Positions 1 through 61,341 of a DNA stretch of 61,341 nucleotides are shown here, in pieces (the first letter of the stretch is position 1; every line of letters begins with the position of its first letter). This stretch comes from an uncultured Gammaproteobacteria bacterium (lineage in GTDB: Bacteria; Patescibacteriota; Microgenomatia; UBA8517), in assembly GCA_964610395.1 (NCBI GenBank), contig CAZSXP010000001.1:1-61341 (forward strand), given 5' to 3'. Both the position numbers and the translations under genes were made by a program. Below the pieces are notes generated by a model that had not been told where the DNA came from, did no database searches, and saw only the letters and a program-made list of their open reading frames with translations.

Positions 1-1532
1 TTAAGCTTTTTGAGAAAGGCTTGGCTTATAAAAAGAAATCTCCTGTAAATTGGTGCCCTAAAGATGAGACTGTTCTTGCAAACGAACAGGTGATTGACGG
101 AAAGTGCGATAGGTGTGATACGGCTGTTATTAAAAAAGATTTGGATCAATGGTTCTTTAAGATTACTGACTATGCTGATAGATTAATAGATGGTTTGGAT
201 GGGATTGATTGGCTTCCTGAAGTTAAAATTCAGCAAAAAAATTGGATAGGCAGAAAGAAAACTAAAAAAGGAGTAACTTATCATATTCATGATTGGTTAA
301 TATCAAGGCAGCGTTATTGGGGTTGCCCAATTCCAATGATTTATTGCAAACACTGCGCAATATTGCAAGGTGAGACCTTGCAATCTGGGTGGTCGCCGGT
401 GCCTGAAAAAGAGTTGCCTGTACTTCTTCCAACGGATGTTGATTTTCTGCCTCATGGAGAATCACCAATTGCACGATCTACTACTTTCCAGAAAGATGTA
501 GTTTGTTCTAGTTGTGGAAAACCTGCTAAAAGGGAAGTTGATACCATGGATACATATGTTGATTCATCTTGGTACTTTTTAAGATTTTGTGATCCAAAAA
601 ATACAAAAGCATTTGCAGATAAAGATAAAATTATTCCAGTTGATGACTATGTTGGTGGTGGTCATATAGTTCAACATTTATTATTTGCCAGATTTTTTTG
701 GAAAGTGTTGTTTGACGCAGGATATATAGATAAAAAAGTTGGGGATGAGCCGTTCTTGAAGCTTCGAGCCCCTGGGTGGATATTGGGACCTGATTCCAGA
801 AAGATGAGTAAGAGATGGGGTAATATTGTCACGCCTGACGATATTTTTCCTAAGTTTGGTGCAGATACATTGAGAGTATATGAAATGTTTATGGGACCGT
901 TTGATATAGTAAAACCTTGGAGTATTACAGGAGTGGAGGGGGCATATAGATTCTTGGGTCGCATTTGGAGACTTTTTTTGAATTCTGCACACGATTCGGC
1001 ACTTTCGAATTCTTTGGTTTTGTCTAAAATGCATCAGACAATTAAAAAAGTAGGGGAGGATATTGAAAATTATAAATTCAATACTGCAATTTCCAGTATT
1101 ATGGAATTTGTTAATACGATTTCTGACGCCCATGTCAGTTCCTCACTCCTTCGGGTTGCTTCGCAGACCAGTCGTTCGGCTGCTGACAATAGGCTCGAAA
1201 TCATGACTGTGTTGTGTAAATTGCTTGCACCGTTTGCTCCGCATATGATGGAAGAGGTTTGGCACGAAGTATTGGGTAACAAAGAATCAATCCATTTATC
1301 AAAATGGCCTGAATATGATCCCAAATATTTAATTCAAAATGAAGTTACAATAGCAATTCAGGTTAATGGTAAACTAAGAGGGCAATTAATAATTAAGAAT
1401 GAAGAGTTAATAAATAAAAACAAAATAATACAACTTGCAAAGGAAGATAAAAAGGTGGCAAAATGGTTAAAGAGTGGAACAGTTGAAAAAGAAATTTTTA
1501 TTCCTAACAAACTCATCAATTTTGTTATATAG
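1..1532 (+). CDS. leuS: Leucine--tRNA ligase, 5' end cut off by window edge; CP1 editing domain absent
   Basis: VNWCPKDETVLANEQV, DWLISRQRYWG, DTMDTYVDSSWY, KMSKR, LAPFAPH, QVNGKLRG motifs; frame stays open upstream to the window edge (KLFEKGLAY). Confidence 0.97.
   Translation, partial: KLFEKGLAYKKKSPVNWCPKDETVLANEQVIDGKCDRCDTAVIKKDLDQWFFKITDYADRLIDGLDGIDWLPEVKIQQKNWIGRKKTKKGVTYHIHDWLISRQRYWGCPIPMIYCKHCAILQGETLQSGWSPVPEKELPVLLPTDVDFLPHGESPIARSTTFQKDVVCSSCGKPAKREVDTMDTYVDSSWYFLRFCDPKNTKAFADKDKIIPVDDYVGGGHIVQHLLFARFFWKVLFDAGYIDKKVGDEPFLKLRAPGWILGPDSRKMSKRWGNIVTPDDIFPKFGADTLRVYEMFMGPFDIVKPWSITGVEGAYRFLGRIWRLFLNSAHDSALSNSLVLSKMHQTIKKVGEDIENYKFNTAISSIMEFVNTISDAHVSSSLLRVASQTSRSAADNRLEIMTVLCKLLAPFAPHMMEEVWHEVLGNKESIHLSKWPEYDPKYLIQNEVTIAIQVNGKLRGQLIIKNEELINKNKIIQLAKEDKKVAKWLKSGTVEKEIFIPNKLINFVI
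362..384. repeat. REP-like 23-bp palindrome (RAYT-associated family) inside leuS
   Basis: ATTGCAAGGT-GAG-ACCTTGCAAT, perfect 10-bp arms; translated LQGETLQ. Confidence 0.9.
1123..1188. repeat. GC-rich nested hairpin segment inside leuS
   Basis: TGTCAG(1133)...CTGACA(1188) outer arms enclosing CTCACTCCTTCG-[GGTTGCTTCGCAGACC]-AGTCGTTCG; encodes atypical HVSSSLLRVASQTSRSAADN. Confidence 0.55.
1384..1411. repeat. Degenerate 7-bp tandem repeat in leuS
   Basis: AATTAAT AATTAAG AATGAAG AGTTAAT. Confidence 0.55.
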
Positions 1533-2070
1533 CCTCATAGGGCTCATTCTAGTCGGTTTTGGAGTCTTAGCATACAAAATAGACCTGTTTTCCTCGGGAG
1601 ATAAAGTTGAAGTCCTGACATCGACTACAGAAGTCCAAGATGGTGATAAAGAGATAGTTGTGGAAATTGTTGGAGCTGTTGAAAAGGCAGGAGTTTATAA
1701 AATGCATTTGGGGGATAGAATTGATGACCTTTTGATAATTTCTGGTGGACTTTCAGAAAACGCTGACAGGGATTGGGTAATAAAAAATATTAATAGAGCA
1801 AGTAAGTTAACGGACGGACAAAAGTTATATATTTACCAGATAGGAGAGGTAAAAGGTGTCTCAACTGATACCGAAGCAAATCCATCAGGTTTTATAAATA
1901 TTAATACAGCAAGTCTTAAAGAACTTATAGATTTACCTGAAATAGGCCAAGAACGTGGGAAAAACATCATTGAACAAAGACCTTACTCAAACACTCAAGA
2001 ATTAGTTTCTAAGGGAGCAATTAGTCAAAAAGTTTTTGATAAAATCAAAAATGAAATTACAGTATATTAG
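1474..2070 (+). CDS. comEA: Competence DNA receptor ComEA (TM, SLBB and HhH domains)
   Basis: N-terminal TM; VEIVGAVEKAGVY SLBB; ININTASLKELIDLPEIG HhH; adjacent to comEC; exact start uncertain. Confidence 0.88.
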   Translation: MEQLKKKFLFLTNSSILLYSLIGLILVGFGVLAYKIDLFSSGDKVEVLTSTTEVQDGDKEIVVEIVGAVEKAGVYKMHLGDRIDDLLIISGGLSENADRDWVIKNINRASKLTDGQKLYIYQIGEVKGVSTDTEANPSGFININTASLKELIDLPEIGQERGKNIIEQRPYSNTQELVSKGAISQKVFDKIKNEITVY

Positions 2071-3115
2071 TTTGTTTGTAATTATTTTATTAATTTTTTT
2101 ACGGTTTTATTCAACTAGACCAGTGTATAAAAATGGGGATTTTGTAAAAATAACATCCAAAGTTTATAACGAACCAATAGTTTACGACAGGGAACAGTAT
2201 TTAAAACTTCAGGGACTAAAAATTTACTTACCAAAATATCCAGAAATTAGTTACGGTGATACTGTTGTCGTAATTGGTCAAGTTAGTCAGGACAAACTTG
2301 TTAGTCCAGAGTTAGTTGAGATACAAGATAGAGGACATATGATATATGATTTAAGACAAAAACTTATCTTGTTTTACAAGACTTCACTTCCTGAGCCTTT
2401 CAGCAGTTTGACTGCTGGAATTGTAATAGGCTCAAAAAATATGCCAGAAAGCTTTTGGGAAAAGCTAAAAGCTACAGGAACTGCCCATGTTGTAGTTGCT
2501 TCAGGCACAAATGTAACCATGACAGCAAGTTTTTTAATTGGTTTACTTACCGTTTTTCTTAAAAGAAAGGTCGCAATTTGGATTACATTGGTTGGTATTT
2601 TGGGTTATGTAGTGATTTCTGGCTTTGACGCGCCGATTATCAGGGCAGGAATTATGGGCAGTATATTATTATTTAGTCAAGAAATAGGCAGAGTCGCAAA
2701 TACATGGAGGATTTTAATTTATTCAGGGGCAATTATGCTTCTAATTAAACCAATTTGGATTACTGATCTGGGTTTTATTCTCTCATTTGTAGCAACTATT
2801 TCCCTCATGCTATTGCAGAAAAAAATAGATAATAGGCTTAAAATTATTCCCGCAATCTTTCGTGAAGGATTATCCACCTCGCTTGCAGCTCAGGTTGGAG
2901 TCGCGCCTATTATTTTTGTTACTTTTGGGCAGTTTAATATACTTTCCCCGATAATTAATGCCTTAATACTTTGGACCATTCCCTATATCATGGTAATAGG
3001 GGCGTTAGGAGGAATAGTAGGTCTAATTGTACCAGTATTAGGTAGATTGATACTGTTTATTTTATTTCCATTTTTACTATGGTTTACAAAAATTTTAGAA
3101 ATATTCTCGTATTAG
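2051..3115 (+). CDS. comEC: ComEC/Rec2 competence membrane domain protein
   Basis: GTAHVVVASGTNV, PIIRAGIM, DLGFILSF motifs; multiple TMs. Confidence 0.9.
   Translation: MKLQYISLFVIILLIFLRFYSTRPVYKNGDFVKITSKVYNEPIVYDREQYLKLQGLKIYLPKYPEISYGDTVVVIGQVSQDKLVSPELVEIQDRGHMIYDLRQKLILFYKTSLPEPFSSLTAGIVIGSKNMPESFWEKLKATGTAHVVVASGTNVTMTASFLIGLLTVFLKRKVAIWITLVGILGYVVISGFDAPIIRAGIMGSILLFSQEIGRVANTWRILIYSGAIMLLIKPIWITDLGFILSFVATISLMLLQKKIDNRLKIIPAIFREGLSTSLAAQVGVAPIIFVTFGQFNILSPIINALILWTIPYIMVIGALGGIVGLIVPVLGRLILFILFPFLLWFTKILEIFSY
2320..2354. repeat. Degenerate 7-bp tandem repeat in comEC
   Basis: GATACAA GATAGAG GACATAT GATATAT GATTTAA. Confidence 0.6.
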
Positions 3116-3897
3116 TACTAATTACAGTTTGGCTGGCTGTATTTAATATTGATAATAAATTGCACATAATTGCTTGTGATGTTGGTCAGGGGGATGCAAT
3201 ATTAATACAAAAAAATACTACACAGATTTTAATAGATGGAGGGCCAGATAAAAGTGTCTTGGATTGCCTTGGAAGACACGTGCCGTTTTTTGATAAAACT
3301 ATCGAACTTGTTATTTTGACCCATCCTCAAGAGGATCACTATGGAGGCTTAATTGATGTCTTTAAAAACTATGAAATAGGTTTGTTTGGCGAGTATAACC
3401 GAGAGTCTAGCAATCTATCATATCAAGTGCTAAGAAACATACCCACCAACCCCATTACTTTAACAAAAGGTACTAAACTTAGGCTTGGTATGATATATTT
3501 AGATATACTTCACCCATTGGCTGATACTAATAACAAGAATGCTAATGATGATGGTATAGTAACTCTTCTAAAATATAAAGAATTCAAGGCTATTTTTACT
3601 GCAGATGTGGAAAATAAGGTCAGTGATGAGCTTTCAGAATTGACAGAAATACAAAACCTTAACTATCTCAAAGTGAATCATCATGGTTCAAAAAATGGAT
3701 TGAGTCAAAAGTTACTTGATGCAACTGATCCAGACGTGGCTGTTATTAGTGTTGGCAAGAAAAATAGCTATGGACACCCACATATTGAAATACTACAAAT
3801 GCTAAATACTATCAAATTCGTCAAAATTTTAAGGACAGATCAAATAGGTGATGTAGATGTTGTAACAGATGGCATTAAATTTTGGTACAATGAATAA
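3079..3897 (+). CDS. MBL-fold metallo-hydrolase (separately encoded ComEC C-terminal domain)
   Basis: DVGQGDA, THPQEDHYGG, KVNHHGS, NSYGHPH motifs. Confidence 0.92.
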   Translation: MVYKNFRNILVLVLITVWLAVFNIDNKLHIIACDVGQGDAILIQKNTTQILIDGGPDKSVLDCLGRHVPFFDKTIELVILTHPQEDHYGGLIDVFKNYEIGLFGEYNRESSNLSYQVLRNIPTNPITLTKGTKLRLGMIYLDILHPLADTNNKNANDDGIVTLLKYKEFKAIFTADVENKVSDELSELTEIQNLNYLKVNHHGSKNGLSQKLLDATDPDVAVISVGKKNSYGHPHIEILQMLNTIKFVKILRTDQIGDVDVVTDGIKFWYNE

Positions 3898-5535
3898 ATG
3901 ATAAATTACAAAGTAGAAATCAGAAAAATATTAGCAAGAGTTACTGGTGTTAAAAATCCAGAAGTGGAATTTTCTGCAAGTGAACAGTTTGGAGATTATA
4001 GTTCAAATGTAGTGTTAAAAAATAAAGATCTTGATATAGATAAAATTATCAAAAAACTAAACGAAGAAAATTCTGACTTTATTGCAGAAAAAAAAGGAAA
4101 ATTCATCAATTTTTGGCTAAAAAAAGATATATTAGTTAATAATTTGATATCTAAAGACATAGATATTAAAAAAAATAATGGAGTTGTAATAATTGATTAT
4201 TCATCACCAAATATCGCCAAACCTTTTGGCATAGGTCACCTTCGTTCAACTGTCATAGGTCAAGCAATTTATAATTTATATAAATATTTGGGATTTGAAG
4301 TGATTGGAGATAATCATTTAGGAGATTGGGGAACACAGTTTGGCAAACTTCTATATATGATAGACAAAACTAAGACAAAGGATTATTCAATTGAAAACTT
4401 GGAAAAATTATATGTTAATTTCCACACAGAAGCTGAAAAAGATGAAATACTGGAAGAAGAAGCAAGAATTTGGTTTAAGAAGTTAGAGGATGGGGACACA
4501 GAAGCTAGAACTATTTGGAAGCAGTGTGTAAATGTATCCTTAAACGAATTTAGTAAAATATATGCCCTTTTGGGCGTAAAAATAGATAATAGTTTTGGGG
4601 AAAGTTTCTATCTCGAGGAAATGAAAGAGATGCTTCTTGACCCCAAAATAATCAAATATCTTGAAACAGGCGAAAACAATTCTAAAATAATTAATATTCC
4701 CGATATTAAAACACCTCTAATGTTTCTAAAGTCAGATGGCGCAACTACTTATGCTACTCGTGATATGGCAACACTTGCTTTTAGACAAAAAAAATATAAG
4801 CCCGATTTAATTATTTACGAGGTTGGAGCAGAACAACAACTTTATTTTAAACAATTATTTGCAGCTGCTAGACTTTTAAAAATTATTGATCCAAAAACAG
4901 AGCTTGTTCATACTGCACATGGGCTTTACCTTGCGCCTGATGGTAAGAAATTTTCAACCAGAAAGGGAAAAACAATTAAACTTATTGAAGTTTTAGAGGA
5001 AGCAATTGAAAGAGCGATGGAACTTGGTAAAAAATCAAGTGGATCAGCCTACGCCAAGGCTACGGCCGACGCTGTAGGCATTGGGGCAATAAAATACTTT
5101 GATTTGATGCATTCTGTGCAAAGTAACGTTGTTTTTGATTGGGAAAAGATAATGAATATGGAGGGAAATAGTGGGCCATATTTACAATATACTATCGCTC
5201 GAACTAATTCAGTAGTTTCTAAAGGTCTGACCCTCAAAGCTGAGCGCGTCCGTAAGGGTCAGACCTTACCAGAGCTAACAGAACAGGAACTTTCAGTTCT
5301 TCGTAAATTATCCCAATTTCAGGAGGTAATTATGACTGCAGCAAAAAGTTACTCACCCAATATTTTATGCAATTATTTGTATGAACTGGCAAGTAAATTT
5401 AATACCTTTTACAATGCTCATAAAATAATTAGTGGAGAGAATCAAGAATTTAGATTACAACTTACAAAATCAACAGGAGAGGTGTTAAAAACTGGACTTA
5501 ATTTACTTGGAATTGACGCTCCTGAAAAGATGTAA
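3898..5535 (+). CDS. argS: Arginine--tRNA ligase
   Basis: DYSSPNIAKPFGIGHLRS, GDWGTQFG, KFSTRKG, GNSGPYLQY, C-terminal APEKM. Confidence 0.97.
   Translation: MINYKVEIRKILARVTGVKNPEVEFSASEQFGDYSSNVVLKNKDLDIDKIIKKLNEENSDFIAEKKGKFINFWLKKDILVNNLISKDIDIKKNNGVVIIDYSSPNIAKPFGIGHLRSTVIGQAIYNLYKYLGFEVIGDNHLGDWGTQFGKLLYMIDKTKTKDYSIENLEKLYVNFHTEAEKDEILEEEARIWFKKLEDGDTEARTIWKQCVNVSLNEFSKIYALLGVKIDNSFGESFYLEEMKEMLLDPKIIKYLETGENNSKIINIPDIKTPLMFLKSDGATTYATRDMATLAFRQKKYKPDLIIYEVGAEQQLYFKQLFAAARLLKIIDPKTELVHTAHGLYLAPDGKKFSTRKGKTIKLIEVLEEAIERAMELGKKSSGSAYAKATADAVGIGAIKYFDLMHSVQSNVVFDWEKIMNMEGNSGPYLQYTIARTNSVVSKGLTLKAERVRKGQTLPELTEQELSVLRKLSQFQEVIMTAAKSYSPNILCNYLYELASKFNTFYNAHKIISGENQEFRLQLTKSTGEVLKTGLNLLGIDAPEKM
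5047..5066. repeat. GC-rich hairpin element (family 2) inside argS
   Basis: GCCTACGCCAAGGCTACGGC, translated SAYAKATA; shares core CGCCAAGGCTWCG with the copy in def. Confidence 0.65.
5222..5267. repeat. Inverted REP doublet (REPIN-like) inside argS
   Basis: AAGGTCTGACCCT (5222-5234) and its exact reverse complement AGGGTCAGACCTT (5255-5267), 20-nt spacer; translated KGLTLKAERVRKGQTLP. Confidence 0.85.
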
Positions 5536-6021
5536 ATTATTAGGTTTTCCTGCTAATTGTTCTTCTAGTTTTCTTTCAATGTAACTTACACTAATTCCTT
5601 TGATCATTTCATCAAGTTCTGTGTCTTCACTTAAATTTATACCTTGTTTTTCTGCAATTCTTTTTAATATTGAGAGTGATTTTGATATTTCTTTTTCTGC
5701 AATTTTATTAACCTGCATATCAAGTTCTTCTCTAATTTTTCCAACTTGGGATTGTCTTTGTTGGGATACAAGAACAATAATAGTTAAAATAATGGCTTCA
5801 AGAGATACACCTGTTGTTAAAAAGAAAAATGGAAATGGATCAAAAACGACAATTCCTGAAATATAACCTAAATTTGCAATAATCCAAAATACAAAAAGAA
5901 AAACATTGAAAGCTAAAAACCAGACACTGCCAAAAAAAGTGGTAAATCTATCTGCAACCTTAATTATATAAGGTCTTTTCTTCATTTCTTTGGCTTCAAA
6001 ACTTTGCACAATAGTTGACAT
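5503..6021 (-). CDS. DUF1003-family membrane protein
   Basis: ADRFTTFFGS, FDPFPF, VSLEAI..SQ motifs. Confidence 0.85.
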   Translation of the reverse strand: MSTIVQSFEAKEMKKRPYIIKVADRFTTFFGSVWFLAFNVFLFVFWIIANLGYISGIVVFDPFPFFFLTTGVSLEAIILTIIVLVSQQRQSQVGKIREELDMQVNKIAEKEISKSLSILKRIAEKQGINLSEDTELDEMIKGISVSYIERKLEEQLAGKPNNLHLFRSVNSK

Positions 6022-6043
6022 ATTTATATGGTAGAATAATTAG

Positions 6044-7321
6044 ATGCAATATGCAAAGAGTGTTTTATCAAATGGCCTCAGAGTAATTACAATCCCAATG
6101 CCTAGTTTAGAATCTGTTACAGTATCAATATGGGCAAAGACGGGATCAAGAAATGAAAATTCCAAAAATAATGGGATTAGCCACTTTTTAGAACATATGT
6201 TTTTTAAGGGAACAACAAATAGGCCTACTGCCAAGCAAATTGCAGAGGAAATAGACTCAATAGGTGGGATCCAAAACGCAGGGACTTCAAAAGAATATAC
6301 AGAATACTATATAAAATGCAGGGCAGATAAAATTGAAACAGCTTTTGATTTATTATCTGATATGGCTATGAACTCACTACTTGACGAATCAGAAATTGAG
6401 AGGGAAAAGGGGACTATTATTGAAGAAATTAGAATGTATGAAGATACTCCAATGATCTCGATTGGTGAAGTTTTTGAGAGCCTTATTTATTCAGGACATA
6501 CATTGGGAATGGACATTGCAGGCACAGAAAAGACGGTGGGAGGGATGAAGAGAGGGGATTTTATTGATTATCAAAAGAATTTTTACAACCCAGAAAATAT
6601 GATTTTAACAGTTGCAGGAGGAGTAACCCAAGAAGATAGTTTTTCGCTTGCGAAAAAATACTTCTCGGGAATGTCAAATCTACAAATCCGCAAATCTACA
6701 AATGACCAATACAAAGCAACACAAACAGCGCCAAAAATTAAGTTACATAATAAAAAGAAAGAGCAGACGCATGTAATACTAGGTTTTTTGGCAGATGGGA
6801 AAAATTACAAAGGTAAATATGCCCAAACCATCCTTTCTGCAATTTTAGGTGGGGGAATGAGTTCACGTATGTTTACTGAAGTCAGGGAAAGAAGAGGACT
6901 TGCATATGCAATTCGTACCTCAATGGATAGATATACAGATATTGGATACATGGGAACATATGCAGGACTTGATACTAAAAGAGCCGAAGAGGCTGTAAAA
7001 GTAATGCTAGAAGAGCATTACAAAATTCTTAATTCTAAATTCTTAATTTCCAACGCGGAACTCTTGAAAGCTAAAGAGTTCTTAAAGGGTCATTTGGCGC
7101 TGGCCTTGGAGGACACAAGTGATGTTTCAAGCTTCTTTGGAGATCAAGAATTATTTTCCCAAAAAGTACTAACCCCTGAAGAAGTGTTTAAAAAGATTGA
7201 TAAAGTGACCATGGATGAAGTTAATTTTGAAGCCAAAAGACTTTTTGTGCCAGAAAGATTAAATTTAGCAATAATAGGGCCGTATGAAAGTGATAGTAAG
7301 TTTGTTAAAATAATAAAATGA
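6044..7321 (+). CDS. M16 family zinc peptidase (pitrilysin/insulinase)
   Basis: HFLEH inverted zinc motif; GGMSSRMFTEVRERRGLAY. Confidence 0.95.
   Translation: MQYAKSVLSNGLRVITIPMPSLESVTVSIWAKTGSRNENSKNNGISHFLEHMFFKGTTNRPTAKQIAEEIDSIGGIQNAGTSKEYTEYYIKCRADKIETAFDLLSDMAMNSLLDESEIEREKGTIIEEIRMYEDTPMISIGEVFESLIYSGHTLGMDIAGTEKTVGGMKRGDFIDYQKNFYNPENMILTVAGGVTQEDSFSLAKKYFSGMSNLQIRKSTNDQYKATQTAPKIKLHNKKKEQTHVILGFLADGKNYKGKYAQTILSAILGGGMSSRMFTEVRERRGLAYAIRTSMDRYTDIGYMGTYAGLDTKRAEEAVKVMLEEHYKILNSKFLISNAELLKAKEFLKGHLALALEDTSDVSSFFGDQELFSQKVLTPEEVFKKIDKVTMDEVNFEAKRLFVPERLNLAIIGPYESDSKFVKIIK
6675..6706. repeat. Degenerate 8-bp tandem repeat in M16 peptidase linker
   Basis: CAAATCTA CAAATCCG CAAATCTA CAAATGAC. 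Confidence 0.65.
7024..7051. repeat. Degenerate 7-bp tandem repeat in M16 peptidase
   Basis: AATTCTT AATTCTA AATTCTT AATTTCC. Confidence 0.65.
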
Positions 7322-7785
7322 TGGAAAAAACAGTAGTACTAATTAAACCAGATGGACTTCAAAGAGGTTTGGTTGGGGAAATTATGCATAGATTTGAAAG
7401 AAAGGGTCTAAAACTTATTGGAATTAAGATGATTAGACTAACGGATGATATTTTAGAAAATTGGTATTTTCATCACAAAGACAAAGCATTTTTTAAGGAC
7501 TTAAAGGATTTTATGGAATGGACACCTGTTGTGGCCATGGTTTGGGAAGGGCTTGATGCAATAGCAGCTGTTCGTAAGGTTGTGGGTATTACAAAAGCCA
7601 GAGAGGTTGAGGCAGGGTCAATTAGGGGGGATTTTGGAATGAGTGGATCACAAAATATTATACATGCTTCGGACTCTGCAGAGTCTGCAGAAAAAGAATT
7701 GGGACTGGTATTTAATATCGATGAAATTTTTGATTACGATAGCTCTATGGATCTACTTATATACTCCAAAGAAGAAGTAAAATAA
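7318..7785 (+). CDS. ndk: Nucleoside diphosphate kinase
   Basis: IKPDG, GSIRGDF, NIIHASDS active-site His motif. Confidence 0.97.
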   Translation: MMEKTVVLIKPDGLQRGLVGEIMHRFERKGLKLIGIKMIRLTDDILENWYFHHKDKAFFKDLKDFMEWTPVVAMVWEGLDAIAAVRKVVGITKAREVEAGSIRGDFGMSGSQNIIHASDSAESAEKELGLVFNIDEIFDYDSSMDLLIYSKEEVK

Positions 7786-7793
7786 ATTTTTTG

Positions 7794-7865
7794 TCGGAAT
7801 GGGCAGAATTGAACTGCCTGTCTCTTCGTCCCGAACGAAGCGTGATACCGATTCACTACATTCCG
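7794..7865 (-). tRNA. tRNA-Pro(CGG)
   Basis: Acceptor CGGAATG/CATTCCG, anticodon arm CTTCG-TTCGGGA-CGAAG, T-loop TTCAATT; CCA not encoded. Confidence 0.92.
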
Positions 7866-7917
7866 AGCAAAGCGAGGAATGCCAAGCTTAGCCGTAGGCG
7901 GGCTTACAGTCCGCTTG

Positions 7918-7989
7918 TGTCCTCATCATGAGTCGAACATGAATTTGAGGTTTAGGAAACCCCTGTTCTGTCCATTGAACTATGAGGAC
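7918..7989 (-). tRNA. tRNA-Arg(CCT)
   Basis: Acceptor GTCCTCA/TGAGGAC, anticodon arm GGGGT-TTCCTAA-ACCTC, T-loop TTCGACT. Confidence 0.92.
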
Positions 7990-8251
7990 GTATTTGTATT
8001 TTACTATCTTTACAACTTATTAACCATTTTATATATTTTTTGCTTTTGTAAGATTTTAATTTTTGTTCTCTTTTCCTAGCTTCCATTATGGTTTTATATT
8101 CCTCTTTATAAACAAGTTCATACGTTTCTAAAACTCTCGTCGTTCTCGTATGGCCCAGTTTATGTTGTTTTATCCTACGTTTTAAATCAATCGTTGAACC
8201 AATATAATAACGATCTGTTTGTTGATTTGTCAAAATATAAAGATATGCCAT
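7952..8251 (-). CDS. Small GIY-YIG nuclease; 3' end runs into tRNA-Arg
   Basis: YLYIL...YYIGST..LKRRIKQH...ARKREQKLK signature of UPF0213-like GIY-YIG proteins. Confidence 0.88.
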   Translation of the reverse strand: MAYLYILTNQQTDRYYIGSTIDLKRRIKQHKLGHTRTTRVLETYELVYKEEYKTIMEARKREQKLKSYKSKKYIKWLISCKDSKIQIRPHSSMDRTGVS

Positions 8252-8255
8252 ATTC

Positions 8256-8328
8256 TTGTTCTACCAGCGAAGCTGGCAAGCTTGCTTATCCATTGACCCC
8301 GATTAAATCGGGGTTGAGCTATAGCGGC
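8256..8328 (-). pseudogene. Degenerate tRNA 5' half interrupted by two palindromic insertions
   Basis: Minus strand GCCGCTATAGC-TCAA-[CCCCGATTTAATCGGGG]-TCAA-TGGA-TA-[AGCAAGCTTGCCAGCTTCGCTGG]-TA-GAACA; without the inserts it aligns to the tRNA-Arg 5' half GTCCTCATAGTTCAATGGACAGAACA. Confidence 0.6.
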
Positions 8329-8342
8329 GTATTTGAATTATA

Positions 8343-9485
8343 TCATTTAATACTAAGTGAATATAAATTGGGGATAATGGAGTTAGAACCTAAGTTGGTT
8401 AAAATTAATAATTTGCTTGCATTAACAAACGGATATGCATGTGGGGCAATGTAATCGCCTGAAAAGACTGTTTGTCTATTAGTTCCATCGTAATCCATAA
8501 TTATAATTTTTCCTTCATCAGGAACTATTAAATGTCTTGAAGTTGGTAACCAATAAAGAGATCTGCCAGTGTCGCTAACCAAAAAGTTTCTATCTTCTTT
8601 GATATCGTAAATATAGGTGTTACCCACTTTGATATCCCTTTCTTCCTTCTGTGTTGAGCTTCCTGGTAGTTCTTCAATTAACCCTTTTTTAATATTTGCT
8701 TCACTGCTTGCAGTGTACATAACCATTGTTTCATCAGGCGAAAATGTAAAGTCACTAACATCTTTTTCTAGAATTGTAGCCATCTCAAGAGGTAACAATC
8801 TAAATTCAGATTCATCTTTTCTATTTTTTTCTAACTTCCAATTATTTAAAATAGTTGTCTTTTGAGCTATAACATTTACAAAATTATCTTGTGACGTAAA
8901 CTCATTTGTATTTAAGATATAGACCCCCTTTTTTGTCGTGAGCATAATCTCTCTACTGTTTGGAGAGAAGCTGTAACTTGATCCTATTAGTTCACCATCT
9001 GCAATTTTTTTAGGATCATTTGGAAAACCGATAGGCAGAGAACTAACAGTCATTATAAAGAGGCCTTCACTATTAGTATATGCAATCTTGCTAAAATCTG
9101 ACGAGACTACGGGATTTTCTGCTCCGTCGAAGGTAACTGGGGAAAAAGATGGTGCAACTTTGAATAGTTGAGCTGTAATTTGGGTTACTTCCTCTTTTTT
9201 AATGGTTAATCTTTTCTTCCATGAGATATATCCATTTTTCTTTATCTCGACATCATATGTATTAGGGGAGAGTTTTAAATTGGTATTGGTTGCACCTTTT
9301 AAATCACCATCAATAAAAATAGAAGCCCCATCAGAATCAGATTTTGCAACTAAAATACCATTTTCTAAAAAGGTAAAAGTATCTGTATCAAAACGATATC
9401 CTCTAGCAATTAATGATACAAAATAACCAATTACACCCACGACAATCATAGTAGACAAAAGTATAAAAACACGTAGTTTAGCCAT
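8343..9485 (-). CDS. PEGA-domain membrane-anchored protein with probable beta-propeller C-terminus
   Basis: N-terminal TM; G-L-x-x-x-S-D-x-x-GASIFIDG...YDVEIKKNGY PEGA pattern; FSPN/FSPD repeats. Confidence 0.8.
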   Translation of the reverse strand: MAKLRVFILLSTMIVVGVIGYFVSLIARGYRFDTDTFTFLENGILVAKSDSDGASIFIDGDLKGATNTNLKLSPNTYDVEIKKNGYISWKKRLTIKKEEVTQITAQLFKVAPSFSPVTFDGAENPVVSSDFSKIAYTNSEGLFIMTVSSLPIGFPNDPKKIADGELIGSSYSFSPNSREIMLTTKKGVYILNTNEFTSQDNFVNVIAQKTTILNNWKLEKNRKDESEFRLLPLEMATILEKDVSDFTFSPDETMVMYTASSEANIKKGLIEELPGSSTQKEERDIKVGNTYIYDIKEDRNFLVSDTGRSLYWLPTSRHLIVPDEGKIIIMDYDGTNRQTVFSGDYIAPHAYPFVNASKLLILTNLGSNSIIPNLYSLSIK

Positions 9486-9514
9486 TGGTGTAATTATACT
9501 ATATAATTAGCATT

Positions 9515-10525
9515 ATGCTAAATCGAAAGAACATTGCAATTGACTTGGGAACAGCCAATACACTTGTTTGGGTTGCAGGAGGGGGAATCATTGCCAACGA
9601 ACCTACTGTTGTGGCTACTTCTGTAGAAGATAATAAAATTGTAGCCGTAGGGGAAGAAGCTAAGAAAATGTTAGGTCGAACTCCTGAGGCATTAAATGCC
9701 AATAGGCCAATGAGAGATGGAGTAATTGCTGACTACTCCGCCACTGAGGCTATGCTTAAATATTTCATTGGTAAAGTTATAGGCAAATTTACTTTATTCA
9801 AGCCAAATGTCATGGTTTGTGTGCCTGCAGGCTGTACCCAAGTTGAACGCCGAGCAGCACTTGATGCCACACTTTCTGCAGGAGCAGCTCATGCCTATTT
9901 AATTGATGAACCATTGGCTGCAGCAATTGGCGCAGGCATTCCTGTTTCAGCTCCTTCAGGGCATATGATAGTTGATAGCGGTGGAGGCTCAACTGAGGCT
10001 GCAGTTATATCCCTAGGTGGTGTTGTTGTCCATAAATCAGTCAGAATTGCAGGCACAAAAATAGATGAAGCAATCATTTTGCATATGAAGAAAAAACATA
10101 ATTTAGTCATTGGAGATACAACTGCAGAGGACATAAAAATAAAAATAGGTTCAGCAATTAAACTTGCTAAGGAAGAAAAACTTGAAATATCAGGACGTGA
10201 CTTAGTTTTTGGCCTTCCAAGAACCACAGCTGTTACCTCTAGTGAAATTACAGAAGCTATAAGACCAACCTTAATTGCAATGATTGGGGCAGTTAAAGCA
10301 GTTCTTGAGGATACTCCACCTGAACTGGCTGCAGATATTATAGACAAGGGGATAATAATGAGTGGAGGAACATCATCTCTTCGTAATTTAAATAAGTTGA
10401 TGACTGAGGAAACTGGAGTTCCTGCCCATGTTGCTGACGATCCACTTTTATGTGTTGTGCGGGGAACCGGACTTGTTTTAGAAAATATAGAACTATGGAA
10501 AAGGTCTGTTACAACTAAAGGATAA
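9515..10525 (+). CDS. mreB: Rod shape-determining actin MreB (copy 1)
   Basis: IDLGTANT, RPMRDGVIAD, EPLAAAIGAG, TPPELAADI. Confidence 0.96.
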   Translation: MLNRKNIAIDLGTANTLVWVAGGGIIANEPTVVATSVEDNKIVAVGEEAKKMLGRTPEALNANRPMRDGVIADYSATEAMLKYFIGKVIGKFTLFKPNVMVCVPAGCTQVERRAALDATLSAGAAHAYLIDEPLAAAIGAGIPVSAPSGHMIVDSGGGSTEAAVISLGGVVVHKSVRIAGTKIDEAIILHMKKKHNLVIGDTTAEDIKIKIGSAIKLAKEEKLEISGRDLVFGLPRTTAVTSSEITEAIRPTLIAMIGAVKAVLEDTPPELAADIIDKGIIMSGGTSSLRNLNKLMTEETGVPAHVADDPLLCVVRGTGLVLENIELWKRSVTTKG

Positions 10526-10643
10526 AAACCTATAGCAAAAATTGTTGAAAATAAATCAATTGTTAATAGACTGAGGATAAGTATAAAAAAGTGAAGCTAA
10601 TATTTGAAGTAAAAATTTGTGCAAAATTGTTATTAAGGCGAAA

Positions 10644-10678
10644 ATATAGTATATAGCATATGGTATATAGTATATAGG
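10644..10678. repeat. Intergenic 7-bp tandem repeat (5 units)
   Basis: ATATAGT ATATAGC ATATGGT ATATAGT ATATAGG. Confidence 0.8.
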
Positions 10679-10781
10679 GAAGAACAAAGCAAAAAAATAC
10701 ATGTAAAAAACAAGAGTGCGGAGAAAAAAAATGATATTTTGACTATGAAAAGTAAGAAAAGATGATAAAAAATAGATAAAA

Positions 10782-11573
10782 ATGGCAAGAAATTATCCAA
10801 AAGTAGACCGAAAATATGGTTATATCCTAGGAATTAAGATATCTATCACTTCCAAGGAAGAAGTGCTAAATCTTATTAATTTGAGGCTAGAAAACAAAGA
10901 AAAGTTTTATATAGTAACTCCAAATCCTGAAAATTTACTACTAGCTACTAAAGATTGGTTACTGGCAAAAGCTATACGAAGGTCTGATTTGTCAATTCCT
11001 GATGGAATTGGATTAAAATTTGCATATAAATTTTTGCATAATGAAGATATTGAGATAATTAAAGGCAGGGAGTTGTTTTTAGAAGTAATTAAAATTGCAA
11101 ATGATCGTAAATTACGAGTATATCTCTTTGGAGGTGAGCATGGTGAACAAATTAAGACAAAGGAAGTGTTAGAAAAACAATATTCAAATGTAATATTTAA
11201 AACAAATTTTGAATTTCCTCAATATAACAAAAATTGTAAGCCTATCACGTATGAAGATAGAAATTTACACAAGAAGATAATTGGAGGTATAAAGCTCTTT
11301 GAGCCTGATTTAATCATTGTAGCTTTAAATACTCCAAAACAGGAAAAGTGGATTTATAGAAATTTTTTTAGGCTTAATGCAACAGGTGCTTTTGCTTTAG
11401 GTGGAACTTTTAATTATGTAGCAGGAAATATGAAATTGCCTCCTAAATGGATGGAAAAATTAGGACTTGAATGGGTCTGTAGATTAATTCAGGAGCCAAA
11501 GAGGTGGAGGAGGATAATTAATGCTGTGATAATCTTTCCTTGGAGCGTGTTTGTGTGGAAGTTACGAAAATAA
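10782..11573 (+). CDS. WecB/TagA/CpsF family glycosyltransferase
   Basis: VTPNPE, PDGIG, PKQEKWI, GLEWVCRLIQEPKRWRR. Confidence 0.93.
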   Translation: MARNYPKVDRKYGYILGIKISITSKEEVLNLINLRLENKEKFYIVTPNPENLLLATKDWLLAKAIRRSDLSIPDGIGLKFAYKFLHNEDIEIIKGRELFLEVIKIANDRKLRVYLFGGEHGEQIKTKEVLEKQYSNVIFKTNFEFPQYNKNCKPITYEDRNLHKKIIGGIKLFEPDLIIVALNTPKQEKWIYRNFFRLNATGAFALGGTFNYVAGNMKLPPKWMEKLGLEWVCRLIQEPKRWRRIINAVIIFPWSVFVWKLRK

Positions 11574-12083
11574 TCTCGCAAATAATTTTTTAGCCCTGTA
11601 TATTTTACCTTCTACTGCACGAGGAGAAATTTGGAGGATTATAGAAATCTCTTTATATGATAAATCCCTGTAGTATTTATACCAAAGTAATTTTCTTTTT
11701 TCCAAGGGCAATAAATCTAATACTTCATTAACTTTACCCCTTAATTCATTAAGCATAAACTGTTCTTCAGGCAACATTGCAAGGTGAGACCTTGCAATGG
11801 GGTCAAGTTGTTCGATTTGTGACCATTTTTTAAGTGTTGGAACGAAAAAGTGTGACCTGTAGTTTATTTGACCTTTATAATAATCTGCAATTTTATTTAA
11901 TGCAATTCTACAAAGCCATGTAAAAAAGGATGATTTATGTTTAAAAGTCTTATATCCTTTCCAAGCGGCTGTAAAAGTTTCTGTTACTATTTGATCTGCC
12001 ATTTCTGGGTTACTACCAATTCTTTTAAACACAAAACGAGTAAGAGGGGAAAAGAATTGTTTATATAATAAATTAAAGTTCAT
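11562..12083 (-). CDS. ECF-type RNA polymerase sigma factor
   Basis: Region 2 (ETFTAAW, FFTWLCRIALN) and region 4 (LSYKEIS, VEGKIYRAK). Confidence 0.9.
   Translation of the reverse strand: MNFNLLYKQFFSPLTRFVFKRIGSNPEMADQIVTETFTAAWKGYKTFKHKSSFFTWLCRIALNKIADYYKGQINYRSHFFVPTLKKWSQIEQLDPIARSHLAMLPEEQFMLNELRGKVNEVLDLLPLEKRKLLWYKYYRDLSYKEISIILQISPRAVEGKIYRAKKLFARLFS
11776..11798. repeat. REP-like 23-bp palindrome inside ECF sigma factor linker
   Basis: ATTGCAAGGTGAGACCTTGCAAT, identical to the copy at 362-384; translated IARSHLAM. Confidence 0.9.
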
Positions 12084-12759
12084 AATTTGCTTTTAATAAA
12101 AATATAGTATCTTTAATTAAATTCTTTTTAATCCAATCTTTGGTTTTATTATCAACTAAATCCCCAATACCTGAGAGGATATCAGATGGTGGATTTTTCT
12201 CTAGTAGTGCAAGACATCTTTTGAGATATGGAACAGTTTTTTTGTTGGTCCTGAATTCTAGAAGTTCATTATTTAAATTCCATTCTTCCTTCAACATAAA
12301 CCAGATATCGTAAATATCACGATTAGCCAAACTTTTTCTATCCAAGAGCGCTGTTAATTTATTAGCAAACATATCCTCACTTTTCATAATCAGTGAAGGA
12401 ATTCCCAAAAAACTTTTGACTTCATATTTATTTTTAGAAACTCTTTTTGAAATTTCTACTTTAAGTTGACTTAACCCTTTTTTGTAACTTAACAGCCAAA
12501 ATAAATTGTAATGTTTATCTTTGCTTTGTCTTAAGTCACCATACTTTTCGACAATTTTTGTAACCTTACTCAGTACAATATCTTTTTTTGATTCATCAAG
12601 TAGGTCAAAATCCAAATCGACACTAAAACGAGGGAGATTATAAAAAAAATACAATGCTGTTCCACCTTTGAAGCCAAGTACTGAGGCTATTTCAATATCA
12701 GAATAAATATCCTTTAAAATGTTAGTCATTATTGTGCGGTGTGAAGAAATCACTAACAT
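12073..12759 (-). CDS. AbiEii-family nucleotidyltransferase toxin (type IV TA)
   Basis: FKGGTAL, RFSVDLDF, ANKLTALLDR, RDIYDI motifs. Confidence 0.9.
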   Translation of the reverse strand: MLVISSHRTIMTNILKDIYSDIEIASVLGFKGGTALYFFYNLPRFSVDLDFDLLDESKKDIVLSKVTKIVEKYGDLRQSKDKHYNLFWLLSYKKGLSQLKVEISKRVSKNKYEVKSFLGIPSLIMKSEDMFANKLTALLDRKSLANRDIYDIWFMLKEEWNLNNELLEFRTNKKTVPYLKRCLALLEKNPPSDILSGIGDLVDNKTKDWIKKNLIKDTIFLLKANYEL

Positions 12760-13312
12760 AATTATTAAACCTCCTTTCCATTGCTTTATTATTATATATT
12801 TTTACTAAGTTTTTAGCGACCTTCCAGTTAACTTGTTCCAGATTATCAAAGTGATAGTTTTTAGACATATATACTCTGTCCAGAAACGCACGCTCTTTTG
12901 AAGCCATAGAATATCCATTAATGTTTTCTATTCCTCTTGGGTTATTTAGTATTTCATCCTTCATTTTTCTAAAACTAATAGTGTAATCACAAAGTTTGAC
13001 ATCTCTTGTTTGATAACTAATTACAAATATTGTTTTATCGTAATTTTGAAATGTTATGCCTTTTCTTTGGAGTACAGTTTCAAGGCTAATGTAAGACGGT
13101 GTAAAAATTTTATTTGCTGCTTCTAAAATTTCGTAACCATTATTTTTTGCATACAAACCTCTTTTTAGACTTTTCAAAACTCCTTTTTTAACGAAGTAAT
13201 TAATTCTTGATTTTAATTTATTTAAATTAGTTTCATTAAGTATCAATGATATCTCTTGAGTTGTAAAAACAGTATTTTTTGACGAATATAAGCTGTAGGT
13301 AAGACTTTTCAT
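12722..13312 (-). CDS. AbiEi-family antitoxin / transcriptional regulator
   Basis: N-terminal wHTH (LKRGLY), SYISLETVL, ASKERAFLD; directly upstream of AbiEii. Confidence 0.85.
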   Translation of the reverse strand: MKSLTYSLYSSKNTVFTTQEISLILNETNLNKLKSRINYFVKKGVLKSLKRGLYAKNNGYEILEAANKIFTPSYISLETVLQRKGITFQNYDKTIFVISYQTRDVKLCDYTISFRKMKDEILNNPRGIENINGYSMASKERAFLDRVYMSKNYHFDNLEQVNWKVAKNLVKIYNNKAMERRFNNYVSDFFTPHNND

Positions 13313-13399
13313 TACTTCCAGTTTACAAAATGATTTATTATTTGTCAATAGATGTAAGATTTGGTACAAATATATACCAATGGTACAATCAGTCTTAAT

Positions 13400-14149
13400 A
13401 TGAAGGATTTAGTTTTAGTTAAACTAGGTGGAAGTGTCATAACTGACAAGAGTAAACCGTTTACGGCTAGAATTGAAATTATACAAAAACTAGCAAAAAA
13501 GATTAAAAAGTTTAAAAACAAAAATACTGATTTAATAATTGGGCATGGTTCAGGATCATTTGCTCATGTTCCTGCAGCAAAATATCAAACTCAAAAAGGA
13601 ATGATTAACAAGAATAGTCTTTGGGGTTTATCGCTAACAGCAGACGCTGCAATTCAAATAAATAGAATAGTGGTTTCGGAATTTTTGAAGCTAAAAATTC
13701 CTGTTATATCCTTTGCTCCTTTAAGTTTTATTTACGAAACTAAGATTATTACAGAGCATATAAAAAATGCATTAGATATTGGTATAACACCAGTAATTTA
13801 CGGTGACGTGGTGATGAATAAAAAGCAAGGATTTAAAATATATTCAGGAGAGAAAACCTTGGATATATTAGCAGTTAAATTAAGTAAATTGTATAAAAAA
13901 ATAAAAATAATTTATTACACAGATACAAATGGAGTTTATGACGATAAAAACAAAACAATTCCAATTGTTACCCCAAGGAATATTAAAGACATTAAAAAAT
14001 ACTTAACGGGAAGTAACAAAACAGATGTTACGGGGGGAATGATGCATAAAGTGGAAGAAAGCCTAAAGTTGGTCAAAAATCTTGATGCTGAAGTTTACAT
14101 TATGAATGGTTTAAGTAGGGGAAAAGTAACTAAAGTTTGTAAAGGTTAG
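13400..14149 (+). CDS. Isopentenyl phosphate kinase (amino-acid kinase superfamily, archaeal type)
   Basis: KLGGSVITDK, HGSGSFAH, PVIYGD, DVTGGM motifs; beside prenyltransferases. Confidence 0.85.
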   Translation: MKDLVLVKLGGSVITDKSKPFTARIEIIQKLAKKIKKFKNKNTDLIIGHGSGSFAHVPAAKYQTQKGMINKNSLWGLSLTADAAIQINRIVVSEFLKLKIPVISFAPLSFIYETKIITEHIKNALDIGITPVIYGDVVMNKKQGFKIYSGEKTLDILAVKLSKLYKKIKIIYYTDTNGVYDDKNKTIPIVTPRNIKDIKKYLTGSNKTDVTGGMMHKVEESLKLVKNLDAEVYIMNGLSRGKVTKVCKG

Positions 14150-14374
14150 TCAATTTCTGGATCTTGCTCTTCACCTTTCAAAATTTTCTCTCTCTGTTCT
14201 TCTGTTAAAAATGGATTAATAGATACATCTATGTGAACAGAACGTGTTTCTGTTCCAATCGAAAATAACACTACCTCTTCACCCTATTTGGGTTTTCGAG
14301 AATCTGTCAAGTTTATATTTAATGATCCGTCGCCTGCACCCATGAATGTCATGTCTTGTATTATACATCATTTG

Positions 14375-15253
14375 TCAATATTGTCTATTCAGAATAAAAT
14401 CAATTAATTCTATAAGTTTTGTTCTTGCTGGTTCATTGGACAAAAACTGCAAATCTTTATCAAAAACTGTCTTAGCAATATTTTTTTCTTTTTCTGCCAA
14501 CTTTTTGGTGTATTCAACACCTTTTTCTGTAGCTAAAGTGGATTTTCCCTCTTTTTTATCTTGTTCTAAATCTAATATATCATCAACAAGTTGGAAACAT
14601 CTACCTAAATGTAATCCAAATTCAGTAATTTTATCAAGCTGACTTCCTGTAGCCTCAGCTAAAATTGCTCCAAGCCTCATTGGTCCTGCGATGGAGTAGT
14701 ATGCAGATTTACTATCTGCCATAAAGAAATATTTTTCATCTGTAATTTCTGATTTATTATTCGTCCAAATTTGTTCAACCGCCTGACCAAGCGTTGTTCT
14801 AAGCATAATTTTATAAAATTCATCTGAGATTTTTTTATTATCACAATCAATTATCACTTTCCACATAATATTTTCTAAGGTATCACTAGCGTTTATCGCA
14901 AGCTCTAGTCCATTGATTTTGTGAAGTGTTGGTTTACCTCGTCTTTCATCTGAATTATCTTCAATATCATCAGATATAAGTATCCATTCCTCAGAAAGCT
15001 GCATAGCAGCAGCAACTTTAACAGCAGACTTTTCATCCAGACCTAGAGCTTCTGCTGTCAGTAAAACAAGTGTAGGTCTCAAATACTTACCTTTTCTTTC
15101 TGGATAATCTCTATTTATTTCCCAATATTTAGAAACTTCTGTTTTAAATTTTATTGGTATTTGAAACTGTTTTGGATACTTAAGATCTTTTAAATAACTA
15201 TCAATAATTGGCCAAACAAGCTGTTTTGTTTCCTCAAGTGTTTTTTGTATCAT
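14375..15253 (-). CDS. Polyprenyl (trans-isoprenyl) diphosphate synthase
   Basis: GKYLRP, DDIED..ERRGKPT (FARM), FQLVDDILD (SARM). Confidence 0.93.
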   Translation of the reverse strand: MIQKTLEETKQLVWPIIDSYLKDLKYPKQFQIPIKFKTEVSKYWEINRDYPERKGKYLRPTLVLLTAEALGLDEKSAVKVAAAMQLSEEWILISDDIEDNSDERRGKPTLHKINGLELAINASDTLENIMWKVIIDCDNKKISDEFYKIMLRTTLGQAVEQIWTNNKSEITDEKYFFMADSKSAYYSIAGPMRLGAILAEATGSQLDKITEFGLHLGRCFQLVDDILDLEQDKKEGKSTLATEKGVEYTKKLAEKEKNIAKTVFDKDLQFLSNEPARTKLIELIDFILNRQY

Positions 15254-15275
15254 TAATGTATTATAATATATCGCG

Positions 15276-16505
15276 ATGTCTAAAGTATTAATACTTCCCA
15301 AAAATACTGTAATTCCAAACCATATAGCTATGATTTTGGATGGCAACCGGAGATGGGCTAGGGCTAGAGGGTTAAAGCCTTGGGAAGGTCATTATCATGG
15401 CTATTTGGCAATTGAAGCACTTGCGAAAGCAGTTAGGAATTTAGGGGTGCACACCTTCACTGTTTGGGCATGGTCAACAGAAAATTGGGATAGACCACAG
15501 GAAGAAATAGATGCAATTATGAATTTATTCAGAAAAGCACTTAAAGAAAAAGAAAATGAATTTCATAAAGATAAGGTAGCCCTTGTGCATCTCGGTCGCA
15601 AAGATAGATTGCCAGAAGATATTCAAAAAATGTTAATTAAGATTGAGGCTGAAACTGCAAAATACTCAAAAAATCATATTTATAATTTAGCTGTTGATTA
15701 CGGTGGTCGAAGTGAGATTGTTAGGGCAACTCAAAAAGCAATTGACTCAGGTATAAAATCAAAAGATTTAAACGAAAAAACATTTGAAAAATTCTTAGAT
15801 ACATATGGTCAACCATATCCAAATCCAGATTTATTTATTAGGACTTCAGGTGAACAAAGAACCTCGGGTTTAATGCCATGGCAGATGGTTTATGCAGAAT
15901 ATTATTTCGAAAATACTCACCTTCCTGATTTCACACCAGAGAAATTAAAAGAGGCAATTTTAGATTATTCAAGGAGAAGAAGAAGGTTTGGGGGGAATGA
16001 CGCGATGGAACATTTTACATTTGATCCACATTTAGTTGCTAATCTTGAACTTAAATGGTGGCGTTTAAGCAAACTGCCGTATGGTGTAAGCCTTATGGAA
16101 TATACTGTAAGGCACATGAGAGAACAATATAATTTATCTAAGGAACTTGCAAAAAATGCTGCAGGCTATATGCTTCAGGCTATAAGATATCAAGATATAA
16201 ATAAATTAGACAAGGCAAAAAATTCTCTGAAGAAATTTTACAAGCTTATAAAAAGTGAGTTAAAACTTGCATTTGAACCTGAAATAGTTGCGTCCTTAGA
16301 AGTTGAAATGAGAAAACAAAAAGGGGAGAACGAAAAGTTGGAAAAAGAACATTTAGCAGAAGTTTATAGAATATCTCTTTTTCAAGCTGCCAAAGCTGCT
16401 CATTTAAGAGTCTTGGCAAATGTTGCTAGAAATCGTGGGGATTGGACAAAAGCAGAAGATTATTTGGAGAAGTATTATTCAGCTTTAAAGGAAAGAGTGG
16501 CTTGA
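15276..16505 (+). CDS. uppS: Undecaprenyl diphosphate synthase with ~170-aa C-terminal extension
   Basis: HIAMILDGNRRWA, WSTENWDRP, YGGRSEI, DLFIRTSGEQRTSG, RRRFGG followed by an extra helical domain. Confidence 0.93.
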   Translation: MSKVLILPKNTVIPNHIAMILDGNRRWARARGLKPWEGHYHGYLAIEALAKAVRNLGVHTFTVWAWSTENWDRPQEEIDAIMNLFRKALKEKENEFHKDKVALVHLGRKDRLPEDIQKMLIKIEAETAKYSKNHIYNLAVDYGGRSEIVRATQKAIDSGIKSKDLNEKTFEKFLDTYGQPYPNPDLFIRTSGEQRTSGLMPWQMVYAEYYFENTHLPDFTPEKLKEAILDYSRRRRRFGGNDAMEHFTFDPHLVANLELKWWRLSKLPYGVSLMEYTVRHMREQYNLSKELAKNAAGYMLQAIRYQDINKLDKAKNSLKKFYKLIKSELKLAFEPEIVASLEVEMRKQKGENEKLEKEHLAEVYRISLFQAAKAAHLRVLANVARNRGDWTKAEDYLEKYYSALKERVA

Positions 16506-17901
16506 TACAAATCTAAAAGATTTTGGTTATTGGGGAAGTATTTAAGCGTATCTTTTATAAATTCTTCTGCTACATCAAACTCTTTTTGTTTAATTAATAT
16601 TTTTGCATAATTTTCATAGGCTAAGTAATAGTTTCCATTATCAATTGACTGAATTTTGAAAATGGTAACTAGCTTCATTAAATTTACCTATTCTATATAG
16701 TTCTACACCTAGATTATTTTCTAAGTTAAAATCATTTTTTACAATTTTGGCATCGTGAGAATATAGTGTTAAACCATTTTTCCAATCAAAAGACCTAATA
16801 AAAGTAACAATTGAAAAGATTAATATTAAAAGAACTGCAATATAATAAGTTATTTTTTTAAATTTAAGATGACCAAGTATGCCCAGTAGTCCAAACATAG
16901 GTAAATAAAACCATCTACCAGATATGGTAACGTCAAGTGGAAATATTTGCATGTGCATAGCCAAAGACAATATAAATAAAGTTAAAAAGAAATAATAACT
17001 TTTGCTTTTTTGAAAAGTAAAGAAGATTAAGATAGTTAAAAATAAGATACAAAGAATTAGAGGCAACCAAAAGTCAGACAAGCTAAAAGAAGTTACGATC
17101 CAATGTTGGTTGGGGACAAGATTAGTTGGAAATATCAAATTAGAAAAATAATACCAAGCCATTTTAGGAATAGAAAGTATTCTATCAAATAAATTTAATT
17201 TAGAAATTGCAGACATTTGGTCTGAAGAAAAGCCAATTTTTGCAATATAAAATCGCATTACGCTATAGATTGATATACTAAAAATGGATGGGAGCCAACT
17301 GTCATAAAAAAAGAGTAATAATTACGAAAATGATTCCAGTTTCTTTGGAAAGAAGAGAACATAAAAGTAGTAACGTAATTAATAATTTACCACAAAGTGG
17401 CAAGCTTTGCTTATTCTTTTTATATATTGTAAGTAAAAGTGCTAAGCTTCCAAAAAAGAAAAATAAAACATCTTGAAAATTGGCTGCATAAAAAATAACT
17501 TCAGAATAAAGAGGATGAATTAAAAATAGAAGCGAGAGAATAAAAGATTTATTTTTATCAAAAAAATACGAAAATATTAAATATATTATTATTGCGCTTA
17601 AAATATGGACTGTTAATGAAAATAAATGAAAAAAGAAGGCTGTTGAACCAAAAAGAGAGTAGAGAATAGAGAAACTTAAAGTCATTAGTGGTTTATAATA
17701 ACTTCCAAGTAGATTTCCTGTTCCACCTGAATTAAATGCTCCACCTGAGAAAAAAACAGGAAAGTTTGAGATAGAGTGGATTAAAGTATTATTAACTATC
17801 TGTTCCTCATCGTCCCAAACAAAGCCATTTCCAAGTGAAGGTAAAAAAATAAAAAATCCAATTAAAGAAATTATTAAGATGATATTTAGCTTGCTTTTCA
17901 T
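16475..17901 (-). pseudogene. TMTC/PMT-like multi-TM glycosyltransferase with TPR tail, broken into three frames
   Basis: FVWDDEEQI, YYKPL, FLIHPLYSEV, SKETGI (17302-17901); RWFYLP, DWKNGLTLY, ENNLG (16641-17258); TPR tail (16475-16678); break at T7 run 17306-17312. Confidence 0.75.
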
Positions 17902-17980
17902 TAAGACTAATTATAATCTTTTTGTTAAACATCTTCTTGACAGAGCTGTTACTGATTGTTATATTGTGATTAATTAACAT

Positions 17981-18196
17981 ATGGATCAATCTAACAAGAA
18001 AGCAGTCAAACTAGAAAATATGCCAGACCTTCTCACTGTGCGTGAAGTATCAGAATTATTAAGAGTTTCGCCATTAACAATTAAAAGATGGGGCAAGCGT
18101 GGAAAATTGCCTGCAATTAGAATAAATTCAAGAGGGGATAGACGTTACAAAAAAGAAGCAATCCTCTGGCTCCTAGGTATGCAGGCAAAAGATTAA
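17981..18196 (+). CDS. Small excisionase/MerR-type helix-turn-helix DNA-binding protein
   Basis: LLTVREVSELLRVSPLTIKRW..GKLPA..GDRRY; TTGACA(17937)-17-TATATT(17960) promoter upstream. Confidence 0.9.
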   Translation: MDQSNKKAVKLENMPDLLTVREVSELLRVSPLTIKRWGKRGKLPAIRINSRGDRRYKKEAILWLLGMQAKD

Positions 18197-18235
18197 GTTT
18201 TTTGGTATACTATACACATACTTTCTTAAAACTCT

Positions 18236-18880
18236 ATGGATATTTTCTTTGTTAGACATGCTATCGAAAACTCTATTGCTTCAGGTGTGCCTGAAAATAC
18301 GATAGTACTACTATTATTACTGCCAATTGTGGCTACAGTTATAGCAGGTATTCGTCAAATCGTAGGAATTCGTGGTTTTGGTATATTTTTACCTGCCGCA
18401 CTTTCAATTACATTTGTGGCTATTGGTCCAATTTTAGGAATACTTTTATTTTTGGCTATAGTTGCAATATCTACAGTAGTAAGGTTTGTAACAAGGAAAC
18501 TTAAATTAAAACTTCAATATTTACCAAGAATGGCACTTATATTATGGTTTGTGTCACTTGGGGTTTTGGGGATTATTTTTACAACAAACATAAATGTTTC
18601 TATTTTTCCAGTTCTTATCTTAACTTTATTGGTTGAAGACTTCACAAAAATTCAACTTGGAAAATCAGTTAAGACTGCAATCGGTATAACTTATCAGACT
18701 TTAATACTAGCTCTTGTTTCATATCTACTCTTAACTTATGTACCTTTTCAAAAAATGGTATTAAATAATCCTGAAATAAGTTTACTGGGAACTCTAGTAA
18801 TAGATATTATTTTGGGTAAATATTTAGGGCTTAGGTTTACAGAATATTATAGATTTAGAAAACTCATAAATAGCAAATGA
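18236..18880 (+). CDS. 7TM membrane protein of the ATP-grasp/transglutaminase-associated type
   Basis: RQIVGIRGFGIFLP, YLPR, FPVLIL, LGKYLGLRFTEYYRF pattern; translationally coupled to ATP-grasp gene. Confidence 0.85.
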   Translation: MDIFFVRHAIENSIASGVPENTIVLLLLLPIVATVIAGIRQIVGIRGFGIFLPAALSITFVAIGPILGILLFLAIVAISTVVRFVTRKLKLKLQYLPRMALILWFVSLGVLGIIFTTNINVSIFPVLILTLLVEDFTKIQLGKSVKTAIGITYQTLILALVSYLLLTYVPFQKMVLNNPEISLLGTLVIDIILGKYLGLRFTEYYRFRKLINSK

Positions 18881-20190
18881 AAAGCTCGTCAATTTTAGGA
18901 CTTAACGCTAGGAGAGTTTTGTTTACTGGAAAATATAATAGCCGTGCTGCTAAGAAAATTGCTGATTCAAAACTTCAAACTGATAGGGTCTTAAGATATG
19001 CAAATGTTCCTCATCCAACTATATTTAAAAAATTTAGAACGCCAGCTGCTGTTTTTGATTTTAAATGGTCTGATCTACCTGATGCTTTTGCACTCAAGCC
19101 TTCTCGTGGACTTGGTGGCGAAGGAATTATAGTTGTCAAAAAAAGAATTTCTGATGATGTATGGTTAACAAGCTCAAAGAAAAGAATAACCGCTGAAGAT
19201 TTAAAATTACATACACTAGATATTCTTGAAGGAGCTTTTTCAATGGGCAACGAACCAGACAGTGCTTTTATCCAAGAATATGTAGGAAGACACTCAAGCT
19301 TCAGAAAATATGCATTTCGTGGAACACCTGATGTTCGCGTAATTGTTTTTAATAAAATTCCAATAATGGCGATGCTTAGACTTCCGACAAAAGAAAGTGG
19401 GGGAAGAGCCAATTTACATCAAGGAGCACTTGGACTTGGTATTGATATTGCAACAGGAATTACAACAAAAGCTATTCAAAATAATAAAGAAATAATCCTA
19501 AAACCCGACACAAATAGGAAGTTACGAGGAATTAAAATACCTTTTTGGAACAAGATATTAGAGACTGCAGTAACAGGACAAATAGCTTCAGGACTGGTTT
19601 ATGCAGGAGTTGATATTGTATTGCATCCTGAAAAAGGACCACAAATAATTGAGCTAAATGCACAACCAGGGCTTTCAATTCAGCTTGCAAATATGGAAGG
19701 ATTAAAGAAAAGGTTAGAAAGGGTTGATGATATTAATGTAATAGATGCTATACATGGAGTTAAAATTGCAAAAGCATTATTTGCCAGTAAATTTGTTCAT
19801 CGTGTTAAAAATACTGAAGACGCCAAAACAATTCAAGCAATTGAAGAGATAAAAGTAATAGATGTTGAGGGAAGATCTAAAAGAGTACTTGCAAAGATAG
19901 ATACTGGTGCATGGAGTTCTACAATTGACATTAATTTGGCCAAAAAAATGGGCTTACTTCGTAAAAATAAAATAATTATGACCAGAAGAAAGCTTTCCTC
20001 TCTTGGAGAGGAGCAACGGCCAGTCATTTCTTTGTCTTTTTGGCTTGCTGGGCGTAAAATTGTAACAAGAGCAACAGTTAGTGACAGAAAATTATTAAGA
20101 TACGATGTTTTAATAGGTAGAATAGATTTACAAGGTTTTTTAATAAGTCCAACGATTGAAAAAGAAAATTTAGTCAAAGCAAAATGGTAA
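18877..20190 (+). CDS. Alpha-L-glutamate-ligase-like ATP-grasp fused to C-terminal retropepsin-like protease
   Basis: ILGLNAR, KPSRGLGGEGI, AMLRLPT.ESGGRANLHQG, ELNAQPGLSIQLAN; C-terminal AKIDTGA...LIGR. Confidence 0.9.
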   Translation: MKSSSILGLNARRVLFTGKYNSRAAKKIADSKLQTDRVLRYANVPHPTIFKKFRTPAAVFDFKWSDLPDAFALKPSRGLGGEGIIVVKKRISDDVWLTSSKKRITAEDLKLHTLDILEGAFSMGNEPDSAFIQEYVGRHSSFRKYAFRGTPDVRVIVFNKIPIMAMLRLPTKESGGRANLHQGALGLGIDIATGITTKAIQNNKEIILKPDTNRKLRGIKIPFWNKILETAVTGQIASGLVYAGVDIVLHPEKGPQIIELNAQPGLSIQLANMEGLKKRLERVDDINVIDAIHGVKIAKALFASKFVHRVKNTEDAKTIQAIEEIKVIDVEGRSKRVLAKIDTGAWSSTIDINLAKKMGLLRKNKIIMTRRKLSSLGEEQRPVISLSFWLAGRKIVTRATVSDRKLLRYDVLIGRIDLQGFLISPTIEKENLVKAKW

Positions 20191-20996
20191 TTTTAATACT
20201 TACATCCGGAAATGTAGCTAAACTTGACGGTTTCAAAGATAAAGGCGTAACTTTGGGAAGTTTTGATGATATAAACTATAGTTCTGATTCTTTTGACTTA
20301 TATTATAAATCTGATATCTTAAATCAGTTTTCAGTTATCTACTTCCGGATGGTTGGAAAAAGTTTAGAAATTGCAACATTAGTTTCTAATTACGCGGCTA
20401 AAAATAATATTAAAATAATTGATGAAGTGTATTCGAATAGTTTACTAATGCCCGTATCTTTGGGTAAGTCATTAGAATTAAAAAAGCTTAGTGAAGCAGG
20501 GATTAAAATTCCACGAACTCAGTTCGGTAGTTTTGATGGTATGGAATTTCCATATATTGTAAAATCAACAACAGGTCAAAAAGCTAGGGAAGTTTGGCTT
20601 GTTAATAGCAAGGAAGAATTAGAAAGCCTTAAATCTAAAAAATTTGAGAAAAATAAATTCTACTTTACACAGGAGCTAATTCCTAATGCAAGAAGAATTA
20701 GAGTTTTAGTAGTAGGTGACAAAGCCGTCGGCGCAATCGTAAGACAGACCAAATGGAACAAAGATGAAACAAAAGAAACATTAATGCCAGTTCCAGAAGA
20801 TGTGGCCAATTTGGCCGTGTCTGCGACTAAAGTGGTAGGATTAAACATCTCGGGAGTTGATATTTTGATTAATAACAAGACAAATGAGATGTTTGTTATT
20901 GAAGTAAACGCTGCACCTAGTTGGAAATTAATTAATAAATATTGTGGAGTAATTGTTGAAGATGAAATCATTAAATATTTACAAACAAAAATTTAA
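20184..20996 (+). CDS. RimK-like ATP-grasp ligase
   Basis: PYIVKS, QELIP, IRVLVVG, SGVDIL, IEVNAAP. Confidence 0.88.
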   Translation: MVILILTSGNVAKLDGFKDKGVTLGSFDDINYSSDSFDLYYKSDILNQFSVIYFRMVGKSLEIATLVSNYAAKNNIKIIDEVYSNSLLMPVSLGKSLELKKLSEAGIKIPRTQFGSFDGMEFPYIVKSTTGQKAREVWLVNSKEELESLKSKKFEKNKFYFTQELIPNARRIRVLVVGDKAVGAIVRQTKWNKDETKETLMPVPEDVANLAVSATKVVGLNISGVDILINNKTNEMFVIEVNAAPSWKLINKYCGVIVEDEIIKYLQTKI

Positions 20997-21585
20997 GAAA
21001 TTTGGAGTAAGCCCAGAGGCCTTGCAATGGAAAAGCAAAGGTGCGGCACACCAAAGATTTCGCCAGTTTTGGGCGGAAATTAATTTTGACAATAAAAATG
21101 TTTTGGATGTTGGCTGTGGATTTGGAGAATTAGGTAATTTCTTAACCAAAAGGTATGAAAATGTATCATATAAAGGCATCGATATCATGCCAGAATTTAT
21201 AGAGAATGGAAAGAAAATTTACCCTAGCTTAAACCTTGAAATAGGTGATTATTTTAACCATCCAAAAGGCGAAATCTACGATACCATAATTTGTTCAGGT
21301 GCGTTAAATAGTAATTTTGAATCAGAAAAAGAAAATAGACTTTTTAGAAAAAATGCTATAGAAACAATGTTTCTTCATACGACTAATGTATTAGCGTTTA
21401 ACATGTCAGGTGGCCATCCTGCAAAGAAAAACCCGCCTGACGGCAAGATAAGCAGTAATATTTGGTATTCTGATAGCTTAGAAATTTTAGAATATTGTAT
21501 GACCTTAACTCGTCGTGTGATCCTACGCCAAAATTACCACCCATCCGATTTTACAATATTTATGTACAGAACAAAATCAAAATAA
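20962..21585 (+). CDS. Class I SAM-dependent methyltransferase
   Basis: VLDVGCGFG motif I, YKGIDI, DTIICSGALN. Confidence 0.9.
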   Translation: MKSLNIYKQKFKKFGVSPEALQWKSKGAAHQRFRQFWAEINFDNKNVLDVGCGFGELGNFLTKRYENVSYKGIDIMPEFIENGKKIYPSLNLEIGDYFNHPKGEIYDTIICSGALNSNFESEKENRLFRKNAIETMFLHTTNVLAFNMSGGHPAKKNPPDGKISSNIWYSDSLEILEYCMTLTRRVILRQNYHPSDFTIFMYRTKSK

Positions 21586-21587
21586 AT

Positions 21588-22011
21588 ATGGAAATTACAT
21601 TAAATCCAAACCACTCAATAAAAATTGATGAAATCGCACTTGAACTTTTGTTTGATAAGCTTGGTGCAAAACGAGAAATATCTGCTAACGCTGAAAAATC
21701 TCTTGGCTCCTATTCAAACAAAGCAAGCAAGCTTGGTATGGAAGCTGTTTGGGGCAAAAATAGATATAAGGATTTTACTGTTTTTTGTGCTGAATTTATA
21801 GAAAAATTCGAATGGACTTTTACCTTGGGATGAATTTAAAGATCATACACAAGTTCGAATTGAAAATGGAAAATTATGGCAAGAGGGTAGAAAAGACGAG
21901 AGATTAAGAATAGATACACCAATATCTGACTATAAAGATAAATTGATAGGTTCAATACCGCCAGGTTTTATTACACATTTTTGGGTTTGGCTAGAAGAAT
22001 CCAAAAAATAA
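21588..22011 (+). pseudogene. Hypothetical protein, apparently frameshifted near A-run 21802-21806
   Basis: ORF 21588-21833; a second frame opens after TAG 21799 and reads NGLLPWDEFKDH...WLEESKK to stop 22011. Confidence 0.45.
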
Positions 22012-22020
22012 AGGTGAACT

Positions 22021-22059
22021 ATTGCAAGGTCAGTTAATTGCAGGGTCAGACCCTGCAAT
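22021..22059. repeat. REP palindrome plus half-site at RAYT 3' end
   Basis: ATTGCAAGGTCAG half-site (22021) then ATTGCAGGGT-CAG-ACCCTGCAAT (22037-22059). Confidence 0.9.
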
Positions 22060-22719
22060 AGTGTCGTCAGATAGGTCTAATTCTTCGTTAATATATTTAA
22101 ACTTTTCAACAAATTCTTTATATGATTTTACGTTATTATGTTTCATGAATGTGCTTTCGTTAAAGTAATCTAATATAACATTTTTATTTACCCAAGAGGT
22201 ATTATTTAAACCTAAATATGTAGAGTACGAAGAATAACCCTCAACTAAGTTTTTGGTGTATTTCAATGGATTTTTATGAATATAGCGCGACACATCTAAT
22301 AGGTAATCTTTATTTATTACATTCGTAGCTTTGTATCTACCTTGGAATAGGGGGCCAGACCGCTTGTATTTTTTATTAAAATACATTGAATACCTTGTAA
22401 ATAAAGATTTCGTAAATTCTTTAATAGAGTTCTTATCTTTTTGCTTGATTAATAAATGAACATGGTTTGGCATCAAACAAAAGGCAATTAAATCAATTTC
22501 ACCAAAATAATTTTTCCTAGGATGAAATTGCAGGGTCAGACCCTGCAATTTAGCTTCAGATTTAAAAAACTCGTTATTCGATAAGTATTCTTTTAAGTAG
22601 GAGAGGAAGACTTTATAGTCTTGTTCAACCAAAAAGATTTTCCTTTTTTCAACCCCGCGATTATAAACATGATAAATAGAGTTATCCATGTAATATTTGA
22701 CAGAACCCTTAGCTGGCAT
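22030..22719 (-). mobile_element. REP-associated tyrosine transposase (RAYT; IS200-like Y1 HUH family)
   Basis: YHVYNRG, FCLMPNHVHLL (HUH), GPLFQGRYKA, RYIHKNP, YSSY motifs; flanked by palindromes in inverted orientation. Confidence 0.92.
22527..22549. repeat. REP palindrome inside the RAYT gene
   Basis: ATTGCAGGGT-CAG-ACCCTGCAAT; translated LQGLTLQ. Confidence 0.9.
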
Positions 22720-22732
22720 GATTTAAGTATAC

Positions 22733-22755
22733 ATTGCAGGGTCTGACCCTGCAAT
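22733..22755. repeat. REP palindrome upstream of RAYT
   Basis: ATTGCAGGGT-CTG-ACCCTGCAAT; loop orientation inverted relative to the 22037 copy. Confidence 0.9.
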
Positions 22756-22813
22756 ATCATACCTGAATAATATGATATACAATCGTGACGATTATAGGGT
22801 ATAATATAGGTGT

Positions 22814-23698
22814 ATGAAAAAGATTCTTGTTTTGGTAGACTCAAAAAGTTCTAGTAAAAAAAAGTTAGTCAGATACTTAAATGCTAACTCTAAAAATAAA
22901 TACAAAGCCTTTCTATATTCCTTTACTGATTTATATTTTGATATTAAGCCAGGCAAAGTAAAAATCAAAGTGAAAAGCACTGATTTATCAAAATTTGATT
23001 TAGTATTTGTACGACGTGCTGGAAAATATGTCCGTTTTATGGGCGCAATTTCAAAGTACTTAGATTATAAAAAAGTTAAATTTATAGATCCCGCATTTCG
23101 TGAAATAGGTATGAGTATGGATAAGGCCTCAAGTACTCTAAGACTGGCGATAAAAAGAGTACCTGTACCTCACACCATTTTTTGTTTTAAAGAAAATATT
23201 ATTTTTAATAAAAAAAAGATAATACAAACCTTGGGCTTGCCAATTATTGCAAAAGCAATATTATCACAAAGAAACCAAAATATTTATATATTAAAAAATG
23301 AGGATGATTTTGCGATACTGGTAAAAAAATCAAACAAAGAATTTATATTTCAAAAGTTTATAGACATCGAGAAAGAATACAGATTTCTCATTATGGGTGA
23401 AAAAGTTATGGTTTTAGAGCAAAAATTCAAAAGAAACTACCAGAATATTAAAGTTGAATATCAAGACCTTACGGGTCCATCAGTTTTTCTTGAATTAGAT
23501 TGTGCAACACAAAATGCAAATAAAATTGCTTTAAAAGCGGTAAGCGTCTTGGGGCTAGACATTGCGGGAGTAGACCTCGCTATTGAAAAAGGTAAAAATT
23601 ATATAATCGAAGTTAACAAAGGTCCTGGAATTGAACCCAATTCCAGGACCTCACCTGAACTTAAAGCTTTTTCTGATTATTTAAAATCAATTACTTAA
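22814..23698 (+). CDS. RimK-like ATP-grasp ligase (third ATP-grasp of the locus)
   Basis: DKASSTLRL, PIIAK, FQKFID..EYR, AGVDL, IEVNKGPG. Confidence 0.88.
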   Translation: MKKILVLVDSKSSSKKKLVRYLNANSKNKYKAFLYSFTDLYFDIKPGKVKIKVKSTDLSKFDLVFVRRAGKYVRFMGAISKYLDYKKVKFIDPAFREIGMSMDKASSTLRLAIKRVPVPHTIFCFKENIIFNKKKIIQTLGLPIIAKAILSQRNQNIYILKNEDDFAILVKKSNKEFIFQKFIDIEKEYRFLIMGEKVMVLEQKFKRNYQNIKVEYQDLTGPSVFLELDCATQNANKIALKAVSVLGLDIAGVDLAIEKGKNYIIEVNKGPGIEPNSRTSPELKAFSDYLKSIT

Positions 23699-24080
23699 GT
23701 TCCACTGTTGCACCAGCTGCCTTTAATTTTTCTGCAGCGGACTTTACATCCTCAGGTTTTGCATCTTTTAATACTTCAAAAGGAACATTATCAGTTGCAT
23801 CTTTTGCTTCTTTAAGTCCTAATTGTTGATTAATTTCGCGAAGTGCTTTAATAACTGCAATTTTTGTTGCGCCTGAATTTGTCATTACTACAGTTTGATT
23901 TCCACCAGATTCTTCTGCTGGAGCATCGCCGGCTGCGGCTACTGCTGGAGCTGCTGCTACTGCTGTTGGCATTGCACTAACTCCAAGTTTTTCAGAAAGG
24001 GTAGTTACCAATTCTGATAAATCTAAAACTGTTAATTTACTAATTTCTTCTACTAACTCATCTATTTTTTTATTAGCCAC
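23691..24080 (-). CDS. rplL: 50S ribosomal protein L7/L12
   Basis: KIAVIKALREI, LGLKEAK, AGATVELK. Confidence 0.97.
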   Translation of the reverse strand: MANKKIDELVEEISKLTVLDLSELVTTLSEKLGVSAMPTAVAAAPAVAAAGDAPAEESGGNQTVVMTNSGATKIAVIKALREINQQLGLKEAKDATDNVPFEVLKDAKPEDVKSAAEKLKAAGATVELK

Positions 24081-24594
24081 GTGTACTCACCTCCTTTAGT
24101 ACGAACAATAACTTTTGCATATTTCCATTTAGAGTACCAACCAATTGATACATTGGGGATATTAAGGAACCAATAACTTGTGAATATAAAACATCTTTTG
24201 AAGGTAAGGCCGAAATTTTAATTAAAGAGTCTTTATCTTGAAATTTACCTTCAACTATTCCTATTTTAAAATTTGGAACCTGATTTTCCTTTGCAAATTT
24301 TCCAATAACCTGAATAGGAGCGATTGCATCAGCAGTAGTTAAAATGAGAGCTGTCTGACCAGATAATACTTCATCGGTTAAAATCGCATCATTAATTCCA
24401 GCCTCTTTGCCAGCCAACTTAATTAGAGTATTTTTAACAACTGTCATATCAGAGCCAATAGCTTTAAGCTCTAATTTTAATTTTTGTTGAAGAGAAACAG
24501 AAAGACCAGCAAAATTAACAAATACAATAGACTTTGAAGCCTTAAGCTTGGGGATTAAACTTACTACTAAATCTTTTTTGTTTTGTTTGTTCAT
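24073..24594 (-). CDS. rplJ: 50S ribosomal protein L10
   Basis: VVKNTLIKLA, ISALPSKD; operon position. Confidence 0.95.
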   Translation of the reverse strand: MNKQNKKDLVVSLIPKLKASKSIVFVNFAGLSVSLQQKLKLELKAIGSDMTVVKNTLIKLAGKEAGINDAILTDEVLSGQTALILTTADAIAPIQVIGKFAKENQVPNFKIGIVEGKFQDKDSLIKISALPSKDVLYSQVIGSLISPMYQLVGTLNGNMQKLLFVLKEVSTRG

Positions 24595-24597
24595 AGG

Positions 24598-25368
24598 TTA
24601 TTTTATCATGACTTTAACACTAGGTGACATGGTAGATTTTATAAAAGCTCTTGTTATTGTTTTTGAACCACCTAGTGACAAAATAATAGCTTCTGCATTT
24701 TTGACTAATTCTTCATTTTTTTGAGAAACTTTACCAAAAGAAGTATGAATTAATGGTGTTTCTCTTTCAGTTTTAATTGTGACCATATTGCCTTTGAATT
24801 TGTCCGCATCTTTTAAAGATTTTATAACAGTTCCGTTTTTTGGATTTGGCATTAATCCTTTTGGACCCAAAAGTCTTGCAAAGACTACTAATTTTGGCAT
24901 CATTTCAGCTGTTGCTAAAAGTAAATCAAAATCTATTTTTCCTGCCTTTAGTTTCTCAACAGTTTTGTCATCTGCTATTTCTACTTTCTTTTGTTTTCCT
25001 GCTGAAAAGGGAAGTGTCACTTGAGCTGTTATTCCTACTTTTTTCATAACTAAATGCATTTCAAAAGTACCATCAAATTTTATAGAAGAAATATCCTTTA
25101 CAAGTTTAATTGCATCTTCTAAAGAATATAAAGTAGCTTTTGTTATTTTTGCTTTTGATTCAATATATTTCTTTCCTCGAACTCTTTCTTTACTTTTTGA
25201 CTTTTCTTCAGTTAATTCTGGGCTAGATATTTCTTCTTTCTTAATTATTATTTCTTCATTTTTGTTTAGTAATGCTATTTTTTTAGCTTTTTTCTCAGCA
25301 TACAACTCGGCAGAAGTTTTAGTTACTACTGGTTCGTTTGTTAATATTGCTGTTTTTGTTTTACCCAT
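24598..25368 (-). CDS. rplA: 50S ribosomal protein L1 (charged N-terminal extension)
   Basis: LGPKGLMPNPKNGT, STMSPSV. Confidence 0.95.
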   Translation of the reverse strand: MGKTKTAILTNEPVVTKTSAELYAEKKAKKIALLNKNEEIIIKKEEISSPELTEEKSKSKERVRGKKYIESKAKITKATLYSLEDAIKLVKDISSIKFDGTFEMHLVMKKVGITAQVTLPFSAGKQKKVEIADDKTVEKLKAGKIDFDLLLATAEMMPKLVVFARLLGPKGLMPNPKNGTVIKSLKDADKFKGNMVTIKTERETPLIHTSFGKVSQKNEELVKNAEAIILSLGGSKTITRAFIKSTMSPSVKVMIK

Positions 25369-25786
25369 TTATTTTTATTCCCATGCTTCTTGCTGTTCCT
25401 TCTACAATCTTGACAGCCATACCAAGGTCTTTAGTATTTAAATCATCCATTTTATCTTTAGCAATTTCTTCAGCTTGTGCTTGTGTTAGGGTAGCATGAA
25501 CTGCACGGCCAGCTGTACCTGATCCTTTTTCTAAATTTAATATTTTTTTAATCATTGCTGATACTGGAGCTTTCTTAATTATGAAATCAAAACTTCTATC
25601 TTCATAAATTGTGATAACTGCAGGAACAACTTCACCTTTCATATCTTTGGTTTTGTCATTGTAAGCTTTAACAAATTCCATGATAGCTACACCATGTTGT
25701 CCTAATGCTGTGCCAACTGGAGGCGCTGGAGTTGCTTCGCCACCTTTTAAGTTAATTTTAACTAATGTTTTAATTTTCTTCGCCAT
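25361..25786 (-). CDS. rplK: 50S ribosomal protein L11
   Basis: ATPAPPVGTALGQHG, GTARSMG. Confidence 0.98.
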   Translation of the reverse strand: MAKKIKTLVKINLKGGEATPAPPVGTALGQHGVAIMEFVKAYNDKTKDMKGEVVPAVITIYEDRSFDFIIKKAPVSAMIKKILNLEKGSGTAGRAVHATLTQAQAEEIAKDKMDDLNTKDLGMAVKIVEGTARSMGIKING

Positions 25787-25836
25787 ATTCGATTATTAAT
25801 CTCCCACAAATTTAATCGTGGTAGATGTATTTTACT

Positions 25837-26451
25837 TTAAATCTTTTGTATTTGCAAGAAATCAAGTTCAACTGGGGTTTCTCTTCCAAAAATACTAACT
25901 AATACTTTCACTTTACCTTTTTCTTCATCAATTTCATGAATAGTACCAAGAAAATCTGTAAATGGTCCATCTGTAATTTTGACTGCTTCTCCACTGACAA
26001 ATTTTGTTTTATAACGTGGAGCTGGGGAACTTACAAATTTTTGTATGTTTTTAACCTCAAGTTCTGAAAGAGGTGTTGGTTTATTTCCTGCACCTACAAA
26101 GCCCGTAATACCCGCTGTTGTTCTGACAGCAAGCCAAGTAGGGTCGTCCAAAATCATTTTGACAAGCATATATCCTGGGAATATCTTTTCTTTGATTTGT
26201 GATTTTTTACCACCACGAATTACTATTTTATCTTGAGTAGGAACTAACATTTCAAAGACACTGTTTTTCATATCCATTGTTTCAACCCTTTGTCTTAAAG
26301 TTTCCATGACTCTGACCTCATGACCTGAAGAAGTATGAACTACAAACCATTTGGCTTTTGGATTTTCTTCTGAATTAATAATAATATGACCAGGAATCTT
26401 TTTCTTCCCAGTTCCTTTTTCGTCAATTTGTAAATCTTGTGTTTTATCCAT
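25837..26451 (-). CDS. nusG: Transcription termination/antitermination factor NusG
   Basis: FPGYMLV, GITGFVG, KOW motif, [12 protein letters not shown]. Confidence 0.98.
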
Positions 26452-26637
26452 TTATTTTTGCAAAAAATATTCTAGTAATTTTGTAAGTGAAAAGTCAACA
26501 CTACCTACAAAAGCTGCTACAATTATTGAAATAATTATAACTAAACTTAGGTAGTTTACCACGACATCACGTTTTGGCCAAGTGACTTTTTCAAGTTCGA
26601 GTTTAACCTCTGATAGAAAATTTGGAATGGTCTTCAT
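26452..26637 (-). CDS. secE: Preprotein translocase subunit SecE
   Basis: ELEKVTWP motif plus single TM, upstream of nusG. Confidence 0.95.
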   Translation of the reverse strand: MKTIPNFLSEVKLELEKVTWPKRDVVVNYLSLVIIISIIVAAFVGSVDFSLTKLLEYFLQK

Positions 26638-26640
26638 TTT

Positions 26641-26835
26641 TCAATAATTTCTTTTCTTTTCAAGCATTCTGTTGAATTCAATCTTATATCTTTTTTCCTT
26701 TTTTCTCTCAGAAGGTTTCTTAAACCTTTCTCTATCACGAAGTTCCAGCAAAAGGCCAGACATAACTGTCTTCTTGCGAAATCTTGCCAGTAGTGAATCG
26801 TCCGATTCTCCTTGTTTTTTTGTTACTATGAACAT
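26641..26835 (-). CDS. rpsU: 30S ribosomal protein S21
   Basis: GESDDSLLARFRKK, FKKPSERKK. Confidence 0.88.
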   Translation of the reverse strand: MFIVTKKQGESDDSLLARFRKKTVMSGLLLELRDRERFKKPSERKKEKRYKIEFNRMLEKKRNY

Positions 26836-26887
26836 AGTTAAGATCGCCTCCCTTCATTATCATTACTTGTTATTCTATCATATTAAT

Positions 26888-27436
26888 CTAAATGTTTGTA
26901 GGTGGGAGAATGCGGGGGATGTTATTGTTTTTATTTTTCTTTATTGCAAAGTAGATTGATAAAATAATAATTAAAACAAAAGCTAAAAATATATAAATTG
27001 CATATTTTGCAAAAAACATATTTTCAACACCTGTAGTTGGTGTATTTGTAACAATTGGAATAATTTCATTTGTTGCAACTGGTATTATAGTTGGTGTTAT
27101 TGATGGAGTCGCTGATATTGTTGGTTCTGGAGTTATAGTAGCCAGTTTTATTGGAGTAGTAGTGATTGTTGGTGTTGATGTTGATGTTGGTGTCGTCGTT
27201 GAACAAATACAGTCAACACTTGAAGAACATAATGGATTTCTACAATAACCTTCAAAACAGAAAAAATTGGCTTGACAATTATAATTACTTCCACAAGTTC
27301 CTCCACAAAAGTTAGGTTCACCTTGAGCTCTTTTGTTGACATTAAAATTTACGTTTATGGCTGACCAGACAAAAAGAGGAAGCACAATTACAAAAGCAAT
27401 AAATAACCCAGTTATACCCAATTTTTTAGGGGACAT
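26888..27436 (-). CDS. Membrane protein with Cys-rich domain and Pro/Thr-rich stalk
   Basis: N-terminal TM, CGGTCGSNYNC..C..C..C..C.C, PT-rich linker, C-terminal TM. Confidence 0.75.
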   Translation of the reverse strand: MSPKKLGITGLFIAFVIVLPLFVWSAINVNFNVNKRAQGEPNFCGGTCGSNYNCQANFFCFEGYCRNPLCSSSVDCICSTTTPTSTSTPTITTTPIKLATITPEPTISATPSITPTIIPVATNEIIPIVTNTPTTGVENMFFAKYAIYIFLAFVLIIILSIYFAIKKNKNNNIPRILPPTNI

Positions 27437-27463
27437 ATACCATATTAGAAATATGGTATTATA

Positions 27464-28477
27464 TTGTCAATGGCTAACAGAAAAGCGTTAATTACAGGAA
27501 TAACAGGACAAGATGGTAGTTATTTGGCCGAGCTTCTTCTTAAAAAAGGTTATATCGTAGCAGGAATAGTTAGAAAAACTTCACATGAGGACTATGCAAA
27601 TATAGGTCATATCCAAGAGGATTTGAAATTGTTTCAAGGAGATTTGCTTGATCCTGTATCTTTAAGGGAAATTATTCAAAAGGTTGAGCCTGATGAAGTA
27701 TATAATTTAGCATCACAAAGTCATCCATCAGAGAGTTTTAAACAACCAATCCATACAGCAGAAATTACAGGAATTGGTGCACATAGAGTGTTAGACGCCA
27801 CACTTGATGTAAATCCAAAGACAAAATTCTATCAAGCAAGTAGCTCTGAAATGTTTGGCTGGGTAAGAGAAATTCCACAAGCTGAAAACACACCATTTAA
27901 TCCTGCAAATCCATATGCAGCAGCAAAATTATATGCTTTTTGCATGACTAAAATATATAGAGAAAGTTATAACATGTTTGCAACAAATGGAATTTTATTT
28001 AATCACGAATCTCCAAGGAGACACTTAGGTTTTGTAACCCAAAAAGTAACCTATGCTGCAGCTTGCGCAAAACTTACTATCAAAAATTCTGCTCATTTAA
28101 ATGAAGAAGGGGAACAAATTGTAAAAAATGGAAAAGTAGCCTTAGGAAATTTGGAAGCCAAAAGAGATTGGGGATTTGCAGGGGATTATGTAGAGGGAAT
28201 GTGGAAAATTATGCAAGCTAAAAAGGCCGATGATTTTGTATTAGCAACAGGGGAGACACATACTATTAAAGAATTGTGTGAAGAAGCATTTAAATATGTT
28301 GGGTTAAATTGGGAAGATTATGTAGTAATAGATAAAAGATTTATCAGACCAACAGAAACAGGGCCTTTAATTGGAAACGCCTCGAAGGCGAAAAAAATAT
28401 TGGGTTGGGAACCTAAAACAAAATTCAAAGAGTTGGTTGCAATAATGGTTGACTCTCATCTTGCAAGGTTAAAATAA
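27464..28477 (+). CDS. gmd: GDP-mannose 4,6-dehydratase
   Basis: ITGITGQDGSYL, YQASSSEMFG, PYAAAK, FNHESPRR, RDWGFA. Confidence 0.97.
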   Translation: MSMANRKALITGITGQDGSYLAELLLKKGYIVAGIVRKTSHEDYANIGHIQEDLKLFQGDLLDPVSLREIIQKVEPDEVYNLASQSHPSESFKQPIHTAEITGIGAHRVLDATLDVNPKTKFYQASSSEMFGWVREIPQAENTPFNPANPYAAAKLYAFCMTKIYRESYNMFATNGILFNHESPRRHLGFVTQKVTYAAACAKLTIKNSAHLNEEGEQIVKNGKVALGNLEAKRDWGFAGDYVEGMWKIMQAKKADDFVLATGETHTIKELCEEAFKYVGLNWEDYVVIDKRFIRPTETGPLIGNASKAKKILGWEPKTKFKELVAIMVDSHLARLK

Positions 28478-28489
28478 TAGGGTAGTACT

Positions 28490-28576
28490 GGTTGAGAATG
28501 TGATGTTGTTTTTTTAGAATTTTTGAAAAAATGCGCATTTGCATTAATCTCGATTCCTAATATCACACTCTCAACC
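28490..28576. repeat. Long inverted repeat between convergent gmd and a small ORF (possible bidirectional terminator or structured RNA)
   Basis: GGTTGAGAATGTGATGTT / AATATCACACTCTCAACC, 16 of 18 complementary. Confidence 0.6.
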
Positions 28577-28583
28577 CATTTGG

Positions 28584-28787
28584 TCAATCCACAAACGCCT
28601 TTGGTGTTGCCTTTAAAACTGGTTTAGGAAGCCGCTGGTCAATGCGAACATATTCTTCTTCCTTCAGTCTTTTTAGTTCTGCAAGCCAGTCCCTAATGCC
28701 TTCTTCTTCACACTTGGTCTTCAAATCCGCAGTCGTCATTCCTGTACATGACTGCTTCAAAAAATTCAGAATTCTAGATTCAGACAT
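28584..28787 (-). CDS. Small hypothetical protein, winged-helix-like
   Basis: ORF with AAGGAG upstream; ILNFLK..TTADL..LKRLKEEEYV pattern. Confidence 0.5.
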   Translation of the reverse strand: MSESRILNFLKQSCTGMTTADLKTKCEEEGIRDWLAELKRLKEEEYVRIDQRLPKPVLKATPKAFVD

Positions 28788-28867
28788 TTTATACTCTCCT
28801 TGTTCAAGAACTAGACCCACCGAATTATGGGATAAGGAAGTATATCAAAATAATTGTAAAATTGCCA

Positions 28868-29221
28868 TTAATCAAATTCCAATGATTTTCCTGTTAATTC
28901 TTTTCCATCAAGTTCTTGCCATTTATTTTCTAAATTTATTTTGACAAATTTTTTATATTTATCTTCTGTCGTTTTGTATCTTGTCCAAACTTTCTTTGAT
29001 GCATCAAGAAAAGATTCTGCCTCCAACTTGCTTTCATCATGGTCTTTAATTGAGTAAGTAAATCCACTAAACTCATTTGTATCTCTTTTTCCAAAAGTAA
29101 AAGAAACAACAACTTTTATTTCATCGAATATCTCATTTTTTGAACGAACCGGAGTATAGACAAATTCAGAATAATCTGAAGTTCTTTCGTGGGGCAGGTT
29201 TAATCTTTCTGTAACCACCAC
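28868..29221 (-). CDS. Hypothetical protein
   Basis: 117-aa ORF, no motif recognised. Confidence 0.5.
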   Translation of the reverse strand: MVVTERLNLPHERTSDYSEFVYTPVRSKNEIFDEIKVVVSFTFGKRDTNEFSGFTYSIKDHDESKLEAESFLDASKKVWTRYKTTEDKYKKFVKINLENKWQELDGKELTGKSLEFD

Positions 29222-29237
29222 TGATATATTATAACAT

Positions 29238-29297
29238 ATGACAGGAGTAGAAGATTTTTTGGATTTTTTTGATCCTTTTTCTTCTGACTCCTGCCAT
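29238..29297. repeat. Intergenic inverted repeat / stem-loop
   Basis: ATGACAGGAGT-AGAAGA pairs with TCTTCTGACTCCTGCCAT; inner GGAT..ATCC hairpin. Confidence 0.6.
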
Positions 29298-29384
29298 TGT
29301 TAAAAACTAGTTACCACACTAGGGAGAACAGACAAAGCAGTAAAAATTTGTTTGCCCTCAAAAAAAAAGAGATTTGATTTGAAT

Positions 29385-29579
29385 TTATGAAAGTCCAGGG
29401 TTTTTTCTTCGAAATATATCAAGTGCTATTAGATATTCTTCAACACCCTTGAGTTCCTTTTCGATTTTTTCCTCAAGTTCTTTGAGGGTCAATGCTTTGG
29501 CAAGTTTATTCTTACCACATTTTAGGTAAAAAAATACCTTGCCCCTGACGACATGACAACAATTTTCTTCAGTAGACAT
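29385..29579 (-). CDS. Small hypothetical protein
   Basis: ORF with AAGGAG upstream of ATG 29579. Confidence 0.45.
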   Translation of the reverse strand: MSTEENCCHVVRGKVFFYLKCGKNKLAKALTLKELEEKIEKELKGVEEYLIALDIFRRKNPGLS

Positions 29580-29670
29580 TTTATTCTCCTTATGTGTTTG
29601 ATATTTCAAATCTCAATTTCCTGTGTGGTAATGTGCAAGGCCATATTATACTATAGGTGTTGAATAATTG

Positions 29671-29741
29671 CAAGGCTGAAGGGAATCGAACCCCTACTAA
29701 AAGATTTGGAGTCTTTTGGTCTACCATTAACCTACAGCCTT
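29671..29741 (-). tRNA. tRNA-Trp(CCA)
   Basis: Acceptor AAGGCTG/CAGCCTT, anticodon arm AAAGA-CTCCAAA-TCTTT, T-loop TTCGATT. Confidence 0.95.
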
Positions 29742-29788
29742 ATACTCCTAGCGAATGTATTATACGTTAAAAACTGAATATATGAAAA

Positions 29789-29974
29789 TTACTTTAATTT
29801 ACTTGTTTCTTTGTGTGAAGTAACCTTTTTACACTTTTGACACCATTTTTTAAGTTCAAGTTTTCCTTTACCTTTTGTATCCATATTAACCTTATTCCTA
29901 TCTGTCACATAATTTTGTGCTTTACAGGTAGGACAAATCATTCCAACTAATTCTCTTGCTCCCTTTTTTGCCAT
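29789..29974 (-). CDS. rpmG: 50S ribosomal protein L33
   Basis: CPTCKAQNYVT..N, LELKKWCQKCKKVTSHKE. Confidence 0.95.
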   Translation of the reverse strand: MAKKGARELVGMICPTCKAQNYVTDRNKVNMDTKGKGKLELKKWCQKCKKVTSHKETSKLK

Positions 29975-30023
29975 GAAAGTATATTAACACATTTTTAAAT
30001 TTTAATGAATACGAAAACTTGGG

Positions 30024-30094
30024 AGCCTGAAGAGAGAATCGAACTTTCGTCGCGTCATTACCAATGACGTGCTTTGCCACTAAGCTATTCAGGC
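30024..30094 (-). tRNA. tRNA-Thr(GGT)
   Basis: Acceptor GCCTGAA/TTCAGGC, anticodon arm CGTCA-TTGGTAA-TGACG. Confidence 0.93.
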
Positions 30095-30119
30095 GTATAA
30101 TAAATTATTGCTACTAATG

Positions 30120-30202
30120 TGCCAAGTCTAGGATTCGAACCTAGGAAGCCTTGCGGCAACTGCTCTACAGGCAGTCGTATTTGTCCACTTTACTAACTTG
30201 GC
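30120..30202 (-). tRNA. tRNA-Tyr(GTA)
   Basis: Acceptor GCCAAGT/ACTTGGC, anticodon arm ACTGC-CTGTAGA-GCAGT, long variable arm GCCGCAAGGC. Confidence 0.93.
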
Positions 30203-30204
30203 GC

Positions 30205-30996
30205 TTAATTACTATTGTAATATTTTACAAACTCATTAAACCTTTGTCTATGTTTTGCATTTGCCGGATTTATTTTTTTCATAAATCTCAATACATATTT
30301 TTTCTTTGTCAAGTAAATTTTAAATTCACAAATTTTAGATGGAAAATATTTTAAAACATCTAATGAATATTTCAAACCTCTTAACAGAGGCAATGATCTA
30401 TTTGTGAAGGCTAATTGTACACCAAAACGTAATCTATAAACAGACCCATCAGTATCAAAGAATCCTTTCAGGAAACCTTCCATTAAAAATTGTTTTTTGA
30501 AAATCCAATCAGCCACTCTAACTTGATCTTTAACCTTATTAAATACTAGTCCATTTGATTGCAACCACTGAACAATTTTTACTGACCCAAAATAAATCAC
30601 ATAATAACCCTTTGGTCTAATATGTATTTTTGGTTTAATTCCAAAAAGTTTTGTTATTAAACTAGAAACATATTTGACATAACTTAATTCTTTGTCTCCT
30701 AGTGTGATAGTAACTTGGGTGGGAGTAAGACATCCATCACCAAGCATTATTCCAAAGAATTCTGCAAGGCTACGCGTATGAATACATGGAATTGTTGCTG
30801 GACTTACGCAATTTACTCCTTTTTTACGAGAACGATCAGGTATAATTTTAAGCCTTAACAGGCGATCGTAAACAGTAGTTTCAGCTAAATGCAAAATCTT
30901 TCCAATTTCACCAATTGTTTTATTTTGAATTACGTACAATTCATTCAGCTCCTGAAATTTAAATTCTTCAACTTTTTTTGACCATTTAGCAGGCAT
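30205..30996 (-). CDS. Free-standing double-motif LAGLIDADG endonuclease with N-terminal HTH
   Basis: LAEFFGIMLGDGC and FLKGFFDTDGSV motifs; TIGEIGKILHLAETTVYDRL HTH. Confidence 0.88.
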   Translation of the reverse strand: MPAKWSKKVEEFKFQELNELYVIQNKTIGEIGKILHLAETTVYDRLLRLKIIPDRSRKKGVNCVSPATIPCIHTRSLAEFFGIMLGDGCLTPTQVTITLGDKELSYVKYVSSLITKLFGIKPKIHIRPKGYYVIYFGSVKIVQWLQSNGLVFNKVKDQVRVADWIFKKQFLMEGFLKGFFDTDGSVYRLRFGVQLAFTNRSLPLLRGLKYSLDVLKYFPSKICEFKIYLTKKKYVLRFMKKINPANAKHRQRFNEFVKYYNSN

Positions 30997-31002
30997 TAAT
31001 TA

Positions 31003-31031
31003 AATATAATACGAAGTATAACCGAAGTCAA
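31003..31031 (-). promoter_or_regulatory. Sigma70-type promoter for the LAGLIDADG gene (leaderless spacing)
   Basis: TTGACT-17nt-TATATT-6nt-ATG; ACTTCG direct repeat overlapping the promoter. Confidence 0.6.
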
Positions 31032-31054
31032 TATCAAAAAAGACTGTATTTTTG

Positions 31055-31126
31055 AGCCTCCTGACCGAAATCGAACGGTCGTCGACGGTTTACAAAACCG
31101 TTGCTCTACCATTGAGCTAAGGAGGC
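31055..31126 (-). tRNA. tRNA-Thr(TGT)
   Basis: Acceptor GCCTCCT/AGGAGGC, anticodon arm ACGGT-TTTGTAA-ACCGT. Confidence 0.92.
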
Positions 31127-31155
31127 GTAAGAGCAATTATACCAGAAAAATGTCC

Positions 31156-31767
31156 CTATCTGATGAGAAGACTCAAAATAAAATTTGAAGCAGGAGTTAC
31201 TATTTGAGAAACAATTGATGAACCACCAAATAATGGAAAAATCATCAGTAAAAGTAAGATTGTTCCATATTTATGTAAAAATAAATCAAATTTAAGAGCT
31301 TCTTGGTTAGGTAATATACCTGTTAGTATTTTACCTCCATCCAGAGGATGTATTGGAATAAGATTAAATACAGCAAGCATAACATTAACTCTTATAAGAG
31401 CATAAAAAAAGATACTTAATAATGAAGGGAGTCTAATAAACCCTACAATTATTGCTAATATTATTGCCAAAATTATATTGACTGCAGGTCCAGCAAGTGA
31501 AATTATTGCAGAATCTTTCCTCGGATTTTTAAGGTTGTATGGGTCAAATTCAACAGGTTTTGCCCAACCTAGAATTGGTGCACCGGCTAGAGCTAAGAGT
31601 AATGGAATAAGTACAGTTCCATATAAATCAATGCTAGCTAGGGGATTAAGTGTTATTCTACCCATTAGCCTTGCGGTGGGATCACCAAGTTTATCTGCCA
31701 TCCATGCATGGGCAGCTTCGTGAATTGTTATTACGATGATGAAAGCTAGGATCCAAATTATTATCAT
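31156..31767 (-). CDS. Site-2 protease (M50 family)
   Basis: HEAAH, GDPTA, AGPAVN, FNLIPIHPLDGG. Confidence 0.95.
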   Translation of the reverse strand: MIIIWILAFIIVITIHEAAHAWMADKLGDPTARLMGRITLNPLASIDLYGTVLIPLLLALAGAPILGWAKPVEFDPYNLKNPRKDSAIISLAGPAVNIILAIILAIIVGFIRLPSLLSIFFYALIRVNVMLAVFNLIPIHPLDGGKILTGILPNQEALKFDLFLHKYGTILLLLMIFPLFGGSSIVSQIVTPASNFILSLLIR

Positions 31768-31809
31768 TGAGAATTAAGTTATTTACTAGTATAATGCATC
31801 ATTAGCCTT

Positions 31810-32004
31810 ATGTCATTTACTTGTCAAAATTGCTTAAAGAAAACTACGTTTGGATCAAGCCAAACTCATGGACGTGGTATTGCTGGAAAAAGATGGAAAA
31901 AAAGAGCACAAGAAACAAAAAGAACTTTTGCTCCAAATATTCAAAAATGGCACGGAATGAAACTTTGCACTTCTTGTATCAAGAAGTTAAAAACTGCGAA
32001 GTGA
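31810..32004 (+). CDS. rpmB: 50S ribosomal protein L28
   Basis: CQNC.K, TKRTFAPNIQ, LCTSCIK. Confidence 0.88.
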   Translation: MSFTCQNCLKKTTFGSSQTHGRGIAGKRWKKRAQETKRTFAPNIQKWHGMKLCTSCIKKLKTAK

Positions 32005-32773
32005 CAAATTGCTTGTAAGAAATAGGTTTTTTCCCCTCAAGTTGTACAGTAACAGGTTCATTCTTAAATTCTAATATTTTAAGTCTCTTGCCATTAACTA
32101 GGGTCCAAATTCCTGGCCATGGTATGTATGCTCTATGTTTTCTCTCTATAATTATTGAATCATCTTTAATAAGGTCAACAAATCCATCTTGTTTGATAAT
32201 TATTTTAGTATAAGTTGCTTTACTTTCATCTTGTGGTTTTAACTTAATTTTACCTTCTATATAAGCAGGGATCATCTCAATTAAAACTTCTGCAGATTTT
32301 TCAAATAATCTTTTTCTTAAAGTTTCATTGGTGTCATTTTCTAAAATATCTTCCTTAAATTGAGTCAAAATTGGTCCATGATCCATCTTTTCATCCATTT
32401 TAATAATCGATATTGCAGGGTCTGACCCTGCAATTATAGTTGCTTGAATTGGGGAAGCGCCTCTAAATTCAGGTAGTAGCGACGGGTGAATATTAAGAAT
32501 GCCAAATTTAAAATTATTAATTACTACTTTAGGAATTATCATTCCAAAAGAAGCACAAACACCCATATCTGCCTCGGGTAAATCTACATAATCAAAGTTT
32601 CTTGGAATGTGCTTTTTGAATGCCCATGAGTCAACTGCAGAATAAGTTATTATTTTATCTCTACCTACAGGTTTAGGAGATTGGGTAACAACAGCTACAA
32701 TTTCGTGATATTTATGCAATTTATCCAAAATTGGAATTACATAGTCAGGTGTACCAAAAAAGATTATTTTCAT
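31979..32773 (-). CDS. fmt: Methionyl-tRNA formyltransferase
   Basis: IIFFGTPDY, LNIHPSLLPEFRGASPIQ, RAYIPWPG. Confidence 0.96.
   Translation of the reverse strand: MKIIFFGTPDYVIPILDKLHKYHEIVAVVTQSPKPVGRDKIITYSAVDSWAFKKHIPRNFDYVDLPEADMGVCASFGMIIPKVVINNFKFGILNIHPSLLPEFRGASPIQATIIAGSDPAISIIKMDEKMDHGPILTQFKEDILENDTNETLRKRLFEKSAEVLIEMIPAYIEGKIKLKPQDESKATYTKIIIKQDGFVDLIKDDSIIIERKHRAYIPWPGIWTLVNGKRLKILEFKNEPVTVQLEGKKPISYKQFVTSQFLTS
32412..32434. repeat. REP-like 23-bp palindrome inside fmt
   Basis: ATTGCAGGGT-CTG-ACCCTGCAAT, identical to 22733-22755; translated IAGSDPAI. Confidence 0.9.
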
Positions 32774-32841
32774 AATGATGACTGTATTATACATGATTTT
32801 AAATACAAAAAAGAACATCTGTTTTGTTATACTTGTAATGA

Positions 32842-33996
32842 ATGAAACAATTTATTTTAAAAATGTCAATTTATAGATTTCTTGATGCAGTTAAGTTTAT
32901 TGGTGTAATTTTTGTTTTGCTGTTTGCACATAATGGTATGGATCCATTTCAAATCTCAATACTTATAAGTATTTGGTCTGCAACACAATTATTTTTAGAA
33001 GTTCCACTTGGAACTGTTGCTGACAAATATCCCAGAAGAAATTTATTGATAATTGCATTATTAATTCATGCGATAGGGTTTGTATTTTGGTTAAAAGGAG
33101 ACTTTTTATTTTATGTAATTGGATTTATCCTTTGGGGAACAAAGAATGCTTTAACAAGTGGAACACTAGAAGCCTTTGTATATGATGAATTAAAATCGTT
33201 TGGAAAAGAATCGTCTTATGAAGAGGTGAATGGAAAACTAGAAAGTGCATTTTGGGTAGGTATTACAGTATCGGCAGTATTAGGAGGTTTAATAGCTACA
33301 GTTAGTTATAATTTAGTTTTAATTTTAAGTATTATCACAACACTTTTAGCTGTATTTGCATTACTAACAATTAAGTCAGTAAGACCAGTTCAAACTACTG
33401 GTGAAACAAAATATCTTGTTGTTTTAAAAGAAGCAATTTTAGAAATTAAAAACAACAATACACTAATCGGAATTATTGTTTTCTTTTGTTTAATCTTTGC
33501 AACTTATGGAGCCGCTGATGAATACTGGGCATTAATATATCAAGCCTTAGAACTTCCACTTTCTGTAATAGGTATGTTTGTGGCATTAGGTTATGGATCA
33601 TTTGTTGTTGCTGGTTGGACACTCAAGTTTTTTAATAATGGTTATATAAAAGGTAGGGAACATTTATTATTAGTTTTAAGTGCAATTATTTTTATTATTG
33701 CAGGTTTATTAAAATCATATATTTCAATTCCACTTATATTTTTAGGAATGTATATATTTAAAGTTGCTCACTTGAAATTTGACGCAATATTTCAATATGC
33801 AATCAAATCAGATCAAAGAGCCACAATATCATCACTTAAAAGTTTAATCTACGAAATTGTATATATGGGCTTTGTACTTTTCTTTGGATTCACTTCAGAA
33901 AAATTAGGAATGATATCAGTTGTATATTTGCTGGGTATTCTGCTTATTGGCTGGTTGTTTATCTTCGAAAGAAGACTAAATAGAATAAATTACTAA
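32842..33996 (+). CDS. MFS transporter
   Basis: About 12 TMs; EVPLGTVADKYPRR, SGTLEAFVYD, RATISS. Confidence 0.92.
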   Translation: MKQFILKMSIYRFLDAVKFIGVIFVLLFAHNGMDPFQISILISIWSATQLFLEVPLGTVADKYPRRNLLIIALLIHAIGFVFWLKGDFLFYVIGFILWGTKNALTSGTLEAFVYDELKSFGKESSYEEVNGKLESAFWVGITVSAVLGGLIATVSYNLVLILSIITTLLAVFALLTIKSVRPVQTTGETKYLVVLKEAILEIKNNNTLIGIIVFFCLIFATYGAADEYWALIYQALELPLSVIGMFVALGYGSFVVAGWTLKFFNNGYIKGREHLLLVLSAIIFIIAGLLKSYISIPLIFLGMYIFKVAHLKFDAIFQYAIKSDQRATISSLKSLIYEIVYMGFVLFFGFTSEKLGMISVVYLLGILLIGWLFIFERRLNRINY

Positions 33997-34007
33997 AAAA
34001 GTTATTT

Positions 34008-34541
34008 TTATATTTCCACTTCTTCCCACTCATCTTTTTCATCAAGTTTGTAGAGCTTCTTTTTTTGTTCAAGTAGTCTATCAATAAATAGAAATCCATT
34101 TAAATGATCAATTTCATGCAAAATTATTTGTGCGTTAAAATCTTTAAATTCTTCAGCAATTTCTTTGCCATTTTCATCGAGGTATTTGACTTTTACATAA
34201 TCTTCTCTTTTTAATGGACCATAATAATGCGGGAGAGATAAGCATCCTTCAAGAATTTCATTCTTGCCACGCGAAGCCTTGGCGGGTTGGGGTTTATCTT
34301 TTATCTCAATAATTTCCGGATTTATAATTATTCTTTTTAGATTTTTGAAGTTTATAGCAAAAACTCTCAGATTTACTCCAATTTGAGGTGCTGCAAGACC
34401 AACTCCTTCAGGATCTTTTTGAACAGCAAGCGTGTCTTTTAAATCCTGGACTAATCTCAATATTTTTTTGTCAACTTTTAGTACAGGTTTACTAACTTCT
34501 CTTAACTTTTTTTCTCCAGACTGAATTATTTTTTGAACCAT
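34008..34541 (-). CDS. def: Peptide deformylase
   Basis: GVGLAAPQIG, EGCLS, HEIDHLNG. Confidence 0.98.
   Translation of the reverse strand: MVQKIIQSGEKKLREVSKPVLKVDKKILRLVQDLKDTLAVQKDPEGVGLAAPQIGVNLRVFAINFKNLKRIIINPEIIEIKDKPQPAKASRGKNEILEGCLSLPHYYGPLKREDYVKVKYLDENGKEIAEEFKDFNAQIILHEIDHLNGFLFIDRLLEQKKKLYKLDEKDEWEEVEI
34266..34292. repeat. GC-rich hairpin element (family 2) inside def
   Basis: Minus strand CCCCAACCCGCCAAGGCTTCGCGTGGC; translated PQPAKASRG just before EGCLS. Confidence 0.6.
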
Positions 34542-34554
34542 AACATGTATTATA

Positions 34555-36288
34555 TCATTTTTGAGGCTGGTTTAGTTGATTCAATATATTAATTGCATCT
34601 TGGTAATTTGACTTTAGTTCAATAGATTTTTGTAAATTTTTAATTCCTTCACTATTCTTACCCATTTTAAATTGCAAAATTCCTAATTGATAATAAAGTT
34701 TTGGGTCATTGGGGGATAACTTAATGCCATTTTTAATAACATTTTCGGCGAGTTTCAGATTATTAGGATCTGTATCTGCATTTTTAACTAAATTATTAAT
34801 TAATATCTTTCTAATATTTTGATTGAAAGGCGATAAGTTTAGGGCCTTAGTTGCCATTTCGACATTTGTATCAATTAGTGCTTTCTTAGAAATATAAATA
34901 GCTTCATTTGGAGAAATATTTAAAGCTTGATCAAATTTTGAATAATTGTAATAAACATCAGCTTTCCAGTATTTTGCTATGCAAAATAGTACATAGTACA
35001 TAGTACAAAGTACAAAGAAAATTGCAACTTTTTCATAAAACTTAAGTCTCGTTTTGTCTATATGAATTTTATAATCAATACTTTCTACTAAAGCAAATGC
35101 AGGAAATAAAAAGAACAGAAGAGAGACGGGTACAACAGAAAAACCAAAAAAATTAGTAACTAAAATAGCAATATATCCTGCTAAATAATCAAATCTTTTT
35201 GATTCAATAAAAATTATTATTGAATAAGTTATTAAAAATAAATATGATGCAAATCCTAATATTCCTGTGTTTGCTAGATAATTTAAAAATTCATTGTGTG
35301 CTTTGTTGTAAATAAAATCCCATTCTGAAGTTAAATTATGTTCTACTGGTTTAAACATCGGATATGAGAAAGCAAAAGTTTCAGGTCCAGTTCCCAAGAT
35401 TGGATAATGTTTAAATACCTCTAATGCTCCAAGCCAAACATATTTTCTAATTGTTCCTGATTCAGTTCCACCAGTTTCAAGGGCGGGGCCAGATACAGTG
35501 ACGGGTGAACGGTCAACTTTGAACGGTGATTGAATGACTAAAAATAAACATCCAAAAACAGAAAACAAGATTAAAAATTCTTTTACACGCTTTTTAAACA
35601 TGAATGCCCAGAAAATTATTGCTTCAATCCCAAAAGCCAATAACCCCGATCTTGACTTAGTAAATAATAAAGTTACGAAAAAAAGAACAGACAGAAAATA
35701 ATATTTGTAGGATTTTGCCCATGTCAATGGAATTAAGGCAACTAATAGTGCTGCAAGCCAGTTAGGTTGTCCTAGTGTAGAAAAAACTCTTGTTTGAACA
35801 TCTTGTACCCAGCAAGATTCTTTGAAACCAAAATTCATCATTCCACAAGTTGCAAATATTCCAAATTTCTCACCGATTGCAAGGATGCTTGCAATTGCAG
35901 TAGAAAGTAATATGTAGTATGTAGTATGCAAGGCTTGCTTTTTGTTGAGGTTACTTACAAAGGTCCAGTAAAGAAGTGCATAACAGACTTGAGTTATTAA
36001 TCCACCATTAAATCTTGAATAATAGCCAAACCATGAAGTTCTAGGGTCTATTGAGAAAAGAGCACTGATTAGATAAATAGATAAATAGATGACTAAGGGG
36101 ACATCTAGTTTGGTGGGGCGAAAGATGAACTTTCTTTGTTTGATTGACTCAATTAGCCATCCTGATACAATCAAACTTGTAAAGAGATAAAGAATTATAA
36201 CTTTATTGAATTCAAAGAGCTCTGATGTGGTTTTAAAAAAGGTAAGTGGTAAGATTAAAAATAATATGTTAAAAAGTACTGGAATCAT
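34555..36288 (-). CDS. O-antigen ligase family membrane protein with TPR tail
   Basis: RVFSTLGQPNWLA, TKSRSG, GTGPETF, KAHNEFL; C-terminal TPRs. Confidence 0.9.
   Translation of the reverse strand: MIPVLFNILFLILPLTFFKTTSELFEFNKVIILYLFTSLIVSGWLIESIKQRKFIFRPTKLDVPLVIYLSIYLISALFSIDPRTSWFGYYSRFNGGLITQVCYALLYWTFVSNLNKKQALHTTYYILLSTAIASILAIGEKFGIFATCGMMNFGFKESCWVQDVQTRVFSTLGQPNWLAALLVALIPLTWAKSYKYYFLSVLFFVTLLFTKSRSGLLAFGIEAIIFWAFMFKKRVKEFLILFSVFGCLFLVIQSPFKVDRSPVTVSGPALETGGTESGTIRKYVWLGALEVFKHYPILGTGPETFAFSYPMFKPVEHNLTSEWDFIYNKAHNEFLNYLANTGILGFASYLFLITYSIIIFIESKRFDYLAGYIAILVTNFFGFSVVPVSLLFFLFPAFALVESIDYKIHIDKTRLKFYEKVAIFFVLCTMYYVLFCIAKYWKADVYYNYSKFDQALNISPNEAIYISKKALIDTNVEMATKALNLSPFNQNIRKILINNLVKNADTDPNNLKLAENVIKNGIKLSPNDPKLYYQLGILQFKMGKNSEGIKNLQKSIELKSNYQDAINILNQLNQPQK
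34987..35014. repeat. 7-bp tandem repeat in O-antigen ligase gene
   Basis: TAGTACA x3, AAGTACA. Confidence 0.75.
35495..35529. repeat. Degenerate 7-bp tandem repeat in O-antigen ligase gene
   Basis: ACAGTGA CGGGTGA ACGGTCA ACTTTGA ACGGTGA. Confidence 0.65.
35901..35928. repeat. Degenerate 7-bp tandem repeat in O-antigen ligase gene
   Basis: TAGAAAG TAATATG TAGTATG TAGTATG. Confidence 0.6.
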
Positions 36289-37354
36289 GATGATATTTAA
36301 AAGTATACCAAATCCGATTAATTTAATCCTAGGTTTTTTTTCAATTGACTTGGGGATTGATCTTGGAACTGCAAATACCTTAGTTTTTATTAAAGGTAAA
36401 GGTGTTGCAATTAGAGAACCCTCTGCTGTTGCAAGAAATAAAAAGACAAAAGAGATTTTGGCAATTGGGCTTCCAGCTAAAAAAATGATTGGAAGAGCAC
36501 CATCTACGATTGAAGTTATAAGACCGCTTAAAGATGGAGTTATCGCTGATTTTGATGCTGCTTCTTCAATACTAACTCATTATATTAAAAAAGTTCATGA
36601 AACTGGTGGAAATATGCCACGTATCCCAAGACCACATGTAATTGTTGGTATTCCATCAGGTGTTACTGAAGTGGAAAGAAGAGCTGTGGCTGATGCTGCA
36701 GTTGATGCGGGGGCAAGGAGAGTAGATTTAATTGAAGAACCAATGGCAGCTGCAATTGGTGCTGGACTTGATGTTTCCTCGCCTGAAGGTAATTTTGTAG
36801 TAGATATTGGTGGAGGAACTTCAGAAATTGCTGTAATTTCATTGGGTGGAATTGTAATAGGTAGGTCATTACGTATTGCTGGAGATGAAATGGATGAAGC
36901 CATAATAAATTATGTAAAGTTAAAATATTCACTTCTTCTCGGTCAGTCATCTGCAGAAGCTGTAAAAATTGCTATTGGATCAGCAGGTGATTTTGAGAAA
37001 GGTAAATCATATGTAATAAGAGGAAGAGATCTTGAAAATGGACTTCCTAGATCTATTAAATTAACTGATGGAGAAATAAGAGAGGCATTAGGACCAATAA
37101 TACATGAAATTATTACAGGTATTTCTGATACTTTAGAAGAAACTCCACCAGAACTTATTTCAGATATTATGAAAAAAGGAATTTATTTAGCAGGTGGTGG
37201 AGCAATGATTCATGGAATAGATAAAGCAGTAGCAGATGCTACCAAAATGCCTGTTTTTATAGCAGAAGATCCATTAACTTGTGTAGTTAGAGGTTGTGGA
37301 AAATTACTTGATGATTTAGCTCTTTTAAACAAAATTAGGGTATGCAAACTTTAG
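36287..37354 (+). CDS. mreB: Rod shape-determining actin MreB (copy 2)
   Basis: IDLGTANT, PSGVTEVERRA, DIGGGTSE, EDPLTCVVRG; start position approximate. Confidence 0.96.
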   Translation: MMIFKSIPNPINLILGFFSIDLGIDLGTANTLVFIKGKGVAIREPSAVARNKKTKEILAIGLPAKKMIGRAPSTIEVIRPLKDGVIADFDAASSILTHYIKKVHETGGNMPRIPRPHVIVGIPSGVTEVERRAVADAAVDAGARRVDLIEEPMAAAIGAGLDVSSPEGNFVVDIGGGTSEIAVISLGGIVIGRSLRIAGDEMDEAIINYVKLKYSLLLGQSSAEAVKIAIGSAGDFEKGKSYVIRGRDLENGLPRSIKLTDGEIREALGPIIHEIITGISDTLEETPPELISDIMKKGIYLAGGGAMIHGIDKAVADATKMPVFIAEDPLTCVVRGCGKLLDDLALLNKIRVCKL

Positions 37355-38832
37355 CGACATTTAATCGACAGCAATCATGGCTTTCTTGGTTTTTAAGGGG
37401 AGTTTTACTCTTAGGTTTTTTTGTTTTAATAGGAAGGCTTATAGATCTTCAACTAATCAAAGGGGAGTATTACAGAAAATTATCAGAAGGAAACAGAATA
37501 GAAAGAATTAAAATTAAAGCCCCTAGAGGAAAAATATTAGCTCGTGGTGGTGAAGTTTTAAGTGGGTCTAATTTTTCTCATCTAATTGGTTATTTAGCTG
37601 AGACTAATGCCAGTGAAGTTGGGAAAATTGACCCAAAATGTATTGAAAAAGGTGCTTATAAACTAGGACAAATTGTAGGTCGTGGGGGACTTTCTGAATA
37701 TTATAATTGTCATTTGACAGGTGTTGATGGGGAAGAATTGATAGAAGTTGATAGTTTGGGTAGAAAATTAAGAGTGATTGGCACTAAAGTGCCCATCGCA
37801 GGACGCGATGTAAAAACAAATATTAATTTTGATTTACAAAATACTATTGCAACAGAGATGTCTGGAAAAAGTGGATCGGTTATTGCAACAGACAAAAATG
37901 GGGAAGTATTAGCTCTTTTTTCATCACCATCTTTTGATACAGACGATATCCCTAAAAGTTTAAATGATCCAGAACTTCCATTATTTAATAGAAGTATTGG
38001 AGGTTTATATCATCCGGGGTCAATATTTAAACCTTTAGTTGCGATAGCTGCACTAGAAGAAAAAAAGATTGATAAAGATTATAGATTTGTAGACACCGGA
38101 GTTGTAACTGTTGAAAGTATCTATGGTAACTATTCATATAGCAACTGGTATTTTACCCAATATGGTGGGGCAGAGGGTGAAATTGATTTAACAAAAGCAC
38201 TTGCTAGATCAACAGATACATTCTTCTATAAAATTGGTGAATTTGTTGGTATTGATAATCTTGTAGATTGGATGAAAAATTTTGGTTTAACTAAATTAAC
38301 AGATATTGATATTCCTGGAGAAATTATTTCTCTTACCCCATCTCCTGATTGGAAAGAAAAAGTAAAAGGAGAAAGATGGTTTTTGGGTAATACATATCAT
38401 TTTTCAATAGGACAGGGAGACCTTGCCCTAACCCCTGTTGGAATTCATAGAGCAAATCTTGTTATTTCAAATGGTGGTAAATTTTGTGACCTTAAAATTG
38501 TGGGAGAAACAAATTGTCAAAAAACAAAAATTAAAGAGGAAAATATTAATTTAGTAAAGGAAGGTATGAAAAAAGTATGTGAGGTGGGTGGAACAGGGTT
38601 TACATTTTTTGACTTTAGTGAGAAACATAATGGTATTGAAGTAGGATGTAAGACAGGAACAGCAGAAACAAATGAAGATAACAAAACTCATGCATGGTTT
38701 ACTTCCTTCGCGCCACTTGAAAATCCTGAAATAATGCTAACTGTAATGGTTGAAAAATCTGGAGAGGGAAGTAAAGTTGCAGGTCCAATTGCAAGAAATA
38801 TAATGGATGAATATTTTAAGGTCCGACCTTGA
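37342..38832 (+). CDS. mrdA: Penicillin-binding protein 2 (class B transpeptidase)
   Basis: APRGKI, PGSIFK (SxxK), STD (SxD), KTGTAE. Confidence 0.92.
   Translation: MQTLATFNRQQSWLSWFLRGVLLLGFFVLIGRLIDLQLIKGEYYRKLSEGNRIERIKIKAPRGKILARGGEVLSGSNFSHLIGYLAETNASEVGKIDPKCIEKGAYKLGQIVGRGGLSEYYNCHLTGVDGEELIEVDSLGRKLRVIGTKVPIAGRDVKTNINFDLQNTIATEMSGKSGSVIATDKNGEVLALFSSPSFDTDDIPKSLNDPELPLFNRSIGGLYHPGSIFKPLVAIAALEEKKIDKDYRFVDTGVVTVESIYGNYSYSNWYFTQYGGAEGEIDLTKALARSTDTFFYKIGEFVGIDNLVDWMKNFGLTKLTDIDIPGEIISLTPSPDWKEKVKGERWFLGNTYHFSIGQGDLALTPVGIHRANLVISNGGKFCDLKIVGETNCQKTKIKEENINLVKEGMKKVCEVGGTGFTFFDFSEKHNGIEVGCKTGTAETNEDNKTHAWFTSFAPLENPEIMLTVMVEKSGEGSKVAGPIARNIMDEYFKVRP
38818..38830. repeat. Core of REP palindrome at the mrdA 3' end
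   Basis: AAGGT-CCG-ACCTT, same core as the dnaX copy; supplies KVRP next to the stop codon. Confidence 0.65.
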
Positions 38833-38841
38833 TAGATAAAC

Positions 38842-39402
38842 ATGAATTTGTATATATTAGGAAAATTAACAGAAGCTGACAAAAGAGCTGTGGCAGTTGT
38901 TGGGTCAAGAGAAATGACTACAAGAGGAAAAGAGTTAACTCAAAAATTTGTAAAAGAATTAGTTAAAAATAAAATATCTATTATTTCAGGACTTGCAAGA
39001 GGAATAGATACTATTGCACATCAAACTGCATTAGACTCTGGAGGTCGGACAATTGCAGTAATTGGATCTGGAATTGATATAATTTATCCACCCGAAAACA
39101 AAGAATTAGCAGAAATGATATCAAAAAATGGAGCTCTTGTCTCAGGTTTTCCAAATGGAACAAAACCAATAGGAGCTAATTTTCTTGCTAGAAATCAATT
39201 AATAGTTAAATTGTCCCTTGCTGTTTTGGTGGTTGAAGGAAAAAGAAGGTCTGGTACAATCTCCACCGCTAACCATGCTGCAAATGAGATAGTTGAAGTT
39301 TTTGCAATACCAGGGTCTGAAGCCACTGATTATTTAATAGAAAATGGAGCGAGTATTGCTAATTCACCACAAGATATACTAGAGTATTTAGATAACAAAT
39401 GA
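38842..39402 (+). CDS. dprA: DNA-processing protein DprA (core domain only)
   Basis: VAVVGSR, ISGLARGID, FLARN, SGTISTA; upstream of topA. Confidence 0.93.
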   Translation: MNLYILGKLTEADKRAVAVVGSREMTTRGKELTQKFVKELVKNKISIISGLARGIDTIAHQTALDSGGRTIAVIGSGIDIIYPPENKELAEMISKNGALVSGFPNGTKPIGANFLARNQLIVKLSLAVLVVEGKRRSGTISTANHAANEIVEVFAIPGSEATDYLIENGASIANSPQDILEYLDNK

Positions 39403-41282
39403 AATTAATTATTGTTGAGTCACCGACAAAAGCCAAGACACTTTCTAAATTTTTAGGAAGTGGTTATGATGTGGATTCAACAAGAGGGCATATTAAAGAT
39501 TTACCTAAAAGTAAATTAAGTATAGATATAGAAAATAATTTTAAGCCAGATTATTTACCGCTTGAAAAGAAAAAAGATGTAATTAAAGAATTACAAAAAA
39601 AAGCTAAAAACGCTGATGAAATTTACATTGCAACAGATCCAGATAGAGAAGGAGAAGCAATTGCTTCACATGTTGCTGAAATATTATCCAAATCAAAATT
39701 GTTTAGAATTTCATTTCATGAGATAACAAAAAAGGCAGTAGAGGAAGCTATTAATCATCCTTCAGTAGTTAATCAAAACTTAGTTGATGCACAAATTGCA
39801 AGGAGAGTACTTGATCGTTTGGTAGGGTACAAACTCTCACCTCTTCTTTGGAAAAAAGTAAGAAGAGGACTTTCTGCAGGACGTGTTCAGTCTGTTGCAG
39901 TTCGATTGATTGTTGAACGCGAAATGCAAATTAAAGCCTTTAAAGCTGAAGAGTTTTGGGAAATATGGGTACAAGTAAATCAGTCAGTAAACAGCTTTAA
40001 AATACAACTTATCAAACAAGTGATCACAAACAAAGAACAGGCGGACAAGATAGTTGCAGATTTAGAGGCTGCAACTTACAAAGTAAGTGATCTCAAGAAA
40101 AGAGAAGTTAGAAAAAATCCATACCCACCATTTACAACTTCTACATTGACTCAAGCAGCAGCAAGAATGTTTGGTTGGTCCGCTAAGCGGACGATGAGTG
40201 CTGCACAAGGTCTTTATGAACAAGGTCTAATTACTTATCATCGTACCGATTCTCTTAATTTATCAGTTGATGCAGTGGCAATCGCAAGAAAATATATTGA
40301 GAAAGAGTATGGAAAAGAATATTTACCCAGTATGCCTCTGGTCTACAAAACAAAGTCAAAATCAGCTCAAGAAGCGCATGAAGCAATACGTCCTACAGAC
40401 GTCTCAATACATGGGGAAGACAAATTATATGATTTAATTAGAAGAAGATTTTTAGCTTGTCAGATGTCGCAAGCAGTATATGCAGAAACTACAATTGATG
40501 TTTCTACTGATAAATATTTGCTAAGAGCCTCAGGCCAAATAATGCAATTTGACGGCTGGAGGAAGTTATTTAACATAGACAAAGAAATAGTTTTATTGCC
40601 AGAAGTAGTAAAAGACGAGGAACTCAAAAAAGAAAAAGTTTGGGCAGATCAAAAGTTTACTTTAGCCCCAGCAAGATATAATGAAGCATCTCTAATTAAA
40701 ACTTTAGAAAAATTAGGAATTGGTAGACCTTCAACATATGCACCAATTATTTCAACAATACAATTAAGAAGTTACGTAGAGAAGAAAGAAAAAAACTTTT
40801 TTCCAACCTCGATTGGTTTTGCAGTAACTGAATTTTTAGTAAAGAATTTTGCCAATGAACTTGAATATAGTTTTACCGCAGAAATGGAAGAAGATTTAGA
40901 TAGAATTGCAGATGGCAAAATAAAATGGCAAGAGGAAATGAAAAAATTCTGGACACCATTTTCGAAGAAGTTAGAAAGTGTCGAAAAAAATTCAGAACGT
41001 GTAAAAATTGAAACTGAAAAATTAGGTAAACATTGTCCAGATTGTAAGGATGGTGAATTAGTAATTAGAACAGGAAGATTTGGAAAATTTATAAGTTGCT
41101 CACTATTTCCGGAGTGTAAACATACAGAAAAATATTTAGATAAAGTGGGAATAAAGTGTCCTCTCTGCAAAGATGGAGATGTTATAGTCAAAAAAGCAAA
41201 GAGGGGAAATTTCTTTGGATGTAGCCGTTATCCAGATTGTAAATTTGCCAGTTGGAAATTACCAAAGAAAGAGAAAGTATAG
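39399..41282 (+). CDS. topA: DNA topoisomerase I
   Basis: IVESPTKAK, ATDPDREGE, SAGRVQS, ITYHRTD, QEAHEAIRPT, zinc ribbons. Confidence 0.98.
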   Translation: MKLIIVESPTKAKTLSKFLGSGYDVDSTRGHIKDLPKSKLSIDIENNFKPDYLPLEKKKDVIKELQKKAKNADEIYIATDPDREGEAIASHVAEILSKSKLFRISFHEITKKAVEEAINHPSVVNQNLVDAQIARRVLDRLVGYKLSPLLWKKVRRGLSAGRVQSVAVRLIVEREMQIKAFKAEEFWEIWVQVNQSVNSFKIQLIKQVITNKEQADKIVADLEAATYKVSDLKKREVRKNPYPPFTTSTLTQAAARMFGWSAKRTMSAAQGLYEQGLITYHRTDSLNLSVDAVAIARKYIEKEYGKEYLPSMPLVYKTKSKSAQEAHEAIRPTDVSIHGEDKLYDLIRRRFLACQMSQAVYAETTIDVSTDKYLLRASGQIMQFDGWRKLFNIDKEIVLLPEVVKDEELKKEKVWADQKFTLAPARYNEASLIKTLEKLGIGRPSTYAPIISTIQLRSYVEKKEKNFFPTSIGFAVTEFLVKNFANELEYSFTAEMEEDLDRIADGKIKWQEEMKKFWTPFSKKLESVEKNSERVKIETEKLGKHCPDCKDGELVIRTGRFGKFISCSLFPECKHTEKYLDKVGIKCPLCKDGDVIVKKAKRGNFFGCSRYPDCKFASWKLPKKEKV

Positions 41283-41314
41283 TGTTTAAATATCAATAAT
41301 GATATTATTTATTC

Positions 41315-41653
41315 ATGTATATTGTCGAGCTTTATACATCTCCAAATGGAAAAGAGATTGTAAAAGATTCATATTTCAAATTTCCTGAAAAACAAAGAGC
41401 AAAGATATCAAAAGCTCTCTCAAACCTAAAAGAGTTTGGGATCAGTAGAGAAATACCAAATCTAAGAAAATTAAGCGGAACAAAATTGTGGGAATATAGA
41501 ATTCTTGGCAAGGATAATATAAGAATTATTTGTGCAGTAATAATAAATGGAAAGATAGTAATTCTTCATATGTTTGTTAAGAGAAGTCGGAAGACGCCAA
41601 TAAAAGAATTAAAAACAGCGATAGAACGATATAAAATCATACTTGACAAGTGA
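41315..41653 (+). CDS. RelE/HigB-like (Gp49-type) toxin
   Basis: LWEYRI, IRII, LHMFVKRSRKTPIKEL; precedes XRE antitoxin. Confidence 0.85.
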   Translation: MYIVELYTSPNGKEIVKDSYFKFPEKQRAKISKALSNLKEFGISREIPNLRKLSGTKLWEYRILGKDNIRIICAVIINGKIVILHMFVKRSRKTPIKELKTAIERYKIILDK

Positions 41654-41671
41654 TACCTTATTAGATATCAT
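41643..41671 (+). promoter_or_regulatory. Internal promoter for antitoxin (leaderless spacing) with TGATA/TATCA inverted repeat
   Basis: TTGACA-17nt-TATCAT-6nt-ATG 41678. Confidence 0.65.
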
Positions 41672-41677
41672 ACTTTT

Positions 41678-41977
41678 ATGGTTAAAAAACTCTATATGAT
41701 TAAAAACACAAATTTTGATGAATTACTACAAGAAGAATTAAAAAACCCTAAATTCAAAAAGGAATGGGATAGGCTTGAACCTGCATATCAAGCCCAAAGA
41801 GCTTTGATCAAATCCAGGATTGATGCAAAAATGTCACAAAGGCAACTAGCTAAAAAAGCAAGGACAACTCAAGCGGTAATTTCAAGAATTGAAAATATGA
41901 CAGTTAGTCCCTCAATTGGATTACTTCAAAAAATTGCAGAAGCTTTTGGGAAAAGATTAGAAATTAGATTTAGTTAA
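41678..41977 (+). CDS. XRE-family HTH antitoxin (HigA-like)
   Basis: MSQRQLAKKARTTQAVISRIE, PSIGLLQKIAEAFG. Confidence 0.9.
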   Translation: MVKKLYMIKNTNFDELLQEELKNPKFKKEWDRLEPAYQAQRALIKSRIDAKMSQRQLAKKARTTQAVISRIENMTVSPSIGLLQKIAEAFGKRLEIRFS

Positions 41978-42030
41978 TTATTAGATATTGGCCTTGACAA
42001 AAAGGAGGAAAAGTAGTGTAATAGCAAATT

Positions 42031-42282
42031 ATGTCAGCAGATAGAATAATTTGTGCGATCGACCCGACAAAAGAATGTGACTGTGCTTCAAAACCTTTTG
42101 CCATAGATATGTATAAACATGTTATAGAAGCACTTCAGGAAAAATATGAAATGAGTGAAGCAGATGCAATCGCAGAATATCAAAAGGGTGATAAATATAC
42201 ACGTGCGTTAGCTGTACCAGATGAAGTTACTAAGAATTGCAAATTTTCACCGATGGCAAAGATTTTAGTCGAAAAAGAGTGA
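42031..42282 (+). CDS. Small hypothetical protein
   Basis: ORF preceded by TTGACA(41994)-17-TGTAAT(42017). Confidence 0.6.
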   Translation: MSADRIICAIDPTKECDCASKPFAIDMYKHVIEALQEKYEMSEADAIAEYQKGDKYTRALAVPDEVTKNCKFSPMAKILVEKE

Positions 42283-42780
42283 TTATTTTTTGTAATTCAC
42301 AATTTCTGAAGAAATAAATTCAAGTTTAATTTTTGCTTTTTTAAACATTGCTTCACTTTCCTGCCCTGCATGATATTTTTTTTCAGCAACTACTTTTAGA
42401 ATTCCAGAATTAATTAAAAGCATTGCACAAGTTCTACAGGGAGTCATGCTTACATAGACAGTTGCACCATCAAGAGAAACACCACGCCTTGCAGCTTGGC
42501 AAATTGCATTTTGTTCTGCATGCACTGTTCTGACACAATGATCTGTTATCGTTCCGTCTTCATGAATTGTTTTTTTCATTTGGTGACCGACTTCATCACA
42601 ATGTGGAAAACCAATAGGTGAGCCAGCATAACCTGTTACTAGAATTTGTTTTTGCTTCACAAAAACACAAGAAGCATGACCTCTATCACACGTTCCTCTT
42701 TTAGAAACAGTTCTCATTATTTCCAAAAAGTATTCATCCCATGATGGACGAGTATCTTTAAATTTTTTCAATTTGTTCAT
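42283..42780 (-). CDS. dCMP deaminase (ComEB-like)
   Basis: RPSWDEYF, HAEQNA, PCRTC zinc motifs. Confidence 0.93.
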   Translation of the reverse strand: MNKLKKFKDTRPSWDEYFLEIMRTVSKRGTCDRGHASCVFVKQKQILVTGYAGSPIGFPHCDEVGHQMKKTIHEDGTITDHCVRTVHAEQNAICQAARRGVSLDGATVYVSMTPCRTCAMLLINSGILKVVAEKKYHAGQESEAMFKKAKIKLEFISSEIVNYKK

Positions 42781-43294
42781 ATAAATTTTCTAAACTTCCA
42801 TCATTATTAATCAAAAAATCTGCCATTTCAATACACTTAAGTAAGTTTTGTGCGTTTGGATCGGTGTCTTGCATTTCTCGTTCTTCTTGTCTTTGGAATT
42901 CTTTGAAAGACACACTGTCTTTTTCAGATTGTCTTAATTTTATTCTTTCATATCTTATTTTTTGATTTGCTGTTACTGCAAATAGTTTTCCATTATGAGA
43001 CTTAATAAATTCTGCTTCTTTTGGATTTCTAATACTTTCGATAATTGCATCATGATTTTTCGATTCAGCAATTGCAAAAAGTTTTTGAGTAATATAATTA
43101 GGTCCAAATTTTTCTCTAATTTCATTTGCAATGTCTTGCATGTTTGTTCTATCTATTTCTCTATTTTGTTTTTGGAGTTCTTCTTTTAAATAACCACTTA
43201 CTGAATAATGGTAAAAACTCTTTTTATTAACTAAATAATCTACTATAGTACCTTTGCCAGCTCCTAACGTTCCTGTAATTCCAATAATTACCAT
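42758..43294 (-). CDS. P-loop nucleotide kinase (dephospho-CoA/NMP kinase-like)
   Basis: GITGTLGAGKGT Walker A; ESIRNPKE; ADFLINNDG. Confidence 0.8.
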   Translation of the reverse strand: MVIIGITGTLGAGKGTIVDYLVNKKSFYHYSVSGYLKEELQKQNREIDRTNMQDIANEIREKFGPNYITQKLFAIAESKNHDAIIESIRNPKEAEFIKSHNGKLFAVTANQKIRYERIKLRQSEKDSVSFKEFQRQEEREMQDTDPNAQNLLKCIEMADFLINNDGSLENLYEQIEKI

Positions 43295-43323
43295 TTAATA
43301 ATTTATACTATATAATTACTAAA

Positions 43324-43624
43324 ATGAAAGTGGGAAATTTTGATGAATATCAAAAGTTTTGTAAAAAAACTGCAGTTTATCCTGTAATCGGAGAGAAATT
43401 TGTATATCCATTGATTGGTTTACAAGGTGAAGTTGGTGAAGTTTCAGAAAAGATTAAAAAGTTGTTTCGTGACGACAAAGGAAAATTAACTGATGAAAAA
43501 AGACTGGAAATAGGAAAAGAACAGACTTAATTTAAAATTTTCTGACGTTGTTTCTATGAATATTGAAAAATTATCTTCAAGAAAAGAAAGAAATGTCCTT
43601 CATGGCAGTGGTGACAATAGGTAA
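43324..43624 (+). pseudogene. MazG-like NTP pyrophosphohydrolase with internal deletion/frameshift
   Basis: GLQGEVGEVSEKIKK..EIGKE then premature stop; the C-terminus (NIEKLSSRKERNVLHGSGDNR) resumes in another frame; ELGDVLWY segment absent. Confidence 0.75.
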
Positions 43625-43659
43625 TGTACTTGACAAATGTAATGTAAAGTAATAAAGTA

Positions 43660-43968
43660 ATGAATATGACTTATACATTAGCAGTTACATCACAGGGACA
43701 AGTAAGTATTCCTGCAAAGGTTAGAAAACTTTGGGGATTATTAAATAGAGGCCAAATTACCTTTACACTTCAGGGTAAAAAAGCAATTGTTGAACCTGCA
43801 AGAGATATTCTTGATTATGTAGGATCACTAAATAAATATGCATATATAACTAAAGGCATGACTTCTGAGCAGGTGATGAAATTAGAAAAAAAGGCAATTG
43901 AGGATGGTTGGGTTGAACATTATTTAAAAAAGGAAAAAAGATCTGGAAATAAGTTATTAATAATTTAA
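43660..43968 (+). CDS. AbrB/MazE-type antitoxin (VapB-like)
   Basis: VTSQGQVSIPAKVRK; TTGACA(43630)-17-TAAAGT promoter suggests start at 43666. Confidence 0.88.
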   Translation: MNMTYTLAVTSQGQVSIPAKVRKLWGLLNRGQITFTLQGKKAIVEPARDILDYVGSLNKYAYITKGMTSEQVMKLEKKAIEDGWVEHYLKKEKRSGNKLLII

Positions 43969-43970
43969 AA

Positions 43971-44366
43971 ATGATTAAATGCTTGGCCGATACTAATATT
44001 TTTATTCGCATATTTATTCAAGATAATCCAAAACAAACATTAGAGGCACAAAAATACTTAGATCAAGCAAAAAAGGGCAAGATTAAGTTGAAAATAATTT
44101 CTGAAATAATACCTGAAATTGAGTATGTTTTACGAAAGGTTTATAAGGTTAGTAAAGACAAAATTGTAGACAACCTTTTATTAATAATGGAGGCTAGTTA
44201 TTTAGATATTGAAAATCGATCAGAGTGGACAAAATCATTAAATTTATATTTAAAAAACAATATTGATCTAATTGACTCTTTTTTATACATATCTAAATTA
44301 AAATACGATATGAAAATATTAACTTTTGATAAAGACTTTAAAAAGATTAAATTCTCATCAAAATAA
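43971..44366 (+). CDS. PIN-domain toxin (VapC-like)
   Basis: DTNIFIR, EIEYVL, DLIDS, TFDKDF acidic PIN motifs. Confidence 0.9.
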   Translation: MIKCLADTNIFIRIFIQDNPKQTLEAQKYLDQAKKGKIKLKIISEIIPEIEYVLRKVYKVSKDKIVDNLLLIMEASYLDIENRSEWTKSLNLYLKNNIDLIDSFLYISKLKYDMKILTFDKDFKKIKFSSK

Positions 44367-44410
44367 TTTCCCTCATTGTAAATACTGTCAAAAATTGATA
44401 AAAGTTTCTT

Positions 44411-45955
44411 GTGGATCAAGAACGAAGAGAATTAAAAAAAGAACAAGTAGAATTTATATTGCAAGAATATTCAAAGCTTGGAGAAAAATTTAAATCTTCA
44501 CCCAAAATTTCTTTAAAGCTCATATCTCAAACTCCAACAGGTGAATTAATAGGAGCAGAATCAGTTGCATCTTCAACCGCAATTCAATGTTATTCGCCAG
44601 GTGTTGCTTTTATGAAAAATAGAGATGATCAAAAATCACTTGAAATTGCAGAAAGTACATTGGATGCCGGACATCATACAACAAGATTACACGTTAATTA
44701 CACATTTCAAATAGTTGGAGTTACAAGATCTATAACCCATGATATATTCCATGCAACCCCTTTTTATAATTCTGAACAACAAAGCCAAAGATATGTCGAA
44801 GCAAAAGATGGAAACTATTTGACACCAAAAGATTTGACCCCAGAACAGTGTTATTTTTTTGAAGGTGCGTGTGATTTTGCAAATAAGGCCTATTTTAAGA
44901 TGCAAGAGCTTCTAAGACCCGCTGTTGAAAAAAGAGTCAGAGACATGAATCCCGTAGGAGGTTGGAAGGTTAAAACAACAAAAGACAGACTTGAAAGTAA
45001 AGCTCAAAAAATAACACAAGAAATAGCAAGGTATGTTTTACCAATTGGTCAGCATACCAACTATTTTCATACGATTAGTGAACTTCAATTATTAAGATTG
45101 TTTAGAGCGAGTAAAATGCCAAATTTTACCAATGAAGCAAAATTTGTAATAGCAGAAATGGTAAACAATGTTAAGAAATTTGATCCGTCTATTTTAAACG
45201 AGTTAGACAAACCAATTAGCAATTTTGATGAAGCAGATATGATAGCTGATGATAATGAAAAATTTGATGAATTTTTAGGCGGAAAGTTATCTAGACTTAT
45301 ATCAAGACCTGAAACTGATTTGTTTAAGCAAAAACTTGTTTATGACGCAAAGATAATGGCAGATGGATATGATGTGGGAATGTTTGATCCAATGACATCA
45401 AAATTAAGACAGACATTATTGAAGTTTGCTTCGAAATTGTCGCATGCAGGAGATTCACAGAGGCAAAGACACAGAAGAACTGCTTCCAATGTTTTTGACA
45501 TAAGTCAGGCATATAATGGCAAACATGATTTTATGTTCCCGCTTGTGATTAGAGAAAATGTTGAGACAAAATTAATTTATGAAAAGATCCTGAACCAAAT
45601 GTTTGATAATGTTGACAAAGCATTGGAAATTGGTATTCCAAGAGAATACGCGACACTGCTTATTCCAAACGCGATTAATATACGAGTTATTGAAGGAGGA
45701 GATCTTTTTGACTGGATTCATAGATGGAAACAAAGACTTTGTTATCTAGCTCAAGAAGAAATATTTTTTGTATCTCTTGATCAAGTAAAAGATTTAGAGA
45801 AAGTAATGCCAGAAATAAAACCAATGTTAATGGCACCTTGTGGTATTAGAAAAGCAGTTGGCATTTCTCCAAGATGCCCTGAAGGTAGCCGTTGGTGTGG
45901 TCAACCTGTATATAATTGGCAATTAGACGAATATGAAAAACACAGATTAATATAA
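44411..45955 (+). CDS. thyX: FAD-dependent thymidylate synthase, tandem-domain form
   Basis: GHHT, SEQQSQRY, EIARYVLP (domain 1); QRQRHR, RLCYLAQEEI (domain 2); next to tmk. Confidence 0.82.
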   Translation: MDQERRELKKEQVEFILQEYSKLGEKFKSSPKISLKLISQTPTGELIGAESVASSTAIQCYSPGVAFMKNRDDQKSLEIAESTLDAGHHTTRLHVNYTFQIVGVTRSITHDIFHATPFYNSEQQSQRYVEAKDGNYLTPKDLTPEQCYFFEGACDFANKAYFKMQELLRPAVEKRVRDMNPVGGWKVKTTKDRLESKAQKITQEIARYVLPIGQHTNYFHTISELQLLRLFRASKMPNFTNEAKFVIAEMVNNVKKFDPSILNELDKPISNFDEADMIADDNEKFDEFLGGKLSRLISRPETDLFKQKLVYDAKIMADGYDVGMFDPMTSKLRQTLLKFASKLSHAGDSQRQRHRRTASNVFDISQAYNGKHDFMFPLVIRENVETKLIYEKILNQMFDNVDKALEIGIPREYATLLIPNAINIRVIEGGDLFDWIHRWKQRLCYLAQEEIFFVSLDQVKDLEKVMPEIKPMLMAPCGIRKAVGISPRCPEGSRWCGQPVYNWQLDEYEKHRLI

Positions 45956-46002
45956 TTTCCCTCCTTGAAGTTTTTTCTCCTATGGGGTATTTTGGGCTTA
46001 CT

Positions 46003-46674
46003 ATGCAAATTGTTTCTGGTGGATTTTTAATAAATCTTGAGGGAGGGGAAGGTTCTGGAAAATCTTCTCATATTCCTTATTTAGTGAATTATTTACGAGA
46101 AAAGGGATTCAGAGTTTTTCCAACACGAGAGCCTGGTGGAACCTCGATTGGTGAACAAATTCGAGAAGTAATTCATTCACTAAAAAATGTAGAAATACAT
46201 CCACGAACAGAAACACTTTTATTTCAAGCGGCAAGAGCTCAGATAGTTGAGCAGGTAATAAAACCGAGGTTAGAAGATGGGGAAATAGTAATCTGCGATC
46301 GTTTTTTTGATTCGACGATTGCATATCAAGGATTTGGATACAATCAAGATATAACTCGTATCAATTGGCTTGTTGATTACGCGACGACGGGTGTAACCCC
46401 AGATTTGACGATTCTTTTAGATGTTGATGTAGAGGTTGGTAGAAGTCGTAAAAAACAAAGTGAAGAGTGGAACAGGATGGATGCACAAGACATAGAGTTT
46501 CATAATAGAGTACGGTCGGGATACTTAAAAATGGCGAGTGTTGATGCACGTTGGATAGTTGTAAATGCGAATAATGGAATTGAGGAAGTACAAGCAGATT
46601 TAATAAAAGAAACGACAAAAAGATTGTCGCTCATTGGTTTAATTGAAAGTGAACGAAAAGGTATTGAAAGATAA
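46003..46674 (+). CDS. tmk: Thymidylate kinase
   Basis: EGGEGSGKS, TREPGG, CDRFFDSTIAYQG. Confidence 0.97.
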   Translation: MQIVSGGFLINLEGGEGSGKSSHIPYLVNYLREKGFRVFPTREPGGTSIGEQIREVIHSLKNVEIHPRTETLLFQAARAQIVEQVIKPRLEDGEIVICDRFFDSTIAYQGFGYNQDITRINWLVDYATTGVTPDLTILLDVDVEVGRSRKKQSEEWNRMDAQDIEFHNRVRSGYLKMASVDARWIVVNANNGIEEVQADLIKETTKRLSLIGLIESERKGIER

Positions 46675-46695
46675 TATATAATACAAATACAAATT

Positions 46696-47574
46696 ATGAA
46701 CAAGATTGTGGAGTGTGTTCCGAATTTTAGTGAAGGGAAAGATAAGCTGGTTATAAATCAGATATATAAATCGGCCAAGTCAGTTAAATCAGTAAAGGTT
46801 TTTGAATTGGAATACAACAAAGACCATAACCGTATGCTTTTTGCTATTGTTGGTGAACCTGAAGCTGTTTTATCATCTGTGTTTTCTGCAATTAAAAAAG
46901 CTACAGAGCTTATTAATATGAATAAGCATATTGGTGAACATCCAAGGATTGGTGCAACTGACGTCGTTCCATTTGTTCCTGTTTCGGGAATTACAATGGA
47001 GGAATGTGTTGTTCTTTCAAATAAGTTAGCTAAAAAAGTTGCAGAAGAACTTAAAATTCCTGTATTTATGTATGAAGCTTCTGCAAAAAGAAAAGAAAAT
47101 AAAAACCTTGCAGATTTAAGAAAGGGTGAATATGAAGGACTAAAAATTAAAATGAATAAACCTGATTATGGTCCTGATAAAATTCACCCGACCGCGGGAG
47201 CAATTGTAATAGGAGCAAGAAAATATCTAGTTGCATATAATGTAAATTTGGATACAAAGGATATTAATATTGCAAAACAAATTGCCAAAAAAATAAGAGA
47301 AAAAGACGGAGGATTAAAGGCTGTGAAGGCGTTAGCCTTCATGGTAGATGGGTATGCACAAGTATCGATGAATTTAGTTGATTTTGAAATTACTAATTTT
47401 GATGATGTTTATAAAGCGATTGAAAAAGAAGCAGAAATATTAGGAGAAGTAACCGGCAGAGCCGTAAATATTAAAAATAGCGAAATTTATGGTATGATTC
47501 CGATTGCAAGTTTAGTCAAAGCAATTAAGACAACATTTAAAGCAAATAATTTTAAATCAGAACAGATACTTTAG
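46696..47574 (+). CDS. ftcD: Glutamate formiminotransferase
   Basis: VECVPNFSEG, DHNR, GEHPRIGATDVVPFVP, HPTAGA..IGAR, QVSMNL. Confidence 0.95.
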   Translation: MNKIVECVPNFSEGKDKLVINQIYKSAKSVKSVKVFELEYNKDHNRMLFAIVGEPEAVLSSVFSAIKKATELINMNKHIGEHPRIGATDVVPFVPVSGITMEECVVLSNKLAKKVAEELKIPVFMYEASAKRKENKNLADLRKGEYEGLKIKMNKPDYGPDKIHPTAGAIVIGARKYLVAYNVNLDTKDINIAKQIAKKIREKDGGLKAVKALAFMVDGYAQVSMNLVDFEITNFDDVYKAIEKEAEILGEVTGRAVNIKNSEIYGMIPIASLVKAIKTTFKANNFKSEQIL

Positions 47575-47576
47575 AT

Positions 47577-48086
47577 ATGGTTAACAAAACACTTAAACAA
47601 TTTCAATTAGAATTGGGTAGTAAAAATCCAACTCCCGGTGGTGGAGTTGTAGCAGCTTTGGCTGGGTCTTTTGCCGGCTCGCTTATTGAAATGGTTTGTA
47701 ATTTAACAATTGATAAAAAAGGTTATGAAAAGGTACAAAAAGATATTATAAAAATTCATAAAGAGACAATTGAATTAAAGAAGAAACTAGTTAGTTTAGC
47801 AGAGGAAGATAAAAAGGCATATGACAAAGTAATTAAAGCATATAAGACAAAAGATAAAGCAGTTATTAAAAAATCATTAAAATATGCAATTGAAGTTCCA
47901 ATGGAGGTTAGAAGATTATCACAAATAGTAGAGAAATTGGGTTTTAGAATTAGTAAAATAGGCAATAAAAATGCACATTCTGATGCTAAAACAGCAATTT
48001 ATCTAGCTCACGCTGCAAGTAAATCAGCACTAGAAAATATAAAGATCAATAAGGTAGCTCTTGTTAAACTTCAATCTATAAATTAA
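47577..48086 (+). CDS. Formiminotetrahydrofolate cyclodeaminase / cyclohydrolase (FTCD C-terminal family)
   Basis: PTPGGGVVAAL, MVCNLT, GNKNAHSD. Confidence 0.92.
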   Translation: MVNKTLKQFQLELGSKNPTPGGGVVAALAGSFAGSLIEMVCNLTIDKKGYEKVQKDIIKIHKETIELKKKLVSLAEEDKKAYDKVIKAYKTKDKAVIKKSLKYAIEVPMEVRRLSQIVEKLGFRISKIGNKNAHSDAKTAIYLAHAASKSALENIKINKVALVKLQSIN

Positions 48087-48095
48087 AATACGTTC

Positions 48096-48800
48096 ATGGC
48101 AATTAAAATATCACTAGAAGATTTACTTGAGTCAGGTGCACATTTTGGGCATCAGGTTAAACGTTGGAATCCAAAAGTAAAAGAATTTGTTTACGGAGAA
48201 CAAGACGGAGTTCATATTTTCGACCTTGTAAAAACCAAAGAAAGCTTAGAAACAGCCTTAACCGAAATTACTAAAACAATTAAAGAAGGTAAATCAATAT
48301 TACTTTTAGCTACTAAAAAACAAGCAAAAGATAAAGCACTTGAAATCTTGCAAGAGACCGGAATTTCAGTTGTAACTGATAGATGGTTGGGTGGAACTAT
48401 CACTAATTTTAACCAAATTAAAAAATCAATAGATTTATTAGCTGATATGAAAGTTAAATTAGAATCAGGATATTATGCAAAACATACAAAGAAAGAAAGA
48501 CTTCTTTTAGAAAGAGAAAAAGATAGATTAGAGAGATTCTTTGGCGGAATAGCAAATCTTAAAAAAACTCCTGATTTATTAATTGTGGTTGATATTAAAA
48601 AAGAAATAACAGCTATCAAAGAAGCAAACAGAAAGAACGTACCAATTATTGGGTTAGTTGATACGAACGCAGATCCAAACATGGTGGATTTTCCAATTCC
48701 AATGAATGACGATGCTACAAAAGCATTAGAATTAGTTCTAGAGTATATAAAGCAGGCTATTATTGAAGGACAAGGCAAGAAAAAAAATGTCAAAAGTTAA
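48096..48800 (+). CDS. rpsB: 30S ribosomal protein S2
   Basis: GAHFGHQ..RWNPK, RWLGGTITN, DTNADP, PMNDDA. Confidence 0.98.
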   Translation: MAIKISLEDLLESGAHFGHQVKRWNPKVKEFVYGEQDGVHIFDLVKTKESLETALTEITKTIKEGKSILLLATKKQAKDKALEILQETGISVVTDRWLGGTITNFNQIKKSIDLLADMKVKLESGYYAKHTKKERLLLEREKDRLERFFGGIANLKKTPDLLIVVDIKKEITAIKEANRKNVPIIGLVDTNADPNMVDFPIPMNDDATKALELVLEYIKQAIIEGQGKKKNVKS

Positions 48801-49245
48801 TACAGATTTGATCAAAAAAGTAAGAGAAGAAACTGGAGCTGGAGTTATGCGTGTTAAACAGGTGCTAGAACAAGTTAAGGGCAATGAGTCAAAAGCATTA
48901 GAAATTCTAAAGAAAGAAGGATTAGAAAAAGTGGCTAAAAGGGAAGATAGGGCAACTGGACAAGGAAAGGTGTTTTCATATGTACATCATAATGAAAAGA
49001 TAGTGAGTGTAGCCGAATTATTTTCAGAAACAGATTTTGTTGCCAAAAACGAATTATTTGAAAATTTAGGTAAAAACATCGCACTCCAAGTTGCTTCAAT
49101 GGGAACCGAGGTGGTTGAGGAACAAGATTTCATTAAAGATCCTAGCAAAAAAATAAAAGATCTAGTCAAAGAGGTTATTGCAAAAACTGGTGAAAATATT
49201 AAACTGGGTAGAGTAGTTCGAATAGAACTCGGCAAAAATGGATGA
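48787..49245 (+). CDS. tsf: Elongation factor Ts (short form)
   Basis: IKKVREETGAG, ETDFVAKN, GENIKL. Confidence 0.96.
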   Translation: MSKVNTDLIKKVREETGAGVMRVKQVLEQVKGNESKALEILKKEGLEKVAKREDRATGQGKVFSYVHHNEKIVSVAELFSETDFVAKNELFENLGKNIALQVASMGTEVVEEQDFIKDPSKKIKDLVKEVIAKTGENIKLGRVVRIELGKNG

Positions 49246-49792
49246 AACTCCAATAGTTACAAAAATGCAGAAGGTTGTAGATACTATTGTCTCTGACATT
49301 TCTGGAATTAGAACTGGAAGAGCAACCCCATCTTTAGTTGAAAATATTTCTGTGCCGGCATATGGTGGGACACAGACATTACGAGTTTTAGAAGTAGCTT
49401 CAATTACTGCAACAGATACACAAACTTTGGTTATTTCTCCTTGGGATAAATCAATAATTGGAGATATCAGAAAAGGAATATTGGAAGCAAATATGGGGAT
49501 GAATCCATCAATTGATGGAGAAGTAATTAGGATTTCATTTCCACCCTTAACAACAGAAGATAGGGAAAAATATGTAAAATTACTATCTGGCAAACTTGAA
49601 AATGGAAAAATAATGGTAAGGTCGGTTAGGGCTGATGAAATGCATGATATTAAGAAAAATTTTGAAGACAAAAAAATTACTGAAGATGAAAAGTCTGATT
49701 TTGAGTCTAAAATTCAAGAATTAACAGATTTATATATTGGAAAAATAGAAACACTTGGAGAAACTAAAAAGAAAGAGCTCCTGACAATATGA
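49238..49792 (+). CDS. frr: Ribosome recycling factor
   Basis: IRTGRATP, PPLTTEDR. Confidence 0.97.
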   Translation: MDETPIVTKMQKVVDTIVSDISGIRTGRATPSLVENISVPAYGGTQTLRVLEVASITATDTQTLVISPWDKSIIGDIRKGILEANMGMNPSIDGEVIRISFPPLTTEDREKYVKLLSGKLENGKIMVRSVRADEMHDIKKNFEDKKITEDEKSDFESKIQELTDLYIGKIETLGETKKKELLTI

Positions 49793-50877
49793 TTTGGTCT
49801 ATTTTAATTTTTCTTGCAGTTCTTTCTATTCTTATTATAGTTCATGAATTAGGGCATTTTGTTGTTGCTAAGAAAAATGGTATTTGGGTTGAAGAATTTG
49901 GTTTTGGTCTACCACCTCGGCTTTTTGGAAAAAAAGTAGGGGGTACAATTTATTCAATTAACGCACTTCCATTTGGCGGATTTGTTAGGCTTCACGGAGA
50001 AATGACTGAGGATGGGGTAACAAAACCAAACAAGGCGTTCGTAAACAAATCACTTTGGGTAAAAACTGCAGTAATAACTGCAGGTGTTATTATGAATTTT
50101 TTGCTTGCAATTGTTTTATTTGGAATTGTGTATTCATTTACTGGAATTCCAAAAGAGTTAAAAGAGGTAAAAATTTTAGATGTTGCTACTAATTCGCCAG
50201 CTCAGATTGCCCAAATTTTAGTTGGTGATATTGTTAAAAAAGTTGATGGACAAGAAGTAAAAACTGTATCTGAATTTATTTCAAAAATAGAAGATAAAAA
50301 AGGTAAAAAAGTAAAACTTGAACTTCAAGACAGAACTGTAACTATTATTCCTCGAGCTAATCCACCAGCGAATGAAGGTCCATTGGGTGTTGCAATAACT
50401 GATATAGAAACTTATTTTGCGCCAATATGGCAAAGACCTTTTTACGGAGTATATTATGGGACAAAAGAGGCTATTTATTGGGGTAAAAATGTTATTGACG
50501 GTTTTATAAATATATTTACAGAATTATCACATGGAAATGCTCCAAAAGATGTTTCAGGTCCAGTTGGAGTTTTTGCAATTACAACAGAAGTAGCTAAAAC
50601 TGGGATTCTTTCTCTTTTAAATCTTGTTGGAATTATTTCAGTTAATCTTGCTATTTTAAATATTATTCCATTTCCTGCCCTTGATGGAGGAAGGTTGTTA
50701 TTTATAATTATTGAGGCAATTTTTGGTAAAAAAATAGCACCTAAGTTTGAGGCGATAGTCCACGCTGTAGGAATGGCAATATTATTACTTGCTATTTTAG
50801 CAATTACAATTAAAGATATTAGAGGTTTAATTTCAGCAGGTTCAATTTCAGGCTTCCTTGACAATATGACTAAGTGA
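49789..50877 (+). CDS. rseP: RIP metalloprotease RseP (M50 with PDZ domain)
   Basis: HELGH, GFGLPP, PDZ region, NIIPFPALDGG. Confidence 0.95.
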   Translation: MIWSILIFLAVLSILIIVHELGHFVVAKKNGIWVEEFGFGLPPRLFGKKVGGTIYSINALPFGGFVRLHGEMTEDGVTKPNKAFVNKSLWVKTAVITAGVIMNFLLAIVLFGIVYSFTGIPKELKEVKILDVATNSPAQIAQILVGDIVKKVDGQEVKTVSEFISKIEDKKGKKVKLELQDRTVTIIPRANPPANEGPLGVAITDIETYFAPIWQRPFYGVYYGTKEAIYWGKNVIDGFINIFTELSHGNAPKDVSGPVGVFAITTEVAKTGILSLLNLVGIISVNLAILNIIPFPALDGGRLLFIIIEAIFGKKIAPKFEAIVHAVGMAILLLAILAITIKDIRGLISAGSISGFLDNMTK

Positions 50878-50891
50878 TACAATAACTTCAT

Positions 50892-52136
50892 ATGAAATTA
50901 TCTGAAAGCTTTGTAAATACTTTAAGAGAAGCACCAAAAGACGCAGAAACTATAAATCACAAATTGTTGGTTCGGGCTGGTTATGTTAGACAACTTATGG
51001 CAGGGGTTTATACATATTTGCCGTTTGGGCAAATAGTTTTAAATAAAATAAGCCAAATTGTTAGGGAAGAAATGAATGCAATTGGTGGAAAGGAAGTTTT
51101 AATGCCTCTAATGCACCCTGCTGAGAATTGGAAAAAAACAGATGGCTGGGACAAAATTGATGTTCTATTCAAAGTAAAATCTAGAACAGACAAAGATTAC
51201 GCTCTAGCTCAAAGCCATGAAGAAGTTGTAACTCCGCTAGCTAAAGAATTTCTAAGGACATATAAAGATTTACCACTATCAATTTATCATATTCAATGGA
51301 AATTTAGAGATGAATTAAGGAGTAAAGCTGGGATATTACGAGGTAAAGAGTTTTTGATGAAAGATTTATACAGTTGGCATTTAACACAGGAAGATTTTGA
51401 GAAGTTTTATGAAATTGCAAAGAAAGCTTATCTTAAGGCATTTGGAAGAATGGGATTAACTGCAAAAGTTACAGAAGCTTCTGGTGGTGGATTCTCAGAA
51501 AAGATATCATATGAATTTGAAGTATTAACAGATGCAGGTGAAGCAAACATTTTGTATTGTGAATCTTGTGATTATTGTGTAAATATAGATGATATTGATA
51601 AATATAAAGAAGGAGAAAACTGTCCAAGTTGTAAGCAAAGCTTGGCCGGCAAGGCCGGTAAAAAATCAAAACTAAAGTCTACATTGGCTTCAGAGGTTGG
51701 GAATGTTTTTGATTTGGGACAAAAATATACCAAAGCATTTGATTTTAAAGTTACAAACGAAAAAAATGAGCAAGTCTATCCAATTATGGGTTGTTACGGA
51801 ATTGGGATTTCAAGGACGATGGGTGTAATTGTTGAAAAATTCCATGATGAAAAGGGGATAATCTGGCCTAAAGAAGTTAGCCCATTTGATGTACATTTAG
51901 TTGGTTTAAATGGCAAGGGGGAAGATGTGTATAAAAAATTATTAGAAAATAAAATTGATGTTTTGTTTGATGATAGAGATCTGGGAGCAGGACAAAAATT
52001 TGCAGATTCTGATTTAATTGGTATTCCGGTAAGACTTGTTGTATCAGACAAAACAGGGGACAAAATCGAGTTTAAAGAAAGAACTTCAAAAGAATCAAAA
52101 CTTTTAAATTTTGAAGATATAATTAATAAAATATGA
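50892..52136 (+). CDS. proS: Proline--tRNA ligase, short form without INS editing domain
   Basis: LLVRAGYV, HEEVVT, KFRDELR, EFLMKDLYS, MGCYGIG, DLIGIP. Confidence 0.96.
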   Translation: MKLSESFVNTLREAPKDAETINHKLLVRAGYVRQLMAGVYTYLPFGQIVLNKISQIVREEMNAIGGKEVLMPLMHPAENWKKTDGWDKIDVLFKVKSRTDKDYALAQSHEEVVTPLAKEFLRTYKDLPLSIYHIQWKFRDELRSKAGILRGKEFLMKDLYSWHLTQEDFEKFYEIAKKAYLKAFGRMGLTAKVTEASGGGFSEKISYEFEVLTDAGEANILYCESCDYCVNIDDIDKYKEGENCPSCKQSLAGKAGKKSKLKSTLASEVGNVFDLGQKYTKAFDFKVTNEKNEQVYPIMGCYGIGISRTMGVIVEKFHDEKGIIWPKEVSPFDVHLVGLNGKGEDVYKKLLENKIDVLFDDRDLGAGQKFADSDLIGIPVRLVVSDKTGDKIEFKERTSKESKLLNFEDIINKI

Positions 52137-52447
52137 AAGATTGTGTTTTTTGTAAAATTATAAAAGAAGAAACTAAAAATATATTTCTATATCAAGATTT
52201 AGACTTTGTAGTTTTTAATAGTAATGCACTTGCCGCAGAACATCATCTTTTAATTGTTCCTAAGAATCATATCAACAGTTTTATGGAATTGAGTAATGAA
52301 ATTTTAGGTATGACAAAAGTAGCACAAAAAATGGTTAAAGATTTGAATTTATCTGATGGCTATAAAATGATTTTTAATGGGGGAAAATATCAGGAAGTTC
52401 CACATGTTCATTGGCATTTGTTAGCAGAAAAATTAGAAGAAATATGA
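52133..52447 (+). CDS. HIT-family hydrolase
   Basis: CVFCKI, QEVPHVHWH histidine triad. Confidence 0.93.
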   Translation: MKDCVFCKIIKEETKNIFLYQDLDFVVFNSNALAAEHHLLIVPKNHINSFMELSNEILGMTKVAQKMVKDLNLSDGYKMIFNGGKYQEVPHVHWHLLAEKLEEI

Positions 52448-52884
52448 TTACACCAAATTTAATGAAAATGATTGGAGATGCTATGAAGGCACATAATACT
52501 ATTCGTGTCTCAACACTTCGTATGCTTTCTTCAGAATTAAAAAATGAAAAAATTAACTTACAACATGAATTAACAGACGAAGAAGAATTAAAAGTCGTAA
52601 GACGTGAAGCAAAAAAAAGAAAAGAAGCAATTGAAATGTATGCAAAAGCAAATGCTCAAGATAGAGTAGAAAATGAGAAAGCAGAACTTACTATTCTCCA
52701 AAAGTTTTTACCAGCAGAAGTGACGGAGGAAGAGGTAGAAAAATTAGTCAATGAGTCAATAAGAGAGTTGGGAGCTAAAGACTTATCTAGCATGGGGAAA
52801 GTAATTGCTGATGTAAAAACAAAGAACTCTGGCGTCGATGGTAGTCTTGTTGCAAAACTTGTCAGAGAAAAGCTCAATGGTTAA
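52444..52884 (+). CDS. GatB/YqeY domain protein
   Basis: AMKA..LRML, KKRKEAIEMY, E..IL..FLP, MGKV. Confidence 0.92.
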   Translation: MITPNLMKMIGDAMKAHNTIRVSTLRMLSSELKNEKINLQHELTDEEELKVVRREAKKRKEAIEMYAKANAQDRVENEKAELTILQKFLPAEVTEEEVEKLVNESIRELGAKDLSSMGKVIADVKTKNSGVDGSLVAKLVREKLNG

Positions 52885-53260
52885 AATTAATGTTACAAAA
52901 CAATCTAATTATCCTGTTAGTGGGGTTAAGGTAAGAAAATATCTTCAAAAATTTTTTAATGAACATGGTATAGTGTCAAGTGCAGAATGTCATGTTTCTC
53001 TTGTGGGAGAAGAGAAGATGCTTTCACTTGCTAAACGATATTACAAGGATAACAAACTGCACAATGTTTTTTCATTTGTAGAATCAGAAGTAGGAAATTT
53101 TAAGAATGTAAGTAATATCATGCAACTTGGTGAAATCGTAGTTTGTTTCCCCGTTGCCTTAAAAGAAGCTAAACAAGAAGGAAAATTAATTGAAGAAAAA
53201 GTGTTAGAACTTGTAGGGCATAGTGCCTTGCATCTATTAGGTATTCATCACAAAGAATGA
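52877..53260 (+). CDS. ybeY: rRNA maturation endoribonuclease YbeY
   Basis: NVFSF, LGEIVVC, HSALHLLGIHH. Confidence 0.9.
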   Translation: MVKINVTKQSNYPVSGVKVRKYLQKFFNEHGIVSSAECHVSLVGEEKMLSLAKRYYKDNKLHNVFSFVESEVGNFKNVSNIMQLGEIVVCFPVALKEAKQEGKLIEEKVLELVGHSALHLLGIHHKE

Positions 53261-54216
53261 CAACTCTGTATCTAAAATATCGTCCACAAACAATTGATGA
53301 AATCGATATAACTTCAGTTCGCGCCTCACTTACTAATATTTTAAAATCAGGAAATATTCCTCATGCATTTCTTTTTGCTGGTCCAAAAGGAACTGGAAAA
53401 ACATCACTAGCTCGAATTTTAGCAAAAGCCATTAATTGCGAGTGCAAAGATTGCAAGGTCCGACCTTGCAATAAATGCGAACAGTGTAAATCGATTACAA
53501 GTGGAAATAATATAGATGTAATTGAAATGGACGCGGCAAGCAATAGAGGAATTGATGATGTTAGAGCTCTTCGCGATATTGTAAAACTAGCTCCAGCAAA
53601 TTCCAAAGCTAAAATATATATTATTGATGAAGCCCACATGTTAACAACAGAAGCCTCTAACGCCCTATTAAAGACCTTGGAGGAGCCACCAGCCCATGTC
53701 TACTTCATATTGGCAACAACTAACCCTGAAAAATTAATCGATACCATAAAAAGTAGAACAACAGTTGTGCAATTTACTAAAGCTACAGACCAAGAGATAA
53801 AGAGATCTCTTGAAAGAATAATTAAGAAAGAAAAATTTGTAATTAAAACTGAAGAAATAGATAAAATTATAAAAATTTCAAAAGGGTCTTTCCGTGATGC
53901 AGTAAAGATTTTGGAGCAATATATTAGTGACAAAAGTTTTTTAAATAAAGAATTAGAAATTGATATTTATGATCTTATTCTTTGTTTAACCAAAAAAGAT
54001 CTTAACAAATCGCTTGAAATAATTAAAAAAGCAAATAATATCGAAAATTTAACCGATCAGATCGTAGATAATTTGCATGAGAAATTAATTAAAGAAGAAG
54101 CTTATGAATTAATACCATTAATAGAACTTATTTTGGCTTCAAAAGAAATGGCTAAATATAGTCCAATTGAAGAATTACCTCTAGAGATTGCCATAATAAA
54201 ATGGTGTAATCTTTAA
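53257..54216 (+). CDS. dnaX: DNA polymerase III subunit gamma/tau (N-terminal AAA+ part)
   Basis: KYRPQT, GPKGTGKT, DAASNRGIDD, DEAHML, LKTLEEPP. Confidence 0.96.
   Translation: MTTLYLKYRPQTIDEIDITSVRASLTNILKSGNIPHAFLFAGPKGTGKTSLARILAKAINCECKDCKVRPCNKCEQCKSITSGNNIDVIEMDAASNRGIDDVRALRDIVKLAPANSKAKIYIIDEAHMLTTEASNALLKTLEEPPAHVYFILATTNPEKLIDTIKSRTTVVQFTKATDQEIKRSLERIIKKEKFVIKTEEIDKIIKISKGSFRDAVKILEQYISDKSFLNKELEIDIYDLILCLTKKDLNKSLEIIKKANNIENLTDQIVDNLHEKLIKEEAYELIPLIELILASKEMAKYSPIEELPLEIAIIKWCNL
53450..53472. repeat. REP-like 23-bp palindrome inside dnaX zinc module
   Basis: ATTGCAAGGT-CCG-ACCTTGCAAT; translated CKVRPCN. Confidence 0.88.
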
Positions 54217-54219
54217 GTA

Positions 54220-54504
54220 ATGGATGAAACTACTTGGAACAAAATTCTTGATAAGGTGATGCCTCAAAGTATTTCAATTGCAGGTTTGTTAAGATCGGTA
54301 ATACCTTTAGAGTTTGATGGAAATAAATTAAAACTTGGTGTTTGTTATAAATTTCATAAAGATAAATTAGAAGAAGCCAAAACTCAAAAAATGTTAGACG
54401 ATGTTACATTAAATATCTTAGGTAAAAATATTAAAATTGAGTACCAGTTGACGGAAGTCAAAAATGAAAATATAATGAACGTAGCAGAGGAGATGTTTAG
54501 CTAA
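54220..54504 (+). CDS. Probable separately encoded DnaX C-terminal domain
   Basis: W..IL..V, LLRS..P, YKFHKDKL pattern; same frame as dnaX, between dnaX and ybaB. Confidence 0.7.
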   Translation: MDETTWNKILDKVMPQSISIAGLLRSVIPLEFDGNKLKLGVCYKFHKDKLEEAKTQKMLDDVTLNILGKNIKIEYQLTEVKNENIMNVAEEMFS

Positions 54505-54516
54505 TAGATTAAAAAA

Positions 54517-54804
54517 ATGTTTGACAAATTTAAACAAATAGGTGAGTTAAATAAAATGAGGCAACAGGCTTCTGCTCTTCAAAAAGAGTTAGAAAAAATA
54601 ACGGAGACCGTAGAAAAAAATGGTTGGTCTGTTTCTGTTACAGGGGATCAAAAAATTAGATACATTAAAAAAGACGGTGAAGATATGAAGTTTTTAGTTG
54701 ACCTTATTAATGATGCTATGAAAAAAGTTCAAAAAGAAGCTGCAAAAAAAATGATGGAAATGGGTGGAGGTCTATCAGGTCTTCTTAGTGGAATGGGTAA
54801 ATAA
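54517..54804 (+). CDS. YbaB/EbfC nucleoid-associated protein
   Basis: QQASALQKEL, VSVTGDQKI; dnaX-ybaB-recR synteny. Confidence 0.88.
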   Translation: MFDKFKQIGELNKMRQQASALQKELEKITETVEKNGWSVSVTGDQKIRYIKKDGEDMKFLVDLINDAMKKVQKEAAKKMMEMGGGLSGLLSGMGK

Positions 54805-54811
54805 TACTTTC

Positions 54812-55408
54812 ATGCGAATTGCCAAAGCAATTTCTTCTTTAACAGAATCTTTTGAAAAACTTCCTGGAATTGGTCCAAAATCTGCACAGCGATTGACTTA
54901 TTATCTTCTTCATGTTCCACAGCGAGAACTTGATGAGTTTGCTGAAAATCTAACACGCCTTAAAAAAGATACTGTTCTTTGTTCTGTTTGCAAAAATGTG
55001 GCTGAGACAGATCCTTGTTCAATTTGCTCTGATCCTAACCGTGATAAGAAAACTTGTTTAATTGTTGAAAATCCACTTGATCTAATTGCATTTGAAAGAA
55101 GTGGAAAATATAAAGGGCTTTATCATGTATTACATGGTGCAATTAACCCCTTGGAAAATATTGGACCTGATGAAATCTTTATAACAGATCTTTTAAAAAG
55201 ACTTGATGAGATTTCCGAAATTATTATTGCCACAAATCCAACAATGGAAGGGGAGGCAACAGCTATGTACCTGGTAAAACAATTAAGAAATAAGAAAGAA
55301 GAATTAAAAATAACAAGACTAGGAATGGGGATACCAACTGGGGCTGATTTGGAGTATGCAGATGATGTAACATTAACTCAAGCCTTAGAAGGACGAAGAG
55401 AATTATAA
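54812..55408 (+). CDS. recR: Recombination mediator RecR
   Basis: LPGIGPKSAQR, C4 zinc finger, YHVLHG, EGEATA, ALEGRR. Confidence 0.98.
   Translation: MRIAKAISSLTESFEKLPGIGPKSAQRLTYYLLHVPQRELDEFAENLTRLKKDTVLCSVCKNVAETDPCSICSDPNRDKKTCLIVENPLDLIAFERSGKYKGLYHVLHGAINPLENIGPDEIFITDLLKRLDEISEIIIATNPTMEGEATAMYLVKQLRNKKEELKITRLGMGIPTGADLEYADDVTLTQALEGRREL
55281..55308. repeat. Degenerate 7-bp tandem repeat in recR
   Basis: AATTAAG AAATAAG AAAGAAG AATTAAA. Confidence 0.5.
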
Positions 55409-55413
55409 TGTAA

Positions 55414-55896
55414 TTGAATCTCATGAATCATATCAAAAAAACAATTAAAGCAATTGGAGAAGAACCATTAGAGATATTGAAATCCGCTGTAAAACAAATT
55501 AGCATATCAGAAAACATTCCAAACGCAGAACAACCTAAAGATGAAGAACAACCTAAGTTAGATCAAACTGCAATGGCCCAGCAAGATGGCAGACATTTAC
55601 AGGCGCTAGAATCAGAATTAAAAGATATTAGAAGGCAAAAAATATTTGAAAGTTTAATGCAAAGGATCCAAAATGGGGAAGACATCCCATTAGAGGAATT
55701 TACAGAACTTTCATATGAACAAAGAGACGTTTTAAAAGCTCAAATTGAGGCTGTTCGTAACAGTAAATTATCATCCTCTATTGACCAACTTGAAACTCCT
55801 GGTGCAAAACGTGGCCGTAAAATGGGTGGGGGACAAAAAGGTGCTGCTAAAAGGGAAGAAACTCGTGTCGAAAAACCTGTACCACCAAGTGGTTGA
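55414..55896 (+). CDS. Hypothetical protein
   Basis: 160-aa hydrophilic ORF filling the recR-cysS gap. Confidence 0.7.
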   Translation: MNLMNHIKKTIKAIGEEPLEILKSAVKQISISENIPNAEQPKDEEQPKLDQTAMAQQDGRHLQALESELKDIRRQKIFESLMQRIQNGEDIPLEEFTELSYEQRDVLKAQIEAVRNSKLSSSIDQLETPGAKRGRKMGGGQKGAAKREETRVEKPVPPSG

Positions 55897-55913
55897 TATG
55901 TTAAAATTAAAAT

Positions 55914-57155
55914 ATGGATTTATATTTATACAACTCACTCACACGACAAAAAGAGTTGTTTACACTAATTGACCCCAAAGAGATTAAATTTTATACCTGT
56001 GGAATGACAGTATATGACTATGCCCATATAGGCCATGGCAGAAAATATGTCATGGATGATATTTTGAAACGGGTACTTACATACAATGGTTTTAAAGTTA
56101 ATCATGTTCAAAATGTAACTGATGTTGGTCATTTAGTATCTGATGCTGATGATGGGGAAGATAAACTTGAAAAGGGAGCTAAAAAACAGGGTAAAACAGT
56201 TTGGGAAGTAGCTGAATTTTTTACTAATAATTTTTACGATTCAATGGACAAATTAAATATAATAAGACCCAATATAATTTGTAAAGCAACAGAACATATC
56301 AAAGAGCAAATTGAATTAATTGATAAACTATTCAAAAAAGGTTATGCCTATGATACAGAAGAAGCCGTTTACTTCGACGTGTCGAAGTTTACCAATTATG
56401 GAAAAATGTTTGGTCAAAAGTTAGAAGATAAGAAAGTTGCTGTAAGGAAAGAAGTTAAAACAGATGAAAATAAAAGAAATAATGCAGACTTTTCACTATG
56501 GTTTAAAAGAGTTCATGATTTTAAAGATCATGTAATGCATTGGGAAAGTCCTTGGGGTGATGGATTTCCTGGTTGGCATATAGAATGTTCTGCTATGAGT
56601 ATGAAGTATTTAGGAGAGCAAATTGATATTCATACTGGTGGAGAAGACCATTTATCAATTCATCATCCTAATGAAATTGCGCAAAGTGAAGGTGCAACAG
56701 GAAAAAGTCCCTTTAGTAGGTTTTGGATGCATTGCTCATTTTTAATGGTAGATGGAACTAAAATGAGTAAGTCTCTTGGTAATTTTTACACAATTGGCGA
56801 TATTTTAGACAAAGGAATAGACCCAATTGCACTACGATATTTATATTTAGGGGCTCATTACAAAAAACCAATGAATTTTACTTGGGCTTCGCTTGAGTCA
56901 GCAGTTAAGGGGCTGAAACGATTACGATCAACAGTGAACAGTGTACGGTCAACAGATAGGACAGTTTTGTCTCAAGAAAAGAATGAAAAAGTAGAAGAGT
57001 ATAGAAATAAATTTAACTTAGCAATTAATGACGATCTAAATACTAGTAAAGCAATGGCTGTTTTATTTGAGGTATTAAAATCTAATATTCCGTCTAGTGA
57101 TAAATATGATTTGGCAATATTATTTGATGAAGTGTTAGGTCTTGGACTTAAATAA
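55914..57155 (+). CDS. cysS: Cysteine--tRNA ligase (short C-terminus)
   Basis: [36 protein letters not shown]. Confidence 0.97.
56924..56958. repeat. Degenerate 7-bp tandem repeat in cysS
   Basis: ACGATCA ACAGTGA ACAGTGT ACGGTCA ACAGATA. Confidence 0.7.
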
Positions 57156-57743
57156 ATGAAAATAATAGTTTATATAAATTTTATTTTGACACTTACTTTA
57201 ATAGGTGTAGTAGTATGGCTTTTTGCATATCAAAAACCCGAAAAAGTTATCAACCAAACAATACAAGGTGAAAATAAAATTGAGTATATAGATAAATGTG
57301 GAGAAGACTGTAAAAAACAGATAGAAGAAATAGTTTTGAAAAATACAAAGCCAATAGAAACAGTTAAGACAGTGTCACAAACTGCATATATTCCAATTGC
57401 AGGTCCTTTATCATCAACCTCAAAAGATTGGTATGATTTAGCAGGGACTGAATTTTATTTAAATTTTAATACTGATTATGGAAAATCAGCATATGCCAAT
57501 TGGGACGCATCTCTAAAAATTAAAGATGGAAATGGAACAGTATACGCAAGAATTTATGATGTAACAAACAAAATTGCGGTAAATGGCAGTGAGATTTTAG
57601 TATCTAATAAAGGTGATTTGACCCAAGTTATTTCGGGTGGATTAAGTTTTTGGGCAGGAAATAACTTATATAGAGTTCAGTTAAAATCATTAAACGGATT
57701 TGAAGTAACTTTTGGTAGTGGAAGAATAAAAATAATATATTAA
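57156..57743 (+). CDS. Membrane-anchored hypothetical protein (beta-rich extracellular domain)
   Basis: N-terminal TM followed by a beta-strand-like region. Confidence 0.7.
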   Translation: MKIIVYINFILTLTLIGVVVWLFAYQKPEKVINQTIQGENKIEYIDKCGEDCKKQIEEIVLKNTKPIETVKTVSQTAYIPIAGPLSSTSKDWYDLAGTEFYLNFNTDYGKSAYANWDASLKIKDGNGTVYARIYDVTNKIAVNGSEILVSNKGDLTQVISGGLSFWAGNNLYRVQLKSLNGFEVTFGSGRIKIIY

Positions 57744-58072
57744 TTTAACTTTATTCTTTGGATATTAAAACTTTCAGGTTTTTTTGCAATCACTCCAACA
57801 TAGTCAATTAAAGGATAACTTTTCCTTATTTCTTGCCAAAACTTTTCGGAAAGGTTGGTTGTATACCCACCATATCCTGCCTTTTCACTGCTAGAACATA
57901 ACTTTTGTTCCCATTCACGAATGATAGTCATTATTTTGGCTCCTTCTTCATTAAATTTATCTTGAAGACCATCTTGGTCTAGACTGTACTGCATATGAAG
58001 TTTGGTGAATTCATCAAAAGCTTTCTTTTCGTTTGTTATCATTCGCTCGAAGTATTCTCTGTATTTAGTCAT
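57740..58072 (-). CDS. Hypothetical protein
   Basis: 110-aa ORF with ATG start filling the gap. Confidence 0.7.
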   Translation of the reverse strand: MTKYREYFERMITNEKKAFDEFTKLHMQYSLDQDGLQDKFNEEGAKIMTIIREWEQKLCSSSEKAGYGGYTTNLSEKFWQEIRKSYPLIDYVGVIAKKPESFNIQRIKLN

Positions 58073-58137
58073 GTGTTGTTAATTTAGTATATTTAACCTA
58101 TTGATTTCAAGGGTTGATTTATGTCATGATTAAATGT

Positions 58138-58782
58138 ATGAAAGATGCTGACATTAAAGTTATAGGTATTGCGAATAACAAACCCAAAGGCAAAACAAAT
58201 TGGAAAGTGATGGGTGCAATAATTGGAATTGTTGTTTTAGCTCTTGGTGTAATTGCTGGAATAGTTTTAGTTCGCCAACAGCAAAATATTAGCGAGAAAG
58301 CTTCCTGTACAGCTGCCTGTCCAGACAGTAGGGGAAATTTAGTAAATTGTTACCAAACAGCTGATACAGATGGTGAAGAAAGTCAATGTAATTCTGCTGG
58401 TAGGGTTGAGGTCTGTGGATCTACTGCTTCAAATGCAAGACAATATTGCTGTCCTTCTGTTGGAGCAGCTTGGACAACAAACCTTACACTATGTAGTGTT
58501 GCAGCCACTCCAACTGCCACTCCAACTGCCACCTCAACAGCTACGGCTACTGCGACAGCTACATCGACGTCAACTGCAACTTCAACTGCAACTTCAAAAG
58601 CAACAAACACATCAAAAGCTACTGCGACAGCCACTTCCACAAGTACTTCTAAATCGACTGCAACACCTACTTCTTCACCAACTACAGCTCCAATTCCTGT
58701 AACAGGTGTTTCTTGGCCAACAATTGTTGGTGGAGGATTTGGAATAATTATGGTTTTAATGTCGCTTGGATTAGCACTTTAG
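58138..58782 (+). CDS. Surface protein: TM, Cys-rich domain, Thr/Ala/Ser stalk, IPVTG plus C-terminal TM
   Basis: Composition; LPXTG-like IPVTG directly before a hydrophobic C-terminus. Confidence 0.75.
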   Translation: MKDADIKVIGIANNKPKGKTNWKVMGAIIGIVVLALGVIAGIVLVRQQQNISEKASCTAACPDSRGNLVNCYQTADTDGEESQCNSAGRVEVCGSTASNARQYCCPSVGAAWTTNLTLCSVAATPTATPTATSTATATATATSTSTATSTATSKATNTSKATATATSTSTSKSTATPTSSPTTAPIPVTGVSWPTIVGGGFGIIMVLMSLGLAL

Positions 58783-58786
58783 TTTT

Positions 58787-59533
58787 ATGCAAGCATTTAA
58801 TCTGTTATTTCAAGCATTACTAGGTAGTGTAATTGCACTTTTTGGTGGAGTAGTCTTTTTATTTAATCGCAGGTTTTCTGCAATTCTTGAGAGATATTCA
58901 GTCCCTTTTGCTGCAGGAGTTCTAGTTACAGTTTCACTTTTGGGTTTAATCCCTGAAGCAACACATGAAATTGGTGGAAAATCATATTGGATAGTTCTTA
59001 TTTCTTTTTTAGGAGTTTATATCTTTGAACATTTATTTTTTGACATACACCATCATGGTGACGATGATGGACATACACACGATGTCAAAAATTCATCAAT
59101 CGCATTTGTTATTTTTGGAGATACTATTCACAATTTTATTGATGGTGTTGCAATTGGAGCTAGTTTTATGATTAATCCAAATTTAGGTTTAATTACTGCC
59201 TTTTCTACTTTTCTGCACGAAGTTCCTCATGAAATTGGTGATTTTGGAATTTTGCTAAAAGCGGGATGGAAGAAAAGAAAAATTTTGTATGTCAATATAA
59301 TTTCATCTCTAATGACTGTAGTCGGAGCTTTTGTCGTCTACTTTTTTAATCAAAGTAATGGTCTAAATGGTATTTTAATGGCAATTTCGGCCGGTATATT
59401 TTTATACCTTGGAGCAAGTGACTTTTTACCAAAAATAGAAACAGATGAAAAAAATAAATTTAAATCTCTTTTACCACTTATTTTAGGATCGGCAATTATA
59501 ATGGCTACACTTCTATTAGTTCCGCATAATTGA
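58787..59533 (+). CDS. ZIP family metal (zinc) transporter
   Basis: FAAG, His-rich loop, HNFIDG, HEVPHEIGD. Confidence 0.95.
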   Translation: MQAFNLLFQALLGSVIALFGGVVFLFNRRFSAILERYSVPFAAGVLVTVSLLGLIPEATHEIGGKSYWIVLISFLGVYIFEHLFFDIHHHGDDDGHTHDVKNSSIAFVIFGDTIHNFIDGVAIGASFMINPNLGLITAFSTFLHEVPHEIGDFGILLKAGWKKRKILYVNIISSLMTVVGAFVVYFFNQSNGLNGILMAISAGIFLYLGASDFLPKIETDEKNKFKSLLPLILGSAIIMATLLLVPHN

Positions 59534-59548
59534 TATAATCAAAAATTC

Positions 59549-61009
59549 ATGTTGCAAATAATTGATCTTGCTTTTGGCTATGGTGACAAGCCTCTTTATA
59601 GGGGAGTGAATTTTCGTGTCAACAAAGGTCAAAAGGTCGGCCTAGTTGGTCCCAATGGATCTGGAAAATCAACACTGCTATCAATCATTCGAGGTGAGGA
59701 ACAAAGCTTTACAGGAAAAGTAAAACTTACAGGGAGTATTAGTTTAGTCCCACAAGAAATAAAACATGATGCAATTATGGAAAAATGCGAAAATGTAAGA
59801 AGTTATGTAGACCCTAATAATTTATATCAAGATTTTGAGATAATGAAAATGTTTAGCGGTTTAGAATTAAGTATTTCACTTAATCATAATCCAAAAACAT
59901 TATCAGGTGGACAAAAAACAAAGTTAGCATTAGCTCGTGCACTTTTTGAAAATCCTGATATATTGCTTCTTGATGAACCAACCAACTTCATGGATAAAGC
60001 TGGTAAAGCTTGGGTGATGAGATTTCTAGCTAATTATAAAGGAGCAGTAATTGTAATTTCCCATGATTTAGAACTTATGGATAATGCAATTGACAAAATT
60101 TTGTCAGTTACTCCCTATAACTTTTCAATTGAAGAATATAAAGGAACATACTCAGAGTACGAAAAACTTAAAAATGACAAAGAAAGAGATTTGAAAAAAG
60201 AGTTAGAGATTAAATCCAGACACTTAAAAAGAACTGAAGAAAGATATAATAATTCTAGAGCTGTTGCTACAAAGTCAATTCTCCGTAGAAAAGTAGAAAG
60301 GGAAAGAGAAAATCTTCCAGAAGTTCCACCAGAACTTAGAAAGATTTCAATAAGACTTCCAGAGCCAAAAAGAATTGGCGAAGTTCCAATGAAAACTACT
60401 TCACTAAAGAAAAATTATGGTGATCTAGAAGTTTTAAATGACGTTAATTTTACAATTTTAAGAGGAGAGAGGATTGCTTTAATAGGTGCAAATGGAACAG
60501 GTAAATCAACATTTATTAAAATTTTAATGAAACGAATAGAACCTGATAGTGGAGAAGTCATGAGAAATGATGAATTGTCTGTAGGATATTATTCACAAGA
60601 ATTTGAAACCTTTGATTTTAATAAGTCTGTAATTGACACCTTTTGTGAAGCAACAAAAATGAATGAAGGTTATGCAAGAGGATTTTTAGGGAGATATATG
60701 TTTGCAGGAGATAAAGTTTTTCAAAGAGTAGGGAGTTTATCAGGTGGGGAAAAGACTAGGCTTTCGATTGCTTGCCTAACAGGAAAAGATAATAATCTTT
60801 TAATTCTTGATGAACCAACAACTTATCTTGACGTAATGTCCCAGCGAATAATTTTAGAGTCTTTAAAAGAATATAAAGGAACAATGATTATTGTTTCTCA
60901 TGCTCCTGAATTTATGAAAGAATTAAAACCAACCAAAGCCTATCTTTTTCCAGAACAAAAAATGCTCTATTGGGATGATGAATTATTAGATAAGATTGAA
61001 GAAGTGTGA
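59549..61009 (+). CDS. ABC-F family ATPase
   Basis: Two NBDs (GPNGSGKST, GANGTGKST), LSGGQ/LSGGE, LDEPT twice, no TMs. Confidence 0.95.
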   Translation: MLQIIDLAFGYGDKPLYRGVNFRVNKGQKVGLVGPNGSGKSTLLSIIRGEEQSFTGKVKLTGSISLVPQEIKHDAIMEKCENVRSYVDPNNLYQDFEIMKMFSGLELSISLNHNPKTLSGGQKTKLALARALFENPDILLLDEPTNFMDKAGKAWVMRFLANYKGAVIVISHDLELMDNAIDKILSVTPYNFSIEEYKGTYSEYEKLKNDKERDLKKELEIKSRHLKRTEERYNNSRAVATKSILRRKVERERENLPEVPPELRKISIRLPEPKRIGEVPMKTTSLKKNYGDLEVLNDVNFTILRGERIALIGANGTGKSTFIKILMKRIEPDSGEVMRNDELSVGYYSQEFETFDFNKSVIDTFCEATKMNEGYARGFLGRYMFAGDKVFQRVGSLSGGEKTRLSIACLTGKDNNLLILDEPTTYLDVMSQRIILESLKEYKGTMIIVSHAPEFMKELKPTKAYLFPEQKMLYWDDELLDKIEEV

Positions 61010-61020
61010 TATCATAATTC

Positions 61021-61257
61021 ATGGGTTCACAAGACTTTCTTAATTATTCAGTAGCATCAGGATTTTTAATATTAGTTGGATTTTTATCGTATGTCGCTTT
61101 TAATTTATCCAAAACATTAAAGGAAACAACTTCAATTTTAACAAAAGTAGATGATGTCGCAAAAGACGTTGACGATCTAAAAAACGGTATCAAAAGTGGA
61201 ATATTAACTTTAATAAGTATGTTTATAAAGAAAGGTGGTGATAAGAATGTCAAATAA
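61021..61257 (+). CDS. Small membrane protein (DUF948-like)
   Basis: N-terminal TM plus coiled segment; precedes YtxH-like gene. Confidence 0.6.
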   Translation: MGSQDFLNYSVASGFLILVGFLSYVAFNLSKTLKETTSILTKVDDVAKDVDDLKNGIKSGILTLISMFIKKGGDKNVK

Positions 61258-61341
61258 AAACAATGTAAAAGTAGCAGAAGCAGGAATAATTGGCGCTGTT
61301 ATTGGTGCAGCAGTTGGTGCTGGTGCAGTAGCATTATCAAA
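61247..61341 (+). CDS. YtxH-like protein, cut off by window end
   Basis: MSNKNN..GIIGAVIGAAVGAGAVALS glycine-zipper N-terminus. Confidence 0.55.
   Translation, partial: MSNKNNVKVAEAGIIGAVIGAAVGAGAVALS

Follow-up and report, generated by a model that had tools for sequence, protein, structure and literature searches.

An excess of tandem heptamer arrays, mostly within genes, in a small groundwater bacterium

The excess of tandem heptamer arrays described here is a genuine, unexplained mutational habit, absent in some close relatives of its host. The host of the window, that is, the whole 61,341-nt stretch of DNA analysed, is a small groundwater bacterium with an AT-rich genome of 695 kb (G000; 32% G+C; coding fraction 0.93 by our own ORF calls), and its nearest named relatives are Candidatus Woesebacteria. 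The excess of the arrays, their size, length neutrality, local unit, stop avoidance and persistence at sites, and the density gap between relatives were all established. The arrays are probably the footprint of length-neutral templated copying that acts on DNA at a 7-nt offset and is filtered by selection.

Arrays in the window

Tandem Repeats Finder (TRF) returned 64 rows for the window, 11 with period 7; for the main counts, an array was defined by period 7 and at least 3.5 copies. The following features were recorded.

1384..1410, plus strand: AATTAAG-type period-7 array, 3.9 copies, leuS aa 461-470 (TRF)
2320..2356, plus strand: degenerate GATAnnn-type period-7 run, about 5 units (by eye; under TRF threshold)
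6675..6703, plus strand: period-8 array, 3.6 copies, M16 peptidase ORF (TRF)
7024..7048, plus strand: AATTCTT period-7 array, 3.6 copies, M16 peptidase aa 327-335 (TRF)
10644..10677, no strand: ATATAGT period-7 array, 4.9 copies, intergenic (TRF)
25228..25261, minus strand: period-7 array, 4.7 copies, ribosomal protein L1 aa 36-47 (TRF)
34986..35014, minus strand: ATAGTAC period-7 array, 4.1 copies, 95% matches, O-antigen-ligase-like protein aa 425-435 (TRF)
35495..35537, minus strand: degenerate ACGGTGA-type period-7 run, about 5-6 units (by eye; under TRF threshold)
35907..35928, minus strand: GTAGTAT period-7 array, 3.1 copies, O-antigen-ligase-like membrane protein (TRF)
55284..55313, plus strand: TAAGAAA/AAGAATT-type period-7 array, 4.4 copies, RecR aa 174-184 (TRF)
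56930..56955, plus strand: AACAGTG period-7 array, 3.7 copies, CysS aa 339-348 (TRF)

TRF matched the period-7 sites of a preliminary description of this DNA at 1384, 7024, 10644, 34986, 35907, 55284 and 56930, as well as its 8-mer array at 6675, and all four peptides that it quoted were found. Its sites at about 2320 and about 35495 fell below the TRF threshold but are visible by eye as 5-unit degenerate runs, and the ribosomal protein L1 array was missing from its list.

Orthologous tracts were compared mainly with G003, an array-poor congener with a complete genome (842 kb, 33.8% G+C). The L1 array, encoding NKNEEIIIKKEEI, is a true insertion of 10 aa relative to G003, and the leuS array (QLIIKNEELI), located where the anticodon-binding domain ends, adds 2 aa. 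The length is the same as in G003 for the M16 peptidase array at 7024 (KILNSKFLIS), whose unit is the reverse complement of the AAGAATT type, for the RecR array, in the loop preceding the conserved ITRLG strand, for the CysS array (STVNSVRST), in the linker joining the catalytic and DALR domains, and for the array at 34986 (VLCTMYYVL). The O-antigen-ligase-like membrane protein with the latter array also holds the run at 35495, and the array at 35907 encodes HTTYYILLS. The run at 2320 sits in a ComEC-family ORF (2036-3115; Pfam Competence domain), and the intergenic array at 10644 lies about 105 nt upstream of an ORF starting at 10782.

Excess over chance

The window contained seven period-7 arrays, against a mean of 1.20 and a maximum of 2 in 40 shuffles in which codons were permuted inside 10-codon blocks; one of the 1.20 arrays per shuffled window was the intergenic array at 10644, which the procedure leaves untouched. 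Across the genome, 53 period-7 arrays were found, compared with 16, 9 and 9 at periods 6, 8 and 9. Markov simulations of orders 1, 3 and 5 yielded 1.0, 2.6 and 0.8 period-7 arrays, and codon shuffles of the genome yielded 8.5-9.2, of which at most seven were unshuffled intergenic or ORF-edge arrays. The number of arrays thus far exceeds the codon-shuffled expectation in both window and genome (53 versus about 9), as the reading in the preliminary description demanded. A lag-identity scan made without TRF also singled out this period: at a threshold of at least 18/21 matches, 23 segments were found at lag 7 and nine at lag 14, and no other lag between 4 and 13 gave more than four.

Both thioredoxin-reductase arrays of G000 were recovered with 0 differences in contigs from other public runs, which shows that they are not artefacts of the G000 assembly.

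X3 record 6, 12866-14009: independent contig over the thioredoxin-reductase arrays
X5 record 15, 12377-13213: independent contig over the thioredoxin-reductase arrays, other study
X8 record 30, 12541-12888: independent contig over the thioredoxin-reductase arrays, other study

Size, placement and translation

Among array-rich genomes, 164 arrays were 31 nt long at the median (interquartile range 28-33), or about 4-5 units, with sharp borders; the longest perfect lag-7 run was 29, corresponding to a 36-nt array. Copy numbers are mostly close to 4; a few arrays have about 7 copies and one has 10.7, and arrays of 2-3 units are few. This peak at 4-5 units looks more like the outcome of a single event than of gradual growth; for 24 of 39 arrays, however, formation of a perfect array in one step would have been lethal. 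No target-site duplication or inverted repeat was found in the flanks of 20 near-perfect arrays.

Within G000, 50 of 57 arrays are inside ORFs, five are intergenic and two are at ORF edges. The coding arrays occupy linkers, loops and membrane helices, occur in either orientation within housekeeping ORFs and keep the frame open in all 50 cases, in agreement with the earlier statement that arrays contribute in-frame peptides to unrelated proteins. Intergenic arrays, which are under no frame constraint, likewise have 3.7-4.9 copies. A perfect version would hold an in-frame stop codon in the 24 of 39 indel-free coding arrays mentioned above, and the mismatch rate at the would-be stop codons is 27/72, versus 67/1115 elsewhere; the arrays are nearly perfect save where perfection creates a stop codon. 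In contigs of four runs, which drop rare variants, none of the 12 indels listed, with 50 further rows beyond these, was of 7 nt.

Length neutrality and origin of the unit

Relative to G003, 25 of 48 arrays have no net difference in amino acids and 35 are within ±1; only three add at least 5 aa, and net insertions are seen in L1, in TrxB (+9 aa) and at one further array (+5 aa). In the comparison with G007, 14 of 23 arrays showed no net length difference. The arrays are therefore mostly not indels, the point that the preliminary description had proposed to check by orthologue alignment, and the earlier argument against local slippage was borne out in this respect. Separately, a 23-nt dispersed palindrome was observed in fmt of G000, where it is placed in frame at -1 aa relative to G003.

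The tract orthologous to an array in G003 matches the idealised array with an identity of 0.459, against 0.314 ± 0.018 for the tracts of other arrays, and G003 keeps an in-register copy of the unit (at least 6/7) at 12 of 34 arrays, where controls give 1.7 ± 1.2. Identity between G000 and G003 is 0.48 within arrays and 0.62 in their flanks, which indicates that the tracts were overwritten. These comparisons indicate that the repeat unit is derived from local sequence, and a deposition of shared repeats from elsewhere, in the sense of the repeat-depositing process suggested in the preliminary description, is not supported. At non-consensus positions of arrays the ancestral base is not enriched (0.45 versus 0.48), and a simple model of gradual conversion blocked by selection where sites are constrained therefore gains no support.

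Persistence and distribution among relatives

Orthologous tracts in G007 have a lag-7 identity of 0.576, against 0.308 at other lags; values of at least 0.6 are found for 10 of the 22, and some orthologous tracts match G000 in place and register but with another unit. For the RecR loop in 78 other Microgenomates, lag-7 identity is 0.422 against 0.311 at other lags, and is the higher of the two in 63 of them. Conservation of an array peptide in distant orthologues, which the preliminary description would have counted against itself, was in part encountered for RecR: the peptide pattern of the loop is shared, but the DNA is 7-periodic as well, suggesting an old array rather than chance.

Array density is patchy: seven genomes carry 6-35 arrays per 100 kb, and five more, including a congener, have about 1. 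Most genomes were labelled array-rich or array-poor from only 40-400 kb of sampled sequence. Period-7 arrays of at least 24 nt number 100.2 per Mb in array-rich and 8.7 in array-poor genomes, whereas the corresponding values for period 6 are 12.2 and 12.0; at period 8, arrays are 2.7-fold more frequent in array-rich than in array-poor genomes. The nine period-7 arrays of G003 are about as many as its arrays of periods 5, 6 and 8.

Seven gene families were tested, and none tracks the division into array-rich and array-poor genomes; no responsible enzyme was found in the window, as described earlier, or genome-wide. Rewriting by a diversity-generating retroelement or other reverse transcriptase was rejected because RVT_1, present in 10 of 41 relatives, was not found in G000 (99% complete) or in the array-rich G004, G007, G008, G026 and G033.

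Alternative explanations

Recurrence of unit types, which the preliminary description had reported, is above chance: 175 arrays comprise 94 distinct canonical units where 150.8 ± 4.2 would be expected, and roughly 40 occur in G000 alone. Such recurrence inside a genome would also be explained by ectopic copying, in which existing arrays act as donors that overwrite partly similar tracts through short-patch gene conversion or the annealing of short single strands, as a tiny selfish repeat family. We consider this unlikely, though the best of the alternatives. AAGAATT occurs 16 times and AAATAAG seven times (the latter in G000 only), an exact AAGAATT-type 22-mer is present at two loci of G000 and also in G001 and the class-level relative G039, and the fmt palindrome is another dispersed repeat set in frame without lengthening the protein. 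Only 2 of 41 relatives were found to have MutS, and heteroduplex patches would therefore stay uncorrected. However, the unit is traceable to local ancestral sequence, different genomes have hardly more units in common than expected (22 versus 16.3 ± 3.1), stop avoidance would independently generate shared variants such as TAA to GAA, and a backward-read control of the 22-mer-type pattern also matches (four versus seven matches in G000).

Ordinary replication slippage that adds heptamers in in-frame steps, such as +21 nt, with nearby deletions restoring the length of the loop, appears less probable still. It would account for the few net insertions, and copy numbers near 4, near 7 and of 10.7 would correspond to steps of three units. 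Against it, more than half of the arrays show exactly zero net change, the intergenic arrays have the same size in the absence of any frame, and no excess is seen at period 6, the period best tolerated; slippage also requires a prior repeat and passes through frameshifted states of essential genes.

Selective maintenance of the arrays as tandem sites in DNA or mRNA, for a binding protein whose subunits each recognise about 7 nt, is very improbable. The uniform size of the arrays in coding and intergenic DNA and their persistence at the same sites across species would fit such a function, and regulatory roles were proposed for known cases in the available text of three reports, the suggestions being a regulator in Geobacter, a cold-shock-type protein in Beggiatoa and a G-quadruplex in Xanthomonas (PMC2700814, PMC4679880, PMC4692102). 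With so many different units, however, one reader could not recognise all of them; moreover, the units come from local sequence, lie in either orientation within housekeeping ORFs and are too AT-rich to form G-quadruplexes, and close relatives manage without such arrays.

Chance, base composition, codon periodicity and assembly artefact, to which the AT-richness of G000 and the floor TRF scores of the weakest cited arrays (33 at 1384, 31 at 56930) might point, were refuted by the Markov, codon-shuffle and lag-scan controls, by the array-poor relatives of like G+C such as G003, by the identical arrays in contigs of independent studies, and by the reading frame that runs open through every coding array.

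Comparison with known repeats

Among known repeats, the arrays most like these are those of Geobacter, Xanthomonas, Nostoc and Beggiatoa, which likewise consist of 4-5 heptamer units and are unexplained. In the available text on Geobacter metallireducens, 49 sites with four GGGACCG-type units and 15 with five MTYCTGA units are described, together with four-unit octanucleotide arrays (Aklujkar et al. 2009, PMC2700814). These resemble the G000 arrays in having four or five tandem 7-nt units at each of dozens of sites, and the octanucleotide arrays parallel the 8-mer array at 6675. As far as that account extends, the Geobacter families have one consensus each and were read as regulatory elements, unlike the arrays of G000, which have roughly 40 unit types and mostly lie in ORFs; length neutrality, local unit and translation are established on the G000 side alone.

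The GGGNATC repeats of Xanthomonas and Nostoc are also heptamer arrays spread across the genome, and their origin is likewise unexplained (Rehm et al. 2015, PMC4692102). In contrast, the G000 arrays are AT-rich, mostly coding and incapable of forming quadruplexes, and the preference for about four units that they share with the GGGNATC repeats therefore needs another explanation.

The TAACTGA repeats of Beggiatoaceae, Cyanobacteria and Bacteroidetes comprise 2-6 tandem heptamers at 169 sites, mostly just 5' of start codons, with horizontal transfer suspected, according to the available text (MacGregor 2015, PMC4679880). Their distribution across the phylogeny is scattered, as is that of the G000 arrays, and the few in-ORF copies described there are translated in variable surface loops or protein ends; they have a single fixed unit, unlike the many locally derived units inside genes of G000. 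The same source cites Mrazek et al. 2007 for heptanucleotide repeats being the most abundant class in most genomes, and for the proposal that 7 nt may equal the length of DNA contacted by the polymerase (PMC4679880). G000 shares the multi-locus excess and the 4-5-unit size of these dispersed heptamers and departs from their few consensus units (94 distinct units among the 175 arrays, many of them in G000 alone) and mainly intergenic location (50/57 in ORFs).

Palindromic elements of Rickettsia were reportedly found by Ogata and colleagues in 2000 to be inserted in frame in protein genes. These are insertions of 100-150 bp with a family consensus, which add length. Like them, the G000 arrays are DNA repeats translated as extra or altered peptide at permissive surface sites of unrelated housekeeping proteins, but they are about 31 nt long, non-palindromic, mostly length-neutral and locally made. 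An in-frame insertion of this kind or of a MITE was rejected on the zero net length change of 25 of 48 arrays and the flanks of the 20 near-perfect arrays. Contingency-locus repeats are long and perfect, vary in copy number and switch genes off by frameshift. They too are short tandem units within genes whose period is not divisible by three; the G000 arrays, by contrast, appear to be fixed at 4-5 units, keep the frame, avoid stop codons and lie in essential genes.

Proposed mechanism and implications

Under length-neutral copying, a heptamer already present at a site would overwrite the adjoining sequence at an offset of 7 nt, over some 31 nt (4-5 units) in all, and the tract would turn into a near-perfect tandem array while gene length and frame are kept. 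Selection would then purge outcomes with stop codons or damage to the protein, and survivors would for this reason be confined to linkers, surface loops and membrane helices, permissive sites where the unit, read in all three frames, supplies filler peptide. The copying would keep acting on old arrays and re-homogenise them, which would explain why arrays stay at one site while their unit drifts. We infer that the copying may occur by transient misalignment during replication or gap-filling synthesis, where a polymerase or repair complex would set the ruler of about 7 nt, and that the difference in rate between lineages may be heritable. Transient misalignment requires some similarity beforehand, and we know of no mechanism that overwrites a non-homologous neighbour with a heptamer at constant length.

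More tentatively, a heritable activity with a ruler of about 7 nt that rewrites tracts of about 31 nt in place, as tandem copies of a heptamer found locally, might be gained, lost or tuned between species of a genus. The same activity might underlie all the heptamer arrays of 4-5 units, those of Geobacter, Xanthomonas, Nostoc and Beggiatoa as well as those of these Patescibacteria. Such an activity could reside in a variant replisome, a gap-filling complex or an unrecognised accessory factor. If this is true, loops and linkers of essential proteins would be continually re-invented in tiny genomes without spare DNA.

Period-7 arrays in the window and its genome

The genome that holds the window (G000) comprises 695,362 bases in 22 contigs at 32% G+C, with a given completeness of 99%, and the window covers bases 1-61,341 of its contig C1. 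The nearest named records, by the RecR of the window, are metagenome-assembled genomes titled Candidatus Woesebacteria, Microgenomates or Patescibacteria group, and the public runs containing G000 DNA are groundwater metagenomes, in which shares of 0.3-0.9 of the sampled words were recovered. Tandem Repeats Finder returned 64 rows for the window, 11 of them with period 7. The arrays reported in the preliminary description, and the four peptides quoted there, are all present in the window.

Tandem arrays in the window
1384, 7024, 10644, 34986, 35907, 55284 and 56930: period-7 arrays at places named in the preliminary description (Tandem Repeats Finder)
25228: further period-7 array, in the gene for ribosomal protein L1 (Tandem Repeats Finder)
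6675: 8-mer array (Tandem Repeats Finder)
2320 and 35495: degenerate runs, read by eye, too degenerate for Tandem Repeats Finder

Seven period-7 arrays with at least 3.5 copies were counted in the window, whereas 40 codon shuffles within 10-codon blocks averaged 1.20 and never exceeded 2, an outcome that bore out the expectation of an excess above codon-shuffled sequence. The whole genome has 53 arrays with period 7 and 16, 9 and 9 with periods 6, 8 and 9, while Markov simulations of order 1, 3 and 5 produced 1.0, 2.6 and 0.8 arrays and codon shuffles 8.5-9.2, up to 7 of which were non-ORF arrays left unshuffled. Lag 7 and its harmonic 14 also stood out in a plain lag-identity scan. Because both arrays in the thioredoxin reductase gene (TrxB) also occur, with zero differences, in contigs of further runs, two of which belong to other studies, the arrays are not a product of the G000 assembly. 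Contigs from four runs confirmed the arrays, and no array/no-array polymorphism was readable among them.

Placement and anatomy of the arrays

Of 57 G000 arrays with at least 3.4 copies, 50 are internal to ORFs, five are intergenic and two lie at ORF edges, and the open frame is retained in every coding array. The host genes are ordinary housekeeping genes, such as those for LeuS, CysS, PheT, GatB, RecR, UvrC, TrxB, PolX and PEP synthase, as well as a UvrD-family helicase-nuclease, a 5'-3' exonuclease and ribosomal protein L1; hosts encoding membrane proteins include a prepilin peptidase, a PMT-family glycosyltransferase and an O-antigen-ligase-like protein. Placement was assessed from Pfam domain borders and indel-tolerant alignment columns, and many arrays fall between domains or at domain ends by the Pfam borders.

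Arrays between protein domains (Pfam borders), with the two domains
CysS, aa 339-348: catalytic domain and DALR
PEP synthase, about aa 448: mobile domain and C-terminal domain
UvrC, aa 166-174: GIY-YIG and RNase H domain

The AAGAATT-type unit encodes charged KNEELRIK-type peptides in soluble proteins when in the purine-rich orientation and hydrophobic LILNSSFLI-type peptides in membrane proteins when in the opposite orientation, which is what would be left after selection on a DNA-level event occurring in either orientation.

Array length is narrowly distributed, with a median of 31 nt and an interquartile range of 28-33 nt (164 arrays from eight stretches of seven array-rich genomes). The longest perfect lag-7 run was at most 29 positions, corresponding to a 36-nt array; the copy-number outliers were a few arrays of about 7 copies and one of 10.7. 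Neither flanking duplications nor inverted repeats were found around near-perfect arrays, whose borders are sharp. Five genes carry at least two arrays, compared with 2.29 expected (P = 0.06, clustering test within genes), and contig C6 carries 10 arrays where 3.8 were expected, while C5 and C7 carry none (3.8 and 3.4 expected).

Translation and stop avoidance

Each of 39 indel-free coding arrays was exchanged in silico for perfect copies of its consensus unit, and an in-frame stop codon would arise in 24 of them. Deviations from the consensus were found at 27 of 72 positions in would-be stop codons and at 67 of 1115 positions elsewhere, the latter meaning that the arrays are approximately 94% perfect wherever perfection is survivable. 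The degeneracy of the arrays is thus mostly stop avoidance. Selection against stop codons flags which arrays are translated, and it shows that the arrays are; their near-perfection argues that they are young or kept homogeneous.

Length neutrality and local origin of the unit

The array-bearing proteins of G000 were aligned with their orthologues in two genomes of the same genus, G003, which is complete (842 kb) and has few arrays, and the array-rich G007.

Net length change at G000 arrays relative to orthologues
Versus G003, 48 arrays: 0 aa in 25, within +/-1 aa in 35, gain of 5 aa or more in 3 (5, 9 and 10 aa)
Versus G007, 23 arrays: 0 aa in 14, gain of 5 aa or more in 1 (7 aa)

No change in length is seen in four hosts of the window (M16 peptidase, O-antigen-ligase-like protein, RecR and CysS), and LeuS and L1 have gained 2 and 10 aa. 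Identity to G003 was 0.48 within arrays versus 0.62 in the 30-nt flanks. The zero-length-change counts, together with the lower identity inside the arrays than in their flanks, indicate that a tract of about 31 nt was overwritten in place. The alignment check for arrays as indels, which the preliminary description had proposed, was therefore mostly negative, and ordinary slippage is mostly ruled out by the same 25 of 48 arrays without net change.

When idealised G000 arrays were compared in register with the orthologous G003 tracts, identity was 0.459, against 0.314 +/- 0.018 for the tracts of other arrays (500 permutations). In addition, G003 retained a match to 6-7 of the 7 bases of the unit in 12 of 34 arrays (control, 1.7 +/- 1.2). 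Seed positions vary between the two ends and the middle of the array, so that no direction of copying is apparent from them, and ancestral bases were not enriched at deviating positions (0.45 versus 0.48). Both the resemblance of the G003 tracts and the seed counts indicate that the repeat was built from a pre-existing heptamer rather than imported. The occurrence of shared units at distant loci had earlier been read as the work of a dedicated repeat-depositing process; the part of this reading that invoked a process distinct from ordinary slippage stands, but deposition of shared units from elsewhere is contradicted by the local origin of the units. Units do recur, with 94 types in 175 arrays versus 150.8 +/- 4.2 expected, and only 22 are common to different genomes versus 16.3 +/- 3.1 expected. 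This recurrence may come from linkers rich in lysine, glutamate, asparagine and isoleucine, whose local sequences resemble one another, and part of it may reflect ectopic copying.

Persistence and concerted change

Tracts orthologous to G000 arrays had a lag-7 identity of 0.576 in G007 (0.308 at other lags), reaching at least 0.6 in 10 of 22, and of 0.386 in G003 (0.326 at other lags), reaching at least 0.6 in 4 of 47. At several sites, the arrays of G000 and G007 coincide in place and register and differ in their units. These include a GT2 glycosyltransferase, with units AATTAAA and GATCTAA, the third unit of each retaining an identical stop-avoiding TAT, a PMT-family protein, with CTTACTA and CATTCTA at one site, and the PEP synthase linker, where an AGTACAA-type array in G000 corresponds to an AAGAATT-type peptide in G007. 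Stop codons within the PpsA matches of relatives proved to be merely those genes' own ends. One TrxB array is common to G000, G002 and G007 without any indel; the other is a G000-specific replacement (+27 nt), in a loop where G026, from another family, carries an ATTTCTA array of its own.

In the RecR loop (window array 55284), mean identity over 78 other genomes was 0.422 at lag 7 versus 0.311 at other lags, lag 7 being higher in 63 of the 78, and clear arrays with differing units are present in seven genomes. This indicates that the array in the RecR loop is old and not a coincidence. Conservation of the peptides in distant orthologues, named in the preliminary description as evidence against its reading, was observed in part, for RecR, but the DNA there is 7-periodic.

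Distribution among relatives

Density was scored as period-7 arrays with at least 3.5 copies per 100 kb.

Density of period-7 arrays (per 100 kb; sequence sampled)
G000, genome of the window: 7.6 (whole genome)
G007, same genus: 8.4 and 13.8 (two contigs)
G004, same genus: 11.7 (60 kb)
G008, same family: 10 (40 kb)
G026, same order: 13 (200 kb)
G033, same order: 35 (40 kb)
G039, same class: 6 (200 kb)
G003, same genus: 1.07 (whole 842 kb)
G015, same family: 1.0 (200 kb)
G017, same family: 0.5 (200 kb)
G014, same family: 1.7 (60 kb)
G028, same order: 1.7 (60 kb)
G001, same genus: 3.3, neither clearly rich nor poor (60 kb)
G029, same order: 3.3, neither clearly rich nor poor (60 kb)

Pooled density of arrays of at least 24 nt (per Mb)
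Period 7: array-rich 100.2, array-poor 8.7
Period 8: array-rich 23.2, array-poor 8.7
Period 9: array-rich 47.7, array-poor 18.5
Period 6: array-rich 12.2, array-poor 12.0

These rich/poor figures are contrasts rather than statistics, the samples being mostly small and the genomes akin. G+C content was rejected as the reason for the split (33.8% in G003, 32% in G000). With array density approximately seven- to tenfold apart between congeners, a comparative hunt for the responsible factor is feasible.

Search for a responsible gene

None of seven gene families scored in 41 relatives tracked array-rich versus array-poor status. PolX (thumb) was found in 38 relatives, DinB in 34, a reverse transcriptase in 10 (none in G000), and MutS and the Pol I polymerase domain in two each. 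The UPF0102/YraN nuclease, found in 35, is missing in array-poor G003 and G014 but present in array-poor G015, G017 and G028, and the Y1 transposase, found in 32, occurs in all seven array-rich but also in three of the five array-poor genomes. To the extent that RVT_1 can detect one, a retroelement writer encoded in the G000 genome is excluded. By tblastn, 175 of 752 G000 proteins had no match in the complete G003 genome, and a few of these matched two array-rich samples (an alpha/beta hydrolase, YraN, an unknown 656-aa protein, a discoidin-domain protein and a GT-C protein). Among G003 genes absent from G000, none was present in at least two array-poor samples and missing from all array-rich samples. 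Both tblastn screens, which were run on partial genomes, yielded no candidate.

Other repeats and mobile elements

A perfect, G+C-rich palindrome of 23 nt occurs in 10 copies in the AT-rich G000 genome.

Palindrome copies and associated transposase gene
Window 22037-22059, 22527-22549, 22733-22755 and 32412-32434: 23-nt palindrome
C1 78630, C1 84575, C6 37219, C6 42324, C8 29776 and C9 25669: further G000 copies
Window 22030-22719, minus strand: Y1 transposase ORF, 229 aa (Pfam Y1_Tnp, IS200-like, E 1.3e-12)

ORFs contain eight of the 10 copies, with fmt, UvrC and the Y1 transposase gene itself among the hosts; depending on which of two frames is read, a copy encodes IAGSDPA or LQGxTLQ. At the fmt copy, the orthologous segment has been replaced (-1 aa versus G003). 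The palindrome resembles a REP-type element carried in frame by genes. Copies lie at both ends of and inside the 229-aa Y1 ORF, an arrangement of the REP-associated tyrosine transposase kind. This ORF had no tblastn match in G003; akin ORFs of about 225-230 aa number one to eight per genome in 32 of 41 relatives. In G004, 33 Y1 transposase family matches are spread over many contigs, about 30 of them IS200-type copies of 145 aa with identical scores, pointing to a recent burst in a single species.

At C9 2971-4351, seven copies of a G+C-rich motif of about 24 nt, spaced about 200-250 nt apart, probably reflect a tandem repeat at the protein level. In ORF 58114-58782, window 58504-58604 holds overlapping arrays of periods 12 and 24 (GCCACTCCAACT and TCAACTGCAACT types), an ordinary in-frame low-complexity repeat whose periods are multiples of three.

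Relation to known heptamer arrays and possible mechanism

We know of no mechanism for the excess of heptamer repeats in bacteria. Heptamers were reported by Mrazek et al. (2007) to be the most over-represented of the longer bacterial simple repeats (as cited in PMC4692102 and PMC4679880). Geobacter metallireducens is described as having 49 sites of four GGGACCG-type heptamers, genic as well as intergenic, five MTYCTGA heptamers at each of 15 sites, and octamer arrays of four units, which were interpreted as regulatory elements (PMC2700814). The Xanthomonas and Nostoc arrays are described as mostly intergenic, with a preference for about four units that was ascribed to G-quadruplexes (PMC4692102), and TAACTGA arrays of 2-6 copies, a few translated in surface loops, are reported from Beggiatoaceae and some Cyanobacteria and Bacteroidetes (PMC4679880). 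The arrays of the G000 lineage share unit length, unit number, dispersal and scattered phylogeny with these cases, but differ in their many unit types per genome, their AT-rich units, with which no quadruplex is possible, their mainly genic location, and their demonstrated length neutrality and local templating. We therefore regard them as a variant of known but unexplained heptamer arrays. Literature searches returned nothing on heptamer arrays in Patescibacteria, and the terms "heptanucleotide" and "Patescibacteria" were both absent when a 2025 survey (PMC12699852) was searched for them.

The results narrow the process to copying from a local template that leaves length unchanged, spans about 31 nt and is offset by 7 nt; offsets of 8 and more form a small shoulder, and 6 forms none. 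We consider DNA synthesis, in replication or gap filling, with transient misalignment the likeliest setting. The offset might be fixed by the stretch of duplex gripped by the enzyme, as Mrazek and colleagues are said to have proposed for heptamer repeats generally (MacGregor 2015, PMC4679880). The clade as a whole is largely without Pol I and MutS (each in 2 of 41 relatives) and has PolX (38 of 41), and G000 encodes a stand-alone 306-aa 5'-3' exonuclease; family-X gap filling without mismatch correction is therefore a plausible background, but does not suffice to account for the contrast between sister genomes. Lagging-strand maturation in the clade may rely on both PolX and a flap nuclease. 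Arrays peak at 4-5 units and shorter ones are few, which points to single events. In the opposite direction, a perfect array made in one event would have contained an in-frame stop, and been lethal, for 24 of the 39 arrays. Either such events are common and the survivors are the imperfect ones, or conversion goes by short steps.

The known cases do not offer what arrays inside conserved genes provide, namely orthologues that reveal the state before the event, and it is this state that identifies the event as length-neutral and its template as local. Nor do they offer the marking of translated arrays by stop-codon selection or the density contrast between congeners. For these organisms with minimal genomes, the arrays are a source of protein-sequence novelty in the loops and linkers of essential proteins.

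Follow-up and report, generated by a model that had tools for sequence, protein, structure and literature searches.

A RAYT-like transposase gene and its 23-nt, mostly coding hairpin in a Woesebacteria-like genome

The RAYT-like gene and the palindrome around it

The stretch of DNA analysed here (the window, 61,341 nucleotides of a 695-kb genome, G000) carries one gene for a RAYT-like transposase, with copies of a short palindrome (REP) before, within and at the end of its reading frame. The features at this gene are as follows, the hairpins being given no strand:

22030..22719, minus strand: RAYT-like HUH/Y1 tyrosine transposase gene (Y1_Tnp), 229 aa, the sole copy in the genome
22733..22755: intergenic REP copy, 14 nt 5' of the RAYT start codon
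22527..22549: REP copy within the RAYT ORF, codons 57-64, read as LQGLTLQ
22037..22059: REP copy at the RAYT 3' end, last eight codons IAGSDPAI, followed only by an Asn codon and the stop
22021..22033: half REP (left arm and loop), ATTGCAAGGTCAG, directly past the RAYT stop

A preliminary description of this DNA had assigned the HUH gene to the RAYT group, and the fold of its product, its best NCBIfam family and its pairing with the hairpin bear this out. The protein scores 48.3 bits against Pfam Y1_Tnp (cut-off 23), and the best NCBIfam family is REP_Tyr_transpos (NF047646; 47 bits, below the cut-off of 80), ahead of IS200 (19 bits, cut-off 55). The catalytic residues His86 and His88 (HUH) and Tyr146 are invariant in 54 homologues. 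The best Foldseek match of an AlphaFold model (pLDDT 88.5) is the E. coli RAYT-REP complex (4er8_A; E 3.4e-7, TM 0.64 by the target), with IS608 and ISDra2 TnpA in second rank; searches of PDB sequences gave only weak matches to ISDra2 TnpA, and none with the single protein as query. The gene has one match in the whole genome, and the two genes beside it recur at the four closest loci among the 17 tested for synteny, so that in G000 it is single-copy and vertically inherited, as RAYTs are. An IS200-type insertion sequence was ruled out by the single gene copy and the IS200 score given above, and no repetition of a whole element (gene plus ends), as in IS200/IS605, was found. Other genomes hold several divergent RAYT paralogues each.

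Seven perfect copies of ATTGCARGGT-NNN-ACCYTGCAAT occur in the window, and no match was found in 100 dinucleotide shuffles. They start at 362, 11776, 22037, 22527, 22733, 32412 and 53450, where they had been placed before, each with 0 mismatches to ATTGCARGGTNNNACCYTGCAAT. The whole genome contains 14 perfect copies and one with a single mismatch; as in classical REPs, this is a short imperfect palindrome in many copies, at 23 nt and with a low copy number. Perfect GC-containing palindromes number 44 genome-wide, against 0-7 in 20 shuffles, and together with the shuffles of the window this rules out a chance origin. The co-variation of the arms noted earlier extends to 14 of 14 perfect genome copies, all of them A..T or G..C and none mixed. 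Folded as DNA, the hairpin reaches -10.6 to -12.5 kcal/mol (z -4.5 to -7.2). It is translated, as had been described, as LQGxTLQ, IAGSDPA/IARSHLA or CKVRPC, with no stop codon within it in any frame. Peptide-level selection as its cause was ruled out, because one identical DNA sequence is translated in each of the three frames.

The full copies are singletons and do not form inverted doublets as a replicating unit; intergenic pairs or triplets at a spacing of 23-29 nt involve shorter-armed AAGGTCNGACCTT cores only. No GTAG or CGTC tag stands at a fixed place, such a tetranucleotide lying at most 8 nt away in 2 of the 15 copies; the characterised RAYT is said to need this tag. Orientation bias of the loop bases, judged by eye across the genome copies and RAYT loci, followed no consistent pattern, even near RAYT genes.

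The two outer copies at the RAYT gene had been described as flanks in inverted orientation. They do differ in orientation, by a distinction that rests on one central base (A versus T), and the 22037 copy is no flank outside the gene, as it supplies the last eight codons of the RAYT and lies directly against the stop. Model confidence is low at the internal copy, and residues 221-229 have a pLDDT <50. Related RAYT loci carry a palindrome at the same upstream position (midpoint about -25), and RAYT homologues have a palindrome of their own at the alignment position of the internal copy. We compared 58 related RAYT loci (12 loci from one search, 9 close loci from a second, and 40 picked as full-length from the ~130 matches of the first, with 3 duplicates or fragments dropped). 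One lineage-specific palindrome stands at at least two of the upstream, inside and downstream positions in 30 of them, and therefore the pairing of the RAYT-like enzyme with the hairpin is well supported. Upstream and downstream positions share the palindrome in 18 of the 58, and the RAYT gene of G000 is likewise bracketed by a genome-dispersed hairpin. Internal palindromes were found in 23 of the 58 loci, at aa 60 (n=12), aa 65 (n=2), aa 154-156 (n=8) and aa 0 (n=1). The remaining 28 had no shared palindrome by the criterion used for the 30.

Host genes and distribution among relatives

Away from the RAYT gene, the window contains the following copies:

362..384: REP in leuS (LQGETLQ), a net insertion of 10 codons
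5217..5272: two degenerate cores, AAGGTCTGACCC and AGGGTCAGACCT, in the argS linker
11776..11798: REP in the gene of a sigma-70 r2/r4 factor (IARSHLA), a net insertion of 8 codons
32412..32434: REP in fmt (IAGSDPA), in place and shared by G002, with one codon fewer than in most orthologues
38813..38835: degenerate copy spanning the stop of the PBP transpeptidase gene
53450..53472: REP in the dnaX-like clamp-loader gene (CKVRPC), its right arm formed by conserved Pro-Cys-Asn codons

Genome-wide, 13 of the 15 copies lie in long ORFs and use all three frames, in line with the earlier claim of in-frame copies in core genes and in contrast to the extragenic location of classical REPs. Twelve copies are dispersed away from the RAYT gene, 11 of them in frame in housekeeping genes. 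This is the number expected from random placement (binomial p 1.0): since ~0.91 of the genome consists of ORFs, the copies are not enriched in genes, merely not excluded from them. ORFs were taken from a crude greedy script, all 11 host genes have Pfam domains, and the statistics on copies rest on small numbers (15 copies). The names given to the hosts agree with Pfam, which finds a class I tRNA synthetase with anticodon domain (leuS), Sigma70 r2 and r4_2, Formyl_trans_N/C (fmt) and DNA_pol3_delta2 (dnaX-like). The degenerate cores described for two further genes were also located, those in argS (tRNA-synt_1d and DALR) at 5217 and 5250 and that at 38813 where the PBP gene ends (PBP transpeptidase). 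The hosts lean to DNA repair and replication (uvrA, uvrC, radA, dnaX and an RNaseH-like gene).

The exact motif was found in 5 of 61 genomes, with 14, 13, 4, 1 and 1 copies. The two genomes with 14 and 13 copies have an intact orthologous RAYT, and G007, with 4 copies, has a RAYT orthologue without the first 60 codons. In G003, of the same genus and 97% complete, no RAYT homologue was found. The role of the RAYT as mobiliser put forward in the preliminary description withstands this comparison, because the RAYT-less G003 is without the palindrome at all 11 orthologous sites (best scores 3-13 of 20) and thus does not carry the same peptides or nucleotides.

Between G000 and its closest relative, G002, the leuS, dnaX and uvrA sites differ. 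In uvrA, uvrC, leuS, PduO and the MTase gene, the palindrome variant at the orthologous site differs from genome to genome. Another variant at the same site is frequent in congeners. At the six sites common to G000 and G002, 128 of 138 hairpin positions are identical, against 1174 of 1485 in the flanks (p 3e-5; flanks ~21% diverged), so that the hairpins are ~3x less diverged than their flanks, synonymous positions included; at PduO the two genomes differ by a compensatory pair. This greater conservation could be plain selection on the motif. In G025, from another genus, ORFs contain 6 of the 24 members of one REP family (Fisher p 2e-4) and 8 of the 14 members of the other (p 0.11), which suggests that mostly coding REPs are peculiar to the lineage studied here. 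Fragmentary contigs from four groundwater metagenome runs, compared with positions 11500-31499, showed no gain, loss, indel or joint at the four copies covered. No activity was thus seen, and data of this kind are no evidence of its absence. One run gave a single, uninterpretable joint touching 11776, at low depth and with 85% likeness.

Replacement and insertion at the host sites

The hairpins had been proposed to insert peptide cassettes into protein loops. This applies to two of the 11 host sites, leuS being 10 codons longer than in 4 of 5 congeners and the sigma factor gene 8 codons longer than in 3 of 4. At each of the other nine the length is unchanged or within +/-2 codons of that in orthologues, or the site belongs to a variable loop, and ancestral codons are reused. 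The genes pheT, PduO, uvrC and the RNaseH-like gene match their REP-free orthologues exactly in length, and their flanks are tightly conserved; radA is one or two codons shorter, and uvrA, dnaX and the MTase gene are approximately neutral. The segment with the fmt site does not vary in length, even in other families of the order, and in both dnaX and fmt one arm of the hairpin consists of codons that are conserved in 16 of 16 other orthologues. Gains in length were also seen in leuS of G007, where a different variant forms a separate insertion of 16 codons at this site, and in the argS linker, which is 4-7 codons longer where the cores are present. At the orthologous sites of the RAYT-less G003, the mean best motif score is 10.6, compared with 9.6 at random sites (P ~0.012). 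This excess of pre-site similarity is modest, and any origin in place would produce it, no matter what drives it. A gradual build-up, argued from motif similarity graded with phylogenetic closeness, was dismissed because any G000 sequence shows such a gradient.

These length changes, together with the association of enzyme and hairpin, the coding location, the presence or absence in congeners and the conservation of the hairpin above its flanks, are what was observed. From them we infer, with a probability of roughly 0.6, that the locus is the REPtron of a Woesebacteria-like (Patescibacteria) genome, the hairpins of which are mostly coding and arose mostly through in-place replacement. Its parts would be a single Y1/HUH enzyme of the RAYT type, inherited vertically, and the cognate DNA hairpin of 23 nt, which is open in all frames and encodes short loop-like peptides. 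At most sites, a new copy would arise when the hairpin overwrites a stretch of similar length and retains those ancestral bases that already fit. The RAYT may recognise the single-stranded hairpin, as well as quasi-hairpins elsewhere, and may drive a conversion-like process of copy-and-replace, which would keep the copies of one genome alike, while selection would retain only in-frame products in tolerant loops.

Three other origins have to be weighed against in-place replacement by the REPtron. If the RAYT pasted the 23-nt hairpin with a few bases into loops, and later deletions trimmed the neutral sites, the net gains in leuS and sigma, the independent insertion in leuS of G007 and the longer argS linker would follow readily. 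This is nevertheless quite unlikely given the four genes at exactly REP-free length, the constant fmt segment and the hairpin arms made of conserved dnaX and fmt codons, as an exact compensating deletion at every neutral site is hard to accept. The in-place origin with reuse of ancestral bases and the conservation above coding flanks would equally suit a selected motif, that is, a binding or uptake-type signal or an mRNA hairpin built by point mutation and selection or by biased recombination, with a RAYT that does not spread it and merely shares the motif or regulates itself by it. The repair and replication genes among the hosts also fit, a similar bias having reportedly been seen for uptake sequences. 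We find this origin doubtful, since an uptake signal would need far more than ~15 copies per 695 kb, copies are fewer where the RAYT is truncated (G007), true insertions exist at two sites, and the motif changes lineage by lineage together with the palindromes within and next to the RAYT gene (30 of 58 loci).

The hairpins could also be relics of old insertions in a shrinking genome, in which intergenic copies were deleted and coding ones protected by their genes, the RAYT being domesticated or idle and nothing moving now. In favour of relics, six sites are common to G002 despite the ~21% divergence of the flanks, the RAYT gene is syntenic in close relatives, and contigs from other samples show no polymorphism, which is a weak point with four fragmentary metagenome runs. 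Decay alone would not be expected to leave 14 perfect copies or shared sites ~3x less diverged than their flanks; moreover, G002, the closest relative of G000, differs from it in leuS, dnaX and uvrA, and the catalytic residues of the RAYT are intact. Relics therefore appear unlikely.

In-place replacement might be taken one step further. Possibly, the RAYTs of this clade of Patescibacteria do not paste a hairpin at all, and overwrite quasi-palindromic stretches with the current master hairpin of the genome (hairpin-targeted conversion); the copy in the RAYT frame, which across an order occupies either of two fixed loops, might then belong to the system, serving for instance as a self-target through which RAYT expression is limited or tuned. 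We put this forward tentatively. If true, hairpin-targeted conversion would explain the site variants between genomes, the likeness within a genome and the kept protein length.

How REPs multiply is still unsettled, and the extent to which they invade genes is poorly known. The tiny groundwater bacterium offers a small, tractable system of one enzyme, one 23-nt hairpin and ~15 sites, for which related genomes provide the states before and after. In a genome with ~9% non-coding DNA, hairpins can occupy essential genes with hardly any change in protein length, and this case favours replacement over insertion as the main route of hairpin gain. If the enzyme drives it, this would be a natural, sequence-directed rewriting of short coding stretches, and the concerted evolution of REPs would be explained as well. 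The conserved hairpin in the RAYT reading frame is a candidate for self-regulation.

Comparison with known systems

Literature searches on RAYTs in Patescibacteria and on RAYTs with gene conversion or de novo origin returned nothing relevant among the entries listed. REPtrons, in which RAYT genes are flanked by REP hairpins, have reportedly been described in E. coli and Pseudomonas. The present system resembles them in its single-copy Y1/HUH enzyme, bracketed by its genome-dispersed short hairpin and closest in fold to the E. coli RAYT-REP complex. It differs in having no GTAG/CGTC tag, ~15 copies instead of hundreds, singletons instead of doublets, 13 of 15 copies in ORFs, and an extra copy at a conserved position in the reading frame of the enzyme itself. 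With TnpA of IS200/IS605 it shares the Y1/HUH fold, and the subterminal hairpins of IS200/IS605 are recognised as single-stranded DNA, as the present hairpin may be; here, in contrast, there is one gene copy and the hairpin spreads without the gene.

Rickettsia palindromic elements, of which RPE-1 is said to measure roughly 100-150 bp and to add a peptide segment, are also palindromic repeats, inserted in frame into genes that stay functional within a reduced genome. To our knowledge, they have no cognate enzyme. The hairpin studied here is not such a long element: its unit is 23 nt, it has a cognate RAYT, and it mostly adds no residues. DNA uptake sequences and cyanobacterial HIP1 are similar as short motifs that arise in place in coding DNA by substitution-like change. 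These occur in hundreds to thousands of copies with no linked transposase, in contrast to ~15 copies tied to a RAYT.

The background given in the preliminary description, that RAYT-REP systems are mainly extragenic, was incomplete, as the sections of PMC3733652 considered here already report intragenic GTAG/CGTC REPs (Di Nocera et al., 2013). According to these sections, many lie in uvrA, uvrB, dnaE and tRNA synthetase genes, with RAYTs in the same genomes; they form a minority of a mostly extragenic family, are presented as insertions which 'interrupt' ORFs, and often occur as dimers of 20-30 aa (PMC3733652). Flanking repeats that overlap the ends of RAYT genes are mentioned there, as are the Rickettsia elements, and the same sections hold no description of a hairpin copy inside the RAYT of known REPtrons (PMC3733652). 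As far as this part of the source allows a comparison, both systems have translated REPs in repair and replication genes and in tRNA synthetase genes (here uvrA, uvrC, radA, dnaX, leuS and pheT), and they differ in that the coding copies found here are the majority, single, and mostly length-neutral replacements.

A hairpin family and its RAYT-like enzyme

All seven copies of the 23-mer ATTGCARGGTNNNACCYTGCAAT that the preliminary description reported in the window were recovered, each at exactly the position assigned to it, and no match occurred in any of 100 dinucleotide-preserving shuffles of the window. The genome under study (G000; 695 kb in 22 contigs, 32% G+C, 99% complete), whose contig 1 opens with the 61-kb window, contains 14 perfect copies and one with a single mismatch. 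At the variable arm position the perfect copies carry G..C in ten cases and A..T in four, with no mixed pairs. The sequence common to the copies ends at 23 bases, and the flanks share nothing. Folding as single-stranded DNA gave a stem of 10-12 bp with a 3-nt loop and a free energy of -10.6 to -12.5 kcal/mol (z -4.5 to -7.2). An unbiased census of G000 yielded 44 perfect GC-containing palindromes versus 0-7 in 20 shuffles, and the 23-mer was by far the largest family.

The window also contains the single RAYT-like gene of G000, which is itself closely associated with the hairpin.

The RAYT-like gene and its hairpin copies
22030-22719, minus strand: RAYT-like Y1/HUH gene, 229 aa
14 nt upstream of its start codon: hairpin
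Codons 57-64: hairpin
Last eight codons: hairpin
Directly past its stop codon: half a hairpin copy

The 229-aa protein scored 48 bits with Pfam Y1_Tnp, 19 bits with the NCBIfam IS200 model and 47 bits with the NCBIfam RAYT model, the last being below the cut-off of 80. All 54 aligned homologues share the HUH histidines and the tyrosine. The best PDB match of the AlphaFold model (pLDDT 88.5) was 4er8, the E. coli RAYT bound to its REP hairpin (E 3.4e-7), followed by the TnpA proteins of IS608 and ISDra2; the two REP-encoded segments coincide exactly with the regions modelled at low confidence (residues ~50-70 and 221-229). In the four closest of the 17 related loci examined, the RAYT gene is flanked by the same two genes as in G000.

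RAYT homologues, often several divergent paralogues each, were found in 40 of 61 related genomes, the closest loci being in Candidatus Woesebacteria, Microgenomatus and Patescibacteria MAGs. We examined 58 loci (12 and 9 from two homologue searches and 40 hand-chosen as full-length and stop-free, minus three duplicates or fragments) and scored three places: ~25 nt before the start, 15-30 nt past the stop and within the ORF. One palindrome occupied at least two of these places in 30 loci, while 28 showed no palindrome match under this criterion. An internal copy matched a flank in 23 of the 58 loci, at alignment residue ~60-65 in 14, ~154-156 in 8 and at the start in one. The palindromes were lineage-specific (TTGCARGGTC.GACCYTGCAA, CCTTTAAAGG..., TGACAGGGTC..., CGCAAGGAGAGACCTTGCG, ATCACAC...GTGTGAT and others), and the exact G000 motif was present in only 5 of the 61 genomes, with 14, 13, 4, 1 and 1 copies. 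Intact orthologous RAYTs, 77% identical to each other, are carried by the genomes with 14 and 13 copies. In the congener G007, which has four copies, the orthologue lacks its first 60 codons along with the upstream and internal hairpins, and TCAT microhomology bounds the deletion. The pairing of a RAYT-like enzyme with a lineage-specific hairpin is general across this clade, and this co-variation is the main evidence pointing to enzyme and hairpin belonging together.

Placement of the hairpins relative to genes

Long ORFs, taken from crude greedy calls covering ~91% of G000, contain 13 of the 15 copies, and Pfam domains are present in every host gene. The hosts are leuS, a sigma-70 r2/r4 factor, fmt and a dnaX-like clamp-loader gene in the window, and pheT, uvrA, uvrC, radA and genes for a PduO-type adenosyltransferase, a methyltransferase and an RNase H-fold protein elsewhere; the RAYT gene is a further host, with two copies inside. 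The hairpins are in frame and are read as IAGSDPA/IARSHLA at six or seven sites, LQGxTLQ at six and CKVRPC at one. When the three RAYT-linked copies were excluded, 11 of 12 lay in ORFs, as expected for random placement (binomial p 1.0). The 23-mer is not attracted to genes but merely not excluded from them, and the latter is the unusual part.

For comparison, we took in full the complete genome G025, from another genus of the same family. In one of its REP families 6 of 24 copies lie in ORFs and inverted pairs ~39 nt apart are frequent, as in classical extragenic REPs (binomial p 4e-14, given that ORFs make up 0.90 of this genome; Fisher p 2e-4 in comparison with G000). For a second family, the count in ORFs is 8 of 14 (p 0.11 versus G000).

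The fragmented assembly of G002, the closest relative of G000, breaks inside fmt (C37/C52) and argS (C43/C51), at or beside palindrome sites, so that copy counts from draft genomes are likely underestimates. On its contig C51 (locus L160), positions 3200-4400 hold four REP copies in ~1 kb, with two tRNA genes interleaved.

Origin and turnover of host sites

Eleven host proteins were aligned with same-genus orthologues, fmt and dnaX in 16 genomes out to other families and the other nine in up to five (G001, G002, G003, G004 and G007), some genes being missing from some genomes. The presence of the hairpin differs among congeners. Insertion of peptide cassettes into protein loops, as initially proposed, holds for leuS (+10 codons against four of five congeners) and the sigma factor (+8 against three of four), which are clear net insertions, but not for the other nine sites. 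At the same position in leuS, G007 has an independent 16-codon insertion with a different palindrome, ACCTTAAAGGGTCAGACCCTGAAAGGT, read TLKGQTLKG.

Elsewhere the origin was mostly length-neutral, with ancestral bases reused. Length is identical to the orthologues of all congeners in pheT, PduO and the RNase H-fold gene and of four of five in uvrC; uvrA differs within one codon, radA is shorter by one or two, fmt is one codon short of 13 of 16 orthologues, in a segment whose length is constant throughout the order, and in the methyltransferase a segment was replaced, leaving it five codons shorter overall. The left arm in fmt reuses conserved Ile-Ala-Gly codons. The dnaX site falls within a variable loop, and the codons that form its right arm, Pro-Cys-Asn, are shared by all 16 other orthologues; in the RNase H-fold gene EIEGSDPAN of the congeners already fits 15 of 20 informative motif positions. 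The same nucleotides were not found in G003, a congener in which no RAYT homologue was detected: all 11 orthologous sites scored at most 13/20. The result named beforehand as one that would overturn the initial proposal was therefore not obtained. Across the nine in-place sites of G003 the mean best motif score was 10.6 versus 9.6 in random 42-nt windows, a slight excess (resampling P ~0.012).

The same sites are used recurrently, often with a different palindrome in other genomes. The uvrA site carries the G000 type in G000, the CAAGGTGACACCTTG type in G002 and a TLKG type in G007 and G004, and none in G001 and G003; at the uvrC site, G000 and G002 share G..C arms, and G007 has a GAG loop between A..T arms. 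One compensatory pair of differences separates the PduO sites of G000 and G002. The methyltransferase site in G007 reads ACAGGGTTGCACCCTG, the radA site of G002 has an enlarged loop, and in the gene for a large protein on contig 9 the palindrome is decayed in G000 and present as variants in G002 and G001. Hairpins are also conserved in excess: at the six sites common to G000 and G002, 23-mer identity is 128/138 versus 1174/1485 in coding flanks of 150 nt on each side (Fisher p 3e-5), with differences mostly in the loop. They are thus kept, or re-made, more faithfully than surrounding synonymous positions.

We favor, at a probability of roughly 60%, a reading in which the RAYT would recognise hairpins and hairpin-like sites in single-stranded DNA and drive their replacement by promoting exchange for the resident hairpin, after which selection would spare only in-frame products in tolerant loops. 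Later trimming of a loop into which the hairpin had been pasted is the least probable alternative; the codons gained by two hosts speak for it, but one arm in fmt and one in dnaX is made of conserved codons. It is unlikely that the hairpin is a motif under independent selection. That the copies are immobile relics appears rather improbable. No direct sign of activity was obtained, the contigs of four metagenome runs being too fragmentary to be informative.

REPtrons (a RAYT gene plus its hairpins) and RAYTs are established. Classical REPs and REPINs have a defining GTAG/CGTC tag, an extragenic site and doublets, none of which applies to the 23-mer, whose copies in G000 carry no GTAG or CGTC tag; Rickettsia elements are far longer. 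Di Nocera et al. (2013; PMC3733652) describe intragenic REPs from several species, as well as RAYT gene ends overlapped by flanking repeats. Many of these intragenic REPs lie in uvrA, uvrB, dnaE, recBCD and tRNA synthetase genes, and some share one site in a given gene. Translated REPs that have a cognate enzyme were thus already on record, which contradicts the earlier premise. Neither in passages of that article nor among the papers listed by further literature searches did we find an account of a REP family lying mostly in coding sequence, of REPs that arose in place without a change of length, of orthologous sites switching between variants, of a hairpin retained at fixed positions within the RAYT frame across an order, or of RAYTs in Patescibacteria.

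Other palindromes and features of G000

Further palindromes of G000 (contig:position)
CCCGATTNAATCGGG, 7 copies, 6/7 intergenic: C1:8296 (window 8296-8314), C1:102208, C3:58612, C5:7175, C6:10746, C10:19462, C21:1063
AAGGTCNGACCTT, shorter-armed cores in intergenic pairs and one triplet, spacing 23-29 nt: C2:30538/30567, C12:10840/10868, C21:1313/1336/1359, C8:16004/16033
ATCACACCCGGCGGGTGTGAT, 4 copies outside the window, 3 in ORFs: C1:72900, C6:1814, C6:3854, C9:20317

The CCCGATTNAATCGGG copies, distinct from the 23-mer, may serve as terminators or as a regulatory site, and the AAGGTCNGACCTT groups may represent an older layer of the 23-mer family that resembles REPINs. In other genomes, palindromes like ATCACACCCGGCGGGTGTGAT (ATCACAC...GTGTGAT) border the genes of a distant RAYT subclade; since G000 lacks a RAYT of that subclade, its copies of this second family may be orphans. 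A 32-nt palindrome, AGGTCCTGGAATTGAACCCAATTCCAGGACCT, lies at 23619-23650 within the RAYT's neighbour gene and is conserved in position in four or five related loci. The leuS genes of G000 (window 21-1532) and G002 align gap-free, while those of G004, G007, G003 and G001 are ~300 nt longer near query residues ~80-81, so that G000 and G002 seem to lack a LeuS segment of roughly 100 aa. Six tRNA genes form three groups in the window (7794-7989, 29671-30202 and 31056-31126).

Follow-up and report, generated by a model that had tools for sequence, protein, structure and literature searches.

We identified a small GIY-YIG nuclease gene lodged between what appears to be a copy of the 5' part of a tRNA gene and the intact tRNA gene itself, in a stretch of 61,341 nt (hereafter the window) that is contig C1:1-61341 of a bacterial genome (G000; 695 kb, 32% G+C, 22 contigs, 43 tRNA genes). 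The explanation that we favour, with moderate confidence, is a selfish GIY-YIG cassette aimed at tRNA genes, in which duplication of the 5' part keeps the tRNA intact and the nuclease mobilizes both the cassette and a family of short hairpins that accompany it. Several features can be read directly from the genomes: the anatomy of the cassette, its presence or absence among relatives, its recurrence at many tRNAs, the target duplications, the indel polymorphism of the hairpins and the conserved active site.

The tRNA-Arg(CCT) locus and its empty counterparts

Read on the minus strand, the locus runs from the end of a PEGA-domain gene (9485..8343), the upstream neighbour of the cassette, through TGATATAAT, a leader, a relic carrying two inserts, the GIY-YIG ORF, tRNA-Arg(CCT) and a spacer to tRNA-Pro(CGG). 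The 7-nt leader, CAAATAC (8329..8335), is identical to 7996..7990. The relic that follows (8257..8328) is split by the inserts into nt 1-15 (8328..8314, ending in TCAA), nt 16-21 (TGGATA, 8292..8287) and nt 22-26 (GAACA, 8261..8257). The first insertion, of 21 nt (8293..8313), consists of a 17-nt hairpin, CCCCGATTTAATCGGGG (8313..8297), and a duplicated TCAA (8296..8293), the first TCAA copy (8314..8317) preceding the hairpin; it belongs to a family with 4-nt target duplications. The second, of 25 nt (8262..8286), consists of a 23-nt double palindrome (8286..8264) and a duplicated TA (8263..8262). Both insertions fold as hairpins. Five nucleotides after GAACA, the nuclease ATG at 8251 opens an ORF of 99 aa (7952..8251) that encompasses the catalytic domain only and whose last 38 nt lie inside tRNA-Arg, with the TAA (7954..7952) in the anticodon loop. 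The tRNA-Arg(CCT) gene (7917..7989; ARAGORN and Rfam, 61.5 bits) is intact and is the sole copy in the genome. Immediately upstream of it (7990..8003) stands the second leader copy (7996..7990), preceded by TAAAAT-A, so that 12 of 14 nt equal TATAAT-T-CAAATAC at 8342..8329; the match beyond the 7-nt leader was made by eye. A 51-nt spacer (7866..7916), which lies outside the cassette, separates tRNA-Arg from its native neighbour, tRNA-Pro(CGG) (7793..7865; ARAGORN and Rfam, 60.5 bits). An earlier sequence-only reading had described this layout (leader, split half, TCAA and TA duplications, GIY-YIG start 5 nt later, ORF stopping within the tRNA) correctly to the nucleotide.

The motif TGATATAAT (8337..8345), read from the sequence, resembles an extended -10 element, overlaps the PEGA stop codon and lies 8 nt upstream of the relic. 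It is probably the native tRNA promoter, now driving the cassette. A promoter and terminator scan at the relic returned nothing useful, and TGATATAAT went unlisted by this simple scan because it has no -35 match. A conserved TGGTATAAT occupies the equivalent position in three tRNA-His loci.

The spacer between the two tRNAs varies among relatives: it differs in the sister genomes, and contigs of the public runs X5 and X6 skip 49-50 nt of it, with 11 other letters there in X6. Part of the spacer is the complement of tRNA-Pro's first 6-7 nt, and an AAGCTTG motif within it is shared with the 25-nt insert, a likeness that is loose and was judged by eye. We considered that the spacer (7866..7916) might hold a 3' remnant of the relic tRNA and dropped the idea, the match being poor and the spacer variable.

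With the inserts removed, leader and half match the leader and 5' part of tRNA-Arg at 27 of 33 positions, and every other 33-mer of the 695-kb genome scores below 24 of 33; the resemblance reported by the sequence-only reading, including the 7-nt leader, is therefore unique in this genome. The relic itself is identical to tRNA-Arg at 20 of 26 positions. With its inserts in place, the half gave no Rfam tRNA match (RF00005) at E<=10 in region 7600-8600, where the search returned two tRNAs, one chance snoRNA match and nothing else. A tRNA origin is suggested by the 27/33 identity together with the equivalent copies at other loci described below, and on this basis we regard the half as the upstream copy of a duplicated target-tRNA 5' part and not as the leftover of a separate tRNA gene.

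The window relic has decayed. By eye, its acceptor strand has lost the ability to pair with the tRNA 3' strand; moreover, the relic has diverged at 6 of 26 positions and has three derived bases in common with the relic of locus L027, so that it was inherited or transferred here rather than freshly made. At three orthologous tRNA-His loci, relic and hairpin are invariant while the flanks on both sides have strongly diverged, which hints at selection or gene conversion and not at a neutral scar. The decayed relics (window and L027) and the invariant tRNA-His relics thus point in opposite directions on relic function. Elsewhere in the genome (G000:C1:~163570-163581), a 12-nt copy of the tRNA-Leu(TAG) 5' end, with 1 mismatch, lies 5 nt before that tRNA, and may be the footprint of a lost cassette.

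To compare the locus among relatives, we combined a DNA search of 40 genomes, including seven of the same genus (G001-G007), with inspection of the locus. In six of these seven (G001, G002, G003, G005, G006 and G007), tRNA-Arg(CCT) lies within a few tens of bases after the PEGA gene, inverted in G005, and both nuclease and half are absent; in the seventh, G004, the locus is interrupted by a contig end. The sister-genome comparison that the sequence-only reading had proposed thus yielded empty sites. In G003, homology jumps from window position 8334 to 7997, with query positions 1-167 abutting 504-709, and in an X6 contig of a relative (record 22) homology ends at 8333. The block missing from the sister genomes (7998..8333), which comprises relic, hairpins and ORF, measures ~336-339 nt, with a repeat period of 339 nt. 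G000 and G001 are reciprocal: G000 carries the cassette at Arg(CCT) and has an empty Arg(TCT) site, and G001 carries a 69%-identical nuclease with the same hairpin at Arg(TCT) (L062) and has an empty Arg(CCT) site. The gene is therefore present or absent at an otherwise conserved locus, as are Seg-type genes.

The PEGA locus is also variable in its tRNA. G002, the closest relative, and G007 carry a different tRNA-Arg(CCT) type there, and tRNA genes at this locus appear, from these sequences, to be undergoing replacement. In G002 (L008, G002:C51, segment positions 70-210), the 3' part of a window-type tRNA-Arg remains behind the different tRNA-Arg(CCT) allele.

A direct PEGA-to-tRNA-Arg junction was found in none of the contigs of X3, X5, X6 and X8; contigs drop rare variants, so that a missing empty-site contig is uninformative either way. 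A 634-nt contig of X5, a run from another study than the probable source, covers 7916-8354 with 11 differences over 439 nt. The X5 contig (record 12) lacks exactly 8262..8286, and has extra letters within hairpin 1 that resemble a nested copy. The second insert is thus a true indel. One X5 contig joins 7989 to 8585 (side 31), a joint from which we draw no reading. In the RNA runs X19 and X20, only 0.06-0.08 of the sequence words were present.

The nuclease and the recurrence of its layout

The ORF matches the Pfam GIY-YIG family (PF01541) over residues 1-73 of 99, with 51.2 bits against a cut-off of 22.6 (E 1.5e-13). Y5, Y16, G18, R26 and H30 are kept in 39/39 homologues and E62 in 38/39; we take the Tyr of GIY, the Tyr-x-Gly of YIG, the Arg and the Glu to have catalytic roles. 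In the homologue alignment, the conserved part is the ~75-aa catalytic domain only, with short and variable tails, and neither Pfam nor the alignment revealed a separate DNA-binding domain of the kind found in Seg-type homing endonucleases. A match to NCBIfam grpIintron_endo (25.3 bits) falls below the cut-off of 56, and we rejected a group I intron-encoded endonuclease since 7600-8600 contains no Intron_gpI match at E<=10; as a positive control, the same Rfam method detects the true group I intron in the tRNA-Asp of this genome. Two other GIY-YIG paralogues in G000 (~32% identity) do not have the cassette layout. The best solved relatives are UPF0213 structures, PDB 1zg2 (BH0048, E 0.0028) and 1ywl (EF2693, E 0.0075), to which similarity is weak; they are of similar size and their Y..YxG..R..H..E motifs align with those of the nuclease.

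We assembled 72 loci, comprising 42 related loci, 29 from a search of genomes and the window; these are partly dependent, as L024 and L062 apparently come from one genome and L021, L023 and L025 are orthologous. The order of 5' tRNA copy with hairpins, GIY-YIG gene and intact tRNA recurs widely among them. A same-strand tRNA lies within 150 nt after the nuclease stop at 38/72 loci, most at -38 to +18, and a tRNA ends within 150 nt before the nuclease start at 22/72; counting either side, 55/72 loci have one. The downstream tRNAs fall into 21 anticodon classes. At 19 loci the nuclease ORF ends inside the tRNA, 11 of them with the TAG at tRNA nt 8-10 as the stop codon. The 17 loci with no nearby tRNA are mostly Bacteroidota-type or contig-end cases. 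Together with the empty sites in 6/7 same-genus genomes and the reciprocal arrangement at Arg(TCT), the same-strand tRNAs within 150 nt at 55/72 loci bear out the earlier proposal of a tRNA-targeting element.

The upstream copy recurs as well. The first set of loci includes 26 that have a tRNA downstream; 22 of these carry a copy of tRNA nt 1-13 (<=2 mismatches) 37-151 nt before the nuclease start, and the other four carry diverged tRNA copies, recognized by eye. In spliced alignments, most copies are 100% identical to the adjacent tRNA over 16-31 nt. Zero leader bases are in common in 14 of 22 aligned pairs, so that the copy begins exactly at +1; its 3' end varies from nt 16 to about 50, and it ends 1-20 nt before the ATG. 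The layout has variants. L028 has a relic and no hairpin, and the L024 ORF has relics on either side, the second (1470-1553, with a slightly decayed hairpin) lying between nuclease stop and tRNA-Arg(TCT). In a distant subfamily (L067, L068, L072 and L073; 38-43% identity), the order is relic, tRNA, nuclease. The nuclease ATG of these four loci lies 0-10 nt downstream of the intact tRNA 3' end. Two of them, L068 and L073, also have a relic ahead of the intact tRNA, with a hairpin where the anticodon arm would be.

The hairpin repeats

The hairpins form a family of 17-nt near-perfect palindromes with YCCGA/TCGGR stems, the two 8-nt arms being inverted repeats. At least one CCGA..TCGG hairpin (stem >=5 bp) lies within 150 nt before the nuclease start at 33/72 loci, which together have 53 such hairpins; the remaining 181,062 nt of the 72 loci have 30, which amounts to a ~30-fold enrichment before GIY-YIG starts. 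The tRNA D-loop supplies TCAA or TCAG, which accounts for the position of the first hairpin in the window relic and in other relics. A nested form of the hairpin is found in L027, at the same tRNA-Arg/tRNA-Pro locus, and nesting is also seen in L023 and L037.

The core, CCGATTNAATCGG, has seven copies in G000. They lie in the window relic (flanked by TTGA/TTGA on the plus strand), in frame in a pilin-like CDS (TTTA/TTTA) and in a second CDS (TTGG/TTGG), inside the RNase P RNA (L003 1476-1492, G000:C5:7175-7191), inside the tRNA-Asp group I intron (TAAAT/TAAAT; L004 1425-1700, G000:C6:~10625-10900) and at two further sites, one flanked by TCAA/TCAA. Exact flanking repeats accompany five of the seven, four with 4 nt and one with 5 nt. 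The two CDS copies (G000:C1:102209-102225 and G000:C3:58612-58628) form in-frame 21-nt units that add TPI[K/Q]SG (TPIKSG and TPIQSG). In the pilin-like gene, the unit sits just before the FTLVELL motif and provides the Gly that precedes Phe. The RNase P RNA (107.8 bits) has its hairpin where the model expects a longer helix. The tRNA-Asp(GTC) gene, which ARAGORN misses, has its anticodon loop split by the group I intron (Rfam, 81.7 bits).

Across 41 relatives, the count of hairpin cores ranges from 0 (20 genomes) to 44, against 0-1 for a reversed control. Among all 44 copies in G039, exact flanking repeats of 4 nt accompany 25, of 5 nt one and of 3 nt three, and 16 of the 25 exact 4-nt duplications are TTGA or TCAA. 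Several G039 copies are nested in the loop of another, the centre of which restores TTGA. The earlier claim that hairpins insert with target duplications is upheld by the exact repeats (5/7 in G000, 25/44 in G039) and by the natural variant from which the 25-nt insert is absent. The search for both hairpins elsewhere that it suggested found the first, with its seven core copies in G000, and not the second, which matched only itself in G000 with up to 3 mismatches allowed. The inverted arms and the duplications (25/44) might suggest a MITE-like element; an autonomous element with the hairpin's ends was not found. At 17 nt, the hairpins are far below the usual MITE size.

Hairpin abundance tends to follow the nuclease. 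All five genomes with a close nuclease homologue (>=61% identity) carry at least 7 hairpins, against 6 of 36 others that carry at least 4. The hairpin type beside the nuclease gene is also the type dispersed in the genome, reciprocally in five Microgenomates-type versus five Saccharibacteria-type genomes, a comparison in which hairpin type and nuclease clade are confounded with phylogeny. In G000, G001, G029, G035 and G039, respectively, the ATT-type core occurs 7, 14, 7, 9 and 44 times and the CCCGAC type 0, 0, 0, 2 and 0 times; in the five Saccharibacteria-type genomes, the ATT type occurs 1, 0, 0, 0 and 0 times and the CCCGAC type 7, 7, 5, 9 and 12 times. There are counterexamples: G021 has 11 hairpins and no homologue at E<=1e-8, and G010 has 9 hairpins and only a 32%-identity homologue.

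Proposed mechanism, rival explanations and known systems

We propose that the window holds one copy of a cassette family of ultra-small (Patescibacteria/CPR-type) bacteria. A GIY-YIG gene of roughly 85 aa, encoding the catalytic domain only, would come to lie between the tRNA promoter and the tRNA gene by an insertion that duplicates the tRNA 5' part from mature nt +1 to around nt 16-36. The downstream tRNA would thereby stay whole and the upstream copy would be a dead relic, with which the nuclease mRNA presumably begins; the ORF, in many cases without a stop codon of its own, would terminate within the tRNA. A separate family of 17-nt palindromes would insert at TTGA/TCAA with a 4-nt target duplication, and the tRNA D-loop (GC-TCAA-TGG) would be one such target. 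Since only the dead copy tolerates a hit, hairpins would accumulate and nest there. The nuclease would mobilize itself and the hairpins, recognizing the latter as structured DNA.

That the nuclease is active, what it cuts and how the duplication arose are matters on which we infer from the sequences. The enzyme might cut tRNA genes and then home into them, or it might make staggered nicks, one at +1 and the other somewhere from the D-loop to the anticodon; the duplication might instead be spread by homing from filled to empty alleles. The +1 boundary is unmarked in duplex DNA, which favours recognition of folded single-stranded or cruciform tDNA, and such recognition would fit a structure-specific enzyme that consists of the catalytic domain only. 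An 85-aa catalytic domain with no DNA-binding domain makes sequence-specific homing in the manner of I-TevI or SegB doubtful. Some observations speak against the favoured explanation. The intact downstream tRNA retains any intra-tRNA target, which leaves self-immunity unaccounted for, and the variable 3' end of the copy does not suit one fixed staggered cut. The invariant tRNA-His relics, the decayed window and L027 relics, the hairpin-free L028 and the gene order of the distant subfamily also fit poorly.

An unlikely alternative, in our judgement, is that relic and hairpins form a functional cis element, whether a structured 5' UTR to which the nuclease binds, with a role in autoregulation or mRNA stability, a segment that pairs within the primary transcript with the downstream tRNA 3' half, or a recognition or guide module steering the nuclease towards tRNA genes. 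The invariance of the tRNA-His relics and hairpins amid diverged flanks would be expected of such an element, as would the 100% identity of most relics to the adjacent tRNA despite 25-60% divergence of the proteins, the correspondence of hairpin stem type with nuclease clade and the folding of the 5' UTR into two hairpins (z = -2.68). However, the window relic has 6/26 mismatches and an acceptor strand unable to pair with the tRNA 3' strand, hairpin content differs among near-identical elements and is nil in L028, copy length ranges from 16 to about 50 nt, and hairpins with target duplications also occur far from any nuclease gene. It is very unlikely, though it would be the smallest guided nuclease system if true, that the hairpins are a loading handle and the flanking tRNA bases an RNA (5' UTR) or DNA guide aiming the 85-aa nuclease at tRNA genes; this would explain both the identity of relics with the neighbouring tRNA and the hairpin type following the nuclease clade. 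A less extreme version makes the GIY-YIG protein the transposase of the 17-nt hairpins, in a partnership like that of REP and RAYT but with another enzyme fold.

The hairpins could instead be REP-like repeats moved by a Y1 (HUH) transposase-like protein, with the GIY-YIG gene merely beside a neutral landing site, an idea to which we assign a low probability. It has a precedent in REP/RAYT, as described in the accessible text of PMC3733652. The window does encode a 229-aa Y1_Tnp-like ORF with an HVH motif (22030..22719, minus strand; IS200/RAYT-like Pfam match), and similar genes of ~225 aa occur in 32/41 relatives; G004 has 33 Y1_Tnp matches, mostly to a 145-aa IS200-type gene. But the window gene lies 14 kb from the nearest hairpin, and Y1_Tnp matches and hairpins are uncorrelated over 41 genomes: a match is present in 9/11 hairpin-rich genomes and in 23/30 others, G035 and G010 have 9 hairpins each and no match, and G025, G027, G031 and G040 have 5-8 matches and zero hairpins. 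We accordingly rejected REP/RAYT membership, there being no family hairpin near the Y1 ORF and no correlation over the 41 genomes. Single-strand HUH transposition (IS200/IS605) is not known to give exact 4-nt target duplications such as those seen here, and the ~30-fold enrichment lies just before GIY-YIG starts. We give almost no credence to ordinary tRNA-gene turnover, in which the half would be the remnant of an older, replaced tRNA gene and the nuclease gene an unrelated neighbour. The different tRNA-Arg(CCT) type in G002 and G007, the 3' remnant of the window-type tRNA retained in G002 and the merely 20/26 identity of the window relic would agree with turnover, but it fails on the three-part layout at 21 anticodon classes with relics equal to the adjacent tRNA, on the start of the copy at +1 and on the repeat of the 7-nt leader.

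If the favoured explanation of a selfish, tRNA-directed cassette is right, it would represent a widespread and undescribed class of selfish element of the candidate phyla radiation, one that parasitizes tRNA promoters without killing the tRNA. A full-text search of open-access PMC and bioRxiv found no account of a GIY-YIG gene that has a tRNA 5' duplicate on one side and the tRNA on the other, nor of 17-nt hairpins that carry 4-nt duplications in this group of bacteria. The loci would offer a natural series of mobile hairpins of about 20 nt whose insertion rule (TTGA/TCAA, 4-nt duplication) is directly readable; in genomes of <1 Mb, these hairpins alter proteins, by 7-aa in-frame inserts, as well as RNase P RNA and an intron. 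The loci would also suggest a testable function for the small GIY-YIG (UPF0213-like) proteins, a large family of orphans, and they warn of an annotation trap of tRNA fragments and ORFs that run into tRNA genes.

Among known systems, small stand-alone GIY-YIG proteins of the UPF0213 kind (1zg2 and 1ywl) resemble the cassette nuclease in size and motifs, with weak similarity, and the same open-access literature gave no function or tRNA linkage for them. Integrase-type islands and prophages insert in tRNA genes that are kept intact by a duplicated tRNA segment; their duplicate is of the 3' part and is carried on the element, and their recombinase is of the tyrosine or serine type. The cassette, by contrast, has a duplicate of the 5' part that agrees with the local tRNA, whichever that is, and its block contains no recombinase. 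REP/RAYT elements, as far as the available part of PMC3733652 describes them, are short GC-rich palindromes that are dispersed and cluster beside the gene of a presumed mobilizing enzyme. The cassette hairpins are alike in being dispersed, short, GC-rich and clustered beside an enzyme gene, but they differ from REP/RAYT as so described in accompanying a GIY-YIG and not a Y1 HUH protein, in their 4-nt target duplications and want of a GTAG/CGTC tag, and in their length of 17 nt, their restriction to one flank of the gene and their setting within a tRNA fragment. The mobile GC clusters and hairpin elements of yeast and sponge mitochondria, which are short, GC-rich and spread in AT-rich genomes (PMC4478555, PMC2800124), likewise are very short and land in genes and RNA genes; going by the portions of those papers at hand, they differ in being organellar, longer and free of an associated nuclease gene or tRNA-fragment context.

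The nearest known case is SegB of phage T4, which the accessible text of PMC2330249 describes as a free-standing GIY-YIG homing endonuclease encoded among clustered tRNA genes, with a recognition site that includes a conserved tRNA motif, the TpsiC stem-loop; it is present or absent among relatives and spreads along with neighbouring tRNA genes. The cassette shares with SegB, as portrayed there, the free GIY-YIG gene among tRNA genes and the presence or absence among relatives. It differs in that SegB is a full-size phage homing enzyme, whereas the cassette protein has ~85 aa, consists of the catalytic domain only, resides in a bacterial chromosome and is known from sequence; and in that the cassette, unlike SegB in that account, lies next to a duplicated tRNA 5' part and is accompanied by hairpin repeats. 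Judged on these comparisons, the cassette appears akin to free-standing GIY-YIG elements and to small palindromic mobile repeats, both of them known kinds.
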